Origin: a virus
DNA: 64,000 nt
IMG/VR virus record: IMGVR_UViG_3300022902_000006
Reading direction: 5' to 3' (one strand)
The translations under genes were made by a program, and so were the position numbers. How positions within the stretch are numbered: position 1 is the first letter of the stretch; every line of letters starts with the position of its first letter. The notes beneath the pieces are model-generated. The model searched no databases, had not been told where the DNA came from, and saw only the letters and a program-made list of their open reading frames with translations. This document shows, piece after piece, positions 1-64,000 of the stretch.

Positions 1-95
1 CTGCTGCCGCCAACTCCTGCCAAAGACAGTCCTGCTCGTGCTCAGCACCAGCGGGATCGTACTCCGACATGTGTTCGAAGCAAGGAAGTAGCTCG

Positions 96-596
96 TCACT
101 CATTGGTGTCCTCGGCGGGCTCTTCCTCAACCTCCACGTACATCTGGCGGTCGTTCCAGTCGACGTAGTTGCGCACGGCGCGGGCCAGGGCCTTCATGCG
201 CCCGTTGAGGGGGTTGTACGCGTCGCCGGGGCAGGTGGGGTTGAGGTCCACCAGCTCCTTCCAGCGGAAGCACGCGGTGCAGGGCGAGGGCACCTTGAAG
301 CGGGGACCACCAGTGTGACGCTTGGTGGCACCGACGTACACACCACCGGGAGGCGGCGGGGCCTCGTTTTCGGTGCTCTCCACCAAATCTTCGGGGGGCA
401 GCGGGTACAACATGGCGACGGTGAAGTCCCCACCCTCGCGCTGATGCCGGTACGTGACGCGGTAGTTGCTAGTCAGGAGCAGCGCCATGGCGTTGCTGTC
501 CTGCCACTCCTTGGAGTAGCGCTTGCAGGTTTTCCAGATGCACGTTTCCTCGATGGAGGTCAGAGCGGGGATCTTCTTCTCGGATGCGTCAGGCAT
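96..596 (-). CDS. hypothetical protein (166 aa)
   Basis: ORF in a tightly packed minus-strand run; acidic C-terminus; no recognisable motif. Confidence 0.6.
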   Translation of the reverse strand: MPDASEKKIPALTSIEETCIWKTCKRYSKEWQDSNAMALLLTSNYRVTYRHQREGGDFTVAMLYPLPPEDLVESTENEAPPPPGGVYVGATKRHTGGPRFKVPSPCTACFRWKELVDLNPTCPGDAYNPLNGRMKALARAVRNYVDWNDRQMYVEVEEEPAEDTNE

Positions 597-597
597 C

Positions 598-1080
598 TTA
601 TTCAGTCCTTTTTCTTACGGGTTGTTGCTTCTTGGTTGGCGTGTAGAAGGGTACTTGTTGCATCCCGCGCTTACGGTCGAGACCGAGACGCCGCCTTTTG
701 GTGTGGCGCCGCTTCATTTCGAATAACCGTAATACGAACTCTTTGAACGACAACATGTGCGCAGAGCTACAGCGTAGACGCCCTTCCAACAGGGTGGCTT
801 CCTGCGTGAGTATGTGTTTCTTGATGCGTGCTTCTGGAGTTCTACCCCAACCACGGTGTGCCTCATTTTTCCAGAGTGCACAGAAGAGGCAATCACATTT
901 TAAGCCAGCAATGCCCGCTTCTTCGTCTGCGAGAAACGTCTCCCGGCGAGCGGTGTACAACGGAACACAGCGCACTACTCGTTGTGCAACCGGAGCAAGG
1001 AACGTTGCTGTTGGACTGGTGCTCCAATGGACCTCGTTTTCCAGGGGACCAAGGCTCAGTGATCCACACTTTGAACACAT
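598..1080 (-). CDS. hypothetical Cys-containing basic protein (about 161 aa)
   Basis: 3' part of the 598..1383 frame fills the gap between neighbours; ATG at 1080 (MCSKC) with AGGAGG further upstream; CxxC and CDCLFC motifs; start uncertain. Confidence 0.45.
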   Translation of the reverse strand: MCSKCGSLSLGPLENEVHWSTSPTATFLAPVAQRVVRCVPLYTARRETFLADEEAGIAGLKCDCLFCALWKNEAHRGWGRTPEARIKKHILTQEATLLEGRLRCSSAHMLSFKEFVLRLFEMKRRHTKRRRLGLDRKRGMQQVPFYTPTKKQQPVRKRTE

Positions 1081-1144
1081 GCCCAAATTGATGCGGGGCC
1101 ACCCCTCCTGTATGCACGGAAGCACCAGGGGGCACCCCTGGCAC

Positions 1145-1528
1145 TCAGGACTTAGAATCAGACCCGAAGTCGGCGGGGTCAAAATTGTCCCAGAAATCCT
1201 CTGCGAACGGACGCCCCTCGCTACGGACGACGCGCTCAAGAAGTAGCGCACGGAGGAACCGTTCGTCATGGAGGCACTGTGTAACAAGGGCGTTGAGCAG
1301 GGATTGTTCCTCATCATCGTCCAGCCTCGTGAAGTCTTGCACCTTTCCTGCGTAGTGACACGACACGCACCAGCAAGATGCACCGGTGTCCCAGTTGTGC
1401 CCTGTTGTCCCCTTCGAGCCGTCGTCGTGCATGGTCACAGTGGCCCGGCACTCGATGTTAAATGGGCCGTACTCCTTGCATTTGGGACACCGAAGCCCCG
1501 CAAGACAATTTTCGTTGTGTGCGGTCAT
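1145..1528 (-). CDS. hypothetical Zn-ribbon protein (127 aa)
   Basis: CPKC and CVSC pairs; 1-nt overlap with upstream ORF. Confidence 0.65.
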   Translation of the reverse strand: MTAHNENCLAGLRCPKCKEYGPFNIECRATVTMHDDGSKGTTGHNWDTGASCWCVSCHYAGKVQDFTRLDDDEEQSLLNALVTQCLHDERFLRALLLERVVRSEGRPFAEDFWDNFDPADFGSDSKS

Positions 1529-1845
1529 CAGAACCCCAGTTTAAGTTGCCCCGGCGAAGGGTCTTTACGACGGAGCTTGCGCCCTCGTTTCGTGGTGATA
1601 CGGGGGATACGCGCCCCCGTATTATCGAGCATGTACTCCATGGTATGGAAGCAATTACTGATGTGGCGCATCGCTGCGACCTTGGGCCAATCCTCTACAT
1701 CAGCGTGGAAATGGAACAACCACCCCAAGTAACGCCGCAGCTTGGCAGCGTCTTCATCGCCGAGAGTGTGCCCCAACTTCTTCAGGGGGCCGAGCTTGGA
1801 CTGCCTGCCCGAGTACGGGCGTCGGAAGAGGCCATCACCCGCCAT
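1528..1845 (-). CDS. hypothetical protein (105 aa)
   Basis: Packs between neighbours with start/stop overlap. Confidence 0.55.
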   Translation of the reverse strand: MAGDGLFRRPYSGRQSKLGPLKKLGHTLGDEDAAKLRRYLGWLFHFHADVEDWPKVAAMRHISNCFHTMEYMLDNTGARIPRITTKRGRKLRRKDPSPGQLKLGF

Positions 1846-1892
1846 CGTGGGGCTCCGGTTTACCCGGTAAATCGAAGTTGGTCATCAGTCTC

Positions 1893-2699
1893 CTAGATAA
1901 CAGCAGAGCCCCACACCCAGCGCACTGGGATGTTGGGGGTTTCAGGATGGAACTCGTTGTTTCCGTACGAGTCGTCGATGTCAGTGAGGGCCACATCAGC
2001 AGTCAACCCGGGGAGTATCTTGCGAGCGTCACCACAAAGAGTGTACAGCTTCGCGTCACCAAGATGGCGTTCAATGCGCGGGAGTACCCAGTTGCGTAGG
2101 GGCTTCGACCTCTCCACGAGAGTCACCGTCTTGACAGTTCTCTTGCGAGTCACGTCGATGAGTTGGTGTCCGAGGCCCAGACCGGCGATGACCGTGTGCT
2201 TGCGCGCCTTGGTGACCCCTGGACGCAGCGTCATGATCTCCATCGGGGTTAGAGACATCCAGGTCTTATCACGACCACCATCGCCTCGCCGAAGTGAGGG
2301 GATAACGACGTCCCCGTCGAAAGCGACCCAACCGATGCGGTTGCCGCAGGCAGTATAAAGGCGCGTGTGCTTCGGCAGGATGGCGTTGAGGTAGTGCATA
2401 TCCGTACCGGGGATGCTGATGTACTCAGATGGCGTCATGTTCTTGCGTACTTGGTTTTCGGTGGGGCGCAGTTCGGGAGCCAGGTTCCGAGACCCCAACC
2501 AACGATTGTAGCTGTCAGCGGAGATCATCATCCACTCGCGCCACTTCATCTTCGGGTTCCATGGTACTGCGTTCTTGGCGTCCTTCTTTATGAACTGTGC
2601 TACCTCTTTCCCGAGCGCATCAATGCGCTTCTTGAAGAGTATGTACGGGATCATTGCTTGCTCTATTCTCCGCAACTCCCGCATGGCCCATAAGCTCAC
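1893..2699 (-). CDS. class I SAM-dependent methyltransferase / spermidine-synthase-like fold protein
   Basis: VIAGLGLG motif I, VTLVERS acidic motif II, GDARKIL and VALTDI downstream strands. Confidence 0.65.
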   Translation of the reverse strand: MSLWAMRELRRIEQAMIPYILFKKRIDALGKEVAQFIKKDAKNAVPWNPKMKWREWMMISADSYNRWLGSRNLAPELRPTENQVRKNMTPSEYISIPGTDMHYLNAILPKHTRLYTACGNRIGWVAFDGDVVIPSLRRGDGGRDKTWMSLTPMEIMTLRPGVTKARKHTVIAGLGLGHQLIDVTRKRTVKTVTLVERSKPLRNWVLPRIERHLGDAKLYTLCGDARKILPGLTADVALTDIDDSYGNNEFHPETPNIPVRWVWGSAVI

Positions 2700-3349
2700 C
2701 CGGTGCCTCCTTCGGCAAAATGCTTATCCATGTCTCTGAGTTCAGCTAATCGCTTTGTGTGGTAGTCGTGGCTGTAGTCCACAAAGATATGGTGCTGACT
2801 AATACACGCCGTCACCATATCCATGCGCAGGCTTTGTTCGTGTACCTGAACACCGTTGAGTACCGCGTGAGACCCCGGCGAGATGTAGTATTGCACTAAG
2901 CGGAGCACGTCGAACGTCTGGTCGTTACCTACGAAGGGGTACAACCACAAGGGGACCCCGGCGATGTCCGCGTACGCCTGGCGCTGTTCCTTGGCCCAAT
3001 CCAACGGTGGAACAGGGTGTCGTCGCAGTGCGTTTATCAGCGCCAGTTCGCCGAAGTGGTGAGACCACGACGCGTTCTTACCAACAACGACAATGGGCCA
3101 CTTATCTTTGGACCCAGTGCGGGTCACTACTAGCCCCGTGCTCGTGGCCATGGTGCTTTGCCGCAGGATGTAGAGCACGGTTGATTTACACGCTTTGGAT
3201 AGATCACGGTTACGACCAACCTCCGTTGTAACCCTGATCTTGATATCGAAGTCGTGCACAAGGAGCTTGGCGAGTCTGCGCAACTCTTCCCACTTCTCGT
3301 CTACGATGTGGAAAGAAACAGGGGTGCTTACTTGAGAGAGGAAGTCCAC
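2696..3349 (-). CDS. hypothetical protein (217 aa)
   Basis: 4-nt overlap with next gene; no motif recognised. Confidence 0.6.
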   Translation of the reverse strand: MDFLSQVSTPVSFHIVDEKWEELRRLAKLLVHDFDIKIRVTTEVGRNRDLSKACKSTVLYILRQSTMATSTGLVVTRTGSKDKWPIVVVGKNASWSHHFGELALINALRRHPVPPLDWAKEQRQAYADIAGVPLWLYPFVGNDQTFDVLRLVQYYISPGSHAVLNGVQVHEQSLRMDMVTACISQHHIFVDYSHDYHTKRLAELRDMDKHFAEGGTG

Positions 3350-3768
3350 GGCGACCCTGCGTTTGAACCCATGGAGAGGTTATCGAAGATGTCGTTAAGC
3401 TCCCCACTCTTCAGCATCTGTGCGAATTTATCAATCTTGGGCACCCCCTGGAAGCTCCCCAAGACGCGTACCCACATGCGAGCTGGAATAACCCCGGTAC
3501 CAAGCCCCAGGTTCAAGAGCTGCTGGAGTGTATTGAAGAAAGGGATGATCGTACGTACGAGGAGTTCGAACAGTTTGTGGGCCTCCATCGTCTTCACTAT
3601 GTGTGCTGCGTTATCTGCCGACGCTTGTGCCGAAAGGGACACGCAGGTCTGCGATAGGCTCTCATGTGAGGAGGCGATGCGCTGCAGGGAGTTGGACCCT
3701 AGTTGGATGCACTCAAGGATGCTCTGCCCCGTGGGGGTACTGAAGAACTCACCCAGCTCAGTTGGCAT
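3328..3768 (-). CDS. hypothetical helical protein (about 146 aa)
   Basis: Start re-picked at ATG 3768 (MPTELGEFF), overlapping the end of 3758..4156. Confidence 0.55.
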   Translation of the reverse strand: MPTELGEFFSTPTGQSILECIQLGSNSLQRIASSHESLSQTCVSLSAQASADNAAHIVKTMEAHKLFELLVRTIIPFFNTLQQLLNLGLGTGVIPARMWVRVLGSFQGVPKIDKFAQMLKSGELNDIFDNLSMGSNAGSPWTSSLK

Positions 3769-4156
3769 CGCCGCTTGCACCCTTCTTCTCTTTCTCGTAG
3801 TCCTGCCGTAGAGCAACACCACCCCACCACACGATGAACTCGGGGTTGATGTCGTCACCTTTGAGGAGGTCTTCCATCTCCTGTTGTAGCCCCTCCTTGA
3901 AGCCCGGCGAGCGGTGCACGTCTTCCCCACGATTGAACTTGTCCAAGAGGCCAATCTTCTCAGCGACCCTGGCCTCTACACCCTTCATGGTGTTGGCGTA
4001 CTCACATGCAGGGCAGTTTGGAAGATGTGCACGTAGCCACTCAACACGTTTCGCCGGTTCACGGGCGTAGAAGCGGCCTGCCTCAACCGTCTCTTCGCAG
4101 TACCCTGAGCGCCAGATGTCATTGAGCTTGTCAGCATTGGATTTGGTGGTTGTCAT
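3758..4156 (-). CDS. hypothetical protein with CPAC motif (132 aa)
   Basis: Coupled ORF; C..H..CxxC possible zinc site. Confidence 0.6.
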   Translation of the reverse strand: MTTTKSNADKLNDIWRSGYCEETVEAGRFYAREPAKRVEWLRAHLPNCPACEYANTMKGVEARVAEKIGLLDKFNRGEDVHRSPGFKEGLQQEMEDLLKGDDINPEFIVWWGGVALRQDYEKEKKGASGDAN

Positions 4157-4644
4157 ACTGCACTCTCCCAGATGACGTTCCCCGGCTTCATGCGGTCACA
4201 GGGGTCGTACCCCCTCTTGGACCACTTCTTCGCGAGTTCGTCCGCTCGTGCGTGTGTGATGTAGCAGTGGTCAGCGACGGCCCAGAGGTACCAGGTGATG
4301 GAACGCCCCGTGGTGACGGAGCGCCCGCGCTGTCCGAAGTCTGTGATGCGCTTGTTCGCGTGGTCGTACCCAAGACAATCGGTGCCGTGGTAGCGGAAGA
4401 GGATGAGACCCTCGGGGTAGTGGCACCCCCGCCTTTCAGCCTGTGCGGTATCTACGGACGGGGGTTGCCCCTGCTGCAAACACACCAAGCGGCGTTCGCA
4501 CCCTTCGCAGCATGTACCTTCGTCCCAGGACGGGAGCCGCATTGCACCTGTGACTACCACAGAATGGTTGCCACCATTGCCAGAGAAACCAGTGCGCAGA
4601 GCCTCGCTCAGCTCTTTGGACCGCAACTCATTTGATGAGGGCAT
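4153..4644 (-). CDS. hypothetical Cys-rich protein (163 aa)
   Basis: Overlaps both neighbours by 1-4 nt; CCEGC motif. Confidence 0.6.
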   Translation of the reverse strand: MPSSNELRSKELSEALRTGFSGNGGNHSVVVTGAMRLPSWDEGTCCEGCERRLVCLQQGQPPSVDTAQAERRGCHYPEGLILFRYHGTDCLGYDHANKRITDFGQRGRSVTTGRSITWYLWAVADHCYITHARADELAKKWSKRGYDPCDRMKPGNVIWESAV

Positions 4645-5099
4645 TACTTGTTATGCGTGCATGTGGGGCCGTCCGAGACGCGGATCAGCTCCATGCTGGC
4701 GAGCGCGGTGTTGTCAGGGAGTTCCGGGTCGGACATTACGCAGTTGAGACACGTGGGGCGCGTACAGAGGGGGAGGCAAGCACTGAACCGGAGAGCATGG
4801 CACCCAAGACGATACATCGCTGCTCTTGCCTGCATTGAGTCACCTGTCTGAAGGAGTTGATCCATGATGTTACTTGCTATTTCTGGAACTACGAGTTCGC
4901 ATTCGTGCACGAGGTTGTGCATCACGACACAGTAGTGTCGGTACAGATCGGTGAAAGTTTTATCTATGCGCAACCACGTCCCTACGTTCTGATGTGCCAA
5001 CGCAAGCATCCCCTTGGTGGCAGGGGTGATGGTCCACTGCAACATGGGGGATACTGGGATTACAACGTCAGTCAGCGATTGGCCGTCTATGAACAGCAC
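4644..5099 (-). CDS. hypothetical protein (about 151 aa)
   Basis: GTG at 5099 preceded by GAGGAGG RBS; C-terminal CxxxCxxxxCxxC; the longer track ORF overlaps the exonuclease and is unlikely. Confidence 0.6.
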   Translation of the reverse strand: MLFIDGQSLTDVVIPVSPMLQWTITPATKGMLALAHQNVGTWLRIDKTFTDLYRHYCVVMHNLVHECELVVPEIASNIMDQLLQTGDSMQARAAMYRLGCHALRFSACLPLCTRPTCLNCVMSDPELPDNTALASMELIRVSDGPTCTHNK

Positions 5100-5802
5100 G
5101 GTAGTCCTCCTCGATGGAGCGTACCACGCGGAGGGACATGTCCGCATCCCCCATCGCGGTGTGCATTGCGAGGTCCGCAGCACCGGGGAACAAGGAGGAG
5201 GCGAGACGCTCCAGGCTGTAGCCAGGGCGCTTTGTACCGTTGCGGATGTCGAGGTAGCGCGACACCGCCATGAGGTCGAGCGGGTGGTAGTGGAATGGCC
5301 AGCGCAGAGACCGCTCATCTTCTTCGTCCAGCACCTCGAAGTTACTGTCGTCGGTCCACTCACCGTGGCCGTGACTTGTGCTGAGGTAGTGGCCCCGGAA
5401 GAGGCGCTTGATGAACTGCATGTCGAAGTTTGTGTTCCAACCCACAGCGACGACACGCTTGTTGTTCTTGATCTCAAAGTTGCGGCGCAACCATTCGTTG
5501 AACTTCATCCAGGCCATGAGGGGGGACAGCGCCGAGCGGTACCGCTCACACACAGGGGTGTACACCCAGTTGTGCCCGTTGATTTCAATGGCACGGGGAT
5601 TGATCAGCGGTGCAACGGGTGCCTCCTTCCTTACCGGGTGTGCGATGGGCTTGATGAGGGTCAGGAACGGTTCTGCGTCCGGGTGCAGCTCCAGATCCGG
5701 GGTGAGGATCTTGGCACCCAGCTCGATGGTGGCGTGTTCGCGTGGGTTGAGACCGGTGGTTTCGGTGTCCAGGAGAACGTACCCGATGTCGTCGATGTGC
5801 AT
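5068..5802 (-). CDS. DEDDh 3'-5' exonuclease (DnaQ/epsilon-like)
   Basis: VLLDTETTGL (ExoI), WNTNFDMQF (ExoII), HTAMGDA (ExoIII). Confidence 0.85.
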   Translation of the reverse strand: MHIDDIGYVLLDTETTGLNPREHATIELGAKILTPDLELHPDAEPFLTLIKPIAHPVRKEAPVAPLINPRAIEINGHNWVYTPVCERYRSALSPLMAWMKFNEWLRRNFEIKNNKRVVAVGWNTNFDMQFIKRLFRGHYLSTSHGHGEWTDDSNFEVLDEEDERSLRWPFHYHPLDLMAVSRYLDIRNGTKRPGYSLERLASSLFPGAADLAMHTAMGDADMSLRVVRSIEEDYRAVHRRPIAD

Positions 5803-6029
5803 CAGTCGCTCTCGCTCTCCTCACCGTCCGCGTTCGGATCCTCCACAGGCGCGTCCTCGGGGATGCTGTCCACTACCTCGAAGGTCGTGGTGGTGCTCTC
5901 CTTCTCCATCCCGATGGGGGCCTCCATCTTCTCGCGTAGCTCCACCATCTCCACGGCACCCTCGGGAGTGACATCGTCCCCGTCCACGGTGTAGTACCGG
6001 ATGGTCTCTATGGTTGCTTTAACAATCAT
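5802..6029 (-). CDS. small acidic hypothetical protein (75 aa)
   Basis: Overlap-coupled to both neighbours. Confidence 0.6.
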   Translation of the reverse strand: MIVKATIETIRYYTVDGDDVTPEGAVEMVELREKMEAPIGMEKESTTTTFEVVDSIPEDAPVEDPNADGEESESD

Positions 6030-6295
6030 GAGTCTTTGTAACTCTCCTTCCCGCGTGACGTAGCAACTAATCGCGGGGGTGATTCACCATTCATGATGAG
6101 GCGATGCTCCGCCTCCAGTTCACTGATTGCGTCGTACACCTGGCCCTGCAACGTGATCGCCACGAGATGGGCCTTTCTGTTGATGTTGGGGTACAGAGCA
6201 GCGGCAAGCTCTTCTCTGCTCATGGGGTCCTCCGCTTTGTTGATGATTCCAAGGACCCGACTCTTCACACTCGACTTCGTGGGGATTGCACTCAT
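6026..6295 (-). CDS. small winged-helix-like protein (89 aa)
   Basis: VLGII..PMSREELAAAL..VYDAISELEAEHRL pattern typical of wHTH. Confidence 0.5.
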   Translation of the reverse strand: MSAIPTKSSVKSRVLGIINKAEDPMSREELAAALYPNINRKAHLVAITLQGQVYDAISELEAEHRLIMNGESPPRLVATSRGKESYKDS

Positions 6296-6912
6296 TTCTT
6301 GCCCTTCTCATGCTCGTAGTACCTCACCGCGTGTGCCGCCACCGTGTCGAATGCCTCTGGACCCCCGAAAGGGAAGGTCGTGCGCAGATTATGCCAGGCA
6401 CGCCCAATACCGTATGCTGCCTGGTCGTCGTGCACATCCGTCTGGCGCCGGTGCAGCGCGACGTACCCGGAGGTTAGCTCCGCGAAGTTGGTGGCTTGGC
6501 GCATGGTGATCTCCGTCCACGGAGGGAGGGGGTCATCGTTAGCGTGGGATTTACCCGGTAAATCAAGGTCCTCCCCAGCCTGCGCGACGATGCGGTCAAA
6601 CTCTATGGCACCTGCGGGGTACTCGGCGCGGATGCAGAAGATACCCAACACGAACCCCCACGCACGTACGTGGATGGGTACTGTCTTGTGCGCTGCGATC
6701 CACTGCACGAAGTTGTTACCGAAGGTGCTGGCTTCCTCCAGGATGTAGTCCTGGTGTGCCTCGGCTTGCGCAACAGGATCCACGTGCCCACCTTGATGAA
6801 CCTGTGCATCATCTTGTCCGAGGAACGTTTGGGCGAACTGATCCCCGAAGTGCTCACCGTCCGGCTTAGCTGGTTTGTTCGTTAGGCGTGTTGGGTTTAT
6901 TGTATCAGGCAT
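6292..6912 (-). CDS. hypothetical protein (206 aa)
   Basis: Overlap-coupled ORF. Confidence 0.6.
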   Translation of the reverse strand: MPDTINPTRLTNKPAKPDGEHFGDQFAQTFLGQDDAQVHQGGHVDPVAQAEAHQDYILEEASTFGNNFVQWIAAHKTVPIHVRAWGFVLGIFCIRAEYPAGAIEFDRIVAQAGEDLDLPGKSHANDDPLPPWTEITMRQATNFAELTSGYVALHRRQTDVHDDQAAYGIGRAWHNLRTTFPFGGPEAFDTVAAHAVRYYEHEKGKK

Positions 6913-7531
6913 CGTCCTGGTCCTCGCTTATTGTGTCTGCGTCAGGTTCTTCGTCTTTACGTAGGTACGGAGGCGTTGTACGGAGCCCTGTTAGCTCCCC
7001 AAAAGGTGTACCGGCACGCCTATACCCCTCCAGGACTTCCTTGTGAAGGGGTGAGAAGTGTCCGACGTACTTGGCTTCGTATGCAACACGTCCGCGTATC
7101 AATACACGGCTGGCTGCTGCAGGGCGTAAGTCCCCCAGTCGAACACGTATAGGGGCGCACCCACTGATGCACGGAGGCAAGGTTTGGACACACGTGCACA
7201 TACCTATGCGCCCCCCGTTGATGGGGCAGCGTATATGGATGGAGAGCTTTTCGTAGAACGCGATGTCCAACGTGTCGCTCTCTTCGTCGTCTACCTCGAT
7301 CGGGGAGTGGTTGGCGCAGAAGAATTGCAGCGCACTCTCCTCGAATTCGAAGAGGCTTTGGCACATGGCGTAGTCATCCAAGGGGTGCTGTGCTTCAACC
7401 ACAATCGCGTCCATGCTGCAGTCGTGACAGGTGGGTGTGAGTAACTCCAGTTCATCATCAGTGAGTTGGCGTGCGGGTTTGAACATCCCCGCCCAATCGT
7501 GGACGCCGCTACCGGAGGACTCGGACGCCAT
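6905..7531 (-). CDS. hypothetical Cys-rich protein (about 208 aa)
   Basis: Start re-picked at ATG 7531 (AAGGA upstream); CHDC, FCANH and CTC motifs. Confidence 0.55.
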   Translation of the reverse strand: MASESSGSGVHDWAGMFKPARQLTDDELELLTPTCHDCSMDAIVVEAQHPLDDYAMCQSLFEFEESALQFFCANHSPIEVDDEESDTLDIAFYEKLSIHIRCPINGGRIGMCTCVQTLPPCISGCAPIRVRLGDLRPAAASRVLIRGRVAYEAKYVGHFSPLHKEVLEGYRRAGTPFGELTGLRTTPPYLRKDEEPDADTISEDQDDA

Positions 7532-7817
7532 CTTTATCCTTGAAAGTCTGCATCTCGCGCTTTCGCTCAGCGGGGTCGTAGTCGATGGGGCCACGTGCCA
7601 TCTCACAGGGTCCGATGACTTGGTCAGCCTCCACGATGTAAGGCACCGCGAGTTCACCAGCAGCTACGCGTGTGACCCCCGGGGGAAACACCTGCCCAGG
7701 ACCTTCGTGTGCCGCGTACTTGCTACGTGGGATGCACCACCCGCTCCCGATATGCTTCTCACCGGGTCCGAGACTGGGGTCGTAATTCTCGCACTGGCCG
7801 CAGGGTAATTCGTTCAT
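7509..7817 (-). CDS. hypothetical protein (102 aa)
   Basis: CGQC..GWC motif; coupled ORF. Confidence 0.6.
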   Translation of the reverse strand: MNELPCGQCENYDPSLGPGEKHIGSGWCIPRSKYAAHEGPGQVFPPGVTRVAAGELAVPYIVEADQVIGPCEMARGPIDYDPAERKREMQTFKDKDGVRVLR

Positions 7818-8209
7818 GTCGCCTCCAAACGGATGCCACCCAGGGCACCCGGATTAGTTATGTTCAGTCTGTGCAGTATGGCATATAAACGATTGAAGCC
7901 GCGCACTTCGTCAGTCTCATCCCGTAGGAATATTGATTGCCGCACACCGTCCACTCGGTAAAGCGGCGCACCCCTGACGCACTCACTTGCGATGATCTCA
8001 AACCCATCGAGGTGGGCATCCGAAGAGCCCAGCATATCCAACACCGTGTCCACCGCGCACTCCACGCCCCGGCGTCCCTCTGTCTCTGGAACAAGGATGC
8101 GCCCAATCCCACCAATACACATGAGGGCAATGGTCCCCGGAGGTGGGAGGTCGTCACCTTCAGGTGCGTCAAACATCCGCCACGGGTCTGCATGTGGGTC
8201 AGGGCTCAC
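7814..8209 (-). CDS. hypothetical protein (131 aa)
   Basis: 4-nt overlaps with neighbours. Confidence 0.6.
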   Translation of the reverse strand: MSPDPHADPWRMFDAPEGDDLPPPGTIALMCIGGIGRILVPETEGRRGVECAVDTVLDMLGSSDAHLDGFEIIASECVRGAPLYRVDGVRQSIFLRDETDEVRGFNRLYAILHRLNITNPGALGGIRLEAT

Positions 8210-8451
8210 AGGGACACCAACTTTCCGTCGAGGAATGGATCCTCACAACGGGTGTGTACGAATTCGTAGTCGGTGCCCAGCTCCAACCCGCGTTCGGTGA
8301 GGCTGTTCGGATTGATGGCCTGTGGGTCCAGGAGGATGAACACCATATGGATGCGGTTCCCTTTTTCAAAGGGGCGTCTGCACGCAGCACAGATGTGGTC
8401 AGGGACACGCTTTTGTAGCCGGTCCTGGTTGAAGGTCTCTTCGTGTGGCAT
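8206..8451 (-). CDS. small Zn-finger-like protein (81 aa)
   Basis: CAAC..HTRC motif; coupled to RNase HII stop. Confidence 0.6.
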   Translation of the reverse strand: MPHEETFNQDRLQKRVPDHICAACRRPFEKGNRIHMVFILLDPQAINPNSLTERGLELGTDYEFVHTRCEDPFLDGKLVSL

Positions 8452-9074
8452 TACAAACGCTCCTTCACAGTCTTGTAGCTCTTGCGGTGGTGTGCTGTGA
8501 CGCCGTGTTCATCGAGAGCGGCACGATGTTTCTTGGATGGGTAACCGTTGTTCGACGCCCAATCGTAGCGACCGTCCTCTGCGTGCAACGCACACATCTG
8601 TCGAACCTGTTCTGCCTTGGCCAGGATGGATGCGGCCCCCACTTGCCACACCAGGGTGTCAGCCTTGGGCAAGAGGCGGTACTCGAACCTCTGTTCTCCG
8701 AGGTCCATGTCTCCATCTATCGTTATTCGGTACTTCGCTGGGTCCGCGTGACCCAATACCACGATGCGCTCAAGGAGGCGGTGCACACAGGTCGCCGTAG
8801 CTTGCTTCAACGCACGACTTACACCCAGTGCGTCGATTGTGCCTGGGGACTGCGCGAATAGGCTGTATTCGATGCAGCGCTGCTTGATGAGGCGCTCGAA
8901 GTTCTCATGCAACTTATTGGGTACGCTCTTCGAATCCCCGATAGGGAGGTCATCACGCCGTTCGCGCTTCAACACAATTCTTCGTACGCTGGAGTCGAAA
9001 GCCACCGCTGCCACGATGAGTGGCCCTGCGATAGACCCGTAGCCTACTTCGTCTGCGCCTATGACCAGATTCAT
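8451..9074 (-). CDS. rnhB: ribonuclease HII
   Basis: IGADEVGYGSIAGPLIVAAV, GDSK, IDGD, KAD..VGAASILAK, NNGYPSKKH; start re-picked at ATG 9074. Confidence 0.9.
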   Translation of the reverse strand: MNLVIGADEVGYGSIAGPLIVAAVAFDSSVRRIVLKRERRDDLPIGDSKSVPNKLHENFERLIKQRCIEYSLFAQSPGTIDALGVSRALKQATATCVHRLLERIVVLGHADPAKYRITIDGDMDLGEQRFEYRLLPKADTLVWQVGAASILAKAEQVRQMCALHAEDGRYDWASNNGYPSKKHRAALDEHGVTAHHRKSYKTVKERL

Positions 9075-9463
9075 TTCTTTTTCCGGGGGATGAAGACGCT
9101 CTTTCCACAGTAGCGGCAGATAACGAACTTGGCGGGGGGTCCTGTAACACGACCACCGTTGCAGTTGGGGCACATGATAATGCGCGTCCCCTTGGCACGA
9201 GAGCTGCGCCGCCCCTTCCTCATTGGGGCACGAGGAGTACGGATAATAGGTGCCACGCCTTTCATCTGCATTAATGCAGTCATCGTCAACCCTAGAACCT
9301 TTGCGAGGTTGTAGAGCTGCGTGTAGTTGACCACAGTCTGACCATTCTCGATGGCCGTGTAATGCGGACGAGAGATACCCAGCCCCAGTGCAACCTCATT
9401 CTGTGTGAGCCCTTTCTTGAGGCGCAGTGTAGCCAGCTTTCGTGTCCAAATCTCGTACTCCAT
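9071..9463 (-). CDS. XRE/Cro-family HTH regulator with C-terminal Zn ribbon
   Basis: LATLRLKKGLTQNEVALGLGISRPHYTAIENG helix-turn-helix; CPNC..CRYC tail. Confidence 0.85.
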   Translation of the reverse strand: MEYEIWTRKLATLRLKKGLTQNEVALGLGISRPHYTAIENGQTVVNYTQLYNLAKVLGLTMTALMQMKGVAPIIRTPRAPMRKGRRSSRAKGTRIIMCPNCNGGRVTGPPAKFVICRYCGKSVFIPRKKK

Positions 9464-9471
9464 TGTGTCTC

Positions 9472-11616
9472 CTACGTATCGAGCCCCATGCTATCGAACA
9501 ACATCTTTACGTAATGTACGCGGTGAGTGTACTGCGGGAAGGGCAGAGCCTTGATGATCTGCTGGCCGTACCCCCGCCACAGACGCGTCTTTCCAACATC
9601 CTTGGGGTTCAGGCTCTTGTTCCCAGCAGTCCAGATGCGCGGGTCAAGGATCGCCACCACACCCTTATCAGTGCGTGTACGAATCAGCCGCCCGGCAGCT
9701 TGCTCAATGTCTGCGCGCATGCGGGGGAAGTAGTAGTCCTTCCAGAACCGCTGTCCCAGTGCCTTCTCCTTGGCCTGAATGAGGGGGTCTCGCGGGTTGG
9801 GGAAGGGAATCTTCGGGATGATGACCAGGCGCAGCTTGGTTCCCTGGACATCCACACCCTCAAAGAAGGATTTGGACCCCAGGAGAATGGCGTTGTCTTC
9901 GTCCATGAAGTGTTCGAACACCTCAGCAGGGCGCACACCCTTGCGCTGGGCGAAGAGGGGGTAGCGCTCATCCAGACCCCACTCATCCACGAGAAGATCA
10001 TGCACTTGGGAAAGGTCAGCGATGGAGGAAAACAACACCATGGCCGCGCCTCGTGACAGCCGCGTGAGAGCGTCCACCTCCTCTGCAATCTCCATGTGCC
10101 AGCCTTCGGTGCCAGGGCGCGAGATGTGCTTGGGGATGTAGACGAGGCTGCGGTCGTACGGGAAGGGGGACGCCACTGAGATGGAAGAGGTGGGACGCAG
10201 GCCCAGCTCGACGCGGAGGGAATCAGCGTTGAGGGTGGCACTGGTCATGGTGGTCATGTGGGGCCGTGATAGAACAGGCCCGGTGAGCGGCGCTAAGTTG
10301 ACCGGCATCTGGACGATCTTCGGACGCCCGTCTCGCAGCTCCTCGCGGGCAAAGACGTAGTTCTCATCGTTGTCCTCGGCTTCAGTAGCGTGCAGGAAGT
10401 CCCGGTTCTTGTTGATGCCATCCACCACACGCTGCACCACCATGACACCATCCATCTCTGGGTCATCGTCCGCACCACCTTCGACTCCACGCTTGGACCG
10501 CTTGGCCATACGGTCGGCGGTAGAAGACCACATCTCATGATTGATGGTCTCCAGCATGTCGGCGGTCGTGGGGCCGTCCTTCTCGCTTTTGCACCCCTCC
10601 GCGTAGTCACCCCAGGTGCCCTTGGCGTACGTATCCAACTCTTTCTCCAGCTCGTTGAGGATGCTGACGCCGTCGTCCTTGGCATCACCCATGAAGCCCG
10701 GGGGCAGGAGGTGAGTATCATCGGGGTTGGGGATGTTCTTGAAGATGGCTTCCCACCGAGCACACGCGTAGTCAGGGTCCAGGTTGTACTCGATGTCCTC
10801 CCGATCCAGCTTACCCAGGACACGCTTCATCCAGGTGGGGGTCAGCGTATCGGAAAAGGCGCTGCGGAAGAACTCGGGTGATGTGTGTGCCTCATCGACG
10901 ACGAGGACCTCGTACAACCCAAACAAGCGTCCGGAGCCGAGGCGCATATCGAACCCGAGGAGACTGTGGTTGACCACAACTATCTTGGCGTCGCGAGCGC
11001 GCTCCTTCATCTCTTTGTACCCACACGTGCGGCGACACCCAGAGCAGTCCTCCGCTGTCACCATGTTCATGGGGTACGCCGTACTCCCGGGGAACTCATT
11101 GAGGTCTCCAGGGTGGGACCCATCCAACCACTCCAAAGCGTGCTTGCGGAGCGCGGACTTTCCCTCCTTCTCAAACAGACGATTGGCGCGGCGAAGCTCG
11201 TGCTTGCACAGGTAGTTGGACTTTCCCTTGATGGATTCGAACGTGAAGGGCACACCCAACACAGCTTGCAGGTGGGGGAGATCTTTCTTGGCGAGCTGAT
11301 CCTGAAGGGACTTCTTGCCTGTCGAGATGACCACACGGTAAGGGCTGAGTACAGCGGCGATGGAGTAGGGAAACGTCTTGCCGACGCCGCAGCCACCCTC
11401 CGCCATCACACAACCACCATTCTGCATGGCGTCGTTGAGGTGTCTGGCGATCTCAATTTGGCCAGGCCGCACTTCCTTCACCACACCGAGGCGCGGATCG
11501 CTGACAAGCTCCACGACGTCAGGTTGTAGCTCCATGCCACACTTGAGGCACTTCTTGTCGACCTTCTCTGCCATGTCGAAGGCGACAACCAATTTACATT
11601 TTGGGCAAATCATCAC
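9472..11616 (-). CDS. DinG/YoaA-family SF2 helicase with N-terminal Zn ribbon
   Basis: Q motif RPGQ, EGGCGVGKT, KGKSNYLC, VVDEAH, TSATL, FFEGVDV, QAAGRLIRT. Confidence 0.9.
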   Translation of the reverse strand: MMICPKCKLVVAFDMAEKVDKKCLKCGMELQPDVVELVSDPRLGVVKEVRPGQIEIARHLNDAMQNGGCVMAEGGCGVGKTFPYSIAAVLSPYRVVISTGKKSLQDQLAKKDLPHLQAVLGVPFTFESIKGKSNYLCKHELRRANRLFEKEGKSALRKHALEWLDGSHPGDLNEFPGSTAYPMNMVTAEDCSGCRRTCGYKEMKERARDAKIVVVNHSLLGFDMRLGSGRLFGLYEVLVVDEAHTSPEFFRSAFSDTLTPTWMKRVLGKLDREDIEYNLDPDYACARWEAIFKNIPNPDDTHLLPPGFMGDAKDDGVSILNELEKELDTYAKGTWGDYAEGCKSEKDGPTTADMLETINHEMWSSTADRMAKRSKRGVEGGADDDPEMDGVMVVQRVVDGINKNRDFLHATEAEDNDENYVFAREELRDGRPKIVQMPVNLAPLTGPVLSRPHMTTMTSATLNADSLRVELGLRPTSSISVASPFPYDRSLVYIPKHISRPGTEGWHMEIAEEVDALTRLSRGAAMVLFSSIADLSQVHDLLVDEWGLDERYPLFAQRKGVRPAEVFEHFMDEDNAILLGSKSFFEGVDVQGTKLRLVIIPKIPFPNPRDPLIQAKEKALGQRFWKDYYFPRMRADIEQAAGRLIRTRTDKGVVAILDPRIWTAGNKSLNPKDVGKTRLWRGYGQQIIKALPFPQYTHRVHYVKMLFDSMGLDT

Positions 11617-11623
11617 TATCCTT

Positions 11624-12223
11624 TTACAGGTTGGTGTCTATGTAGTCAACAGCCCTGCTTATGACCCGGTGTACGCGTGTCAGCAAGCTCCTCTTCTTGA
11701 GCAGCGCAACGGTCACCTCTTGGATACCGCGTCGCTGCCCACTGATTCGGTCCCGCACACAGCGAGACACGTCGAGTACCCCACGGTACGTTCCACCGGG
11801 GTCCGTTGTGTGGTGTGTCCACCCTTTCCTGTTGCGAGGTAGGGCGCGAGTCTTCCACCCAGTCCTGGTCCGCACTTTTACGAAGTGTCGCCCTTTGCAG
11901 CGCCACTTGCTGGTAGGGCTGAGGCCAAACTCGCACGCGCCGAAGGGGCCAGTATCCCCAATATACGTGATAGTGCATTTCTTGGTGCGAACGGAACACA
12001 CACGTACAGGCTTACCAAGCTGCCAAGGTCCGTCCTTACGGTGCGCTACGTGGCATCTATCAACGGTGAACGGTTCTCCGTCTGCACACGTTTTTCCACT
12101 GTACCCATCCCCTGGGTAGTACGCAGTAGCAATACCCGCTTCACGTGCCACTACCTTATAGTGGTCGGTGTAGGGGCCGGAATTAAAGAAAAGAAAAAGA
12201 AGCAGAACCAAGGACTTAATCAT
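11624..12223 (-). CDS. secreted RlpA-like double-psi beta-barrel protein (putative lytic transglycosylase)
   Basis: Start re-picked at ATG 12223 (GAAGGAG RBS); hydrophobic signal peptide; GIATAYY..G..CADGE, AHR, GDTGPF, LDVS resemble RlpA/DPBB motifs. Confidence 0.6.
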   Translation of the reverse strand: MIKSLVLLLFLFFNSGPYTDHYKVVAREAGIATAYYPGDGYSGKTCADGEPFTVDRCHVAHRKDGPWQLGKPVRVCSVRTKKCTITYIGDTGPFGACEFGLSPTSKWRCKGRHFVKVRTRTGWKTRALPRNRKGWTHHTTDPGGTYRGVLDVSRCVRDRISGQRRGIQEVTVALLKKRSLLTRVHRVISRAVDYIDTNL

Positions 12224-12358
12224 AGGAAGCACTCCTTCTAGTTTACGGCGTAAACTTTGAAGCTCCGAAGGGCGGGCTTCACTAACTTGTACCAATAAAA
12301 TCTATGTTTTTTGCCACTTAGCCGGTATACACTATTGCCCAAGGAGAAGACTACCCAC

Positions 12359-13081
12359 ATGACACAACAAGGCCCCAAGTCCGACGACCCCAATGCTTCC
12401 GCCAACAAGGATCCAGCACCCACACCAGCACCAACCCTGGGAGATTACACTCGTGGTGGCGCACCTCCACGTCCCGCACCCCCCACACCGCCAGCACCAC
12501 TCGCATCCCCTGCTGCACCCGGGGCACCTGCGCCCGAGGCGTCCGGTCCTGCCGTGGAGAAGAAGCCCGGGGAATCAGGGGCAGATACAACGGTCACTGC
12601 CTTTGAGCGTGTAACGGATGCGTTGTCCCCAGTAACGGATTATCGGAGCTTTCTGAAGCAGAGAAAGATCTCTGTTGAACACGCGGCGGAGATCGTGGAC
12701 AACATGCTGATTCAAGGCTTCCACGAAGAGAGCTACCCCCTCACGTCGAAGTTCAGTGTTACGTTCCGCACACGCGAAAAGCGGGACAGCATCCGGCTGC
12801 AGACTGCAATCCAAGTACAACAACCATCCTTTCAGATCATCTACGACGACATCGTGGCGCGCTACAACCTGGCGGCGTCCCTGGCGTCATTTGGTGATAC
12901 CGCGTTCTCGTTTCCGGCAGCGGGTGCTGACACAGCGGAGACCGGCGCAGCGTTCGAAGAGCGCATGAAGTACGTGGAGGGCCTCGCGGACCCAGTGTTC
13001 GACAAGCTGCGCACCAAGCTGGCGAAGTTTGACCAACTACTCATCGATGTGATGCGCGAGGGGGTGGCCGAAAATTTCTAG
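12359..13081 (+). CDS. tail assembly chaperone (lambda G-like), Pro-rich N-terminus
   Basis: AAGGAG RBS; position before tape measure; ends in a slippery heptamer. Confidence 0.65.
   Translation: MTQQGPKSDDPNASANKDPAPTPAPTLGDYTRGGAPPRPAPPTPPAPLASPAAPGAPAPEASGPAVEKKPGESGADTTVTAFERVTDALSPVTDYRSFLKQRKISVEHAAEIVDNMLIQGFHEESYPLTSKFSVTFRTREKRDSIRLQTAIQVQQPSFQIIYDDIVARYNLAASLASFGDTAFSFPAAGADTAETGAAFEERMKYVEGLADPVFDKLRTKLAKFDQLLIDVMREGVAENF
13072..13078 (+). other. programmed -1 ribosomal frameshift site A AAT TTC
   Basis: In-frame X XXY YYZ heptamer immediately before TAG 13079-81; -1 frame open without stops to 13491; hairpin GCAACCC-CGTG-GGGTAATGC starts at 13081. Confidence 0.75.
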
Positions 13082-13491
13082 CAACCCCGTGGGGTAATGC
13101 TCGCGCAACCCTACGGGCGCGCGGGGTTCCTGTCCCGCCGCTGCACTCGGTTCAGGACCGCGTTTTGCGCGAGGTGGTACAGCGTGAACGGTTTGAGACA
13201 TTTCAGAAGAACGCCCACTTGGGGCGTGTCATCGCCATGGCCTTCGGGATACCCCGAGAGGACCTCATGCGTCTGGAAGATATGCTCGAACTCGCTGTCT
13301 ACCAAACCGCGTACGACCCAGAAGCAATCCAGCGACGCCTGGCTGAAGCCCGGCGAGCGGCGAAGGAATTCCGCACCGAGCGGGAGTCTACGGCAGCAAC
13401 CCTCGCGCGCACTGCGTCATACACTGAGCCCCTTGAAGCCCCGCCCCCAACCCGATTCATTAAGCGGAAGGGGGTGCCTGAACCCTGGTAA
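13072..13491 (+). CDS. frameshift extension of tail assembly chaperone (G-T-like C-terminal part)
   Basis: -1 frame reads FLATPWGNARATLRARG... into the 13165..13491 ORF, which has only a TTG start. Confidence 0.65.
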   Translation, partial: KFLATPWGNARATLRARGVPVPPLHSVQDRVLREVVQRERFETFQKNAHLGRVIAMAFGIPREDLMRLEDMLELAVYQTAYDPEAIQRRLAEARRAAKEFRTERESTAATLARTASYTEPLEAPPPTRFIKRKGVPEPW

Positions 13492-13500
13492 GGTATACAC

Positions 13501-16500
13501 ATGTCCGATGACCCCACAGTAACCGTACGAGAGTTCGTTGAAGGCGTTAATCTGATGCAGTCCCAGATGGGGCTGTCACAGGGGTCAATGGCTACTTCCG
13601 GTGGGCTCCCTCAAGGGTTGAATACCACTGCGCCTTACAACCTAACAATCCCGAAACCACACCCGGTGAAGGCGCCCGGGGAGTTCGCACAAGAGGTATC
13701 CCACACTGCTCGCGCACAACAATCCTACGCGGATCAGTTCGCTCAACGTATACGCCACGTTCAAGCGCAGTACCTCACACCCCACCAGGCACAAGCCTAC
13801 GCTACTTCTGCAGGGGCAGCATCGTTTACGTCGCTACCGAGTGCGGCGTTTCAGACAGACCCGTCCATGGGGGTGTTTCGCCCTGGGTTTGCAACGCCCG
13901 CTCCGGTAGGCCACCCATCGTCCATCAATCCGCAGTACCCAACAGCGCAGTATGTTCACCCCGCGTTTCGCCCACACATGCCAACGGGATTCCGTGATCC
14001 TCTGGATATGCAATCCGATTGGCAGAACTACGATAATCAGAAGAACTTTGCGTCGTGGACAGCGGGACAGGTGCACTCCCCAGGGTGGGGCACCACGGCG
14101 GTAGGAGGGGGCATCGGCGGTTTCATGGGGCTTGCTGCAGGTGCAGCAGGTGCATCGTACATGCCAGGCATGGGGCGCTTTGGGGGCGTCGCACGTGGTC
14201 TCACCATGGCAGGGGGTATGGCAGCGGGTGCGTGGGCCGGGGGTGCTGCAGCACCAGGAATGACGGGAGGGATCACTCGGATGGGGGGCGCCATAATGTC
14301 CCCGCTGGTGGACACACGCGCACAGGGGTTGGCGCTACAGAACATGTCGCGCGGGTTCGTGACGAGTGGCAATGATCTCAACCCCCTGACAGGGCAGGGC
14401 CTGACAACACAATCTAGCGTCGGGTTGTCGAACAATTTGCAGCGTATGGTCAGCAACGGCGAGACGGGTGGTTTCAACATCCAGGACATGATTAAGGTAG
14501 CGGGTCTGTCTGCTGATTCCGGTATGCTCAACATGTCGCAGACCGGGGACCAGATTGCAACCCAGGTTAAGAGTGTCGCGAAGGCGCTGAAGTCCTTCAT
14601 GCGCATTGCGCAAGAGCCAGACATCCGCTCTGCCATGCAAGAGCTGTCACAGATGCGCCAGTTTGGCCTCAACCTCCCTGAGAGCCTGACTACTGCTGCA
14701 GAGACGGTGCGCTACGCGCGTATGGCGGGTACGACGCCCGGCAACATACAAGCCACGGCTGGCCTCCCAGGGGCAATGACGTACCAGCAGCTTGGCATGA
14801 CTGCGGGTCTTGGTTATCGCACGGGTATGGCTGCAGGGGGCATTGCACAGCAGGCAGTGAACCGAGGCGTGTTTACACCAGGGCAGCTCGCAATGTCCGG
14901 AGGTATGAGGGGAGTACAGCAGACACTAACCGAGGGAGCGGGGGCCGCGCTGGGTATTGACTTCCAGACGCTGGGTCTCCTTTCTCGGGGCAGTGAGGGG
15001 CAGCTCTCCATCGACCAGGGGCGGGTCAACGACCTAATGAATGGGAATGTTTCGCTGTCGGACATGGCGGGCATGGCGGCATCCAATGTGGGGCGCCTCT
15101 CCCAGGGCGTGGGTGCAGAGAATCTCTTCTCCGAGTTCAGCACACGGCGTAATGAGCTACGCAATGAGCTAGGCAGCACACTGGGACCACAAGGGTCTCA
15201 GATGCTCATGATTCGTGCGGCACAAAGTCTGCGTCAAGAGTTGGGTGGGAACATCTCCATCGGTGCAGCGCTTCAACAAATTGCACCTGGGATGGCTACA
15301 AACCAGATTCGAAGTCTGGAACTCCTGGCCACGAGTCCTGCCTACTACGAGAGCCAGTACGCTGGAAACGAACGGCGGATAATGGGGATACGTGGGGCGG
15401 AAGCTGAGCGCTTGCAGCGTATGCAATCAGGTAGTGAGGCGTCCAACCAGTTGGGGCGTGCCTTCAGCGGTGTAGGGAACGCGGCGTGGGATGCCAAGAG
15501 CCACTTCGGGGATTTCTGGGAATCAGCCAGTAGCCTCTTCTCAAGTACCCCCATGGAGGAATACGCGAAGTCCATGGGCGCGGATTACGTACGCCGCCCT
15601 GATGAATTGCTGATTGAATCCAGCAGGGAGTCTGCTCGGCTGCAGGAGTATGTAGGATCCGAAGAGTACGGACGCTACGCAAGTAGCATGGGACTCCCGA
15701 GTGGGAAGACGTCCATGGCAGGGCACTTGAGGCCATCTGGCTGGACGCAAGCCAAGAGCGCTGCAGCAGGGCTGCTGCAAGTGGGGGGCACCCTCGCTAC
15801 GTTTGGGGGCGGTGCTGTTGCTGCAGCGGGTATGGCAGCAACCATGGGATCTGGAGCCATTAACGTAAGCTCAAACGCAACGAAGATGCGCAACTCCCTC
15901 GGAGGGGTGGGGGCCTGGCTCCAACCTGATTGGCTGATCAACGTCGACATGGGAGGGGAGAGTGATTATCGGCGTAAGAAACTCGCCAACTGGCACGCAG
16001 ACGCTGCCACAGCAGGGGCAGGGTTGCGCGACGCTCGCGGTATGTCCGTCACTGATTCAGTGGCAGTCACGGGGAAGGTACGTGAGGAGTATACGCGCCT
16101 GGCAGCTAAGCACGGTGTCACTGGAGACAGAGATTTTCGAGGAGCCATCGTAACAGGGCTTCGCGGTGTGTTCGAAGAGCATGGGAGTATGTTTGGGGAT
16201 AAGGCAGTAAGCGATTCTGTGCTGAAAGAGAAGGCGAAAGCAGTGGTAGCACAATCGACGAGCCCTGCGTTCGCTTCTGAGTTCATCGCAACCATGTGGG
16301 ACAACGGGCTCCGCACGTCCACCCTCCGAGAGCTACAAGACAGTACCCCCGAAGATAGTACCGCTGGTGGTGCAATATCCAAGACCGCGCAAGTGACGGA
16401 AGGGGTGCTTGTTGCGGCGAATTACGGTGACCTCACCAAGGTGTTAACCAACCGTGTTGAGCGTCTTGACCAGGTCATGGGGACGCACGGTAGCAGCGAC

Positions 16501-17286
16501 GAAGTGCGCGATGCTTTTCGCTCCGCTCTGTCCACGTCGTCCCCAGAGGAAATGTTGGTCAAGCAAATACGCGCGGCGGAATCGGGGGGCAATGAGGGAC
16601 GCGCTGCTACTCTGCGCTCCAAGCTGAGCGACTACGTAGGTGACGAAGATAGAGTGGAGTCTCTCTTGAAGGGCTACACCGCTGCGGCCTACGAGGGGGA
16701 AGACAAGGCAACCCGTGTTGCGCTCTCACGCGCCTCTGGGGCGTCCGAGAAACATGAGGGAAACACAGGCATTCGCTTGGAGGTAGCCAAGAAGCAGCTT
16801 GACACAATTCGCGCCACGGACGCGATTGGTCTCGGAGCGTCCAAGCTCGCTGCTGACTACGGCATCTCATCGTTGAAGACAGGAAACGTAACAGACGCTG
16901 GGTTGACTTCTGCCATGGACAGCATCGCCAATTCCCCAGGACAACTGGGTAAGCTCAAGAATATGAGCCAGTCGATGTACGCGGCAGTACAGGACAAGGA
17001 CCTTGGGGCGTTTCGGCAGGGATTGAAAAACATCTCTAGCCGCTACGGAAGTGAATTAACGCTCGGGGGAATGGGTACAGGAACCAAGGCAGAGGGGGAC
17101 ATCGCAGCAGCGCAAGGGCAGGTTGAGACGCTGCAGTCTGATGTCTTGGGAGGTAGCCAGGGGTTCGCTAACGCTGTGCCCGCCTTCGCTGCAGCGGTCA
17201 AGAAGCTCAACACAGTGGTTACGATGCAAGAACAACTCACGCGTGCGCAGTTGAACAGAGAAGCACGTCAAGGCGGAGGCAACTAA
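13501..17286 (+). CDS. tail tape measure protein (1261 aa)
   Basis: Long Ala/Gly/Ser/Gln-rich helical protein with Gly-rich hydrophobic stretches, directly after the frameshifted chaperone. Confidence 0.75.
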   Translation: MSDDPTVTVREFVEGVNLMQSQMGLSQGSMATSGGLPQGLNTTAPYNLTIPKPHPVKAPGEFAQEVSHTARAQQSYADQFAQRIRHVQAQYLTPHQAQAYATSAGAASFTSLPSAAFQTDPSMGVFRPGFATPAPVGHPSSINPQYPTAQYVHPAFRPHMPTGFRDPLDMQSDWQNYDNQKNFASWTAGQVHSPGWGTTAVGGGIGGFMGLAAGAAGASYMPGMGRFGGVARGLTMAGGMAAGAWAGGAAAPGMTGGITRMGGAIMSPLVDTRAQGLALQNMSRGFVTSGNDLNPLTGQGLTTQSSVGLSNNLQRMVSNGETGGFNIQDMIKVAGLSADSGMLNMSQTGDQIATQVKSVAKALKSFMRIAQEPDIRSAMQELSQMRQFGLNLPESLTTAAETVRYARMAGTTPGNIQATAGLPGAMTYQQLGMTAGLGYRTGMAAGGIAQQAVNRGVFTPGQLAMSGGMRGVQQTLTEGAGAALGIDFQTLGLLSRGSEGQLSIDQGRVNDLMNGNVSLSDMAGMAASNVGRLSQGVGAENLFSEFSTRRNELRNELGSTLGPQGSQMLMIRAAQSLRQELGGNISIGAALQQIAPGMATNQIRSLELLATSPAYYESQYAGNERRIMGIRGAEAERLQRMQSGSEASNQLGRAFSGVGNAAWDAKSHFGDFWESASSLFSSTPMEEYAKSMGADYVRRPDELLIESSRESARLQEYVGSEEYGRYASSMGLPSGKTSMAGHLRPSGWTQAKSAAAGLLQVGGTLATFGGGAVAAAGMAATMGSGAINVSSNATKMRNSLGGVGAWLQPDWLINVDMGGESDYRRKKLANWHADAATAGAGLRDARGMSVTDSVAVTGKVREEYTRLAAKHGVTGDRDFRGAIVTGLRGVFEEHGSMFGDKAVSDSVLKEKAKAVVAQSTSPAFASEFIATMWDNGLRTSTLRELQDSTPEDSTAGGAISKTAQVTEGVLVAANYGDLTKVLTNRVERLDQVMGTHGSSDEVRDAFRSALSTSSPEEMLVKQIRAAESGGNEGRAATLRSKLSDYVGDEDRVESLLKGYTAAAYEGEDKATRVALSRASGASEKHEGNTGIRLEVAKKQLDTIRATDAIGLGASKLAADYGISSLKTGNVTDAGLTSAMDSIANSPGQLGKLKNMSQSMYAAVQDKDLGAFRQGLKNISSRYGSELTLGGMGTGTKAEGDIAAAQGQVETLQSDVLGGSQGFANAVPAFAAAVKKLNTVVTMQEQLTRAQLNREARQGGGN

Positions 17287-17288
17287 AC

Positions 17289-17507
17289 ATGTCTTACCCA
17301 CCCCGGATTGATAGTGACGACACCGTCCGTGAGATGCTGGTACCCACAGCACCCACCGTCTTGAATCTGGTGCACGACACCATCGTTACTGATCTTCGTC
17401 GAGGACACTCTGCGCGGGTAGAACTCCCGAGCCTCTATCGCTTGGCGCACATGATACACTACGGCACTAGCGAACTGGTGTATTCCAAGCAGTTGGAGAG
17501 GATGTAA
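17289..17507 (+). CDS. small hypothetical protein (72 aa)
   Basis: Coupled between tape measure and next gene. Confidence 0.55.
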   Translation: MSYPPRIDSDDTVREMLVPTAPTVLNLVHDTIVTDLRRGHSARVELPSLYRLAHMIHYGTSELVYSKQLERM

Positions 17508-18457
17508 TGCCTAAGCCCAAGGTTGTACCTGGAGGTGAACTCCATGTCATGAGTGGGGGGCGTCATCGTGGTCAGTTCTCAGGGTTTCCCGGAGCCACGC
17601 CCAAGTACGCCATCAACCGTGGAGCACGTGATGCAGAGAATCGCGAATCCATGGCGCGGCTATTCATCGAGATTCCGGAAAAAAAGCGTGCAGCGTTCAT
17701 CAATAGCGTCCCCCACGCTAGTAGACCGCTCGCACGTGTACTTTGTGGTGGGCTTACAGGGCGGGCCACGGGGTTCATTGACTTCTTGATGACGGCAGCG
17801 CAAGAGGCGTTTTCCGAGAAGTATCAGGTGGTGGAGACGCTCAGCGATAACTTCATCGTGTACTTCTTCGGACAACGTGCCCCTACGTTTCAGTACAGCG
17901 GCACGCTGCTCAACACGTACCAGGATGATCAACGCGTGTGGATGATGCGGCTCTACCAAGACATCCTCCGGGGAACACAGCTTGCACGCCGCAAGCTCCT
18001 CGTGCGCCTCCGGTATGACAGTGTCATCGTGACGGGCATGTTGATTGCGCACGGGCAGGCTATTACGGGGGATGCCGTGGACCACGCATCGTTCAACTTC
18101 TCCATGATCCCTACCCACTACACCATCTTCTCTCCCAGCGTATGTGACCCAACACAACTGCGCACCGCTGCAACACCGGGGTCAGCGTACATGCTCCAGG
18201 AAACCACAGACGATGTGGACCCCCGCAGACTGCGGGTCGTTGCAAGTGCTAATCCACCCCAGCCAAGCAAGAAACCCGCTGCAGCACAGACGGCAACGAG
18301 CACGCCAGGTAAAAAACCAGTAACAAAAACAGCAGCACAAAAACTGAAGGATCGCGCGGACCAAAAGACGGAGAAGAAGACGCTCGACGCCGCAGTGTAC
18401 GAACCTACCGCGACTGAGAAAATCTACAGTAGCGACACCATGGCGCTCATGCCGTAG
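17507..18457 (+). CDS. putative tail tube initiator / baseplate-associated protein
   Basis: Position after tape measure; beta-rich FIVYFFGQRAPTFQYSGTL core; function inferred from synteny. Confidence 0.45.
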   Translation: MPKPKVVPGGELHVMSGGRHRGQFSGFPGATPKYAINRGARDAENRESMARLFIEIPEKKRAAFINSVPHASRPLARVLCGGLTGRATGFIDFLMTAAQEAFSEKYQVVETLSDNFIVYFFGQRAPTFQYSGTLLNTYQDDQRVWMMRLYQDILRGTQLARRKLLVRLRYDSVIVTGMLIAHGQAITGDAVDHASFNFSMIPTHYTIFSPSVCDPTQLRTAATPGSAYMLQETTDDVDPRRLRVVASANPPQPSKKPAAAQTATSTPGKKPVTKTAAQKLKDRADQKTEKKTLDAAVYEPTATEKIYSSDTMALMP

Positions 18458-18475
18458 CTGTAAGGGACCCCATAA

Positions 18476-18907
18476 ATGTTCACGCTTACACCCTTTGAAG
18501 AAACACTGGCGCAACCCTTCAGCACGTCTGTTGCGTTGGAGAACATCCGCCTACGTCTACTGCAAGGTGCGTTGCTGCCTGCTGATACTACCCGCTCTGC
18601 ACGCTATGTTCACCTGCAAGCGTTTCGTAGTGAGCTGGCTCTCATCCTTCGCGACCTCACACCCCCACCCACCACTTCCATGCTCTCTACCCCCTTCGCA
18701 GACCGCGCGCCAGTGGTGGCCTTGGCTACTGATTTACGGCGTAATTCGGATTTGAGACTAGCGGTGGATGAGCTATATGTTTTGGGGGCACCAGGCGAGT
18801 ATCGAGAAATGTTGGTTCCTTATACCGACGCAAAGAACCCACGAGAGTGGGTGGATTGTATGTGTGCAATCCTTTGCCTGGCCAAGCTGTTGGAAGCGAC
18901 CCCATGA
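18476..18907 (+). CDS. hypothetical protein (143 aa)
   Basis: ATGA overlap with downstream hub gene. Confidence 0.6.
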   Translation: MFTLTPFEETLAQPFSTSVALENIRLRLLQGALLPADTTRSARYVHLQAFRSELALILRDLTPPPTTSMLSTPFADRAPVVALATDLRRNSDLRLAVDELYVLGAPGEYREMLVPYTDAKNPREWVDCMCAILCLAKLLEATP

Positions 18908-21519
18908 CCGCACCGCTCTACGACTCTGCTGGGTTCCGCAACCGGAAGAACCATCGTGTGTTCTCCAGCAATATGCCACATCGCGCACCTGTGCTGTGTT
19001 ACATCGCGGGCATTGAAGCACCGATCGTGGAGGCGCAGGTCACGTACGGTGTGTGGACCATCCCTGAAGCGGTCATTACGATGTTCCCGGATCCCAACAT
19101 GCAGCGGTTCGGAGCAGAGGACCGCGTCCCCATGGTGCTGTTTTACCTCGATGAGTACATCGAACCTGGGAAAGCGACATGGCGGCTCCTGTTTGATGGG
19201 GAGATTGCAGGGTGGGGGTACACCAACTCTGCGGCAGGGAGGAGCATCTACTTCAATTGTCGCATGGGCATCGCAATGTGGACGCAACTCTACATCCACT
19301 ACATGACGACCGTAGCGGGGATAATGAAGGGACACACGACGTCCGGTACTGCTGAAAAGGTAGACCAAGCGGTGAGTGACTACCCAGGGTCTCTGTTCCG
19401 CAAGGGGCTCTTCTCTGACGGGTCCACGGAGTTGGTCACACGCCCCTACGACTTCGTGTACAACACAGTGCGGTCAATCACATCACCCTTGGTGCCCAAT
19501 GCGACGCGCTCTGTTCCAGCGGTCAACTTCTTTGTTCGTTGGGTGGCGAAGAACAAGTTCCACAAACGGTTCGTAGCTTTGCCTTACCTGGACGAAGTGG
19601 AAGGGGAGTCAGATACTAACCAGCCCGTAGGTTTGTTCCCCTTGTGGCGGTCCATCCAATCCTCGGCTGCGGTGCGGGCCATGATTGAACGCACCACCAA
19701 TGATTATGCAGGCGCGAGTATGTTTGCGCTCATCAAGATGGTGCTGGACACCGCGTACATGGACCTGGCGATGCTCCCAACCGCCCCTGCTGTAAAAGTT
19801 GACTCAAGGGGCATTATTCTGGGACCCCCACCCACACCAGAAGAGATAGCCAAGGAGCTGGAGAAGTCAGCAGGGAGTGGTTTGTCTGACCCCCTCACAC
19901 CTTTTGACACGGGTCCTCCTGTACGCCTCGGCAACTACTTTGCCAAACCAAAGATGTTCTTCGCGGTGCCACCTGCGTGCAACGTCGTGTTTCCCAGCAT
20001 GACACCTCGGGTTTCGTACAACGAAAACTACTGGACGCAGCCAACACGGCTGTACTTCGAGGACCCCACTACACTCAACCTCGTTGGCCAAGGTGGAGGC
20101 AGCGTACGCGACTTGGTGAGCGCACGTTTGGCGCGCGGATATCCTCCCCAGGTGGATAAGCGATTCCAGGCAGCGCTCACGGACAGTACGCAGTCAGGCA
20201 AGAACATCCTTGTGTGGCCCGAGGAATTCTTCAAAGGACCTGTTACGGCGCAACAAACAGCCCCCGTGTGGCTCACGTATTACGCATTAGAGGAGATGGA
20301 GAATCAACGCAGCATGCTCGCGCGCATGGAAAAGCTCCTCGCGTCACTGCGTACCTCCAAGGTGGGGGATCCCGTTGTGGCAGAGGATCTTTATGCCATC
20401 TACGCGCAATACGAATACGCCATAGAGAAGTACACGAAGCGACAGGGGTCAGTGGACCTGGGGTTTCAGCCATACATAATTCCTGGGTTACCTACCTTCA
20501 TCTTCGATGATTTTGAGTCCCGAGCACACTTCGTGGGGTACATGGAGAACGCAACGCAGAGCTTCTCCAACGGAAACATAAGCACGTCGTTTGATTTCAC
20601 ACATGGGCGCACCTTCTACGAATACCTGAACGACATTAGCAACGAAATTAACCATCCCGTTATTGAAGAGCGCAAAGGGCTTCCCATTGCATCAGCGCCC
20701 ATGGACCCAATCCCAGAGATTCGGGATTACACCCAACACTTCTACAACGCAGACAAGCTCTACACGGCCCTCTTGCAACGTCGAGACACGTCCAAGCCTG
20801 CGGCCTGCGACTTTCGACAGCTCCTGGAATTCGTGAACTCCGATGGAACCACGGAGAACATCAAGATCGATGGCGTCAATGAAGAGACTCGTCGCGTAGT
20901 AACCAAGGAGCACGCAGCAGCGCTGATTGAGGTGGGGAAGTACCTCAGCGACAAGGCGCTGCAAGACTCCATCGAAGCGAAGGGGGAGAAAAAAGAAGGC
21001 GGCACGGTGGACACCACAGCACTGAGAAAGGCATTGCTCGTGGCGCTGACTGGGTACACAGACGACGACCTCCCAGGAGTTACCTTGGACGTCGCCACTA
21101 CCGCTGCTGCGAAGCTACGCTTGGCCGCATTCGGTGACTTCGAAAACACCGTGCACAACCTCGCGTCTGGAGGGGCCAAGGAACTAACTCCACGTGGAGG
21201 GCGCGAGGGGTACTTCGACTCTTACGACACCGCCATGGAATACTGTGCGCGTCCCATCTGTACTCTGGATGAATACGTTACCCAGTTTCTGGGTGAGACG
21301 CCATCGGGACGGAACTCAGACGCTGACGCGCTGTACTGGACGCGCATCCAGACCCTAAAAGGCGCAAAGACCACAGACAAAGCCACGGACAAGAACCAGC
21401 GTCTCATGGGCAACGCCCCTGAAGCTGTAAGTGACGATTTCCCTGTCATGCGTGCAGAGTGGCAGCAGGCTGTGTTAGCGTATCGCAGCAACGTAATCGC
21501 GAAGGGAGCCAGTCGCTGA
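18904..21519 (+). CDS. putative baseplate hub protein (T4 gp27/VgrG-like)
   Basis: Start re-picked at ATG 18904; alternating beta pattern, GSVDLGFQPYIIPGLP hub-like motif; synteny. Confidence 0.55.
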   Translation: MTAPLYDSAGFRNRKNHRVFSSNMPHRAPVLCYIAGIEAPIVEAQVTYGVWTIPEAVITMFPDPNMQRFGAEDRVPMVLFYLDEYIEPGKATWRLLFDGEIAGWGYTNSAAGRSIYFNCRMGIAMWTQLYIHYMTTVAGIMKGHTTSGTAEKVDQAVSDYPGSLFRKGLFSDGSTELVTRPYDFVYNTVRSITSPLVPNATRSVPAVNFFVRWVAKNKFHKRFVALPYLDEVEGESDTNQPVGLFPLWRSIQSSAAVRAMIERTTNDYAGASMFALIKMVLDTAYMDLAMLPTAPAVKVDSRGIILGPPPTPEEIAKELEKSAGSGLSDPLTPFDTGPPVRLGNYFAKPKMFFAVPPACNVVFPSMTPRVSYNENYWTQPTRLYFEDPTTLNLVGQGGGSVRDLVSARLARGYPPQVDKRFQAALTDSTQSGKNILVWPEEFFKGPVTAQQTAPVWLTYYALEEMENQRSMLARMEKLLASLRTSKVGDPVVAEDLYAIYAQYEYAIEKYTKRQGSVDLGFQPYIIPGLPTFIFDDFESRAHFVGYMENATQSFSNGNISTSFDFTHGRTFYEYLNDISNEINHPVIEERKGLPIASAPMDPIPEIRDYTQHFYNADKLYTALLQRRDTSKPAACDFRQLLEFVNSDGTTENIKIDGVNEETRRVVTKEHAAALIEVGKYLSDKALQDSIEAKGEKKEGGTVDTTALRKALLVALTGYTDDDLPGVTLDVATTAAAKLRLAAFGDFENTVHNLASGGAKELTPRGGREGYFDSYDTAMEYCARPICTLDEYVTQFLGETPSGRNSDADALYWTRIQTLKGAKTTDKATDKNQRLMGNAPEAVSDDFPVMRAEWQQAVLAYRSNVIAKGASR

Positions 21520-22217
21520 TGTCCCACAAAGAAAAAGACTTAGAGCTATGGCGGCAGTGGAACCAGAGCAACCGGAAGAAGGACCTCCACGCTCTCTTGG
21601 TTAATCTGGACCCCATTATCCAGACCCAGGTGAACAAGTGGTCGGGCACACTGGCTCGTCCCATGCTCGAATCCAAGGCTCGCGTACTCGCGGCCAATGC
21701 GCTGCACAACTTCGACCCCAACCGGGGGACAGCACCTGCGACACACGTCACCAACCAGCTCCAGAAGCTCTCACGTACGGTGTACAGCCACACACAGGCT
21801 GTCCGTATCCCTGAGCACAAGTCAGTGGCGATGGCGTCGTTCTCTGCAGGCTTCAACATCATCCGTGACCGTTTGGGACGTGACCCCACGACAGTGGAGT
21901 TAGCTGACCACATGGGCTGGACCCAGAAGAGGACTGCAGAGTTCCAAAAGGCATTCGACCGTAAGGAGTTGCTGGGGTCCGGTGAGTTTCAACCCGCTGC
22001 GTTTCCAGTCGTGGATGGGTATGACCCGGTCGTTGCTTTCGTGTACCACGACCTGGCACCGAAAGATCAGCAACTGTTCGAACATGTAACAGGGTATGGA
22101 GGCAAGGCCATCATGCCGAACGCCCAACTCATGCGCCGTTTTAAGCTGACGCAGGGGCAGCTCTCCTACAAGAAACGTAAACTGATTGACAAGTTTCAAC
22201 GTGCACAGACGGGCTAA
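21519..22217 (+). CDS. sigma-70-family RNA polymerase sigma factor (group 3-like, divergent)
   Basis: FDPNRG (region 2.3), AVRIP, LGRDPTTVELADHMG (region 3), C-terminal HTH; ATG overlaps hub stop (TGATG). Confidence 0.75.
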   Translation: MSHKEKDLELWRQWNQSNRKKDLHALLVNLDPIIQTQVNKWSGTLARPMLESKARVLAANALHNFDPNRGTAPATHVTNQLQKLSRTVYSHTQAVRIPEHKSVAMASFSAGFNIIRDRLGRDPTTVELADHMGWTQKRTAEFQKAFDRKELLGSGEFQPAAFPVVDGYDPVVAFVYHDLAPKDQQLFEHVTGYGGKAIMPNAQLMRRFKLTQGQLSYKKRKLIDKFQRAQTG

Positions 22218-22222
22218 GGCCG

Positions 22223-23587
22223 ATGGCTGAAGAATGTATTACCCCAAGTAAGGGCTCGCAACTTGTCCCCTGGAAACCAACCCTCACTAAAGACAAAGTG
22301 TCTGCTGTCATCGCAGGGCACTACCAGAGGTACTCGAAGAGATTTGAGGAGGCTGCACGTTCCTACCGGGGGCTCCGCGCTGACCACGGTCTCACGTCCG
22401 AGGATAGCTTCATTATTAGCCCCTATGGACTCACGTCCAACAACGCCTTGCACCCTGCGGTAGTGCCTGGGTACACATATGTTGCACCCAACCCAGGGGG
22501 TTACAAGGTAACTCCCAAAGGTGTGACCCGCCCCTGGACATACGTAATGTTGCACTCATTTGGGCATGCGTGGGATTTGGGGCAACTAGGGTACACTCGG
22601 CAGAAACAAAGCAATGGTAAGTACAAACAAGCGCTAGTACGCAACGGGTCCTTGATGCGCGCTCCGGGGGACACGTATGGACACAACCCCACACGGTTCT
22701 TCGCCGGTGTGAAATCTCTGTGTGGAGGGGGTGCCCGCCCTGTGGGCATCCATTTTATAATCAGCCGACGCGGGGATGTAGTTGTTAGTTGTGATTTGAA
22801 CGATATCGCGAAACACGGGTATGGAGACGCGTACACCATGCACGCGCGGGGTAACAACTACGTTACGGTAGGGATTGAGCTGGAAGTCGCCCTGGTGCGA
22901 CTCAAGAAGAATAGTTATCCCGTCACTAACACGTACTCAACTTTGCAACTTCAAGCCCTCGCCATCATCCTACGGAAAATCGGAGCATATCGGTCTATCA
23001 GCAATAACGTCATCTCCAAAGAACGCAGTGACTCAGTGTCCTCCCAATGTCAACAGTGGAGCACGGGGTACCTTCAACATCGTGACGTAAATACGAAGAC
23101 ACAACGCCACGATGCGGGTGGGGAGTTCAACATCCTTCCAGGGCAGACGGGCACTGTCGCGGGTGTAACGCAAATCACGTCAGGGTGGACCACCTTGTTT
23201 GGTTACATGGCCAAGGTCCGTGACTTCGATTTGGGTACTCAGGTTTTCCAAACGGGCATTTCCCCACTCCAAGCCACACAGATGTCGGAACTCAATCGCG
23301 CGATCACACAGGCCAACGCAGGGCAGAAGGCACCTCTACGGAAGCTACGGGGGCGCATGGCATCGATGGCGCGTGCGGAGCGTATTCGCGCTCAGAGTCG
23401 ACGAGGTGCTGCTGCGCAAGCGTCAGGACAGCACATAGGGTTCGCGGGCGCCCTGAAGCGCATACTTGGGCTCGGCGCGCGACAAATGGCGCAGTACACC
23501 CTGGACACCACCAACAATGCTGCCATCACCGGGAATATTCCAGCGTATAATGAGTCCAGCAACACCTGGGTAAAGGATAAGGACTGA
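22223..23587 (+). CDS. N-acetylmuramoyl-L-alanine amidase domain protein (probable tail-associated lysin)
   Basis: VMLHSFG, GIHFIISRRGDVV, IAKHG, TVGIELE, LQHRDV resemble Amidase_2 motifs; located between hub and wedge genes. Confidence 0.7.
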   Translation: MAEECITPSKGSQLVPWKPTLTKDKVSAVIAGHYQRYSKRFEEAARSYRGLRADHGLTSEDSFIISPYGLTSNNALHPAVVPGYTYVAPNPGGYKVTPKGVTRPWTYVMLHSFGHAWDLGQLGYTRQKQSNGKYKQALVRNGSLMRAPGDTYGHNPTRFFAGVKSLCGGGARPVGIHFIISRRGDVVVSCDLNDIAKHGYGDAYTMHARGNNYVTVGIELEVALVRLKKNSYPVTNTYSTLQLQALAIILRKIGAYRSISNNVISKERSDSVSSQCQQWSTGYLQHRDVNTKTQRHDAGGEFNILPGQTGTVAGVTQITSGWTTLFGYMAKVRDFDLGTQVFQTGISPLQATQMSELNRAITQANAGQKAPLRKLRGRMASMARAERIRAQSRRGAAAQASGQHIGFAGALKRILGLGARQMAQYTLDTTNNAAITGNIPAYNESSNTWVKDKD

Positions 23588-24039
23588 TGCCTACGTACGA
23601 CATCTACATAGAGCCCGCCCCCATCGTGGAGCAGAGGTACGGTCAGGGACTACTCACATTTGCATTCCCCAAGACAGTAGGGGTGCGTGGTCCGTACAAG
23701 CTCGTCGTGCAGTGGGTTAAGCGTTTCATGACCCCCAAGGGGTCAGACCCCATTGAACCAAACAGCGGAACAGAGTTTCCTCTACTCATAGGTGCCAACC
23801 TCGAAGACATAGAGGACGCACGGGACGTCGTGTTGTTATCTGTGGAGGACTGTAATAAGCAGATCATGCAGGCCCAGAGTAGGTATACGCTGGACGATGA
23901 TGAAATCCTGGGTACGGCGGCGTTGACCAAGTTTGAAGCGGTAGGGGTTGATGGTTTCTCTGCCTGGGTTGATATCCAGAATGTGTTGGGACAATCCATC
24001 ACAGTACGCGTGCCCCAGCACGTCATAAGGACCGTGTAA
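23587..24039 (+). CDS. baseplate wedge subunit (gp25-like)
   Basis: KLVVQWVKRFMTPKGSDP..GTEF pattern, 150 aa, precedes baseplate J-like gene. Confidence 0.65.
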   Translation: MPTYDIYIEPAPIVEQRYGQGLLTFAFPKTVGVRGPYKLVVQWVKRFMTPKGSDPIEPNSGTEFPLLIGANLEDIEDARDVVLLSVEDCNKQIMQAQSRYTLDDDEILGTAALTKFEAVGVDGFSAWVDIQNVLGQSITVRVPQHVIRTV

Positions 24040-24040
24040 A

Positions 24041-26065
24041 ATGATAACGATTACCCCTGCGGATGTAACCGACGCAGTCAAGTTCCTCGAAACGTACATG
24101 ACTGGGCGCCTCACAGACGGCGACTTTTCAGAAGGTGCGCTTCTTCGCGACCTTGCAATCAAGGCCATAGCGTACGACTACGCGTATCTCCGCGCCACGG
24201 ATGAGCAGATCCGCGCACGGCAGAGCCTCTTGTCCATCACTTCGATTGATACGACCGATGATAGTGAAGCTGCGAACGACGCGGCTGATGCCATCATGTC
24301 AAACTGGTTCGCGTCTCGTAAACTGGGCAAGTACGCACGCACCACAGCACACCTCTTCCTGCAAGAGCGTACGGACACCGTGATTCCTGCAGCCAATCAC
24401 TTCTACGTATCGAGCGACGTGTCCTTTACATTGGACAACGTCGGAGAAGACTTGCTCGTCGAAGCAGAGGAACTCGTAGCACAGTGGGACAACTCGGGAG
24501 ACATCATCGGGTATGTCGCGTCCTTTCCCGTCGTGGCGGAGTACCCCGGTGCGCAGTACAACATCGACCCCATCAGATTCACCTCTTTTGATCACATCGA
24601 TGATGCTGAGCTGTATGTTGAGACCCAGGCGAAGGCGTCCGGGGGTGGGCCTATTGAAACGTCCACTGAGATGCGTACGCGAGGAAAAACCCTGGCGGCA
24701 ACGCGCAATCTCATCAACGCACGATCGTGTGATGCGACCCTCCTGGACAAGTATCCAACCCTCCAGGCACTCACCGTCATTGGGATGGGTGATGTTGAAA
24801 TGATCCGCGACTTGCGCGAAGAGATGGCCACGCGTTGGCGCATGCACGTAGGAGCGCATCAGGACATCTTTGTCTCCCTCCCTCTGGTTGAGCAGACAGT
24901 GAACCTTTCAGTGGGGGCCATGTTTGCCCGCCCTGACGGCTGCGTGTGCATCTTCCGCGACGAGGTGTACACCTCTACCAACAAGTTTACGGACCCCAAT
25001 CCCACGACAGGAAAAACGCTAGTTCCTGGGATGTGTCTGCGCATCTGGGATGGCTTCCCCCAGAATGCGCGCGACTATGTGATCCGGGAAGTGCGTGACT
25101 ACGAGCTGCTCGTCAGCGAAAAAGTCCCATTCCCCCTCGCAACCGACGTAGCAGGGACGTACGTAACATGGTCAGCGGGTGTGTTTGCCCCCAACTTCCT
25201 CGACGTCATCCCACGCAACACCTCAGTAACACACGCGGAGCGCACGTTGTACGGTGAGACATCCACCAGCATCGCAGCGGAAGGGGCGGTAGTGCTCCCG
25301 GCGCTACCTATCTACAAGATCACCTCCGTTACAATCGCAGACGCTACGGACCCAGACGCAGACCCCGCCGATGGTCTCGTGCATTTCGAAGTGCGCGGCA
25401 ACGAGCCTCCCACCACGCAAGTAGCACCTTACAACGAGTACCAAGTGGTAGTGCACAACCCCTCAGCGCACCAGTCAACACGTAGCTTCGCAGAACTGAT
25501 TGTTGGGCCTAGCAGTACCCCCACGAAGTATGATGGGAAGACTGTGCGTGTGACGTTTGAAACGTTGTCCGGCTTTTCCAGCATCGCACTCTTCGTTCAG
25601 GGGCGATCTCAACGTATCTCCACACAGCACAGTTTGGTGCGTGGGTACCACCCGGCGTACCTCTCCATGGTGGTCGAGTACCGTAAGAAAACAGGGGCCA
25701 CTGGTACCATCGATAATGCGGCTGTGGCATCAACGCTGCTGAGCTACATCAATGGCTTCGACCCCACGGAAGTGATTGATACATCTCAGGTCAGCGACTA
25801 CCTCAAGGGCATTTATCCCAACATCGGACATGTGTACCCCTTCACCATCTACTACGAAGTGCACGTTCCAGATGGACGCGTGGTACACTTCTCATCCGAC
25901 GAAGACGTCACCGTGCCCCACGACCCCACAAAGCTGGCAACCAAACAGCTCAGCCCCGGCAGCGCCATCAATGGGTTGGATAACCCAGTAACGTATGGAA
26001 TCAGCGATGATACATTACGCTACGTGGCACGGAGCCGGGACCTCACCATCCAGGAAAGGGCATGA
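24041..26065 (+). CDS. baseplate wedge protein (gp6/baseplate J-like)
   Basis: DFSEGALLRDLAIK N-terminus, AEYPGAQYNI, GGGPIETSTEMRTR J-like motifs. Confidence 0.7.
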   Translation: MITITPADVTDAVKFLETYMTGRLTDGDFSEGALLRDLAIKAIAYDYAYLRATDEQIRARQSLLSITSIDTTDDSEAANDAADAIMSNWFASRKLGKYARTTAHLFLQERTDTVIPAANHFYVSSDVSFTLDNVGEDLLVEAEELVAQWDNSGDIIGYVASFPVVAEYPGAQYNIDPIRFTSFDHIDDAELYVETQAKASGGGPIETSTEMRTRGKTLAATRNLINARSCDATLLDKYPTLQALTVIGMGDVEMIRDLREEMATRWRMHVGAHQDIFVSLPLVEQTVNLSVGAMFARPDGCVCIFRDEVYTSTNKFTDPNPTTGKTLVPGMCLRIWDGFPQNARDYVIREVRDYELLVSEKVPFPLATDVAGTYVTWSAGVFAPNFLDVIPRNTSVTHAERTLYGETSTSIAAEGAVVLPALPIYKITSVTIADATDPDADPADGLVHFEVRGNEPPTTQVAPYNEYQVVVHNPSAHQSTRSFAELIVGPSSTPTKYDGKTVRVTFETLSGFSSIALFVQGRSQRISTQHSLVRGYHPAYLSMVVEYRKKTGATGTIDNAAVASTLLSYINGFDPTEVIDTSQVSDYLKGIYPNIGHVYPFTIYYEVHVPDGRVVHFSSDEDVTVPHDPTKLATKQLSPGSAINGLDNPVTYGISDDTLRYVARSRDLTIQERA

Positions 26066-29000
26066 CGATAACAGGGCTACGAGGGCACGGACTCCTCCAA
26101 GGTCTGTCCGATTTTTGGACAGTGTACTTCAAGGACCGCGACCAGCTTGAAGCATTGTACGAAGCAACGGAAGTGCTCCTCGGACAGGCGTACCTGGACA
26201 TGCTCTCGTCGTTCTTGAACATCGGACTCGGGGACACCCCCATCTTCAATAAAGAATTTTTCAAACTCATGTCCGCGCGTGAGAGCGACATTACCTACCG
26301 CGAAATTTGGTATGCGGGTGTCGAGGTGGAACGCGCGTACATGAACATGCCGGACAACGTCGCAAAGGCACACATATTCCAGAACAAAGTGTTCGACCCC
26401 ACTGCATGCTTGGAGGTGGATTCAGATTTCGAAGTGGACGAGGAATACTACTGGTTCAAGTTCCTCACGGATCCTTCCGGCACGTTTGGAAAAACCCTGG
26501 GAAAAGCGACGGCAGGGTCACTGGTCACCTACGGTACGTTGTCCAAAGCGTACTCAGGGAGTACCGAGGCACCGTTCCAATACGCGAAGGCAGGGGATTG
26601 GTTTGAACTTACCGGCAGTGGGTCCGGTAACGATGATACGTACCCCATCGTGCAGGTATTGGACGCGCAGACAGCAATTATCCAAGGTACGCTGACGTGC
26701 CCCGACGTAAACAACGGCGCGCTCACGTTCAAAGTAAGGGATGCTGAGTTCACTCCTGCGTCTGGATTCGCGGCGCGCAAGGTACCTGTAGCAGTACACG
26801 GGTCCTTCGATGACCCCACCCTCCGCGCTACATCGTCCATGGCATCTTGGGCGGCTGACGCTCCCGTGGGCATTGAGGTTAAGAAAGGTGACGTACTTCG
26901 CCAATTGGTGCCCAATGCCACCCCGATGCGCAAGTTCGCTGACTACGACATCTCAGTTGTACGCCACGGCAAGCTGTTCCTGAAGCCCTCAACTACGGCC
27001 CCCGCTATCAGCGCGCAAACTGGTGTTGATTACTGCATCCTGCGAGACCCAACAAGCCCATACGTGTACGACGAGCCCGTAACCTTCGCGCAGAGTGGGA
27101 CACCAAAGGGGGACGGCAATGGAAGCCTGGAGGTGCTCACCGGGAACAAAGTAAAGCTCACGCTCCCAGGTGGAGCGCCTACCACCTTTGACCTCACAGA
27201 TTCGCGACGGTACGTGACGTTGACGAATTGTGGTGCGTTGAAGTTCACCGCAGACGTCGATTTACGCGGTAACTTGACCTGGACAGGGGGTGTTAAGAAC
27301 CCGTTTACACGTGCTTTTCCCCAAGGGCAAGTCACCATCTCTACCGTCGGACCACCGGGGCCAAACGATGGAGACCACACCATCGAGTCAATCTCTGCGG
27401 GTGGGGAGGCGAAGTTAGTTGGCACCTTCGCGCCCGAACTAGGCGCAACCGTTACCATCAAGGTGGAGACCAACGCAGGCACGTACCAACTACGGCAACG
27501 CATCAGCTCCCTGGCTATAGAACTGGACCTGGACGCAGCAGCAGACGACTTGAACAACGGTACCATTCTGTGGGTCGTGCATGATGGCTACCGCACGAAC
27601 CTCTCACCACACGCGCATTTGGTGGAGGGGAGTGTAGATGTAAACAAGGGCATCGGGAGCCCCACCACAGGAGGCTACCGCGAGCTAACCACGAGCGACT
27701 ACGCAGTGGTGCCTGAGATTGGTGAAGTGCTCCAGACGGGACGTCTCGCGGGTACGTGGGCTCTTACCGCAGCGACGGCAGCACATATCTCATACCAATG
27801 GAAAAAGGAAGTCGTGCCTCTGACCAGCACCGGGGTGTTCGCGGTTGTAACAGAGACGCTCGTCAATGAGGTGGCGTTGTGGGCACCTGACGTATTGGTG
27901 GACAAGTATCACCTGTACGAGACTTACGGCTACATGATCAATCGCTTTGAACCCTCATCCGAAGCCTACCGTGCGTTCCTTCAAGGGATCTTCCGTCTGT
28001 ATATTGTAGGCCCTGTGTTGAAGCACATCGAAGCAGCGATGAATGTCATCGGGCGCTTCCCCGTTATTCGTGACGACGGCGAAGTCATGGTGGAGTATGA
28101 CACTAGCGAGACTGAGTACGATGTGGTGCGTACCCTCAACCTGAACGGGGAGTATGTAACCTACGAGTTCACGAAAGGAACACCACTGCGTGAGGAAGTA
28201 ACGAGCTACGTGGATGGCGTGTCAGACGCTGTTACTTTCGAAGCGGCTGACCCCCTCACCACCCTGTTCGTTGTCACCGATTCTGTTGAGGACCCCGTGT
28301 GGTGGGACGATGCCATCATCCCCCACGCCCTACTCCCCGAGGAGTCCATGGCCCGGCGAGCGGCGCAGCCGTCTCTCATCGAACACATTGTGGGGCCGGT
28401 TGATGGTGCCAAGGTCGGTGACCCTGGACTCTTCGTGGGTGCGGATGATGAAGGGGTTGTCCCCGCGTACGGTCACACATACCCACCACTACGCCGCCGC
28501 ATGGCCAACGTGGTGATGAACACGTTTCTCAAGCACAACATCCTGTACGTGTACTTCGATGCGGGCATTCATACGTACATGACAAAGGATTTTGTCCAGG
28601 ATATCCGAGAGCTGTTGCTCATAGCAAAACCAAGCGCCGTCATGATGTACATCGAACCCGCGACAGAACTGCGGGACACCCTCATGCTCACCGAGGATGA
28701 TGTCGGGATGACGGTGGGATGGTCCTTGTCTGATGGAGTAGTGATGGGTGACGACGTCATTACAGTTCAGTCTGGGACCTGGAAAGTAGGTGCGACTTTT
28801 CGACGTCGCACTCCTGTGATTGGACACGCCATCTCTTCCACTGTCCCCACCAACCTCCCAGATGACAACATCATCGCGGCGCGTATAAAAGGTCCGGCGC
28901 ACCGGGACGAGTTTGTGGATTACCTCATCAACTACGAGGACGGTATAATAACTCCAATAGTAACCCCGACAGCGTGGCCCGGGGGGAGCTACACCATTGA

Positions 29001-29598
29001 CTACAGTTCGATGGAAATGAAGAACCAAGCAACCAAAGATGCGTCGCTGGGGGACACGGATGTCATTGTTGGGGGGCTTGACCCGAAGAAGGTGCGCCCC
29101 ACCCGCGAGCTGAGTGTGTGCAACGTAACAGCGGCGGGAGCCTCGGGGAGCGCCCGCGTATTGGAGGACGCCAACGCCTCCTTCTCTGCACTCCATGTAG
29201 ACGCCTACGTCAAGATCGCTGGTGTCCTTGAGCGAATCATGAGTGTGCTCTCCCCCACCGAAGCAGTGCTACGCAACACCACAGCGACTCTGGGTGTGAA
29301 TCTCCCGTGGTGCTTCCCCTCCGACGAACCAGCGGACGGTGTCACAGCTTTCAGTGGGGGTGTTTGGTACCTGGAATCAGCGGGTGCCTTTTTTCGTCCC
29401 TGGCACGTAGGGCGCTACGTCCACTTCAAGTCAGGGCTCAACCTCAACACGTACTTCAAAATCCAAAGCGTGGTAGATATGAGCCGTGTTGTATTGGAGG
29501 GAACGCCCCTTGCAGACACCACACAAAGATGGCAATGTGTTGGGTCTGGGCAACACGTCGATATCGTTGAACGTCCCTTGCAGATTACCATCACCTAG
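26062..29598 (+). CDS. large baseplate wedge protein (gp7/I-like) with repeated beta modules
   Basis: 1178 aa; follows J-like gene; several F..G.YV.I..N.G...I.SV modules. Confidence 0.55.
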   Translation: MTITGLRGHGLLQGLSDFWTVYFKDRDQLEALYEATEVLLGQAYLDMLSSFLNIGLGDTPIFNKEFFKLMSARESDITYREIWYAGVEVERAYMNMPDNVAKAHIFQNKVFDPTACLEVDSDFEVDEEYYWFKFLTDPSGTFGKTLGKATAGSLVTYGTLSKAYSGSTEAPFQYAKAGDWFELTGSGSGNDDTYPIVQVLDAQTAIIQGTLTCPDVNNGALTFKVRDAEFTPASGFAARKVPVAVHGSFDDPTLRATSSMASWAADAPVGIEVKKGDVLRQLVPNATPMRKFADYDISVVRHGKLFLKPSTTAPAISAQTGVDYCILRDPTSPYVYDEPVTFAQSGTPKGDGNGSLEVLTGNKVKLTLPGGAPTTFDLTDSRRYVTLTNCGALKFTADVDLRGNLTWTGGVKNPFTRAFPQGQVTISTVGPPGPNDGDHTIESISAGGEAKLVGTFAPELGATVTIKVETNAGTYQLRQRISSLAIELDLDAAADDLNNGTILWVVHDGYRTNLSPHAHLVEGSVDVNKGIGSPTTGGYRELTTSDYAVVPEIGEVLQTGRLAGTWALTAATAAHISYQWKKEVVPLTSTGVFAVVTETLVNEVALWAPDVLVDKYHLYETYGYMINRFEPSSEAYRAFLQGIFRLYIVGPVLKHIEAAMNVIGRFPVIRDDGEVMVEYDTSETEYDVVRTLNLNGEYVTYEFTKGTPLREEVTSYVDGVSDAVTFEAADPLTTLFVVTDSVEDPVWWDDAIIPHALLPEESMARRAAQPSLIEHIVGPVDGAKVGDPGLFVGADDEGVVPAYGHTYPPLRRRMANVVMNTFLKHNILYVYFDAGIHTYMTKDFVQDIRELLLIAKPSAVMMYIEPATELRDTLMLTEDDVGMTVGWSLSDGVVMGDDVITVQSGTWKVGATFRRRTPVIGHAISSTVPTNLPDDNIIAARIKGPAHRDEFVDYLINYEDGIITPIVTPTAWPGGSYTIDYSSMEMKNQATKDASLGDTDVIVGGLDPKKVRPTRELSVCNVTAAGASGSARVLEDANASFSALHVDAYVKIAGVLERIMSVLSPTEAVLRNTTATLGVNLPWCFPSDEPADGVTAFSGGVWYLESAGAFFRPWHVGRYVHFKSGLNLNTYFKIQSVVDMSRVVLEGTPLADTTQRWQCVGSGQHVDIVERPLQITIT

Positions 29599-29607
29599 AC
29601 GTATGAT
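29578..29607 (+). promoter_or_regulatory. sigma70-like promoter candidate (TTGCAG-N18-TATGAT)
   Basis: -10 hexamer ends 6 nt before ATG 29614. Confidence 0.35.
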
Positions 29608-29613
29608 AGGCCC

Positions 29614-30138
29614 ATGCGATCAGTCGACCTCCCCACATCCAAAGTAAAACTACGCGGTATCCTCACTGTTCGAGTTCGGGACGCGTCAACAGGGCGCGTT
29701 ATTCGTACCGTCATCAAGAAGAACACGATTACGTACAACGGGGGCAACAATGTGCGCGCCCTGTTGGCACAGCGTGCTACGGATGACCCCCCTGCTCAAC
29801 TGGCTTTTGGGTCCATGCGTTTTGGGCGCAGTACCACTGCACCCAATCGAAACGATGTGGACCTTTTAGACGAGGTGGTCACGGTACGCAAACAGCTCCA
29901 GGACAGCGACAAGGTGAATGGCATTGATGGCGAACTTACTCTCCAAGCAACACTGGGGAGCGGGGACGGCAACGGCAATACATTCACGGAAGCGGGATTG
30001 TTCAGTACAGGCCCGGCGTGGAACGGTAATGTTGGCAGCTCCCTCCGCATATTCTCCCGCCAACTCCACGCTGCCATCGCAAAGAACTCAGCCATCGTGC
30101 TGGACTACAGTTGGACGATCCAAATCGCCACCGTCTAA
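29614..30138 (+). CDS. tail fibre attachment protein (P2 gpH N-terminal-like)
   Basis: KNTITYNG, GRSTTAP..DVDL..EV, LTLQATL..DGNG.TFTEAGLF pattern. Confidence 0.6.
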   Translation: MRSVDLPTSKVKLRGILTVRVRDASTGRVIRTVIKKNTITYNGGNNVRALLAQRATDDPPAQLAFGSMRFGRSTTAPNRNDVDLLDEVVTVRKQLQDSDKVNGIDGELTLQATLGSGDGNGNTFTEAGLFSTGPAWNGNVGSSLRIFSRQLHAAIAKNSAIVLDYSWTIQIATV

Positions 30139-30150
30139 AAAGGACGCGCA

Positions 30151-33114
30151 ATGCTAAAGCTACACCGCCCCGATTTCCGCGTAGGTTCTGATACCGGGTA
30201 CCCCGAAGCCGCGTCCATCGCGCCCATCATGGATGGGGAGTCTGTCAACGAGATTACGCTACAACGCTCTGATGAGGGGCTCCGTACGCGCACTGAGTCT
30301 CTGCGGAACATTCTGCACCTGGGCAACATGTGGATGCAGTACGCACAGTCCCAGGCCGTATTCGAAGGTGGGACACTCGCGTTCACGGGCGCGGCTCCGA
30401 CGGACCCAGGTACGATCACCATCAGCAGCGATCTGTACATCACTCCGTTCACCACTGGTGGTGGATCAGGTTCGGTGCCTTACCTGGCGTCCACAGCGGC
30501 CAGCCTGACGATCGGCGCTTCTGGAACCCAGCTCATTTTCACGTCTGTCCAGAAGCAGTATGAGGGGTCCACGTTCCCGGCTGCTGACCCCAACAACGCC
30601 TCCATCGAAATGGTGGATGACCCTGCACAAACAACATGTACGGTGTCTGTGGAAGGTGCAACTGGTCAGAAGGCCCACGTCCTCATCAAACTGAAGTCAG
30701 GAACATGTACCTGCCTGGACGTCATCAATGGCGTAGCAGGTCTACCCGCTGCGGCTGCGCTTGTTACCGTGGTCCTGGGGGCTGGCACCACAAACGGGGA
30801 CAACGCACCCTTGTGGGGCCAAGCAGAGTGGGGCACGGACTACGGGCTGCGTTTCCTCAATCACGGCAACCCAGCCGTCGTTCACAAGATCACCGCCGCC
30901 AACCTCGCCAGCTTCTTCAGCGCCAGCGCCAGCAACCTCCTGCAAGCAGGCGATACCATCGCCATTTCGTATAACGGTCTCGTGGATGAGACGAGTACGG
31001 GAGGCCGGTTTCAGAGCACACCGGAAAACGGTAACACCGAGATCCCACACGGGAGCATTTTCAACACCCGGCGTGAGCCTAACAAGGTCCCCGACTGTGT
31101 ACCCATCGCCAAGTGCATCAACGCGACTACAGTCATGTTCGCGGATGGCACCCTCATCCAGAAGGGTGTTGAAGGGCGCCTGGGCGCAGGGGCTTTCACA
31201 CAGTACGCTGGAGTTGGTGATGTGGCGGCGTGGACACACCTGAAAACTGGTACCCACAGCCCCCCAACTACCATCCGACAAGTCCTGAATAACGCAGACA
31301 GCAATATCATCACGGTGACCGCAAGCATCGCTACGGTGCAGGGCAACGTGGACACGGTAACGACTGAGGTGGTAACTGCGAGAGACTCTTTTCGCTTCGG
31401 CCCCCTCGGCTCTCTCGATGCGCGCCTTGAAGAATGTGAGCAGTACAAGGAAGGAGCCATCACCGTCACCCCAGCCCTCGGTGGAGGACACTACGCGGGT
31501 GTCACGGCGCTACAAGACGCAGTGGACGCACGCAAGGACATCGGGGGCGTACTGTTCGTCGCAGCGGGGACCTACACCTGGACCGCAGGAGTCAGCGTAA
31601 CGAAGCAGATGCACATCATCTGCTCTGGTGTCGTGACCATCAACTGCTCCCACGCCTCCGGATACGCGCTGACGCTAAGCGCAACCGCAACCGGGTCCAC
31701 CATACACGGTGTGTCCAACATTGCCATGGCGAGCAGCACTGACGCCATCTATGTGGACGCCTCTTCTTGCCAGCTCAGCGCCATATCCTCCCTGGGACGA
31801 ATCTACGCGGCGGGACAGCGTACCCGACTCTACAGCGTAGTGGTCGCGGCTCCAGGTGAGTGCATCTATGTTGCAGGCAACTACAGCCGTCTGGAGTCTT
31901 GCAACGGGCAGATGAGTGGGACCCCCACAAACAAAACCGCCATCCACATCGCAGGGAACAACGTGCACCTGCGGAACATCTTTGCCCAAGCCCCCAATGG
32001 CAACAACAGCGTTCACATCGCGGGGTATCTCTGTGTAGCCAAGGACGTCAGGGTCTACGGTGACCCGAGAACAGCACCCGCGAGCGCGGATCCCTTGTTC
32101 TACTCCACGGGGATCAACAATTCCTTGGAGAACATTCAGGTCGTGTGCATCTACGGTGCCAGTGGGTCCGCTGTAAACGGCGCCGCACACATAACGGGCA
32201 ACGACACCCACATCGACGGTCTGTACGTCTCAATGTTGGGTGTAGAGGCCAACCCTCTCGCTAACGGAGTGAGCGGGTCCCCCATACACATTGCAGGGGA
32301 TGGTATTGTGTGTCGCGGTCTGCGGCTGAGTGGCCTCTACCTAGATGAAGACGGAGGTATGAACGTCGACTACCCCATCGTGTCTTTGTCGGGCACCACG
32401 GAAGGCAACTGCGTCACGTTGATAGACGCCAGGATCCACAGCTTCGGACACAAGGCTGCACCGACCGGAGACATGGAAGTAGCTGTCGTTGGTGCCCCAG
32501 TGACAAGTGGGGCTGTTGTGGGCAGCGGTTACTTTGTGTGTGACCGCGTCATCGTGGACACCACAGGAAAAACCTACGACAACAGCAACTCAATGGACTT
32601 CATCTTCAGTAGACCCCAACCAGGGTCCACGCTTCGAGACTGCAATGTCATTGGTACGGGGCGAGCAGCCAGCGCCTACTGGCTCGCGGGTGAAGATGAC
32701 GTGTCCTACGTCCGCTGCAAGACGGATGTGTCCAACACAGCGTGGGGGACCCTTATGAGTGCAGAGGCGATGAGCGCCACACGTAAGGGTGTCAATTTCA
32801 CGATGGACCAGTGCCATTTCCGCTACGCAAATCTTAACTTCGGTGGCAGTCTCAATTTTGTCATCATGGTTGAGGGGCACGGGGCCTCGGCAGATTTGCA
32901 ACTCGGAGCCCGCGTAACCAATAACAACTTTGAGTACACTGGAACCACGCCCAATCACCCCTCCGCGAATTTCGATTACAACCTGATCATGTACTCAGGG
33001 AATGCGTTCTATGCATCCAACATCGGTGGAGGTGGGTCCCACAGTGCTGTGGTGCCTAACAACTCGACCGTATATCCTGTGGCCGACAACGGTATCTTTA
33101 ACTTCATCGGCTAA
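30151..33114 (+). CDS. tail fibre/spike with right-handed beta-helix (putative depolymerase)
   Basis: Repeating rungs IYAAG, IYVAG, IHIAG, VHIAG, AHITG, IHIAG; LQDAVD..GGVLFVAAGTY start of a pectin-lyase-like domain. Confidence 0.75.
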   Translation: MLKLHRPDFRVGSDTGYPEAASIAPIMDGESVNEITLQRSDEGLRTRTESLRNILHLGNMWMQYAQSQAVFEGGTLAFTGAAPTDPGTITISSDLYITPFTTGGGSGSVPYLASTAASLTIGASGTQLIFTSVQKQYEGSTFPAADPNNASIEMVDDPAQTTCTVSVEGATGQKAHVLIKLKSGTCTCLDVINGVAGLPAAAALVTVVLGAGTTNGDNAPLWGQAEWGTDYGLRFLNHGNPAVVHKITAANLASFFSASASNLLQAGDTIAISYNGLVDETSTGGRFQSTPENGNTEIPHGSIFNTRREPNKVPDCVPIAKCINATTVMFADGTLIQKGVEGRLGAGAFTQYAGVGDVAAWTHLKTGTHSPPTTIRQVLNNADSNIITVTASIATVQGNVDTVTTEVVTARDSFRFGPLGSLDARLEECEQYKEGAITVTPALGGGHYAGVTALQDAVDARKDIGGVLFVAAGTYTWTAGVSVTKQMHIICSGVVTINCSHASGYALTLSATATGSTIHGVSNIAMASSTDAIYVDASSCQLSAISSLGRIYAAGQRTRLYSVVVAAPGECIYVAGNYSRLESCNGQMSGTPTNKTAIHIAGNNVHLRNIFAQAPNGNNSVHIAGYLCVAKDVRVYGDPRTAPASADPLFYSTGINNSLENIQVVCIYGASGSAVNGAAHITGNDTHIDGLYVSMLGVEANPLANGVSGSPIHIAGDGIVCRGLRLSGLYLDEDGGMNVDYPIVSLSGTTEGNCVTLIDARIHSFGHKAAPTGDMEVAVVGAPVTSGAVVGSGYFVCDRVIVDTTGKTYDNSNSMDFIFSRPQPGSTLRDCNVIGTGRAASAYWLAGEDDVSYVRCKTDVSNTAWGTLMSAEAMSATRKGVNFTMDQCHFRYANLNFGGSLNFVIMVEGHGASADLQLGARVTNNNFEYTGTTPNHPSANFDYNLIMYSGNAFYASNIGGGGSHSAVVPNNSTVYPVADNGIFNFIG

Positions 33115-33125
33115 CGGAGGGCACC

Positions 33126-33563
33126 GTGCCCGACGAGAAGAAATCCAAACCCACCGACGCCAAGATTGACGAACTCATCTCGTCGCTCACGGCACGCAAC
33201 GCCACCACACAGGAGCAGAAGAAGAGCGGCACTCCCTGGGGGTGGATCGCTGCGGTCATTAGTGCCCTCATCGCTCTCGTGGGCATTGGGGTAGCACTGT
33301 GGATGCACAACAAGCGGTCCAAGGAGTTGGCTATCGCCAAAACAGAGCTGGAGCAACAAAGGGTAGACGCAGCCAGCCAAAAGCACCACGCGGAACAGAT
33401 CAAGAATCGGGAAATACGCCAGGCGCACCTCGCGAAAGTTGTGCTGCACAATAAGAAAATCGAGAGACAAGAAGGTGCCTTGGCAGAGTTGGTAGCAGCC
33501 CACGAAGCCCGGCGAGCGGCGCTCGATGGGTTGTCCTCATGGGGAGACATCAATGTGCAGTAG
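33126..33563 (+). CDS. type II membrane coiled-coil protein (i-spanin-like)
   Basis: GTG with GGAGG RBS; single TM WGWIAAVISALIALVGIGVALWM followed by coiled coil. Confidence 0.5.
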   Translation: MPDEKKSKPTDAKIDELISSLTARNATTQEQKKSGTPWGWIAAVISALIALVGIGVALWMHNKRSKELAIAKTELEQQRVDAASQKHHAEQIKNREIRQAHLAKVVLHNKKIERQEGALAELVAAHEARRAALDGLSSWGDINVQ

Positions 33564-33667
33564 CGCGTACACGGCGGGACATCAAGCAGCGATGGTAAAG
33601 TTGGGTGCACTGCAATGGCACCGCAGCATGAAGGGAGTAGTGGGACAACTTCGCAAGGAAAAACCAC

Positions 33668-34195
33668 ATGACAAAACAACACCTCCGCAAGACAGCGCTT
33701 CTGCTACTCCTCCCCCTACTTCTTCAAAGCCTCCCGGCGAGCGCGGACCCGGACGCAACCTCTACACCCCCGCAAGTAGGTGACGTCGCCCAGAACCTGA
33801 AGATCATTCCGCCGTGGACCATGCGGCTGTGCCAAGTGGAGTCCAAGCTCACCTTCCACGCCACGTACCTGCAGCAGGGGGCGCTGCAGCTCAAGCAGCT
33901 CGACAACGACTGCGCTCTGTGGAAGGAGGGCTTCAGCAACCTTCAAGTGCAGGTGACAGAGTTCAAGGAAGTCACCGCGCTCTTCAAGAAAACGCTCAAG
34001 AGCTTCGAGGAGGCGGAGGCGCGCAGCGAACGGCGCATCGTTGACCTGGAGTCACAGCTAAAAAAAGAAATCGCAGAGAAGAACAAGCACAAGTACAAGA
34101 CCAGCTACGGTTGGGTAGGGTACGTCGTCGGAGGGGGCCTAGCGCTCGCCGCGATCGGCGTGCTAGTTGGCGTCTTCGCCACCCCCTCCGACTGA
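33668..34195 (+). CDS. exported coiled-coil protein with C-terminal TM (spanin-like)
   Basis: Signal peptide ending LPASA, heptad-rich middle, C-terminal TM GWVGYVVGGGLALAAIGVLVGVFA. Confidence 0.5.
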   Translation: MTKQHLRKTALLLLLPLLLQSLPASADPDATSTPPQVGDVAQNLKIIPPWTMRLCQVESKLTFHATYLQQGALQLKQLDNDCALWKEGFSNLQVQVTEFKEVTALFKKTLKSFEEAEARSERRIVDLESQLKKEIAEKNKHKYKTSYGWVGYVVGGGLALAAIGVLVGVFATPSD

Positions 34196-34211
34196 TTTAC
34201 CCCGTAAAGCA

Positions 34212-34454
34212 CTAGACGGGCCGAGCGACTGGGGCACCTCCGCCACCTACCACTTGGCACCGAAACTCAACGTACCGCACCTTCCGCTCACCCAAGAAGA
34301 ACTCAACAACAAGGCCCCCCGCATACTCACCGGGAGTGAGGGGGTTCTCCTTGAATGCGTAGAGGTCCCGCACCACTACCTTGTCATAACGACTGTGGCC
34401 CGGGACCGGGTACTCACCAAGCCCGAGCTTGGTGTAGTAGTGCGCAGTGCGCAT
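34212..34454 (-). CDS. small hypothetical protein (about 80 aa)
   Basis: Start re-picked at ATG 34454 to avoid overlap with the upstream gene. Confidence 0.4.
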   Translation of the reverse strand: MRTAHYYTKLGLGEYPVPGHSRYDKVVVRDLYAFKENPLTPGEYAGGLVVEFFLGERKVRYVEFRCQVVGGGGAPVARPV

Positions 34455-34494
34455 GAGCACCGGGGTGAGTCCGATGCCGCGCAGCGTGGTGTCC

Positions 34495-35313
34495 TTACCC
34501 ACCGACGTCGACCCGCTTGAGGAGCTGAATGACCTTGGTCTGCCGCTCGTTGGGCTTGAAGGTTCCGTCCACGATGCTATCTGCGATGGCACGGAGCTGC
34601 TTGTACACGCGGTCCCGGCGCGGTTCCATCATGTAGTATTGCATGGACGTGAAGTTGGCCACACGACTGTTGATGTACGACTCGTGGATCGTCCTATACC
34701 GGAGGTAGTAGGTGTACAGGTTGATGGCGTACGCCTCCATCTCCCAGTGAGTACGCCAGGGGTCAGGGAGCTGCGGAATGAAGCACACCGCACCGAGGAC
34801 AACCCAGAGGGGAATCCAGATAGCGAGGTGCCACCCAGAGGCCCAAAGCACCGGGAGCCAGCACGTAAGGATGAGGAGCCCGCCCAGGGAAAGCGGGAAG
34901 AGGTACAGGAAGGAAAACAGTACCGGGGTCCACTTCTTGGCCTGCAGCACATGCATGATTTCGTGGAGGAGAATCCACCAGGCGTCCAGGCCCAGCGCCT
35001 TGCCGCTCTTGTACAACCCATGCTTCAACAGGAACGCAGTGTCTGAAGTATGAGCGATGCCTGCTTTGGCGTCACCATCAGGCCCAGCGATGGACTTCCA
35101 GATCGTGGTCCAGAAGCGCTTGACGTAGGAGTCGTCTTGGGCCACGGGGTACACGAGGTTCAGTAACCAGTTGATGGCCGCGTGATACCAGAAGTCGCTC
35201 TTGACTCCGATGCGGAAACCAGCAGGGACCAACTGTGTGGTCACCGCCAGCAGCACGAGACGCTGGAACTTTGTAACGTTGGACATCTTGACAACCTCAT
35301 TGGTCGTGGACAT
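34495..35313 (-). CDS. membrane-associated HExxH zinc metallopeptidase-like protein
   Basis: ILLHEIMHVLQ and downstream WEMEAY glutamate, separated by two hydrophobic helices. Confidence 0.65.
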   Translation of the reverse strand: MSTTNEVVKMSNVTKFQRLVLLAVTTQLVPAGFRIGVKSDFWYHAAINWLLNLVYPVAQDDSYVKRFWTTIWKSIAGPDGDAKAGIAHTSDTAFLLKHGLYKSGKALGLDAWWILLHEIMHVLQAKKWTPVLFSFLYLFPLSLGGLLILTCWLPVLWASGWHLAIWIPLWVVLGAVCFIPQLPDPWRTHWEMEAYAINLYTYYLRYRTIHESYINSRVANFTSMQYYMMEPRRDRVYKQLRAIADSIVDGTFKPNERQTKVIQLLKRVDVGG

Positions 35314-35516
35314 CAGGCCACCTCCAAGGTGAACGTCTGGTAGTGCGTGACATTGGCGCCGTCGCGCACCACTGTGATGGACATCTTCGCGGACGCTTTC
35401 ACACAGGCGTCGCAGGTGACGGACACGATGGTGTCCTGGTACTTCAGGACGAGACAGTCCCGTGTGTTGGTGGTGATCTCCTCACCACACCCGCTGCACT
35501 TACCGTCGTACTCCAT
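35313..35516 (-). CDS. small Zn-finger protein (about 67 aa)
   Basis: ATG 35516 next to RNR stop; CSGC..CDAC. Confidence 0.5.
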   Translation of the reverse strand: MEYDGKCSGCGEEITTNTRDCLVLKYQDTIVSVTCDACVKASAKMSITVVRDGANVTHYQTFTLEVA

Positions 35517-35517
35517 A

Positions 35518-38166
35518 TCAGCCTCCACATCCGCTGGACCCACCACAGTTGGTGCATGTGTGGCAATTGCCACGTCGCACTTGCACGTTACCACACTCAG
35601 GACAGGGTGGACCGTCCATGAAATCAGGGGTTGACAGCGCCGGACGCACCACTTTCGTTGTGGGTGGGGGCGCAGCCTTCTCCTCCCCGTTGGGGGTGGG
35701 GGCGCGACGCTCACCCAGGAAGATGGCGCTCAACTTCCGAGCCACCGCGTCAGGGATGCTGTGCACGAACCCCAGGTCAGGATCAGAAGAGAACCCAGAG
35801 GGCTCGAACTTCATGTACGCAAACTTCTTCACCACCGCATCCAGAGGGATCCCTGACTGCAGAGCGTAGGACATCATCTGGGACCAGGATTCAGTGAGCC
35901 CCTTTACGGTAGACCCCTCCTTGGCGATAGTGATGAACACTTCCCCGGGCATCTGCGTGTCGTAGTACGGGGTGACGATGACGTACATCTTGTAATTCCC
36001 GAACTCAATGCGGATGCGGTGTGCGTTGTCGTGGTGGTCGAGCAGCTTCTTCCGTGCGTAGCCGTCGGAGCTGTCTACCGGATGCTCGTGTGTGCTCTCA
36101 TCCGTGACCAGGGGCTGGCTGGACCTGCTGCCGTCTCGATACACGATGACGCTCTTGAGTCCCTTCTTCCAGGCGAGGAGATGCGCGTGACTGATGTCCT
36201 CCAGGGATGCGTGTTGCGGCAGGTTGATGGTCTTGCTGATGCCCCCGGACAAGAACGGCTGTGCGACCGCCATCATACTAATATGTGCGTCCACAGACAG
36301 GTGCCGAGTACCCTTGCCCTGCGTTGCACAGTCGAACACCCCCAGGTGTGCTGGGGGAAGCCCCGCGTCCTCGAAGTGACCCACATCCTCGAACCGCTTC
36401 AAGATGGGGGCGACGGCGTCCTCGGAGTACCCCATGGCCGCAAGTGCATTGCTGACCAGCGGGTTGGTCGTCTGGACTGTGCCCCCACCCACCAAATGCT
36501 TCACCTTGTTGAGCCCTATCTCGGGCTCGATGCCTGTGGTGACACAATCCATCATGAAGCTGATGGTCCCCGTGGGCGCCAGAAGCGTCACCTGGGAGTT
36601 GCGCACCCCGTATTCCTCCACCAGGGCCAGGGTCTCCTTCCAGAGCACCTCAGACGCCTGGAACTGCGTGGCGGCGTCGTAGTGCTGCTTGAGCACACGC
36701 ATCACGTCGTCGCGATTAGTCTTGTAGCCCGCGAAGGGGGTCTTGGCTGCTGCCAGGTACGCGGAGGTGTTGTACGCGGTCGCCGTCATGTGGGATGTAA
36801 TGGCTGCAGTGAGGGCGCGCGCCTCATCTGAATCGTACCCGAGGCCCATGGACATAATCAGCGCACCGAGGTTGGTGTAACCGAGGCCCAAGGGGCGGTA
36901 GTCCAACGCCACATCCCTGATGGACTCCGTGGGGTACGCCGCCTCATCAATCAGCAAGTCTTGGGCAATGATGAGAACTTCTGCCGCGCGTGCAAACTGG
37001 GTGAAATCAAACTCCCCTTCCTCCAAGAACTTGAGGAGGTTGATGCTCGCGAGGTTACATGCACCATGGTCCAGGAAGTGAAATTCCCCACACGGGTTGG
37101 TTGCGTTGATGCGGCCTGTTGATGCACAGGTATTCCAGAAGTTTACGGTGTCGTCGAACTGCAACCCCGGGTCACCACACTGGTGTACGGAGTCGCAGAT
37201 CTCCGCCCACACCTCTTGCGTGCTCAGGGGCACCTCATGTTCTGGAGCGTTGTTGTACTTCGGTTCGTATTTCACATCTTCGTCCACACGGACCAGCTTT
37301 TCTACCCCTTGCATGAACTGGTCCCCCACGCGGACGGCGTGGTTCGCATTCTGGAATGCCACCGAGTAGTATGCACCGTGGGGATCGTCGAAGTGAGGGC
37401 TGTACCCTGCGGCGATGAGTGCCTGTGCCTTCCCTTCTTCCAGTCGCTTGCACCTCACGAACTCCAGGATATCGGGGTGGTCAGCGTCGAGGATGCGCAT
37501 CGTAGCTGCCCGGCGAGTCTTGCCCCCGGACTTGATGACCCCGGCCCAGGCGTCGAGACCCCGCATGAAGCTGACGGGACCTGACGCGATGCCGCCCCCA
37601 CTGAGCCCCTCTTGGCTGGACCGCACGCTGGAGAGGTTCACCCCCGCGCCGGACCCACGCTTGTACACTCGGGTCTCTTCGACCTGGAGCTGTGCCAAGG
37701 ATTCCATGCTGTCGTCCACGGCCAGGATGAAGCACGCAGACGCTTGGTGCTCAGTGCCCTCCACACCCAGGTTGAACCACACGGGACTGTTGAAGGACGC
37801 GTGCTGGTGCAGGAGCAGCCACGCCAGATCCGCGAAGTACGCAGTGCGTGACGCCTTGTTCTTGAAGTACGGGCTGAGAGATTCCCAGTGCTGGATGCAC
37901 CCCACAACACGCTTAATGAGCTGGCGCACGCTGGTTTCCCGGGCGGGTGTGTTGAGGGTGCCCCGGAAGTATTTCTGTGCCACGATGCGAATGGCCAGGT
38001 TGGACCATTCCGAAGGGGCCTCTACGCCACGCTGTTCAAACACCATTTCACCGCTGGGGTCCGTGATGACAGCGTCTTCGGTCTTCCATGAAACCGTAGC
38101 GTAAGGGTCCTGCTTGGGGGGACAGAATTGTGGGGTGTACTGAAGGAGGTTGTTTGCTGGAGGCAT
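35518..38166 (-). CDS. nrdJ: class II (adenosylcobalamin-dependent) ribonucleotide reductase
   Basis: FNSPVWFN, SACFI, GSGAGVNLS, NPCGE, ACNLASINL, LLAPTGTIS; TSCPD-like C-terminal domain with CPEC..CTNC. Confidence 0.95.
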   Translation of the reverse strand: MPPANNLLQYTPQFCPPKQDPYATVSWKTEDAVITDPSGEMVFEQRGVEAPSEWSNLAIRIVAQKYFRGTLNTPARETSVRQLIKRVVGCIQHWESLSPYFKNKASRTAYFADLAWLLLHQHASFNSPVWFNLGVEGTEHQASACFILAVDDSMESLAQLQVEETRVYKRGSGAGVNLSSVRSSQEGLSGGGIASGPVSFMRGLDAWAGVIKSGGKTRRAATMRILDADHPDILEFVRCKRLEEGKAQALIAAGYSPHFDDPHGAYYSVAFQNANHAVRVGDQFMQGVEKLVRVDEDVKYEPKYNNAPEHEVPLSTQEVWAEICDSVHQCGDPGLQFDDTVNFWNTCASTGRINATNPCGEFHFLDHGACNLASINLLKFLEEGEFDFTQFARAAEVLIIAQDLLIDEAAYPTESIRDVALDYRPLGLGYTNLGALIMSMGLGYDSDEARALTAAITSHMTATAYNTSAYLAAAKTPFAGYKTNRDDVMRVLKQHYDAATQFQASEVLWKETLALVEEYGVRNSQVTLLAPTGTISFMMDCVTTGIEPEIGLNKVKHLVGGGTVQTTNPLVSNALAAMGYSEDAVAPILKRFEDVGHFEDAGLPPAHLGVFDCATQGKGTRHLSVDAHISMMAVAQPFLSGGISKTINLPQHASLEDISHAHLLAWKKGLKSVIVYRDGSRSSQPLVTDESTHEHPVDSSDGYARKKLLDHHDNAHRIRIEFGNYKMYVIVTPYYDTQMPGEVFITIAKEGSTVKGLTESWSQMMSYALQSGIPLDAVVKKFAYMKFEPSGFSSDPDLGFVHSIPDAVARKLSAIFLGERRAPTPNGEEKAAPPPTTKVVRPALSTPDFMDGPPCPECGNVQVRRGNCHTCTNCGGSSGCGG

Positions 38167-38179
38167 ACCTATACGGCTC

Positions 38180-38740
38180 CTATATCGTCTTGGGAAAGAG
38201 GCGTTTGGTTCTCTTTTTTTTAACTGGATGAGTGATTGCTCGTACTGCTTCTATTTGATGCCGCACAGTGCTTGTGCATTCGTGTGCTTCGCGTACAAAT
38301 TGTGCCAACCCATGAGCGTCGCAGGCGTCGTCGTCTTCACCACAATCCAGCCCCCACCACTTCAACGTGGCACGGAGCATCCGAGCCTTGGATGCGCTGC
38401 CGTTACCAGAGACGAACTTCTTCAGGGAGTTGGGCGGAACGCGTAATAATTCGGTGCCCCCGAAATCCGCGAGCACGAGCATGATGATCCCTGCAGCCTG
38501 CCCAAGTTGGTCCAGGTCTCCCGACGCATCCAGAGCCTGGCCCTCAACAGCGACGTGGCGCATGTGGCCTTTGTATGGCAAGAGCGCGGTGTGCACCTGG
38601 TCACGCAAATTCTGCAGACGCTTGGGTCCACGCATCCTGGGAGGGGTACCAAAAGAATGTAAGAGTTCCACTGTTGTGTCGTTGAGGACACAAATCCCTA
38701 TCCGCCGGATGGCGGGGTCAACTCCCACGTAGATAGCCAT
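38180..38740 (-). CDS. RuvC-like Holliday junction resolvase
   Basis: YVGVDP, VAVEG, VPPNSLKKFVSGNGSASK, DDDACDA; start re-picked at ATG 38740. Confidence 0.8.
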   Translation of the reverse strand: MAIYVGVDPAIRRIGICVLNDTTVELLHSFGTPPRMRGPKRLQNLRDQVHTALLPYKGHMRHVAVEGQALDASGDLDQLGQAAGIIMLVLADFGGTELLRVPPNSLKKFVSGNGSASKARMLRATLKWWGLDCGEDDDACDAHGLAQFVREAHECTSTVRHQIEAVRAITHPVKKKRTKRLFPKTI

Positions 38741-38810
38741 TGTATCCAAGTCCCTAAATGCATTAGTATTTGTACACAGACTGGTCCCAAACGCAAGAGG
38801 AGCCCCCCTC

Positions 38811-39455
38811 GTGGCAACCACGGTTACCCTTCGACAAGAGAAGATCCTAATAGGTGCGGCAGGTGCAGAGAGCTACAACGTTGTTTCTGAGATCATTGCC
38901 GCAGCGCCCACGAGCATGTTCCCCTTGTTCGTTGTTTCCGAGGGGGTGGACGCGCAGGATGAGCAGTTCCAACGCGTGGCTAAGTTGGAAGATTTCGACA
39001 GCTACGTAGAGAACCCACTCACCAAACTCGTAGCACCCACGTCGGGTGGTTTCACGGGTGTGGTAGCGGGGGATACTCTCACAATTCCTTTCGCCGCGTC
39101 TTCAGTTCCAGAGTGGTTCACCACCAACTTCACCGCCGCGTCCTTTGCAATCGAGAGTGTAGATGCGAGCGGAGACTTCCTACTCATCGAACCCGTCACC
39201 CCCTTCCCTACCGCCGCCGCTGGTCTCCAGTGGAATATAACCGGAGCAGCGCCTGCGTCCGGGTCCAATGCCAAGACCGCACGCTCGCTCGCAGCGACCA
39301 CCTTCCTACGCCGCCACTGGACGTCAGAGCTGAATAACATCCAGAAGGCGGAGTCCCGGTTCGAAGCTATCCGCGCGCATGTGGAGGCGATCATCAAGGA
39401 CGCTAACACCTACGGCGTCACTTTCAAGGGCGTGTCCACGGAGATTTACGCATGA
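38811..39455 (+). CDS. hypothetical protein, paralogue 1 of tandem triplet (putative virion protein)
   Basis: GTG with GAGGAG RBS; shares N- and C-terminal pattern with the next two ORFs. Confidence 0.6.
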   Translation: MATTVTLRQEKILIGAAGAESYNVVSEIIAAAPTSMFPLFVVSEGVDAQDEQFQRVAKLEDFDSYVENPLTKLVAPTSGGFTGVVAGDTLTIPFAASSVPEWFTTNFTAASFAIESVDASGDFLLIEPVTPFPTAAAGLQWNITGAAPASGSNAKTARSLAATTFLRRHWTSELNNIQKAESRFEAIRAHVEAIIKDANTYGVTFKGVSTEIYA

Positions 39456-39856
39456 CCGTCACCATCAACCTGGACCTGGAACAATCGCTCGTAGCACCAA
39501 CAACCCCTTCAGGGGCACCCACGTACAAAGTCAAAGCGACCGTGGCATCCGCGAGTGGGGTGTCCTACAAATTGTTCGTCTACAAAACGGTTGACCAATC
39601 CTTCAGCCACCCAGCATCAGTGCTTGACGTCGAGACGTACCCAGATGAACTGACTACTGCACAAACTGGAAACGCCCTCTTCTACCGCACCAACACCATG
39701 GAGAAAACCTTCGCTACGCAGACGGAAGCTGTAGCTTTTCGCAACCTCATTCAGACGCGTTTGCTGTACCTGGCGCGTGACTACCCCGAGGCCCACAAGA
39801 CGTTCAGCGGGACCACCTCTTTCGTGATCACCGCAACAGCGGTGACGGAGCAATAA
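39452..39856 (+). CDS. hypothetical protein, paralogue 2 of tandem triplet
   Basis: ATGA overlap; YKV..LFV..D.SF..FYR..TFSG pattern. Confidence 0.6.
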   Translation: MTVTINLDLEQSLVAPTTPSGAPTYKVKATVASASGVSYKLFVYKTVDQSFSHPASVLDVETYPDELTTAQTGNALFYRTNTMEKTFATQTEAVAFRNLIQTRLLYLARDYPEAHKTFSGTTSFVITATAVTEQ

Positions 39857-39857
39857 C

Positions 39858-41036
39858 GTGGCGTACGTAAAGACAGTGATGGATTGTACGTCGGAGACCA
39901 TCATGGTTTCTGGCGCAGAGAAGGTGCGCTTCAAGGTCGTTGCGCTCGTAACGGACAAAGGGGACTTTCCTGACAAATATCTGTACGTCATCAAGATCGT
40001 AGACCCCACCGACGCCAAGGACGACACCTTCACACGCGTGGTAACTGTGCCCGATTTCAGTGAGATCGGGATAGACCGCACCACAGCGGTAGCCGCCAGC
40101 GCGTCTTACTACCGTGTGCTCACCCACACTTTCTACTACGACAACGTTCACACTGCAGCCGCTGCGAAGGATGTCCTCAAGGCGCGCATCGACGAGCTGG
40201 CCGAGAACTGGGTGGTGTACGACACTGCGTTTTCCGCATCATCAGAGGTCACAGACCACCCACGCCCCCAGCCCAGCGCATTCACGGCAGCAGTCAAGGA
40301 CCACACCACACAAACAACTGCCACCGCCGCCGTGCTGAAGCTACAAACAGCAGCCAAGACAACGTACGAAGCTGCCAAGACCGCAGCTACGGCTGCTACC
40401 ACTGCAGCCACAAATGCTAAAAAAGCGCTTGACGATGCTGAGGACTCCAAGGAGTGGTTCGACGACCTCCTCTCTGCGTTGTCGAACATACGCACCACAG
40501 CAACCCTGTACAGCGCCACAGGATCCGGGGGTGGGCTGTTCTCCACAAAGTCCAAAACCTTCAAGGCCGCAGCCGGGTCTTTCTACACCCAGGGAGGCAC
40601 CTTCCAGTCTGCTGCACAAGTCCTCCTCGGACAATGTGCCAGCGCCACCCCTACCACTGCGCAGAAGAGTGTCTACAGTGCGGCCAGTAGCCAGTTCGAC
40701 AACGACGAGTCTGCCTTCAGCAGTGCGAAAGCGATCTGGGACAGCGCCTTAACGCAGTTCGACGGTGACCTCACCACGTTCCGCCAGGATGTAGCAGCAG
40801 CAACCCTCGCGGAAAGCACTGGGCAGTCCAACCAGGTGCTGTTCGCCGCGATCGTCACCACATTGGGTGGTGCGTACACCACCGCCCAGGCAGCACAAGT
40901 AACGGCTGACCAAGCGGTGGCAACGACACGCACAGCGTACGAAGATGCGAAAGCAGCGTACACAGCATCACAATCCCTGCTCGACGAAAAGCTCACGGCG
41001 GTTCGTGCCCTCAAACCAACGTGGACACCTACTTGA
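39858..41036 (+). CDS. hypothetical protein, paralogue 3 with long Ala/Thr-rich coiled-coil tail
   Basis: Same N-terminal pattern followed by about 260 aa Ala/Thr/Ser-rich helical region. Confidence 0.6.
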   Translation: MAYVKTVMDCTSETIMVSGAEKVRFKVVALVTDKGDFPDKYLYVIKIVDPTDAKDDTFTRVVTVPDFSEIGIDRTTAVAASASYYRVLTHTFYYDNVHTAAAAKDVLKARIDELAENWVVYDTAFSASSEVTDHPRPQPSAFTAAVKDHTTQTTATAAVLKLQTAAKTTYEAAKTAATAATTAATNAKKALDDAEDSKEWFDDLLSALSNIRTTATLYSATGSGGGLFSTKSKTFKAAAGSFYTQGGTFQSAAQVLLGQCASATPTTAQKSVYSAASSQFDNDESAFSSAKAIWDSALTQFDGDLTTFRQDVAAATLAESTGQSNQVLFAAIVTTLGGAYTTAQAAQVTADQAVATTRTAYEDAKAAYTASQSLLDEKLTAVRALKPTWTPT

Positions 41037-42617
41037 TCAAGGGCTGAAGTACATCCCTCGTGTCACCATCAGTGCACTGTCCTCTTCGTCCGTTATGTTC
41101 ATGAAGGGAAAACCCCTCCAATCCTTCAGGTAGCGAAAGAGATCGTCGAAGTCATAGATCCGGTGCTCGTCAGTCTCTTTCGTGGTCATCACAACAATTT
41201 CCACCGGCCCCGTATCGTGCCTCGACATCTCAACATGGTGCATTTCAGGTTGGCACACAGCGAAGCCACTCTTGTAGCTACACGTGTATGGCCTTCCGTG
41301 TATTAACGACGAGACGCACAACCACAGCGCGAACTTCGAGTGCACCAACAGATCTTTGGTTGCCGGTGCTTGTGCCCACTCTGCATCCAACCTCCGCTGC
41401 ATGTCAGCGGGGAGCCACGCATACAGTCGCCGGTAGCTGGAAAACTTCAGTGCGTCCTCGTGGTACGCAGACACGCTGTCGCGGCGCACGTAGGCATTCA
41501 GAGGGAGTATCCCATCACCGTACAGCGACGCGGGGTTGCGCACTTGACTCAGCGTCCACCAGCACTGCCTGTTCGTCTCGGGATTTTGCTTTTTGAAAGA
41601 CACCCCAGCGACCTGTGCAAAGCACCATATCTGGCGCAGCGTCCATGAGGTGTGACACCTCTTCAAGATACCTTGCACGGTGCTCATTATGTAACGGGTA
41701 GCGTGTTCATCAGTCCAACGCTTATGCTTACATCCGCGCGACGCCCAGGGGGTACAGGGGGACCCAAATACGCCAGGTTTAACGACATACGCACTAAAGA
41801 TGCAGTTACTGCATTCCTCCCGATGCATCTTTCGGGTTTCTGCCGCGCTGACCGCATTGGCACTGCGCGCTGCCCACGCTTCGTCAACACCAGTAAAGTC
41901 CGCGTGTACAGGCGTGATGAGACCCTTACCCGGCATATCGTGGTCCGGGGTAATGTACTTGGGAGGGATTGCAGTGTACCCAGCGATCTTTGTCTTCCAG
42001 TACCGAACGTCTTCACGCCATTCATCCGCGTCCAGTTCGGAATCGGTGTCTGAGAAATCAGTGCTGATGGGGACTGTAAACAACTCACGCTGAGCCGGAA
42101 CTGCGATGGTGCGGATGTATTTACGCTGTAAATTGTTGTTGAAGCACTCTGACGTTGACCGGATGGGGCACCCTTCACAGGCAGCAACAGCGTACAACTG
42201 CCTACAGTATTGCCGTATGTCGTCCCCTGCGGGGACACACCACACAAAGTCTTTGCGAGCAAAATACATCGCAGCAATACGTAACTGGAGTACGTACGCC
42301 ATGCTCGACCCAACAAACAGCTTGGTCACTTCAAGAGAGTCTTCGGATTCGGCGTTACCGTATCCGGCGCGACGTGCTCCGAATGTCGCACACGTGTACG
42401 CGAAGACCCCATCGGGAAAGTACTTGGTGATGTCTGGATGACGCATCACTCGCGTTATCTCCGTTTCAGACCAGACTGCGTCTTCTCGGTGAAACACGAG
42501 ACCGACCCCTATCCCTTCATGGGGGCGATGGTGTCTTGCGTATCGGGGTGGTCTATCGGTGCACAGCGTAACCATGAGAGGGGGTATGGGCCTCGACTTC
42601 AGGATGCTATCAGGCAT
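41037..42617 (-). CDS. Cys-cluster hypothetical protein coupled to RT (about 526 aa; candidate retron partner)
   Basis: ATG 42617 overlaps RT stop (ATGCCTGA); Cys clusters C-x8-CxxC-x7-C and CxxC..C..C; the track's longer start lies inside the RT gene. Confidence 0.7.
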   Translation of the reverse strand: MPDSILKSRPIPPLMVTLCTDRPPRYARHHRPHEGIGVGLVFHREDAVWSETEITRVMRHPDITKYFPDGVFAYTCATFGARRAGYGNAESEDSLEVTKLFVGSSMAYVLQLRIAAMYFARKDFVWCVPAGDDIRQYCRQLYAVAACEGCPIRSTSECFNNNLQRKYIRTIAVPAQRELFTVPISTDFSDTDSELDADEWREDVRYWKTKIAGYTAIPPKYITPDHDMPGKGLITPVHADFTGVDEAWAARSANAVSAAETRKMHREECSNCIFSAYVVKPGVFGSPCTPWASRGCKHKRWTDEHATRYIMSTVQGILKRCHTSWTLRQIWCFAQVAGVSFKKQNPETNRQCWWTLSQVRNPASLYGDGILPLNAYVRRDSVSAYHEDALKFSSYRRLYAWLPADMQRRLDAEWAQAPATKDLLVHSKFALWLCVSSLIHGRPYTCSYKSGFAVCQPEMHHVEMSRHDTGPVEIVVMTTKETDEHRIYDFDDLFRYLKDWRGFPFMNITDEEDSALMVTRGMYFSP

Positions 42618-43698
42618 CCGGAGGACACTGTACTTGTATTGCACGATCCAGTTGTCTGCGCAGGTTCGAAGCGCGCTTCGGGTTGATACCGTGGAAGTAG
42701 TTAATCTTCCCATCCAGGTGCGCGATGAACGACCCCACCAATGCGTCTTCCGCCTCCAACGCCATGTTGTCAGGGTCAAACCCGTAACGCACAGCGTTGA
42801 CCGCGAAGCCGTGGTGGAGACAGTTGTGCAGGAGCGCACGGTAGCGCCTGTACTCATACTTCGGAATGTTGGGATGCACGTTGCAGACCATGCCCAACAT
42901 ACGCTGCTGCGCGGGCTGACGCTGCACTCTACGCTTCTTGCGGTGCTCTCGGTACTCACCACCCTGGACGAGCTTGACCACGGCGTCGATGATGTGCTGA
43001 ATCTCATCCCGTGTTTTCTTGTCAGGGTGAGAGATGGTCAGGTCATCAGCGTAACGTGTGTACACCCACCCAGACCCCTTCAAGAAATTCAGGACGGGAA
43101 CGTCGATGGCCTCCTGCGCCATGAGGTTGCACAACGTAGGTGACGCAGGTGACCCCTGGGGGGTGTAGTGCCTCAAGCGGAGTTCCCCTTTCATCTTCGG
43201 AGAGGCGATGCGCTCCCCGACGGTACAGAGGTCCGCAATCATGCTGCACACGCGGTGGTCGTAGCCAAACGTACGCTTCAGGAAATTACGCACTCGTGCC
43301 CGGGAGTGCGAAGGGAAGAAGTCCTGAATGTCCAGCGCGATACGGACGTAGTGCCCTGCATGGCGCTCAACGCTGTAACGACACCCGATACCGGGGCGGT
43401 ACGCGCCAACGCTGTCACCCATGTGCTGGGTGCGTAGTAGAACGAAATCAATCTGCTTCTGTACGTACTTCAACCGCGCTTCGGGAGCGTGGATGATCCG
43501 CTTACCCCCAGACTTCTTGGGAATGCTAAACCGCTTATAGAGGTCTTGCTTCGTCGTAATGAGGTACCACAGTGTACGACATCGCACACCGAGGTGCATG
43601 GCCAGGGAGAAGTCATCAAGGACGTACGGCACGTTCTCCGGGGGTAGTGCCCCAGGGATCGGGATGATGTCGGCTGTTGTATCTTTGTAACTACTCAC
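42610..43698 (-). CDS. retron-type reverse transcriptase (362 aa)
   Basis: YKRFSIPKKSGGKRIIHAP..LKYVQ, LDIQDFFPS, TPQGSPASP, YTRYADDLTIS; region X equivalent SVERH, region Y equivalent MLGMVCN; C-terminal RRYRALLHN; GAGGAGG RBS. Confidence 0.92.
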   Translation of the reverse strand: MSSYKDTTADIIPIPGALPPENVPYVLDDFSLAMHLGVRCRTLWYLITTKQDLYKRFSIPKKSGGKRIIHAPEARLKYVQKQIDFVLLRTQHMGDSVGAYRPGIGCRYSVERHAGHYVRIALDIQDFFPSHSRARVRNFLKRTFGYDHRVCSMIADLCTVGERIASPKMKGELRLRHYTPQGSPASPTLCNLMAQEAIDVPVLNFLKGSGWVYTRYADDLTISHPDKKTRDEIQHIIDAVVKLVQGGEYREHRKKRRVQRQPAQQRMLGMVCNVHPNIPKYEYRRYRALLHNCLHHGFAVNAVRYGFDPDNMALEAEDALVGSFIAHLDGKINYFHGINPKRASNLRRQLDRAIQVQCPPDA

Positions 43699-44317
43699 TG
43701 GGCACCTCCTCCTCAGCAGGAGTGGTGATGTTCCCTGGCCGGATCACCAGGTTGGTGTAGCACGCTGCGCTTCCGAGTTGACATTTACCCTGGAGGCGTA
43801 GCATGCCGCGAGGGCACGCACGGCAGATGGGGCGCACTGGACCTTTCGGAGAGAACAGAATGGTGTCAGGAGTGAACAGGTGTTCGAATGTGTTGGTATT
43901 CTCTTTGCCCTGGTGGCGCGTCGCGGTGATGTAAGCCGGAATCTTGTTTCCACGGGGCGCGTTATGTTTCTTACGCCGTTGCTCTAACCCCATTACTGGA
44001 ATCACCAAGAAGTGATCCTGCGCATTCTGCAACACGCGATTTACGTTCGTTGACACTACGCGGTGTGGGCGCCCTGGATTAGGAAACCGTTCTGCGTATT
44101 GCACGGTGTCAATCAATTTCAGCAGAGTCTGGATCAGAGGTGTAATGGTGAAGCAGAGTGACCAGGGAAACAACCGGGGTATCACACCCCCGTGTCCCAC
44201 AGGGACTAAGTAGATGAGGTCGAAGGGGAACTTCTTCACAATCTTTTGGTCTACACGTACTTTGAGAATCTCGTCGGGAGTTATACGCGTCGGAGACGCA
44301 TTACTGCGCGGGCACAT
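43691..44317 (-). CDS. hypothetical protein upstream of RT with C-terminal Cys cluster (208 aa)
   Basis: Overlaps vWA stop and RT start; CRACP..KC..AAC. Confidence 0.65.
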   Translation of the reverse strand: MCPRSNASPTRITPDEILKVRVDQKIVKKFPFDLIYLVPVGHGGVIPRLFPWSLCFTITPLIQTLLKLIDTVQYAERFPNPGRPHRVVSTNVNRVLQNAQDHFLVIPVMGLEQRRKKHNAPRGNKIPAYITATRHQGKENTNTFEHLFTPDTILFSPKGPVRPICRACPRGMLRLQGKCQLGSAACYTNLVIRPGNITTPAEEEVPSE

Positions 44318-45668
44318 TTTCCATCGGGAGGTGAAGGCCGTATCCCGGGGATGGCATCTTGCCCCCCGGAGTTATGAGCCACACCACAGGAATCGGGACA
44401 CGCACCTCGGGCTTCGGCTCGGGTGCGTACCCGTCCGTGGCGTACACCAGGACATCAGGTTTTTGCATACTGGTTTTCAACAGCTCCTTGGTCTTGACGA
44501 ACACGGGGTCAAAATCAGTACCACCCCGTCCCACCATATCGAAGTCGATATCACTCACCGACTCCGCCGGTTTTACATACGCTACCTTTGAATCGCACTG
44601 CATGACCCAGATGTACACATCGCTCTCGCTGGTAGCCAGGGACAGCAGCTCTTCCATGGCCAACTTCAGGTCGTCGTGGGACATGGACCCACTGGTATCG
44701 ATGGCGAAGACGATGGTGAACTTGTTGTCGTACTTCTTCCCAGGGTAGGGCAGGATATCGTCTATCTCGTGCAGCCTCCGATTAGGGCGCTGCATCCCGC
44801 GTGCGGACTTACGCTGTTTGGTACGGATGCACATCCTGCGCAGTAGCACAGGCCAGGGGATCACTGGCGGCTTCAGGAATGCCTCGATGCGCTCCTTCAG
44901 ATAAGCAGGTGTGACACCACGCGCCTTCTCGTGCTGCGCCAGCGCCTTCTCCACGGTATCGCGTGCTTGGTGTCGCAGCTCTTCTGCCATGGACACCAGC
45001 TCTTCGGACGTTCTGCCCTTGATGAATTTGCGCCAGTGCGCGTGGGGGTCCCCACCTCGGCTATCCGTGAACTGGTCACGGAGTTCTTGCTCCGATCCAC
45101 ACCCACCACCTTCACTTCCACCTCCGCCTCCGCTCCGCTGGTCCAACTGCTGCAGCAGACCAAACTGATACACCTCGTAGGGTTGAGCGCGTGGCATCTT
45201 GTACGTCTCAGGAGTCAGGAACAGGCGCCCGTCTGTCTTATCGGACCCAAAGAACCAGTCCTTGTACTTGTCATCGAAGCCTGGCTCCAGGCGCATGACT
45301 TCATTGGTGGCGAGATCCGCAGCGATGTTCTGCACCGCCTTGAACCGCGCTTTCTCTTTCTTCGTGCGCAGCGTACTCATCAACTCCACGCACCGGGGAA
45401 TGTGGTCGTTCAGGATGTGAATCAGTTCATGTGTGAAAGTGAGCAGCAACTCCTGCAGAGGCATCTTCGAGACCATATCTTCGTCGTAGAAGAGGCACAT
45501 ACGCCCCTCTTTGCTGACACCCACACCCATGGTACCGAAACCAGGGACGTTGACACGGTGCAGCGCTTCAATGACGCTCGCGGCCAAACTGCGGAACTGC
45601 GGCTGTAGCCAGTACATAATAACATCACCCAGACGTTGTCCATCTGCGTCCGGGAGTGGCATACTCAA
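44301..45668 (-). CDS. vWA domain protein with N-terminal HExxH domain (DUF2201-like)
   Basis: THELIH, MIDAS DTSGSM, GGTDF, YATDG; Gly-rich linker. Confidence 0.85.
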   Translation of the reverse strand: MSMPLPDADGQRLGDVIMYWLQPQFRSLAASVIEALHRVNVPGFGTMGVGVSKEGRMCLFYDEDMVSKMPLQELLLTFTHELIHILNDHIPRCVELMSTLRTKKEKARFKAVQNIAADLATNEVMRLEPGFDDKYKDWFFGSDKTDGRLFLTPETYKMPRAQPYEVYQFGLLQQLDQRSGGGGGSEGGGCGSEQELRDQFTDSRGGDPHAHWRKFIKGRTSEELVSMAEELRHQARDTVEKALAQHEKARGVTPAYLKERIEAFLKPPVIPWPVLLRRMCIRTKQRKSARGMQRPNRRLHEIDDILPYPGKKYDNKFTIVFAIDTSGSMSHDDLKLAMEELLSLATSESDVYIWVMQCDSKVAYVKPAESVSDIDFDMVGRGGTDFDPVFVKTKELLKTSMQKPDVLVYATDGYAPEPKPEVRVPIPVVWLITPGGKMPSPGYGLHLPMENVPAQ

Positions 45669-45733
45669 GGTTCACCTCTTGTGGTTTGAGGGTTGTTTGC
45701 TTACAATATAGTAACTTTTCCGGGAGAGTAGCA

Positions 45734-46744
45734 GTGAGAGACCAATTCCACGACCCAGCACACGCACACCTCTACGCCCTCCTCGAAGGGCAAGAAGAAG
45801 TAAAGACATTTGCAAAGCACGCCGAGCTGGATGTCGCAAAGGCTGAAACGCTGCCCGCCGGTGCCTTCGCGTGGCCGTCCAAACGCATGTATCCGGTGAA
45901 CACCCCGGAGAACACGGTGCTTTCTGTGATGTACCGTGACAAGTCCGCGTCTGCGGTCCCCCCGGAAGTCGACGCAGCGCTGAGCACCGCCTGCGAGATT
46001 TACGGCGTAAATGACCTACTCAGTCGTGCCCGTGTCGTGGGTGCTGCTCGCCACCAGGAGAAGATCGCCTCAGTGCAAGACGACGCGGTGTGGATCCTCC
46101 CGGGCCTAAAACGCCTCCGGGTCAAGACCGCCTCCGACCTTCAGCAGGCCGAGACACTCCTGCTCAAGCAGTACAACAAGCTGGCCCTGAATGACCGCGT
46201 GGAAGGTTTTGTCAATCTCGTGAAGACTGCACGGGACTTGGGCGTGACCCTGCACCCCCTGACCCACCGCATGGCGGGCATGACAGTGTGCACCGCAGAG
46301 AAGACCGCTGAACTCATCGAGGGACGGCGCTGCGCCGTGAAGGACCCCCTATTCAAGCAGGCGTACTCCCGGCTGGGTGGTGCGTTCCGTGAGAGGGGCG
46401 GCATCATCAGGGACCGTGAGGAACTCGTCAAGGCCGCATCTGCGCTGGCGACCATCGACAGCAACGCAGGCATCGCCCACCAGTATGGCACCACCATTCC
46501 CGACCCCATGCTCACTGTCTTCAGCGAGAAGCAGGCCGAGGACGTGGTGAACCTGGATGGTTCCGAAATCCCACTGACCACACTGCTCGGCCTCCCCGTG
46601 ACATTCTGGGAAGACCTCCTGGGGCCTGAGATCAGTGCAGAGATTGCACCTGATGGCGCCGTGGACCCACAAAAGCTGCAAGAGGTGCTCCCCACGCTGC
46701 CCCTGGACCTCCGCATCGCCTTGAAAGCCCAGCTCCCCTCGTAA
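45734..46744 (+). CDS. hypothetical protein (about 336 aa), possibly head-assembly related
   Basis: GTG at 45734 after GGGAGAG; recurring K-x-A motifs; function not established. Confidence 0.6.
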   Translation: MRDQFHDPAHAHLYALLEGQEEVKTFAKHAELDVAKAETLPAGAFAWPSKRMYPVNTPENTVLSVMYRDKSASAVPPEVDAALSTACEIYGVNDLLSRARVVGAARHQEKIASVQDDAVWILPGLKRLRVKTASDLQQAETLLLKQYNKLALNDRVEGFVNLVKTARDLGVTLHPLTHRMAGMTVCTAEKTAELIEGRRCAVKDPLFKQAYSRLGGAFRERGGIIRDREELVKAASALATIDSNAGIAHQYGTTIPDPMLTVFSEKQAEDVVNLDGSEIPLTTLLGLPVTFWEDLLGPEISAEIAPDGAVDPQKLQEVLPTLPLDLRIALKAQLPS

Positions 46745-46748
46745 CCCT

Positions 46749-47414
46749 ATGACCTTTGCACAGGCACTGCAGAGCGCAGCCCGGCGACGACGTACTGTTG
46801 CCCCGGGGACCGAAGCAGCCACACTCCAAGACCCCGAAGCACCAGCCACCGCCTGCTTTGAGGCTGTACAAGCCCTGCTCGGGAAGGCGAGCCTCAACTG
46901 GGAGCCAGAATCCCTGTGGCTGACGCTGGAGAGGGAGCACAGCGTTGACGTGCCTCTACCCAACCGGGCGAAGATCCTCGCAGCCAATACCCTGGTACTT
47001 GTGCCTGCCTTCTGGTGGGAGGTACACGCCTTCATGCACACCATCTCAGCGTTCAGCGGACACGTCACAGATAGTCGCGAAATCTTCGAAGCAACACCCG
47101 GAGAGCTGGCCTGGGGCGTCTTTGAGGCAGAGCTGCTGTTTCAACAGTCCTCCGACATCCAAGCACAGCCAGAGTTCGACCGCGAACCCACGCTGTACGT
47201 CGCACAGCTACTCCACGACCAGGGATTCAGTGAAACACCCGTGCTTCTCGACTTCGCACAACCAGCATTGAACGCCCTCGTCCGAAGCAACAAACCCAAC
47301 GAGGGCGTCCAAAAGGCCAAGCGCCAAGGGGTACAGGAGTACGTCCTAGAACAGCTACGTGTGTACCAGCTCTTTACGTCGCCAGCGCATCCGGGCTTCC
47401 CGCCGACTGCTTGA
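46749..47414 (+). CDS. hypothetical protein (221 aa)
   Basis: Follows previous gene by 4 nt; convergent 41-nt overlap with AAA gene. Confidence 0.6.
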   Translation: MTFAQALQSAARRRRTVAPGTEAATLQDPEAPATACFEAVQALLGKASLNWEPESLWLTLEREHSVDVPLPNRAKILAANTLVLVPAFWWEVHAFMHTISAFSGHVTDSREIFEATPGELAWGVFEAELLFQQSSDIQAQPEFDREPTLYVAQLLHDQGFSETPVLLDFAQPALNALVRSNKPNEGVQKAKRQGVQEYVLEQLRVYQLFTSPAHPGFPPTA

Positions 47415-48792
47415 TGCGCGCCTGCGCTTCCGCAATCTTGGTGAACAGCCGCTCGAAGGACTTCTCCGTGCTCAACGCCTGACTGATGCTGTAGATGTAG
47501 TCGTTGCTCTTCCCACCAATCTCCTCCGCCGCTGCCGTTAGTTTGGACACGATGAAGGACACCGCTGCGTCAGACGGGAGGTCCCCCATGAAGCGACCCA
47601 GGTTGCCCTTCACCTTCTGCGGGTCAGGGTTGGAGGTCATGAGTTCCACTGCCACGCCGGTGCACACCTCACTGATGACGTCGCTGCGCCCTTCCTCCAG
47701 CATGGCCAACACCTTCTTGCGGGCACGCCCCTTGGTGCTGTACTCGTACACGATCTCACTGGGAGTGATGAGGCTCGCCTTGTTCTTGACGAACTCCAAG
47801 AAGCGCACAGCGGGGGTGCGCCCAATGAGACCTTGCATGGTGGTGGAGAGCGCTCGGTTAGCGTGAATGTCTTCACGCAGCTTGTCAGCAGTCTTGCACA
47901 GGTCGCTCACCGCTTCCCAACCTGCCGGGGAGGGGTACTGCTTACCTGCGTCACGAAGAGCCGAGTCGTGCAGCTCCTTGCCCGAGGATTTGATGTACTC
48001 AACAACCAGGGGGTGGAAGTCGCCCTCACCCTGTGCGTAATTGACCCAGGAAGCGGCGTTGATGTTCACGGGGAGGAAGCAGATGCGGCGGCGAAACGCC
48101 GGGTCACGCTCAGGCTCAGAGACGGAGTACGCAGCGCCGCTGGGGTTCATCGCGCACACCACCTGGATGCCCTCGGGGATGGTGTAGGAGTGGATGCGCC
48201 GATCGCCGAGCAGGGTGAAGAACACCTTGATGACTCCCATGTCAGCGCGATTCCACTCGTCGAAGAAGAGGAGACCCTCGGGTGGCAAGTTCAGGAGATC
48301 GTTCTGCAGCAGGAACTCGAAGGCACCCTCATCCTTTGTGCCCAACGTCCGGATGTGTTCCATAGTCAGAGCGATTTGTACCTCTGCCTCTGCGACGTTG
48401 TCAGCAGCCTCGGTACCGTTGCCCTGCGCGAGGTAGTAGTTCTTCACGTCCATCCAACGCGTAACCTGCTCAAGCAGGCGTGCCCTACGCGCAGACGCTG
48501 GAGCGGGAATGGCCACATCCTCGGGCTGCAAGTGCTGCAAGTTCTTCTCAATGCACGGGACTGATGTTTCCCACAGCTTTCCGTTCCAGTGGAAAGGCTC
48601 CGCTGGCACGCGACTCTCTGCGACCTGCCTGCAGATGTCCGTCTTACCCATTCCGGAGGTACCAGTGAGGCAGCAAACGCTGCGGTGGTTGTACCTGTTC
48701 ACCTCGATGACTTCACGCGCAGTGGTCAATCCAACTGCGGGGACACCCATCTTCTGGTGAAACTGATCTTCACGAACTTCTCGGTCAGCCAT
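47374..48792 (-). CDS. MoxR/dynein-related AAA+ ATPase
   Basis: Walker A GTSGMGKT, Walker B LLFFDEWNRA, sensor I AMNP, Arg finger AFRRR, PSPAGWE. Confidence 0.88.
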   Translation of the reverse strand: MADREVREDQFHQKMGVPAVGLTTAREVIEVNRYNHRSVCCLTGTSGMGKTDICRQVAESRVPAEPFHWNGKLWETSVPCIEKNLQHLQPEDVAIPAPASARRARLLEQVTRWMDVKNYYLAQGNGTEAADNVAEAEVQIALTMEHIRTLGTKDEGAFEFLLQNDLLNLPPEGLLFFDEWNRADMGVIKVFFTLLGDRRIHSYTIPEGIQVVCAMNPSGAAYSVSEPERDPAFRRRICFLPVNINAASWVNYAQGEGDFHPLVVEYIKSSGKELHDSALRDAGKQYPSPAGWEAVSDLCKTADKLREDIHANRALSTTMQGLIGRTPAVRFLEFVKNKASLITPSEIVYEYSTKGRARKKVLAMLEEGRSDVISEVCTGVAVELMTSNPDPQKVKGNLGRFMGDLPSDAAVSFIVSKLTAAAEEIGGKSNDYIYSISQALSTEKSFERLFTKIAEAQARIKQSAGSPDALAT

Positions 48793-48805
48793 TTATCCTC
48801 TTCCT

Positions 48806-49225
48806 CTATATCCATTGGTTGTCAGGATGACGATGGTCTACGTGGTCTCCATCCAGGGGCACAGACGCGAGGTACGCCTTGGTGTCTGGAGCAAGAACCG
48901 CATTGATTGCACACACAACATTGGCAGCATCCGCACCGTTGGGTAGGTCCATCTTTCCTTGCAGGTACCCCTTGTTGATACGCCCTGTGGGGTAAGGTAG
49001 ACGAAGACACCCTTTGCCTTCAATAGCTAGAATCACGCGTCGGTTTCCAAAGGGGGTAGCGCCCGCATATTCCACCGCTCGCGTAGGGACAATAAGGATG
49101 TCGTGACATGTTGCTTGTGCTGCAAAATCCATGAACACTACGTGCCCCGCTCTCACTCGCTGATTCAGCAAGGTCAACAAAGGGACGTTCGTAAGCCGTA
49201 CGCAATCAGGTCTTTCCGTTGTCAT
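48806..49225 (-). CDS. hypothetical protein (139 aa)
   Basis: GGAGG RBS; upstream of AAA on same strand. Confidence 0.6.
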   Translation of the reverse strand: MTTERPDCVRLTNVPLLTLLNQRVRAGHVVFMDFAAQATCHDILIVPTRAVEYAGATPFGNRRVILAIEGKGCLRLPYPTGRINKGYLQGKMDLPNGADAANVVCAINAVLAPDTKAYLASVPLDGDHVDHRHPDNQWI

Positions 49226-49253
49226 CCTCCATATCCTCTAGTATGTTGAATCT

Positions 49254-50801
49254 GTGCAATTTCCTCCACGACTGCGCTCTGAACTAGCGCAGAAATTACT
49301 GTACCTGGACGGGGAGCCCTTCACGCTCCAGGACTATCCGTTCTTCCGTGCCGTGTACGACGGGAACTTTTCTGAGGTCCTCCTCAAATGTGCACGACAG
49401 GTAGCTAAGACCACCACTCTCTGCAACTTCATCATTAGCGAGAGTCTCGGCATCCCCCACTTCAAAAGCCTTTACCTCTCCCCGAGTCAGGAACAAACGC
49501 AGTCGTTTTCCAATACCCGTCTCGGGAAGGTGGTGCACTACTCCCCCATCGTGCGTAGATACTTCTCAGTCTCCGACTTCACGCACCGCACCATGCTTCG
49601 TATGTTTCGTAACGGATCCGAGGTGAAGCTCACCTACGCCACTGATAACCCCGATCGTGCACGCGGCAACTCGGCTGACCGGGTGCTGTACGATGAGGTA
49701 CAGGACATCCTCTACCGCGAGGTCATCCCTGTTGTGAATGAGTGCATGGCGAACTCGTCATACCAGTGTGAGATATACGCGGGCACACCCAAGACGATGG
49801 AAAACACCATCGAATACCTGTGGAGCCTCTCCACGCAGTCGGAGTGGATCATACAGTGCACAGGGTGTGGCAAGCACCAATTCATTGAGGGGGTGCGCTC
49901 GCTAGGAAAACACGGACCCATCTGTTTGCACTGTGGAAAAGGGCTCAACCCGCGCCTGGGCCAGTGGTACGACTTCAATAAAGAATCGACCATGAAAGGC
50001 TTCCACGTCTCCCAGCCCATGCTCCCACTGAACTGCGAGAACCCTCATCGCTGGGGCAAGCTGCTGACCAAGGTAGAGCGTTATCCTGAATCACGCCTCA
50101 AGAATGAGGTGTTCGGTGTCTCCGACGCAATCGGCGCACGCCTGATTAGCAAAGACGAACTGGAGAGTCTGTGTGAAAACTACGACATCTTCCGCACACC
50201 ACCCCCTACAGCCCAGGAACAATTCTCCCATGTTGTAGCGGGGGTCGACTGGTCCGGCGGCGGTGTAACAGGGGTCAGCCGCACTGTCCTTTGGATCTTC
50301 GGCGTTACCAAGGACCACCGACTCAAGACCCTCTACTTTCGGATTTACCCCGTAACCAGCCCGGTCACCATCGTGGACGACATGGTAGAGGTGATGAACA
50401 ACTACCAGGTGGAGCGCGTTGTAGGCGACCGGGGAGAGGGGCACCTGGGCAACGACCAGCTCCGACACAAGATGGGGAAACACCGTGTTACCGAGGTACA
50501 GTACGGAGCACAAGCGAGCGCCATCTCGTGGAACGACTTGGGCAGCTTCTACACCGTGGACCGCACCATTGTAATGGACAATTACTTCATGGTACTGAAG
50601 AGGGGGGCTGTTGTGTACCCCAACCTCTCATACATGACAGTGCCCATCCAAGACATCCTGAACCTCTACGAAGAGGTCACAAAGGTGGGCCGCAAGGTGT
50701 GGCGACACGCGCCTACACAACCTGACGACTCCTACCACGCACAGCTATTCGCCTGGCTTGCTGCAAAGATGATTCTGATGGACCTGTCGTTCAACGGATA
50801 A
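49254..50801 (+). CDS. terminase large subunit (lambda GpA-like)
   Basis: Walker A ARQVAKT, RARGNSADRVLYDE Walker B, AGTP coupling motif, CTGC..CLHC Zn ribbon, AGVDW nuclease motif, PDDSYHA. Confidence 0.88.
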   Translation: MQFPPRLRSELAQKLLYLDGEPFTLQDYPFFRAVYDGNFSEVLLKCARQVAKTTTLCNFIISESLGIPHFKSLYLSPSQEQTQSFSNTRLGKVVHYSPIVRRYFSVSDFTHRTMLRMFRNGSEVKLTYATDNPDRARGNSADRVLYDEVQDILYREVIPVVNECMANSSYQCEIYAGTPKTMENTIEYLWSLSTQSEWIIQCTGCGKHQFIEGVRSLGKHGPICLHCGKGLNPRLGQWYDFNKESTMKGFHVSQPMLPLNCENPHRWGKLLTKVERYPESRLKNEVFGVSDAIGARLISKDELESLCENYDIFRTPPPTAQEQFSHVVAGVDWSGGGVTGVSRTVLWIFGVTKDHRLKTLYFRIYPVTSPVTIVDDMVEVMNNYQVERVVGDRGEGHLGNDQLRHKMGKHRVTEVQYGAQASAISWNDLGSFYTVDRTIVMDNYFMVLKRGAVVYPNLSYMTVPIQDILNLYEEVTKVGRKVWRHAPTQPDDSYHAQLFAWLAAKMILMDLSFNG

Positions 50802-50802
50802 C

Positions 50803-51022
50803 TGATCTCACTTTCGGTAAACCTTGCGTTCCGGTCACCAACCGAGCGGTGAAGTTTCTTTGGTCGATGGTGGCTGGAGTGCCCACAGACGCGATCGGGT
50901 AAAGAAACTTTACCGCGACGGGCGGGGACCGGAAGGGATTGTTTGCTGACCGATTGTTTATTTCCCATCTGGGGGTGTAGCACCCCCTAAGCCCACTACG
51001 GCTGGCTTATTCACTGAGATCA
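50803..51022 (-). ncRNA. putative retron msr-msd non-coding RNA
   Basis: Terminal inverted repeat TGATCTCA (50803-10) / TGAGATCA (51015-22); on minus strand: arm, unpaired G (51014), two short hairpins (51009-50988, 50987-50971), spacer, about 106-nt long hairpin (50829-50934), arm. Confidence 0.65.
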
Positions 51023-51171
51023 AATAGGCAGGTGTCCTACTGGGAGTACGGGGTGCTCACTGTATTTTCTGTCTTCCAGCGGCCCGATTTTCAAGGCGCC
51101 TTTCTTTAACCCCTAACCTCGAATGCACCCCTTTTCTTATAGGGTGATAATAAATTCGAACTTATAGGGAT

Positions 51172-51201
51172 AAAGGAAAAGTTGCTGGCGTTGCGCCAGC
51201 A
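51172..51201 (-). terminator. intrinsic terminator after the polymerase operon
   Basis: 8-bp stem TGCTGGCG-CAA-CGCCAGCA followed by ACTTTTCCTTT on minus strand. Confidence 0.7.
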
Positions 51202-51236
51202 TCCTTCAGAATGCGAAGGTGACTGAGCAGTAGACG

Positions 51237-52181
51237 TTAGCTCTCAGCCCCGTCGTCGCTTGGCGGTGCATCAGCAGATGGTGTCGACAATGCTTCGCGA
51301 GCCTGCTGCGAAGCACGCATTGCTGTCATCTGCTGCAACTGCCGCGCCCGTTGAAGCTGATCGGCTTCTCCGGACTTCAACGTCGGGGTGAGTCCGAACA
51401 GGGCTAAGCGCACCGTCTCCAGACCGACTGACCGGACCTCGGCGTTAGCCGGATAGTCCACGTCGATGTGGTGGTATGCGCTCATGGACCGGTACTCGTA
51501 GTTTCCGTCCCGGTTTGCTTGCACGAAGTCGGCGAAAGCTAACGCCACGCTTTCCTGCGGTGCGCTCTCCCCCGTACACGAACTCCGGTACAGGGTGAAG
51601 TCGAGCCCACCAAAAGCGATTGGTAAGAAATGCACACGGCCCTGCTCAATGTTGGGGTCGAGCAGGGTCGGGGAGTACAGTACGGCACGATTGGAATCCT
51701 GGGACTTGAGTGCACCCAAGATGGGACCTCGGAACGAATGGAAAACCCGCAGCTCCATTCCGTCCATCTTTACCTTATGGGTGTACATGACAGGCAACCA
51801 CACGTTCATCTTCACCAGCGGGGGCTTTGCCTCTTCATCGGCGTCATGCGCCGCCTTGAGACCCTCCCATGCGGACAACGCGGCCTGATACTTCTGGGTT
51901 TCCAGATCAGTAGCATCAGCGCCGGGGTCCACGGGCTGCGGGGTTGGAAATGGGGTAACGGGTACGACGACGGGTTCACTGATCTGATTCTCAGACGGCA
52001 CCAGCGATACTTCATCCTCCGGAATAACGATCTCGCTGCTGCGCTGCCCGGTCATCTCCTGTGTGAACTCGAAGGAGTGCCCACCCACCTCATGCCTCTT
52101 GGTGAACAGGTGGCTGTTACTGGAAGCTGAGCCTCGCTGCTGCTTCTGCTTCCCTTTCTTCTTGTTGGCCTGTCGTGTCAT
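51237..52181 (-). CDS. hypothetical protein (314 aa)
   Basis: Basic N-terminus, Pro-rich linker; overlaps polymerase 3' end by 65 nt. Confidence 0.65.
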   Translation of the reverse strand: MTRQANKKKGKQKQQRGSASSNSHLFTKRHEVGGHSFEFTQEMTGQRSSEIVIPEDEVSLVPSENQISEPVVVPVTPFPTPQPVDPGADATDLETQKYQAALSAWEGLKAAHDADEEAKPPLVKMNVWLPVMYTHKVKMDGMELRVFHSFRGPILGALKSQDSNRAVLYSPTLLDPNIEQGRVHFLPIAFGGLDFTLYRSSCTGESAPQESVALAFADFVQANRDGNYEYRSMSAYHHIDVDYPANAEVRSVGLETVRLALFGLTPTLKSGEADQLQRARQLQQMTAMRASQQAREALSTPSADAPPSDDGAES

Positions 52182-55095
52182 GTGTGTGTCCTTTCAAGTA
52201 GTCGTCGATGGGGTTTACCTCACCGTAGTTTGGACCCGCATCAACATCCCAGAGAAACGGTACCGTGAGCCAGTTAAACCTCTTTGCTACTCGGCGAGTG
52301 CCGTACTCATAAATAACATCTTTGATCTGCGAAGTGTACTTGTGTGGGATTGAAAACACAATGGAATCGTGCACGGTTGCATGGTAAGCGCCGCCCATGT
52401 CGTTGGTGACCACGGGGAACAGCTCATTCATGACCCACAATACGATGTCTGAACTGGTGCTTTGAATCTTGAAATTCACGCCCTGCCGAAAACAGCGATT
52501 GCGAAACATGTACTGGTCGGCGAGCGGGAACCGGCGTTTCCGTCCTGTCTTGGTGTACAGGCTCTTGAACAACCGGATTTCATTATGCGTAGCTTGGATG
52601 TACTCAGGGATGGAAGGAAACATCTTGAACATCAAGTTGATGACGTCCTGTGCCTCTTCTTCTGAGATCCCTGCCGTTAGCGAAATGGTGTACTTGCCTG
52701 CACCATACAACACACCAAACACAACGCGCTTGGTAATGGTGCGCTTCATCTTCAGGAAATCACGGCGTTCCTTGGGGATGCTCTTATCGCCACGCTTCGC
52801 CGCTACGATTTCATCGTAGTCCAGGCCGAAGACCTTGGAAGCGAAGAAGGAGTGAGTGTCCATCCCGGCCAGGATGGCGTCGATGAGCTGCTTATCTTTC
52901 GCGTACGCAGCGAAGATGCGAACCTCTGCACCTTGCGCGTCAGTGTCGATGAGCGTCATTCCAGGCAGGGGCCTGAAGATCTTCTTGATGTTGTGCCCTG
53001 CCAGCCAATGCGGGATGTTCTGCAGGTTTTCGTCTGACGACGACAAGCGCCCCGAGTTGGTACCGATGATATGCACTGAGGCGTGCATCCTACCGTCGAT
53101 GCGTGCGTGGTCTCGCACATTAACGAGGAAGGGGCTCCGCGCTTTAGATGCTTTACGGTGCGTCAGGAGGAGCTTCGGGAAGTTATACCCATACTGCTTT
53201 TGGATGTAGAGCAGCGTATCTTCATCTGCGCTGACACCCGTCTTGGTGCGTTTAATGTCGTCGGTGAGGGGTACCACAACCCGCTGTCCGTCTTCGACGA
53301 ACCCTGTGTTGAACAGGATGTTAGAGACTTGCGGAAAGCTGGAGACATCAAAGGGGCTACCGACGCTTTCGTATAGCTCCCTCTCCGCCTTATCAATCTC
53401 ACCCTGGAGGGCCGTATCCACGGACTCCAAATACGGAAGGTCTACAGGGAACCCCGTATACTTCATCCGCGATAGCGTATTACTGGTAGGGATGACGTGG
53501 GTACGCATAAGGCGCCCCACGGGACGACTATCCGACGCACGCTCTACCCCGAGAACAGTCCTGCGCAAGCGTAGGTCCGTAGCATGCTCCGCCCGAAGAC
53601 GCCGCACCTGGTGCAAAACGTGCTGACGCGTTACGTCGGCATCGATAGCAGCGTAGAACTCCAGGTCCGGGATAGGAATCTTCGTGTAGTCGAAGGGCTC
53701 TTTTGCGGTTGGGCGTGATGGTGGCTTGGGTGCTCGTGGCTTGGGCGGTTTTTTCCCCCACGCAGCCTTATCCATGCGCCGCTTCTCTGACTTCGCCAGT
53801 ATCTTTTCAGCGGCTTTCGCACCATGCCACTTATCCATCGCAGCGCTGTACCGTGCGTACAGGGGTTCGTACGTGGTCTGCTTTACGGCGTAAATCCGCA
53901 GCCGATCCTCGTACTTTTCCATGGCTTTACGAAAGCGCTTTGCTTCCTGCGCCCTAGTCCCACTGCCGTAGCGCTCCCGCTCTTCATCAACCTTGTCTTC
54001 GTACCCCGCGTACTTGGGGAGGCGTGCTCGGGTCAAGTTCTTCAAGCCGTACTGGCCTTTCTTGTCCTCCTCCAAGAGGTGCTCACCGGGCATGGTGTCC
54101 CACGCCACATTCTCCAGGGGCCACCCGTACGCACACTCAATCATCTGCGAGTCGTACTGATGGTTGTGCAGCGCTTTGGGCTTCTTGGACGCCAAGACTT
54201 GGATAACCCAGTATTTGACCTCTTCCAACTCTTCTGGAGTCCACCACGCATCTGGGTGGTCTAGGATGATGGTTGTAGCTAACCGCTCATCCCACGCAAA
54301 AGAGATGGCAATCATCAACCGTGTAGGGTCCCAAGGTTCCAAGGTGTTCGTCTCAGTATCCACTGAGATGAGGTGCGCTTCAGGGTCCCCACCATTCACT
54401 GAGTACCCAATGATTTCTGTGCACACATCTTTGACTTCATCCACGGTGCGCGGAAAGATGTAGGTCTCTCGCAGGTACGCCTCGCTGTGCTTGTCCGCAC
54501 CGAGCCCACCGCCCTCAGCGAACGCAAACGCTTTGGTCAGGTCCCGGCACATCTCATCGAACAAGCCCGGTTTGGCCAACACTGCTTTGGGTGCGAGGGT
54601 GGGGCACACATAGAACTGCTGACGGCGCACGGCACCCTGAACAAAAGTACCTCTCACACTTTCGAAATTCTTTATATGAGGGAGGAGAACCTCGGTCGCC
54701 GCTGCACCGAATGGGATGATCAGCGTGGGCTTCAGCGTTTGAATCAGCGCATCCAGGTGCACCTTGCACTTATCGTGCGCGGCCTTGCTTGGCTTCTCCG
54801 ACGCACACTGGACCGTGTACGCCTTGTGTACCTGGAGGGCGTTGAAACGCGCCATACCTTCTGGGGTACTATCGTACTCCTTACGCACGGCGTTATACGC
54901 TGCTTGTATAACCTTACCAGGACGGTCCAGGAAAGGGACAAGCTGACTGGAGTATTCGAGGTCTGGAGCTTCGCCTAAAAGGAGTACCGTGGTGCCACCC
55001 GGGGCAGGAATCGCATCAGGGTGCACCCGTATCGGCTCTTCGAAGAGCGGACAACCTTGGCATGCAATTGGTTTTAACGGAGTGACATTTCCCAT
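52117..55095 (-). CDS. family A DNA polymerase with N-terminal family-4 UDG-like domain and 3'-5' exonuclease (SPO1 gp31-like architecture)
   Basis: CQGCP..GEAP UDG-like domain; VDTET, HNHQYD exonuclease; GRLSSSDENLQNIP, DAQGAEVR, KRVVFGVLYG, VNFKIQS, TVHDS. Confidence 0.92.
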   Translation of the reverse strand: MGNVTPLKPIACQGCPLFEEPIRVHPDAIPAPGGTTVLLLGEAPDLEYSSQLVPFLDRPGKVIQAAYNAVRKEYDSTPEGMARFNALQVHKAYTVQCASEKPSKAAHDKCKVHLDALIQTLKPTLIIPFGAAATEVLLPHIKNFESVRGTFVQGAVRRQQFYVCPTLAPKAVLAKPGLFDEMCRDLTKAFAFAEGGGLGADKHSEAYLRETYIFPRTVDEVKDVCTEIIGYSVNGGDPEAHLISVDTETNTLEPWDPTRLMIAISFAWDERLATTIILDHPDAWWTPEELEEVKYWVIQVLASKKPKALHNHQYDSQMIECAYGWPLENVAWDTMPGEHLLEEDKKGQYGLKNLTRARLPKYAGYEDKVDEERERYGSGTRAQEAKRFRKAMEKYEDRLRIYAVKQTTYEPLYARYSAAMDKWHGAKAAEKILAKSEKRRMDKAAWGKKPPKPRAPKPPSRPTAKEPFDYTKIPIPDLEFYAAIDADVTRQHVLHQVRRLRAEHATDLRLRRTVLGVERASDSRPVGRLMRTHVIPTSNTLSRMKYTGFPVDLPYLESVDTALQGEIDKAERELYESVGSPFDVSSFPQVSNILFNTGFVEDGQRVVVPLTDDIKRTKTGVSADEDTLLYIQKQYGYNFPKLLLTHRKASKARSPFLVNVRDHARIDGRMHASVHIIGTNSGRLSSSDENLQNIPHWLAGHNIKKIFRPLPGMTLIDTDAQGAEVRIFAAYAKDKQLIDAILAGMDTHSFFASKVFGLDYDEIVAAKRGDKSIPKERRDFLKMKRTITKRVVFGVLYGAGKYTISLTAGISEEEAQDVINLMFKMFPSIPEYIQATHNEIRLFKSLYTKTGRKRRFPLADQYMFRNRCFRQGVNFKIQSTSSDIVLWVMNELFPVVTNDMGGAYHATVHDSIVFSIPHKYTSQIKDVIYEYGTRRVAKRFNWLTVPFLWDVDAGPNYGEVNPIDDYLKGHTHDTTGQQEEREAEAAARLSFQ

Positions 55096-58000
55096 TAGTA
55101 GTCGAGCCCGTCGTCTTTTTTAACCTTACGGGGCTCTACTTTGCTTGTACCAGGGGTAGCTTCTTTTTTAGGACTGGGGACAACAACGAGGTGCCTACCC
55201 GCGCGCTTCATCAGCGCGTCTGAAACAGGGTTCTTCAGCACTTCATCGAAGCCACGCATGTTGGGGATGCGTGTGCGATCAGGGAGCACGAGCGAACCGT
55301 CAGGCATAGCCTTGACCGTTGCGACGTGGTCCCCTGTCGCGTCTCCTTTCTTTGCAGTAATGTCAGACACGAGCCCATTCATATTGTAAGCGCTGATAGG
55401 GAAGTCCCGCACCATGCGTCCCATATAGGGTCCGAGCCTCTTGAACACACCACTCTTTTCTAGCTCGCGATCCTTGATGTGGTACACACTACGTTGTGCC
55501 TGGTTCTTGAGCCAACTGGCACTCTTGTTGCGAAACTCGGAGGACCCAAGGACTGCGGTCTTCACCGTCACCCAATTAACGATCAACCACCCGGTAATGG
55601 GGTCGTAATACAATCCGCTACTCGATTGGTTGAGCGCGTTGGGCTCCGCGCCTCCTAGAATTTCTATAGCGGTACGTGGACGTATGTCACCGATGTTGCC
55701 GGTCCTGATTGTGGGCGTCGAAATCAGTTCTCGGAAAATCTCCTCACTGAACGTGGACGTCGCAAGGCGCTTCATGTGGGATTGGTGTGCTTTGTAGTAA
55801 TCCTTGATGAACTCATCGGAGTTACGCCCACACACTTCCATGATTGCCATGGCACCATAGTAGTGTTCTCGCACGCGTGTCATGCCCTTATACTTCGTGA
55901 GGGCACCACCATCTTGGTAACGCTTATAGATGTCGAAGTAGGCGTCACGCACGTTCTTGGCTGCGTGGTACATCAACAACGGCAATTCGTATCGGAGCTT
56001 CTGGATGACCTCCTTACCGAAGTCGCGGAGCAGCACTGCTTCAGGGGAGCTGCGTGTTGCTTTGCGATCCATTTCGATAACGATGAACCGAGACAGGTCC
56101 TCCAGTGTGTGCAACCCACGAATGCCCGCAGTGATGACAGGACAACGGAAAGCATACTCCAGGTGCCTACCAGAAGTGCTTCCGATGACAGTGAGCCCAT
56201 CCTCGTTGGTCAAACCACGGAAGAGCTGGAGTAGTGTACGGCACACAACGCTTCGCCGATCATTGCCACCCGTATCTTCGAATTCATCCAGGCAGCACGC
56301 CTCCGTCGAGTGATTGAACTTCTGGCGCACACCTGCTGCCGTGTAGTTGTCCATGAACAGCGCCGGGAGAACGATGTTGATGCTGGGCAAGTTACCGCGC
56401 CCAATGAGCCCACCCATGAGGCTAGACTTGCCGCTCTGGGCCTCTGCGTTGAACATCAGAAGGATTTGGCGGGGCAGCGCATCAGAGATGAAGATTTGTA
56501 GCACCAACGCCGCTACCAGGTCGCAGGTGACTTCGTGGTTCTTGAAGTCCCACCCTGCGCTTACCATCTCACGAATCTTTGCGAGAGCTTCCGACAACGT
56601 CAAGGAGGGCATTCTGTTCAGGTCATCAGCGTTCTTGATGTGGGGGTAGATACACCGAGGCCAGTGCCCGGGTTCCGCGTACACGACAACGTTGTTCTTG
56701 ACATCGGTGGGACCTGCCAGCTTCTCCCACACTGCGCGGTCCTTATCGTAGTGTGCTTTGTACAGGTCCATGCCGTTGACCAAGTACGCAGTCATCTCTC
56801 CTTCTTCTGTCACCACGGTGTGGTACCCAGCGCCCAGCGTCTTCACTTCCTGCTGATTTGGGAGGTTGGCGCACAAGTTACCTACGGCAGTAGTAGCGTA
56901 ATCGCTCAACGCCTTCTCGTAGCGCAGATAGAAGATGTCTCCCTTCCCCGCGTACTCTTCCAGAAACTCAGGCTCTCCGATGTTTTCCTTGACCCACTGG
57001 TAGATGTCACAGCCCATCATGACCTGCAGAGTCACACGCAACTGCTTGGGGTCTCCGAGAGGGAGGTCGTAGATGCACTTCGTCACGATGTCCCACACCT
57101 GCAACTTTTGCTGGGATCCAATCTCGTGCCGCTTGAGAATGTGGAGGCGCGACGCCAACACGGTGCGGAGCCGCTCAATGAACGCCTCTTCGTTTTCGTC
57201 CCCTGACACCAGCTCAGTCAGGACTTGACCACCATTGATGCTGTGCTGTGCGGCCACAGCCTGTATGTACGCTTGCTGCTCTGTAGGGTCTCGTACAAAG
57301 CGGCCCCACTTCGCCGCCACGTTTGTCAAGTAGCGAATATCTTCTTCGGGGATGGACGCCATCTCTTGCAGCGCCCTCGCCTCCGCCCACTTGTACGGGA
57401 ATTCGAAGTTCGTGGGATCACGGAGGGAGGCTTCCACTGTGGCCAAACCGAAGGTGTTAATGAGGTCATCCGGGTCGGGCGCATCATTCCCCTGGATAGC
57501 CATGGCAGCGGGCCAACCGTACACACGCAGTGCCAACTTCAGCGTTGTACTGAGTACCTGTCGTACCCACCCCTCGCCCCCGTCGTCGTTGTCCCCAACA
57601 AGGTATCCAGAGTTGAAACCGAACTCACGCAAAACATCCATGCTATCGACGGACCCACCTCCCCCACTAAAGACGAGCATGCCCACGTTGTGGGTGGCCA
57701 CTTGCCGCGCATGGAAGGCGAGGGCATCGAACTCCCCCTCAACTACGTGACACGAGTCCACATCGTTCGCCGCGATGTACGCGGTGTAGGGTGGGATGCC
57801 GTACAACCCGAGCAGGCCATTGGACGTCTCCAGATCGTCAGGGAGGTACTTTGTGACCTTCGGCGCCGTCGTGCTGAAGCCAGCCCCAGAAGCCGCAGGG
57901 ACCTGGCGCACCTTAATGCGGCAAATCTCCTCCGGTGACGCCCCTGTGTAGAACATCACGGACCCGAGCCATTGGGAGTTGTTGTACACCGGCTCCAGGT

Positions 58001-58643
58001 ACTTCTGCGTGTCGGCCCAGCGGTCTTTCAGGTTGTGCAACTTGACGTACTGGTCCACCAACACCTGAAGCCGTGCTTTGGGTGGGAGGACGCCCAAGGG
58101 GAGGAGGTGGTGTACGCCTGAGATGCCGCGTGATGTTAGATAGCGTACAGCGTTCAGCGCGTAAGCCAAGTCAGGAGGAGCATTGGGCTGTGAGGCGTCA
58201 ATCAGCTCACCCTGCGTAATCTCGTGCAGCATCCGCTTGATGTCACGGCGGTTCTGCCTTTTGGATAGTTCACGAATCGCCGTCTTCGGCAATCGAATGC
58301 TGAAGCGGTCCTTCATTTCGTTGACCGCAGCGGCGTAGTTCAGATTATGGAGCTGGGAGTAAAAGCGGATGGGGTCCCAGAAGTACGCGTCACAATTTGT
58401 GGAGAGGCACTTCGCGTACTTGTGTTCCAGGTTGACCATGAACGACGGACTTCGGTCGCTATGGAAGGGACACAACCCCATGATGCGGGGACCTGAGATC
58501 GCCCACTTGTTTCCACCGTGGACGTTGTTCAGTATGTGCAACCAGTCGCGTACGTTGATGCTACTCCACAGCGCACGCAGCTTGGTGGGATGTATCTTCG
58601 CTAATACTTTATTCGACGGTCCCTTCTTATCATTCCCTGGCAT
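55095..58643 (-). CDS. primase-helicase (CHC2 zinc finger + TOPRIM + P-loop ATPase)
   Basis: CPFHSDRSPS..KCLSTNC, VVEGEFDAL, GDNDDGG, AEAQSGKSS, CLDEFE. Confidence 0.85.
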   Translation of the reverse strand: MPGNDKKGPSNKVLAKIHPTKLRALWSSINVRDWLHILNNVHGGNKWAISGPRIMGLCPFHSDRSPSFMVNLEHKYAKCLSTNCDAYFWDPIRFYSQLHNLNYAAAVNEMKDRFSIRLPKTAIRELSKRQNRRDIKRMLHEITQGELIDASQPNAPPDLAYALNAVRYLTSRGISGVHHLLPLGVLPPKARLQVLVDQYVKLHNLKDRWADTQKYLEPVYNNSQWLGSVMFYTGASPEEICRIKVRQVPAASGAGFSTTAPKVTKYLPDDLETSNGLLGLYGIPPYTAYIAANDVDSCHVVEGEFDALAFHARQVATHNVGMLVFSGGGGSVDSMDVLREFGFNSGYLVGDNDDGGEGWVRQVLSTTLKLALRVYGWPAAMAIQGNDAPDPDDLINTFGLATVEASLRDPTNFEFPYKWAEARALQEMASIPEEDIRYLTNVAAKWGRFVRDPTEQQAYIQAVAAQHSINGGQVLTELVSGDENEEAFIERLRTVLASRLHILKRHEIGSQQKLQVWDIVTKCIYDLPLGDPKQLRVTLQVMMGCDIYQWVKENIGEPEFLEEYAGKGDIFYLRYEKALSDYATTAVGNLCANLPNQQEVKTLGAGYHTVVTEEGEMTAYLVNGMDLYKAHYDKDRAVWEKLAGPTDVKNNVVVYAEPGHWPRCIYPHIKNADDLNRMPSLTLSEALAKIREMVSAGWDFKNHEVTCDLVAALVLQIFISDALPRQILLMFNAEAQSGKSSLMGGLIGRGNLPSINIVLPALFMDNYTAAGVRQKFNHSTEACCLDEFEDTGGNDRRSVVCRTLLQLFRGLTNEDGLTVIGSTSGRHLEYAFRCPVITAGIRGLHTLEDLSRFIVIEMDRKATRSSPEAVLLRDFGKEVIQKLRYELPLLMYHAAKNVRDAYFDIYKRYQDGGALTKYKGMTRVREHYYGAMAIMEVCGRNSDEFIKDYYKAHQSHMKRLATSTFSEEIFRELISTPTIRTGNIGDIRPRTAIEILGGAEPNALNQSSSGLYYDPITGWLIVNWVTVKTAVLGSSEFRNKSASWLKNQAQRSVYHIKDRELEKSGVFKRLGPYMGRMVRDFPISAYNMNGLVSDITAKKGDATGDHVATVKAMPDGSLVLPDRTRIPNMRGFDEVLKNPVSDALMKRAGRHLVVVPSPKKEATPGTSKVEPRKVKKDDGLDY

Positions 58644-58663
58644 ATCATGTGCTACCTATAAGG

Positions 58664-59467
58664 CTAGTATGCGGGACACACGGGGCGCTGCCCGCAGTAG
58701 TCACACAACCAACCTTTGATGGCCTCCCGTTTCTGTGTGGCGTCAGCCGCTGAGGCCAGCCACGTTTCGAACTCACGACGTAGGATCGGCAAATCATGCG
58801 TACGAGTCAGCGCGGTACCCCAGCGAATACGACTTCCGTCCTTATCCGGGTCGGCTCCCGGGTAGTGAACAGCCGGACGAACCGACTTCAGCTCAGGGTA
58901 TGCTACGAATGCGCCAAGCGAGTACACGCGGAGCTGCGGGAGGCGCTCCTCGATTGCGATCTCTTCGCCTGCTTTGTGGTCAAGCACGATGCCGTGCCAT
59001 TGAGGGGTGATGAGGAGGAGGTCAATGATACCCCGGAACAGGGCGTCCTTGCCCCACCAGCCACACGGCTTGTACAACGCCGTCATCGCCAACTTATGTT
59101 CCGGGTATTTACCGCGTAAACCAAACTTGGCTTCGAACGCTGCCATGCGGTCGCGGAAGTCCTCGATAGCTTCGCGGTACATCATGACCCGCTCTGTCAT
59201 CTCATACGTGAGTGGCTTCTTGCCCAGCGCCATTTCGTACGCGACGCTGACCTTGGCACCCTTTGCCACCAGTTCCAGGATGTAGTGCACCGCGTCCCCG
59301 ATGCACGAAATAGCAGAGCGGGGCTCCTTCGACTTGGCCTTCTTACGGTACTGTTGGTGATATGCGAAGGGACACGTCTTGGCTGTGCTCCCTTTTGAAT
59401 ACGTCCAGGGGCGTGCAGCCTCGATGTCGGGAGTCACCAATACCACATGCTGTTCAGAATCGGCCAC
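58664..59467 (-). CDS. PD-(D/E)XK nuclease (RecB/Cas4-like)
   Basis: TCP..Y, GDAVH, GIIDLL..LDHKAG, QLRVY, C-terminal CDYC..C. Confidence 0.8.
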   Translation of the reverse strand: MADSEQHVVLVTPDIEAARPWTYSKGSTAKTCPFAYHQQYRKKAKSKEPRSAISCIGDAVHYILELVAKGAKVSVAYEMALGKKPLTYEMTERVMMYREAIEDFRDRMAAFEAKFGLRGKYPEHKLAMTALYKPCGWWGKDALFRGIIDLLLITPQWHGIVLDHKAGEEIAIEERLPQLRVYSLGAFVAYPELKSVRPAVHYPGADPDKDGSRIRWGTALTRTHDLPILRREFETWLASAADATQKREAIKGWLCDYCGQRPVCPAY

Positions 59468-59487
59468 GAGAGGTCACCTGTCCTATC

Positions 59488-59528
59488 AAAAAAACGGGGG
59501 CCGACGCGCCTACATACGCCGACCCCCG
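59488..59528 (-). terminator. intrinsic terminator
   Basis: 13-bp stem with G-U pairs valid only on the minus strand, followed by 7 T. Confidence 0.8.
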
Positions 59529-59560
59529 AAACTGCTCAGAACAAAAAGCGCCGGACTCGG

Positions 59561-60481
59561 CTACAGCTTGACGTCGGGATTGGGGCTGTCGCCCTCGGTC
59601 CCTGCCGTCAGCTTGTCAGGATCGATGTTCTCCTCGATATCCGCCGCTTCCGCCTGCTTCGCGGTGACCTCAGTCCAGTGCTTCTCCAGGTACGTGGCCC
59701 GCGCGGAGCGCACCATGTCATACAGCGCGACGCACGCCTCCCGGAAGTGCGCCGGGGTGTCTTCGGCCTGACCGCTGGCCTTGAAGCTGTAGAACACACC
59801 CTTGTCGTTCTTCTCCTCCTTGGAGGAGAGCGTCATCCAGCGATCCCAGAGGTCATCGACCTCGTCAGCCAGCCCGATGATCTGGTTTCCGGCCTTGCGG
59901 GAGGTACGGAAGAACTCCAGTTGGTACAGCTTCAGGTTGTGCTTGGCCAGGACCATGGCCACCCAGCCGTTGTCGCAGTCCGTGAAATCGCCGCCCTTGT
60001 TCTTCCCGAAGGGGAGCTGGATGCACTTGTCGCAGAGGCCGAAACGATGGCCGAGCCGGGCATCCGGGGCGAAGCAGACGGGTGCCGCCTGCTGGTCAGC
60101 CGGGAACATCCGGTTGGCCTCGAACATGTACAGGGGCACGAACTCGAAGGGTGCCTGCACGAGCGCCCCAGAGGACGTGAAGAAGTTGCCCGGGACAGCG
60201 CCATCGGGCTTGTTGCGCGTGGTGCCCTGGACCATGCGGAGCACCGGGGTCTGGATTTGTGCTTGTGCCTCCTCCAGTCCGCGACGCTTGGGGTTGATGG
60301 TAGCCATGATTCGCTCAAGCATGGCGACCGCGTCCGGATCGTCCTTGTGGCGATCCACGATGTCGGTGAGCACCGTGGTGGCACCCTCCTTGGCCTCGGT
60401 CAGCGCGACAAGGTACGGGTCTTGCGTGGCAATCTTGTCACCGGTGTCGGCAGCGTCGCCACCGGTCTGTGCATCAGACAT
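59561..60481 (-). CDS. putative ssDNA-binding/annealing protein (306 aa)
   Basis: PVLRMVQG..VPGNFF beta-rich core, acidic C-terminal tail, strongly GC3-biased codons, located in replication cluster. Confidence 0.45.
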   Translation of the reverse strand: MSDAQTGGDAADTGDKIATQDPYLVALTEAKEGATTVLTDIVDRHKDDPDAVAMLERIMATINPKRRGLEEAQAQIQTPVLRMVQGTTRNKPDGAVPGNFFTSSGALVQAPFEFVPLYMFEANRMFPADQQAAPVCFAPDARLGHRFGLCDKCIQLPFGKNKGGDFTDCDNGWVAMVLAKHNLKLYQLEFFRTSRKAGNQIIGLADEVDDLWDRWMTLSSKEEKNDKGVFYSFKASGQAEDTPAHFREACVALYDMVRSARATYLEKHWTEVTAKQAEAADIEENIDPDKLTAGTEGDSPNPDVKL

Positions 60482-60611
60482 GGGTAAAACCTCCTGTTGT
60501 TTTAACTACTTTCGCCGTGTGAGAGATCCACACTACATTTCTCAAACGTACGCGTCAAGCTAATTGTATGTCGATCACATCGACATCCCATTTTGTACAA
60601 TTAATACGGGA

Positions 60612-60639
60612 TTGTAGTGAACTATGCGCCATGTATAAT
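60612..60639 (+). promoter_or_regulatory. sigma70-like promoter TTGTAG-N16-TATAAT
   Basis: Perfect TATAAT at 60634-39 in an AT-rich intergenic region, 7 nt before ATG 60647. Confidence 0.6.
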
Positions 60640-60646
60640 CTGGCAC

Positions 60647-61483
60647 ATGCCCCAACACGACGAAGTTGCCGCAATCTACCACCGTGAACTACACGCCCTC
60701 GACCTGTGTAACCCCCGCCAAGAGCGCGAGCTACTTTGCCGATACCACGAGCACCGAGATATCGCGGCGCGCAACACACTCGTGAAGAAGAACTTGAGAT
60801 TCGTTGTTCGTGTTGCGCGGAAGTGTGCCAAAGGGGACACAGAGGCTCTGGCCAGTTTTGTATCTGCAGGAAACGAAGGTCTAATCGTCGCCGCAGACAA
60901 ATACTGTCCGTGGGTGATCCCTTGCCCCGAATGTGACACTCCGAACTACGTACATCAAACCAAACGCCAGCGCTGCAAACGATGCAACCGCGCCCTTCGC
61001 AGCGCTGACGCTAAGAAATTCACCACGCGCTTTCTAACCTACGCAGGGTGGTGGGTCCTGGAAGCCATTCGCACGGACATGTATCGGATGGGCCATGCTG
61101 TCCACGTACCACCCCACAAGATCAAAGAGATACAACGTCGCCGTGACAAAGGCGAAGACGCCCCGGGCATTGTAGGAGTTCCCTACGCTGACGCTGCTGA
61201 CGATGAATCCCTTACAGGTACAGACGCACTCGCAGCCACTACCCTACGCCACAAAACACGCCGCGCCATTCAACAACTTCCGCCACGCAAAGCCTACATC
61301 GTCGCAGCCTACTTCGGCCTACGCGGAGACCGCGCACGCACACTCAAAGAGATTTCCGTGCTCTTGGACATATGCCCAGAACGAGTACGGCAACTCAAAG
61401 AAGTTGCGATGCGGATGTTACAGGGGTACTTGGCGGAATACGCTGAATCAGCGGAGGGGGGAGAACTGGCGTTGTTGGCCTAG
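60647..61483 (+). CDS. sigma-70-family sigma factor with Zn-ribbon insertion
   Basis: KKNLRFVVRVARK, AGNEGLIVAADKY, RFLTYAGWW, region 4 RTLKEIS..CPERVRQL; start re-picked at ATG 60647. Confidence 0.85.
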   Translation: MPQHDEVAAIYHRELHALDLCNPRQERELLCRYHEHRDIAARNTLVKKNLRFVVRVARKCAKGDTEALASFVSAGNEGLIVAADKYCPWVIPCPECDTPNYVHQTKRQRCKRCNRALRSADAKKFTTRFLTYAGWWVLEAIRTDMYRMGHAVHVPPHKIKEIQRRRDKGEDAPGIVGVPYADAADDESLTGTDALAATTLRHKTRRAIQQLPPRKAYIVAAYFGLRGDRARTLKEISVLLDICPERVRQLKEVAMRMLQGYLAEYAESAEGGELALLA

Positions 61484-62427
61484 AAGGGGGAGTCGCGGAA
61501 GCCCGCGACCCACTCCAGAGCCTTGGCAGCGCCCTGCAGCATGGTCTTGGTCTTGTCGCTGCGCGCGCTGGCGTGCTTCTCGTACGTGGCACCCAGGGTG
61601 TCCTTGATGTCCGTCTTGCCCCGGGTGTTGATGGCGTTCTTCTTGAGGCGCTCCAGGAGCGTCTCCAACCCCTGACGTGCCACATCCGGGGTGCCCTTGT
61701 CGTCTGCCGCCGGGGGACGACCGCGCCCCTTCTTGCCCTTGCCGCCCTTCTTGGCCGCAGCCTTGGCAGCGGTGGTGCCGACGTCGCTTGAGGTGCGGGA
61801 CTCCCCACGCAGGATCGCCTTGAACTCCTTGAGCTGCGCCTCCGGAGAGGACAGCTTGCCCAGCTCACGGCAATGGGCGAAGGTGATCTTCTTCTTCCGC
61901 AGCCCCTCCTGCACCTGCTCCGGGAGATCCAGGAGCGACAGACGCTGGGAGATGTACCCCGCCGAGCACTTGAACACCTTCTCAGCCAGCATCTTGGCGG
62001 TGATCACGACCGACTTGGCGTTGCCCGGGAGCACGCCCTTCTGGCCGATGATGCGCCTGAACTGCTCAGCCTCCTCCAGCGGGGCCAGGTCGGAGCGGCC
62101 TGCGTTCTCCACCGCCCGCACCAACTCCAGCGCGGTCTCGTCGGTGCCGTCCACGATGATGACGGGAACCACCTTGCGCCCGGCCAGCTTCGCCGCACGC
62201 CAGCGCCGCTCACCCGCGACGAGCTGGAGCACACCCTCCTCCACGTAGCAGGACAGGGGGTTGAGAACACCCACCGTCTTGATCATCTGCGCCAGCCCTG
62301 CCAGCTCGTCCCGGGCGAAGTCCTTGCGGACATTGGCCCCCTTGATGCGGTTCACGTCGCCGATGGCGACATCGTACTTCTGGCCCACGACGTACTCAAC
62401 GACGGTGGGCGTTTTCTTTGCGGTCAT
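61480..62427 (-). CDS. parB: ParB/Spo0J-family partition protein
   Basis: GVLNPL, LVAGERRWRAA CTP-binding motif, VENAGRSDLAPLEEA, HTH SAGYISQRLSLLDLP; basic C-terminal linker. Confidence 0.9.
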   Translation of the reverse strand: MTAKKTPTVVEYVVGQKYDVAIGDVNRIKGANVRKDFARDELAGLAQMIKTVGVLNPLSCYVEEGVLQLVAGERRWRAAKLAGRKVVPVIIVDGTDETALELVRAVENAGRSDLAPLEEAEQFRRIIGQKGVLPGNAKSVVITAKMLAEKVFKCSAGYISQRLSLLDLPEQVQEGLRKKKITFAHCRELGKLSSPEAQLKEFKAILRGESRTSSDVGTTAAKAAAKKGGKGKKGRGRPPAADDKGTPDVARQGLETLLERLKKNAINTRGKTDIKDTLGATYEKHASARSDKTKTMLQGAAKALEWVAGFRDSPF

Positions 62428-62822
62428 GTTCTGACCTCCTCCTGTTGGGGTGGTGGTGATACAACTTCTTCAGCCTCTTCTGCTTCGGTCTCTTCTTCGT
62501 GGGGCACGATCTGCTTCGTCTTCATCGCCTCGGTAGCGGCGTTGGCGATGCCCATGAACTTGGTGGCCTGCGCCACGATCTTTGCGCTCGGAAACAGCAC
62601 GCTCGCGGCTTGCACTGCCGCGTTGCTGAGTCCGAGGATGGTCCGGAGACCCCGCTCAACGCGGTCACGATCCAGCCGCTTCTTGCGCCGGGTAGCGAAC
62701 TCCAGATCATCTGCGAACTGATTGAGGCGATCGAGAAATCGATCGAGTAGGGTACGTGGTTCTTTGTTGCGGCGAAATAGCACTCGTTTAGCCTTCCTTG
62801 AGTATCTTCTGTACTTCATCAA
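62424..62822 (-). CDS. hypothetical protein (132 aa)
   Basis: Coupled to ParB start; exact start uncertain. Confidence 0.55.
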   Translation of the reverse strand: MMKYRRYSRKAKRVLFRRNKEPRTLLDRFLDRLNQFADDLEFATRRKKRLDRDRVERGLRTILGLSNAAVQAASVLFPSAKIVAQATKFMGIANAATEAMKTKQIVPHEEETEAEEAEEVVSPPPQQEEVRT

Positions 62823-63021
62823 GGTCTAGGTATCGCAACCGTGTGGCCCCCAGAGGCTTCCCCTCCAGGATGTCACCGACTACGAAAAAGAATTCCGTGG
62901 CGATGTCTTGCGCTGGTACGTCTAACGCTGTGTAGTACGCACGATACACGGCACGGATAAGGCGATACCGATACAGGATGTCATGAGTGACAATCCCCGC
63001 TTTACTTGTTTTCTTCGGCAT
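62788..63021 (-). CDS. small hypothetical protein (about 77 aa)
   Basis: Start re-picked at ATG 63021 overlapping upstream ORF end. Confidence 0.5.
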   Translation of the reverse strand: MPKKTSKAGIVTHDILYRYRLIRAVYRAYYTALDVPAQDIATEFFFVVGDILEGKPLGATRLRYLDLDEVQKILKEG

Positions 63022-63424
63022 CACTCTCAAACGGTTTGGTGCCACAATCCGCAGAACACTTCGGAACGTTGACCCGATCTCCAGGTACCAAGGGTGCACC
63101 GCAAATAGGGCACACAGCCCCATCCGTGCTGGCCTCCTTCACCTTCCCAGGGTCTTCATCTACTCCGAGTTTTTCCACATAGCACCTATTCGTAAAGAGG
63201 GTGGACTGGTCCGGCTTCAACTTGCCGTGGTAGCGGTAGCGGTAAAGACCCCGAGTGGAGTCTTCTGCAATGCACACAATGTGGTGTCTTTGCTGTCGCA
63301 GATCCGAAATGCGCCCGGTGTACTTGAGAGCGATTCGACACAATTCCCAGTTGTACGCACCTCGTTGGCCGCGTTCTTTCAGAAATTGTAGGATCTTTGC
63401 GCATTGGTTATCCAGGCGTCCCAT
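63002..63424 (-). CDS. winged-HTH protein with C-terminal CxxC
   Basis: KILQFL..YNWEL..YTGRISDLRQQ HTH pattern; CPIC..KC..C. Confidence 0.6.
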   Translation of the reverse strand: MGRLDNQCAKILQFLKERGQRGAYNWELCRIALKYTGRISDLRQQRHHIVCIAEDSTRGLYRYRYHGKLKPDQSTLFTNRCYVEKLGVDEDPGKVKEASTDGAVCPICGAPLVPGDRVNVPKCSADCGTKPFESDAEENK

Positions 63425-63435
63425 CTAGCCACCTA

Positions 63436-63465
63436 GAGGACCCTCTTGTACCACGGGAGGTCCTC
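63436..63465. terminator. intergenic hairpin (possible terminator)
   Basis: GAGGACC...GGTCCTC 7-bp stem next to a TTTAC-N3-GTAAA site; no clear U-tract. Confidence 0.35.
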
Positions 63466-63491
63466 AGTTTACGGCGTAAAGGGTGGGGGAG

Positions 63492-63974
63492 CTACTTGAC
63501 CTTCTTGTCCGCAGCAGCCTTCTCCGCTGCCTTCTTGGCCTTCTCCGCCGCCGCGTCTTCCTTGGCCTTAACCTTGGCCTCCTCCGCCGCCTTGGCGTCA
63601 GCCTCCTTCTTGGCCTCGGCGTCCTTCTTGCGCTTGGCCGTCGCCGCCGCCTTCTCCGCCTTCTCCTCCTTGGAGAGGCCACGCGCCAGCATGATGTTGT
63701 TCGCCACGGCAGCGTCGCACTTGTCGCAGACCTTGTCCTTGATGATGGTCGTGCCCTTGTAGAAGATGACCAGGTCCGGCATCCTGCCGTTCTCGTTCAT
63801 CTCATCCAGGTACGTCTGGAGGGCCTGCACCTCCTCCTCGTGCTTCAGGGCCTGGTCTTCCTTCTCCTGGGCCTGGGCCAGGGTCAGCTCCAGCGTCGAC
63901 GCGCGCTTGCAGCGGTCGCAGTGCTCGGGGACGGTCACCTTCATGGGGGTTGCGGTGGGTTTTTGGTCAGACAT
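63492..63974 (-). CDS. hypothetical protein with split CxxC pairs and Ala/Lys/Glu-rich tail (160 aa)
   Basis: CDRC and CDKC about 60 aa apart; AK-rich C-terminal repeats. Confidence 0.7.
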   Translation of the reverse strand: MSDQKPTATPMKVTVPEHCDRCKRASTLELTLAQAQEKEDQALKHEEEVQALQTYLDEMNENGRMPDLVIFYKGTTIIKDKVCDKCDAAVANNIMLARGLSKEEKAEKAAATAKRKKDAEAKKEADAKAAEEAKVKAKEDAAAEKAKKAAEKAAADKKVK

Positions 63975-64000
63975 TTTCAGGTGCTCCTTCTGTCATATCA

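Follow-up and report, generated by a model that had tools for sequence, protein, structure and literature searches.

The window analysed here is a 64-kb stretch of DNA that makes up about one third of the genome of a novel, large, uncultured marine phage. It carries nine exact copies of the 13-bp palindrome TTTAC-N3-GTAAA and three further copies with one mismatch, and it encodes an orphan ParB-type protein, which we propose as the binder of these sites (Table 1). Pfam confirmed both this ParB-type protein and the XRE-type protein that the first-pass annotation of the window had named. The neighbours of ParB are a sigma-like protein and proteins of no assigned function, and elsewhere the window encodes extensive DNA-metabolism machinery.

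Table 1. Palindromic sites and candidate regulatory genes in the window
Feature	Coordinates	Strand	Context
Exact site	1859..1871		intergenic; on the minus strand 2 nt upstream of GGAG and 13 nt upstream of ATG (1845) of gene 1528-1845
Exact site	6550..6562		inside gene 6292-6912 (-); codons Leu(TTA)-Pro-Gly-Lys(AAA)
XRE/zinc-ribbon protein	9071-9463		Pfam assignment
Exact site	12242..12254		intergenic, divergent gap; immediately precedes the GGAG of minus-strand gene 11624-12223, whose ATG (12223) follows 18 nt downstream of the site
One-mismatch site, second arm GTAAT	18733..18745		inside ORF 18476-18907 (+); TTA-Leu
One-mismatch site, second arm GTAAC	27261..27273		inside 1178-aa gene 26062-29598 (+); TTA-Leu
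Exact site	34196..34208		intergenic, convergent gap; begins at first base past stop codon of gene 33668-34195 (+)
Exact site	42120..42132		inside gene 41037-43007 (-); TTA-Leu
Exact site	45999..46011		inside gene 45656-46744 (+); codons Tyr-Gly-Val(GTA)-Asn
One-mismatch site	50344..50356		inside terminase large-subunit gene 49254-50801 (+)
Exact site	53882..53894		inside UDG-PolA gene 52117-55095 (-)
Exact site	59108..59120		inside PD-(D/E)XK exonuclease gene 58664-59467 (-); TTA-Leu
288-aa protein with sigma-70 region 4 domain	60617..61483	+	convergent with parB, 4-bp overlap
Orphan ParB-type protein, 315 aa (proposed site binder)	61480..62427	-	Pfam ParB_N and HTH_ParB
Exact site	63468..63480		intergenic; 43 nt ahead of the ATG (63424) that opens a minus-strand gene run (63424 -> 61480) with parB as its last member

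All twelve copies listed in the first-pass annotation are present. The nine exact sites compare with 0.02 expected from half-site counts and 0.00 in 100 dinucleotide shuffles of the window, and the twelve sites with at most one mismatch compare with 0.44 expected and a shuffle maximum of 2. No other gapped palindrome in the window comes close to this enrichment. The annotation had also described the sequence context correctly, with four exact sites between genes and five in coding sequence, three of the latter using a TTA leucine codon. Together with the one-mismatch sites at 18733 and 27261, five coding sites use this codon, which had been called unusual and indeed accounts for only 2.8% of leucine codons. 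When synonymous codons were shuffled within genes, 0.07 exact coding sites were expected versus five seen; the four intergenic sites are left untouched by this shuffle and so remain in the null. In the sequencing runs (assembled contigs), no variant was found at the three covered sites. The grid is selected at the DNA level, strongly enough to impose the rarest leucine codon inside genes.

The sites are also spaced evenly, at about one per 5.6 kb. The gaps between the twelve sites range from 3538 to 8528 bp with a coefficient of variation (CV) of 0.28. This regularity was never reached in 20,000 random placements and bears out the quasi-regular 3.5-8.5 kb spacing first reported. A 22-kb gap between exact sites is partly filled by the one-mismatch sites at 18733 and 27261. 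The same regularity was found in two complete related genomes, G003 (23 exact sites, CV 0.39) and G026 (58 sites, CV 0.48, largest gap 6.2 kb), each again matched by 0 of 20,000 random placements. No site-free zone was found in the spacing analysis.

Is the grid a common feature of related phages? Relatives were recovered in viral contigs by alignment-based searches; scans of viral contigs with a single ParB or PolA sequence found none, megablast against annotated phages gave no match to the window, and tblastn with PolA returned only relatives of about 25% identity. Across 45 relatives by terminase and 30 ParB-bearing viral records, the grid was found only in large phages of this lineage, where the same evenly spaced pattern occurs in three of five clades and reaches 23 sites in 198 kb (G003) and 58 sites in 179 kb (G026) in the complete genomes. 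A further 24 viral records that encode generic ParBs all lacked it, and the surroundings of metagenomic ParBs from a ParB-alignment search, which were generic bacterial ParBs, held no site in 712 kb. The positions of the sites differ between clades: when orthologous genes are compared between the window, G003 and G026, the sites fall at non-homologous places. The grid-bearing genomes span 46-63% G+C. At the place corresponding to the window site at 63468, G003 has a site as well.

A ParB-like ortholog is present in all five clades, including the two without a grid, and can therefore exist without one. The recognition helix '(V/I)S(Q/H)xL..L' is kept in all 11 aligned ParBs from grid-bearing records and replaced in all four aligned orthologs from grid-less clades. 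The co-occurrence of motif and ParB, which the first-pass annotation had named as a check, stands in a narrower form: the grid is seen only where the ortholog keeps a ParB-type recognition helix, but ParB-like orthologs also occur in the two grid-less clades. In quick terminase trees the five clades form an unresolved fork, on which one or two evolutionary changes suffice to explain the clade pattern, so that the association between ParB and motif rests on few independent events. No replacement palindrome grid was found in the grid-less genomes G001 and G039; one of the searches, a contiguous k-mer Markov scan, was insensitive even to the real motif. G001 carries a palindrome of the same 5+3+5 geometry in 4-7 copies and, in addition, a local hairpin array at 118.9-119.1 kb; G039 has none.

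The window ParB matches PF02195 (ParB_N; E 5e-15) and PF17762 (HTH_ParB; E 2e-11), and its closest homologs are P0001 (71%), P0003, P0004 (on a 186-kb contig) and P0005. The nucleotide boxes GERRWRA (GERRxRA) and ENAGR (EN..R) align with those of homologs, and the helix signature 'L.LL.LP' is present. The predicted structure has a pLDDT of 88 overall and above 90 over the helix-turn-helix part, and its best Foldseek matches are ParB-CDP/CTPgS, Noc, ParB-parS and KorB. The model confidently assigns the protein to the ParB/Noc/KorB fold with its nucleotide boxes. A predicted disordered Lys/Gly-rich linker leads to a C-terminal domain of three helices (residues 249-307, pLDDT 82-92) that is conserved in relatives; it gave no match to the Pfam dimerisation domain PF23552. 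The N-terminus is short and non-amphipathic, with 30 residues before the fold.

Based on these observations, we consider it fairly probable that an orphan ParB clamp covering the whole genome is loaded at the palindromes, with the KorB/OB operators as the closest known relation. The palindromes would serve as dispersed parS-like sites for the phage's own ParB-family protein, a dimer of which would recognise the two TTTAC arms with its helix-turn-helix domains, with no constraint on the three bases between them. As ParB, Noc and KorB do, the protein may next bind CTP and close to form a clamp that slides into the flanking DNA. With a clamp reach of only a few kilobases, one site every 3-9 kb would leave no gene of the ~180-kb chromosome out of range, and we propose that the spacing is kept while the positions turn over because every gene must stay within that reach. 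Since no ParA partner was found, the clamp probably serves to mark or compact the phage DNA genome-wide, or to control its transcription over long range, rather than for ParA-driven segregation. In this respect the suggestion of the first-pass annotation that the grid may organise or compact the phage genome is plausible.

More tentatively, a probably virulent large phage could coat its whole chromosome by means of an orphan ParB-CTP clamp and a self-renewing even grid. The coat might be a protein-based condensate, a 'self' compartment that would set the phage DNA apart from host DNA and defences, or it might work as a mobile transcription switch, in which the phage's sigma-like factor would be the target of clamps that slide away from the grid. 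The switch would be a functional analogue of T4 late transcription, which is activated by a sliding clamp. All four complete relatives examined, whether they carry the grid or not, retain the sigma-like gene next to parB; the sigma-like protein is a conserved neighbour of parB and at most a candidate member of the site system.

Another phage protein could bind the sites, be it the XRE/zinc-ribbon protein, the sigma-like protein or one of the uncharacterised proteins, with ParB unrelated to them; we regard this as unlikely, though it is the alternative that keeps the most weight. The window covers only a third of this phage's genome, and the majority of its ORFs have no recognisable domain. All G003 frames were screened for presence in G026 and for absence or weakness in G001 and G039. 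ParB was the only recognisable sequence-specific DNA binder to share the presence pattern of the grid, but about 15 genes of no assigned function share it too, most without a Pfam match. The sole recognisable DNA-binding domain among these is a 91-aa zinc ribbon, which has a weak homolog in G001. Against the XRE protein stands the complete, 58-site genome G026, in which no homolog of it was found, and the sigma-like gene is also present in grid-less G001 and G039. The ParB recognition helix, by comparison, tracks the grid. The first-pass annotation had left the choice between ParB and XRE open; the comparative evidence (helix, fold and boxes) favours the former.

There is a small chance that the sites are instead enzyme targets, for sequence-specific modification, nicking, replication initiation or recombination hotspots. 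This phage has extensive DNA-metabolism machinery, and phage ParB-like activators of 5mYOX (Tet/JBP) dioxygenases have been described (PMC13229309), so that a ParB-activated thymine dioxygenase could be envisaged. However, those activators have no DNA-binding domain, while the window ParB has HTH_ParB and no Tet/JBP dioxygenase neighbour. Five relatives gave no match to Tet_JBP (PF12851), a weak negative because its control was also silent. Furthermore, single 13-bp sites within genes are unlike origins.

It is also quite improbable that the sites are ParB-bound dispersed centromeres of a plasmid-like prophage, segregated by a host-encoded or undetected ParA-type motor. The phage N15, with four scattered SopB sites, provides the model for such an arrangement. 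A ParB-family protein next to dispersed palindromes would fit it, and no integrase was found in the complete relatives, which is compatible with a non-integrating lifestyle. However, ParA-type ATPases (PF13614, PF01656) were absent from the complete grid genomes G003 and G026 and from three more records, with controls positive in 14 of 14, and none was found among the scanned window ORFs. The ParA-contact peptide LG(R/K)GL was not found at the N-terminus of the window ParB, whereas its bacterial homologs have LGxGL in their consensus. Moreover, partition takes one or a few centromeres and not 20-60 evenly spaced ones, and the gene content resembles that of a large virulent phage. Segregation in the classical sense, which the first-pass annotation had included among the possible functions, is thus unlikely. 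Finally, an origin by chance or as a by-product of composition, codon use or conserved peptides has next to no probability and is refuted by the nulls run, as the shuffle, half-site, spacing and codon expectations were all exceeded and the grid recurs at different positions in genomes of differing G+C; only the one-mismatch site in the terminase gene, which overlaps a partly conserved I/V-Y-P peptide, speaks for it.

If the sites do load a ParB clamp, what would this add to the known uses of the protein? Chromosome and plasmid segregation, nucleoid occlusion and plasmid gene silencing are known roles of ParB clamps, and a genome-wide even grid in ~180-kb phages that lack ParA would put the ParB switch to a new use. 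As proposed, the system consists of a small protein and a single 13-bp site, and each clade renews the grid at positions of its own. In three phages the spacing is 3, 5.6 and 8.6 kb, which may be a direct measure of the clamp reach needed in vivo, and the grid-less sister clades, whose recognition helix is altered, offer natural controls. A full-text literature search and a 2025 survey of the ParB-CTPase fold yielded no description of evenly spaced ParB-type grids in phages; as far as we found, the layout is known from plasmid RK2 and apparently undescribed for phages.

Among the known systems, matS resembles the grid in being a 13-bp palindrome of 5+3+5 geometry with about two dozen dispersed copies. 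However, its arm sequence differs, matS is confined to one macrodomain, and MatP (PF06303) was absent from five grid-bearing relatives, with a positive E. coli control. Chromosomal ParABS (Spo0J/ParB-parS) shares with the window ParB the N-terminal CTPase fold with GERRxRA, HTH_ParB and 'L.LL.LP'. It differs in that its sites are clustered and not spread, in its ParA and ParA-contact peptide, and in its Pfam C-terminal dimerisation domain, which was not detected here; as noted at first, the palindrome does not match canonical parS, and the window has no canonical parS within three mismatches. The site of Bacillus Noc is a 14-bp even palindrome that starts with ATTT, a likeness to the window site, and Noc has an N-terminal membrane helix. 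Like the window ParB, Noc (PDB 7ol9, 6y93) is an orphan ParB paralog without ParA function that has many dispersed palindromes; here, by contrast, the N-terminus is short and non-amphipathic, the site is odd at 13 bp and there is no site-free zone.

The closest likeness is to KorB of RK2. The recognition helix of KorB may resemble that of the window ParB, but this likeness is not used as evidence here. The inner bases of the sites differ: the OB consensus matches only two window sites, and these only at two mismatches, which is not above chance. None of the KorB-specific Pfam domains was found in the window ParB, for which only ParB_N and HTH_ParB are listed, and no IncC/ParA partner was found in the relatives searched. 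The DNA-binding domain has its best sequence match in Noc and is nearer to Noc/Spo0J than to KorB, although the site geometry is KorB-like. In sequence KorB is a weak match, with E 2e-7 over the full protein and 0.3 over its DNA-binding part. The replicon here is a ~180-kb phage, with sites even genome-wide and not tied to promoters. Nevertheless, the IncP-1 plasmid RK2 has, according to the title of Kostelidou & Thomas 2000 (cited in PMC11790492), 12 OB operators for KorB, and in both cases a protein of the ParB-CTPase family is found with about a dozen dispersed 13-bp palindromes on a stretch of ~60 kb, of which some lie at promoters and others within genes or far away from them. The OB core (oligo in PMC11790492) and the window site share their length and the outer TTTA...TAAA, and the predicted fold of the window ParB matches that of KorB (8qa9) with a TM score of 0.69.

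Nine exact copies of the palindrome TTTAC-N3-GTAAA are present in the window, where the first-pass annotation had placed them, whereas 100 shuffles that preserve dinucleotides produced none. No other 5+5 palindrome with a gap of 0-9 bp comes close to its enrichment (9 vs. 0.02 expected). Allowing one mismatch yields 12 sites (0.44 expected), and the three sites gained are precisely the one-mismatch copies reported before; they fall where the gaps between exact sites are largest. The distances between the 12 sites range from 3538 to 8528 bp (CV 0.28), a regularity that was not matched once when 12 points were placed at random 20,000 times.

Four of these sites are intergenic and eight lie within genes. 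The TAA in the second arm closes one of the three reading frames through a site, and the two remaining frames encode Leu(TTA)-x-x-Lys/Asn or Tyr-x-Val(GTA)-x. TTA, which makes up 2.8% of the Leu codons of the window, is used at five coding sites, i.e. five of its 46 occurrences lie inside sites. The earlier annotation had named a codon-shuffled null as a check, with a lack of enrichment speaking against the motif. The enrichment holds: five exact coding sites were observed vs. 0.07 after shuffling synonymous codons within genes, and the motif thus withstands this comparison.

Intergenic sites and encoded proteins of the window
Feature	Position	Strand	Remark
Site	1859		13 nt upstream of a minus-strand ATG
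Site	12242		18 nt upstream of a minus-strand ATG, adjoining its GGAG
Site	34196		begins at the first base past a stop codon
Site	63468		43 nt upstream of the first gene in a minus-strand run whose last gene is parB
Terminase large subunit
PolA fused to UDG-like domain	52117-55095	-	992 aa; N-terminal uracil-DNA-glycosylase-superfamily domain, 3'-5' exonuclease, DNA polymerase A
Large primase
Class II (B12) ribonucleotide reductase	35518-38166	-	TSCPD domain
Helicase
RNase HII
PD-(D/E)XK exonuclease
MoxR-like AAA protein	47374-48792	-
DUF2201/VWA metallopeptidase-like protein	44301-45668	-
XRE helix-turn-helix protein	9071-9463	-	C-terminal four-cysteine zinc ribbon (CPNC...CRYC) after a basic linker
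Protein with sigma-70 region 4 domain	60617-61483	+	288 aa; 4-bp overlap with parB
ParB	61480-62427	-	315 aa

Is this grid of sites found in related viruses? Relatives were gathered by alignment-based scans with the terminase (45 viral contigs) and with ParB, the orphan ParB-type protein of the window (80 viral contigs), and sites were counted over whole records; the reversed-pattern control was 0 in every grid-bearing record listed. The grid genomes span a G+C content of 46% to 63%. In two complete genomes, none of 20,000 random placements was as regular as the observed spacing (G003: 23 exact sites, CV 0.39, largest gap 13.7 kb; G026: 58 sites at up to one mismatch, control 1, CV 0.48, largest gap 6.2 kb).

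Related viral records with the palindrome (the window belongs to clade A)
Record	Clade	Sites	Length (kb)
G002	A	6	69
G003 (complete)	A	23	198
G022	B	5	36
G025	B	11	113
G026 (complete)	B	21 exact	179
G029	B	1	16
G047	E/F	3	31
G052	E/F	16	123
G071	E/F	10	102
G027		16	130
G030		5	31
G051		2	20
G053		3	16
G070		5	57

Between the window, G003 and G026, site positions are non-homologous within orthologous genes, and relatives show other residues and other codons where the window has its sites, so the grid has been renewed while its spacing was kept. From the sequences compared, such renewal points to a function at the DNA level that depends on distance. In the window, the base next to the arm (flank positions -1 and -2 were checked) is mostly A, with no T at any site; in G003 it is C, with neither A nor T at any site. 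The outer base depends on the lineage, so in effect a site spans 15 bp and has ends specific to its clade; these may co-vary with residues of ParB.

In quick terminase trees the lineage is a five-way polytomy. Clades C (G019-G021, G023, G031) and D (G001, G039 and some 20 others) lack the grid: their records, of up to 190 kb, contain one site at most. The outgroups are likewise without it. No site was found in 24 other viral records with generic ParBs, mostly phages of 35-70 kb and proviruses, nor in 712 kb surrounding metagenomic ParBs. In the grid-less G001, six GCAAG-N4-CTTGC hairpin repeats are packed into 200 bp (about 118,900-119,100). G001 also has 4-7 dispersed copies of TTCGTC-N3-GACGAA with the 5+3+5 geometry of the grid motif; these are too sparse by far to form a grid, and they are absent from G039.

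What distinguishes the clades with and without the grid? A profile of the window-type ParB gave a full-length match in every grid-bearing record. A broader profile, however, also detected ParB-like orthologs in the clades without the grid, located as in the grid-bearing ones some 10 kb from the terminase, so the contrast is not one of presence and absence. In the alignments, it lies in the recognition helix of ParB. All 11 aligned ParBs of grid-bearing records have a ParB-type helix, G-x-(V/I)-S-(Q/H)-x-L-x-(L/F)-(L/F)-x-(L/M), which reads ...GYISQRLSLLDLP in the window, whereas this position reads ...SWVSYHYK... in clade D and ...TIKNWLAF... in clade C. Presence and absence of the grid require two changes on the terminase tree, or possibly one, and the association of ParB with the grid therefore rests on few independent events.

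We also screened all frames of G003 for those that have a homolog in G026 but lack one, or have a far weaker one, in G001 and G039. Of the frames that passed, ParB alone is recognisable as a sequence-specific DNA binder; the rest comprise the reductase, a UDG and a small zinc ribbon, plus about 15 frames of no assigned function. The XRE protein, proposed earlier as the alternative binder, is represented by a homolog in G003, while the complete grid genome G026 has none. The class II reductase is likewise found in G003 and G026 and not in G001 and G039, a co-occurrence that probably reflects lineage history rather than a functional link. A separate UDG-family gene is also common to the former two and missing from the latter two.

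The sigma-like gene and parB are convergent in all four genomes, whether or not these have the grid; a 2025 survey of the fold mentions natural fusions of a ParB fold with Sigma70 in bacteria. The ParB-like genes of G022, G071, G070 and G014 each have a single in-frame stop (TAG or TGA) within the match; possible causes are a sequencing error, disruption of the gene and reassignment of the stop codon. The DUF2201/VWA and MoxR-like AAA proteins are conserved in all four relatives. In one contig from seawater (run X12), 47462-48755 and with it most of the AAA gene seems to be missing, but the shorter side of this contig has only 21 letters. Many 2018 seawater metagenomes contain window DNA, and 50,697 deposited phages include no close relative. 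A 2025 metatranscriptome library from seawater contains short contigs that match 45741-46832, 48842-49049 and 51236-51500 with few or no differences, which shows presence in an RNA library and is not proof of transcription.

ParB combines ParB_N and HTH_ParB domains and has the boxes GERRWRA and EN..R. Among solved proteins it is closest to Spo0J, Noc and ParB (E about 1e-20), and KorB follows at E 2e-7; for the DNA-binding part alone, Noc is nearest. An AlphaFold model from a 62-row alignment (mean pLDDT 88) gave as top Foldseek matches ParB with CDP or CTPgS, Noc, ParB-parS and KorB-KorA-DNA. In the model, a disordered Lys/Gly-rich linker is followed by a three-helix C-terminal domain, which is conserved in relatives and matched no Pfam dimerisation domain.

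By analogy with these solved family members, the best-supported mechanism is that a ParB dimer would dock on the two arms of the palindrome, close into a nucleotide-bound clamp, depart from the site and slide. KorB of the IncP-1 plasmid RK2 can act on promoters as far as 1.5 kb from its operator, and in tweezers experiments it slid about 3 kb (PMC11790492). With a KorB-like reach and a site every 3-9 kb, the whole phage chromosome would be reachable, which would explain selection on spacing and not on position. As candidate roles, a ParB coat could silence or activate phage genes, for which KorB, BisD (PMC12409273) and VirB (PMC10770331) offer precedents; it could also compact the DNA or form a condensate, or mark phage DNA. 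The segregation role suggested initially is unlikely in its classical sense because a search of five relatives, two complete and three partial, found no ParA-type ATPase; nor was a tyrosine integrase found there (controls 14/14). ParB lacks an N-terminal ParA-contact peptide. MatP was absent from the five grid-bearing relatives searched; Tet/JBP gave no match, but the control of that search was also silent.

A full-text literature search and the 2025 survey yielded no description of a site grid in phages. A phage ParB that activates thymine dioxygenases (PMC13229309) is a different case, as it is without a DNA-binding domain. The closest parallel is the KorB operator, of which RK2 has 12 (PMC11790492). 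Its core, taken from an oligo sequence there, is like the phage site a 13-bp palindrome with outer TTTA...TAAA. The inner bases differ, however, the phage ParB is not a KorB by sequence and the partners of the KorB system are missing; the phage system is thus not a member of the KorB system, although it shares the length and outer bases of its operators.
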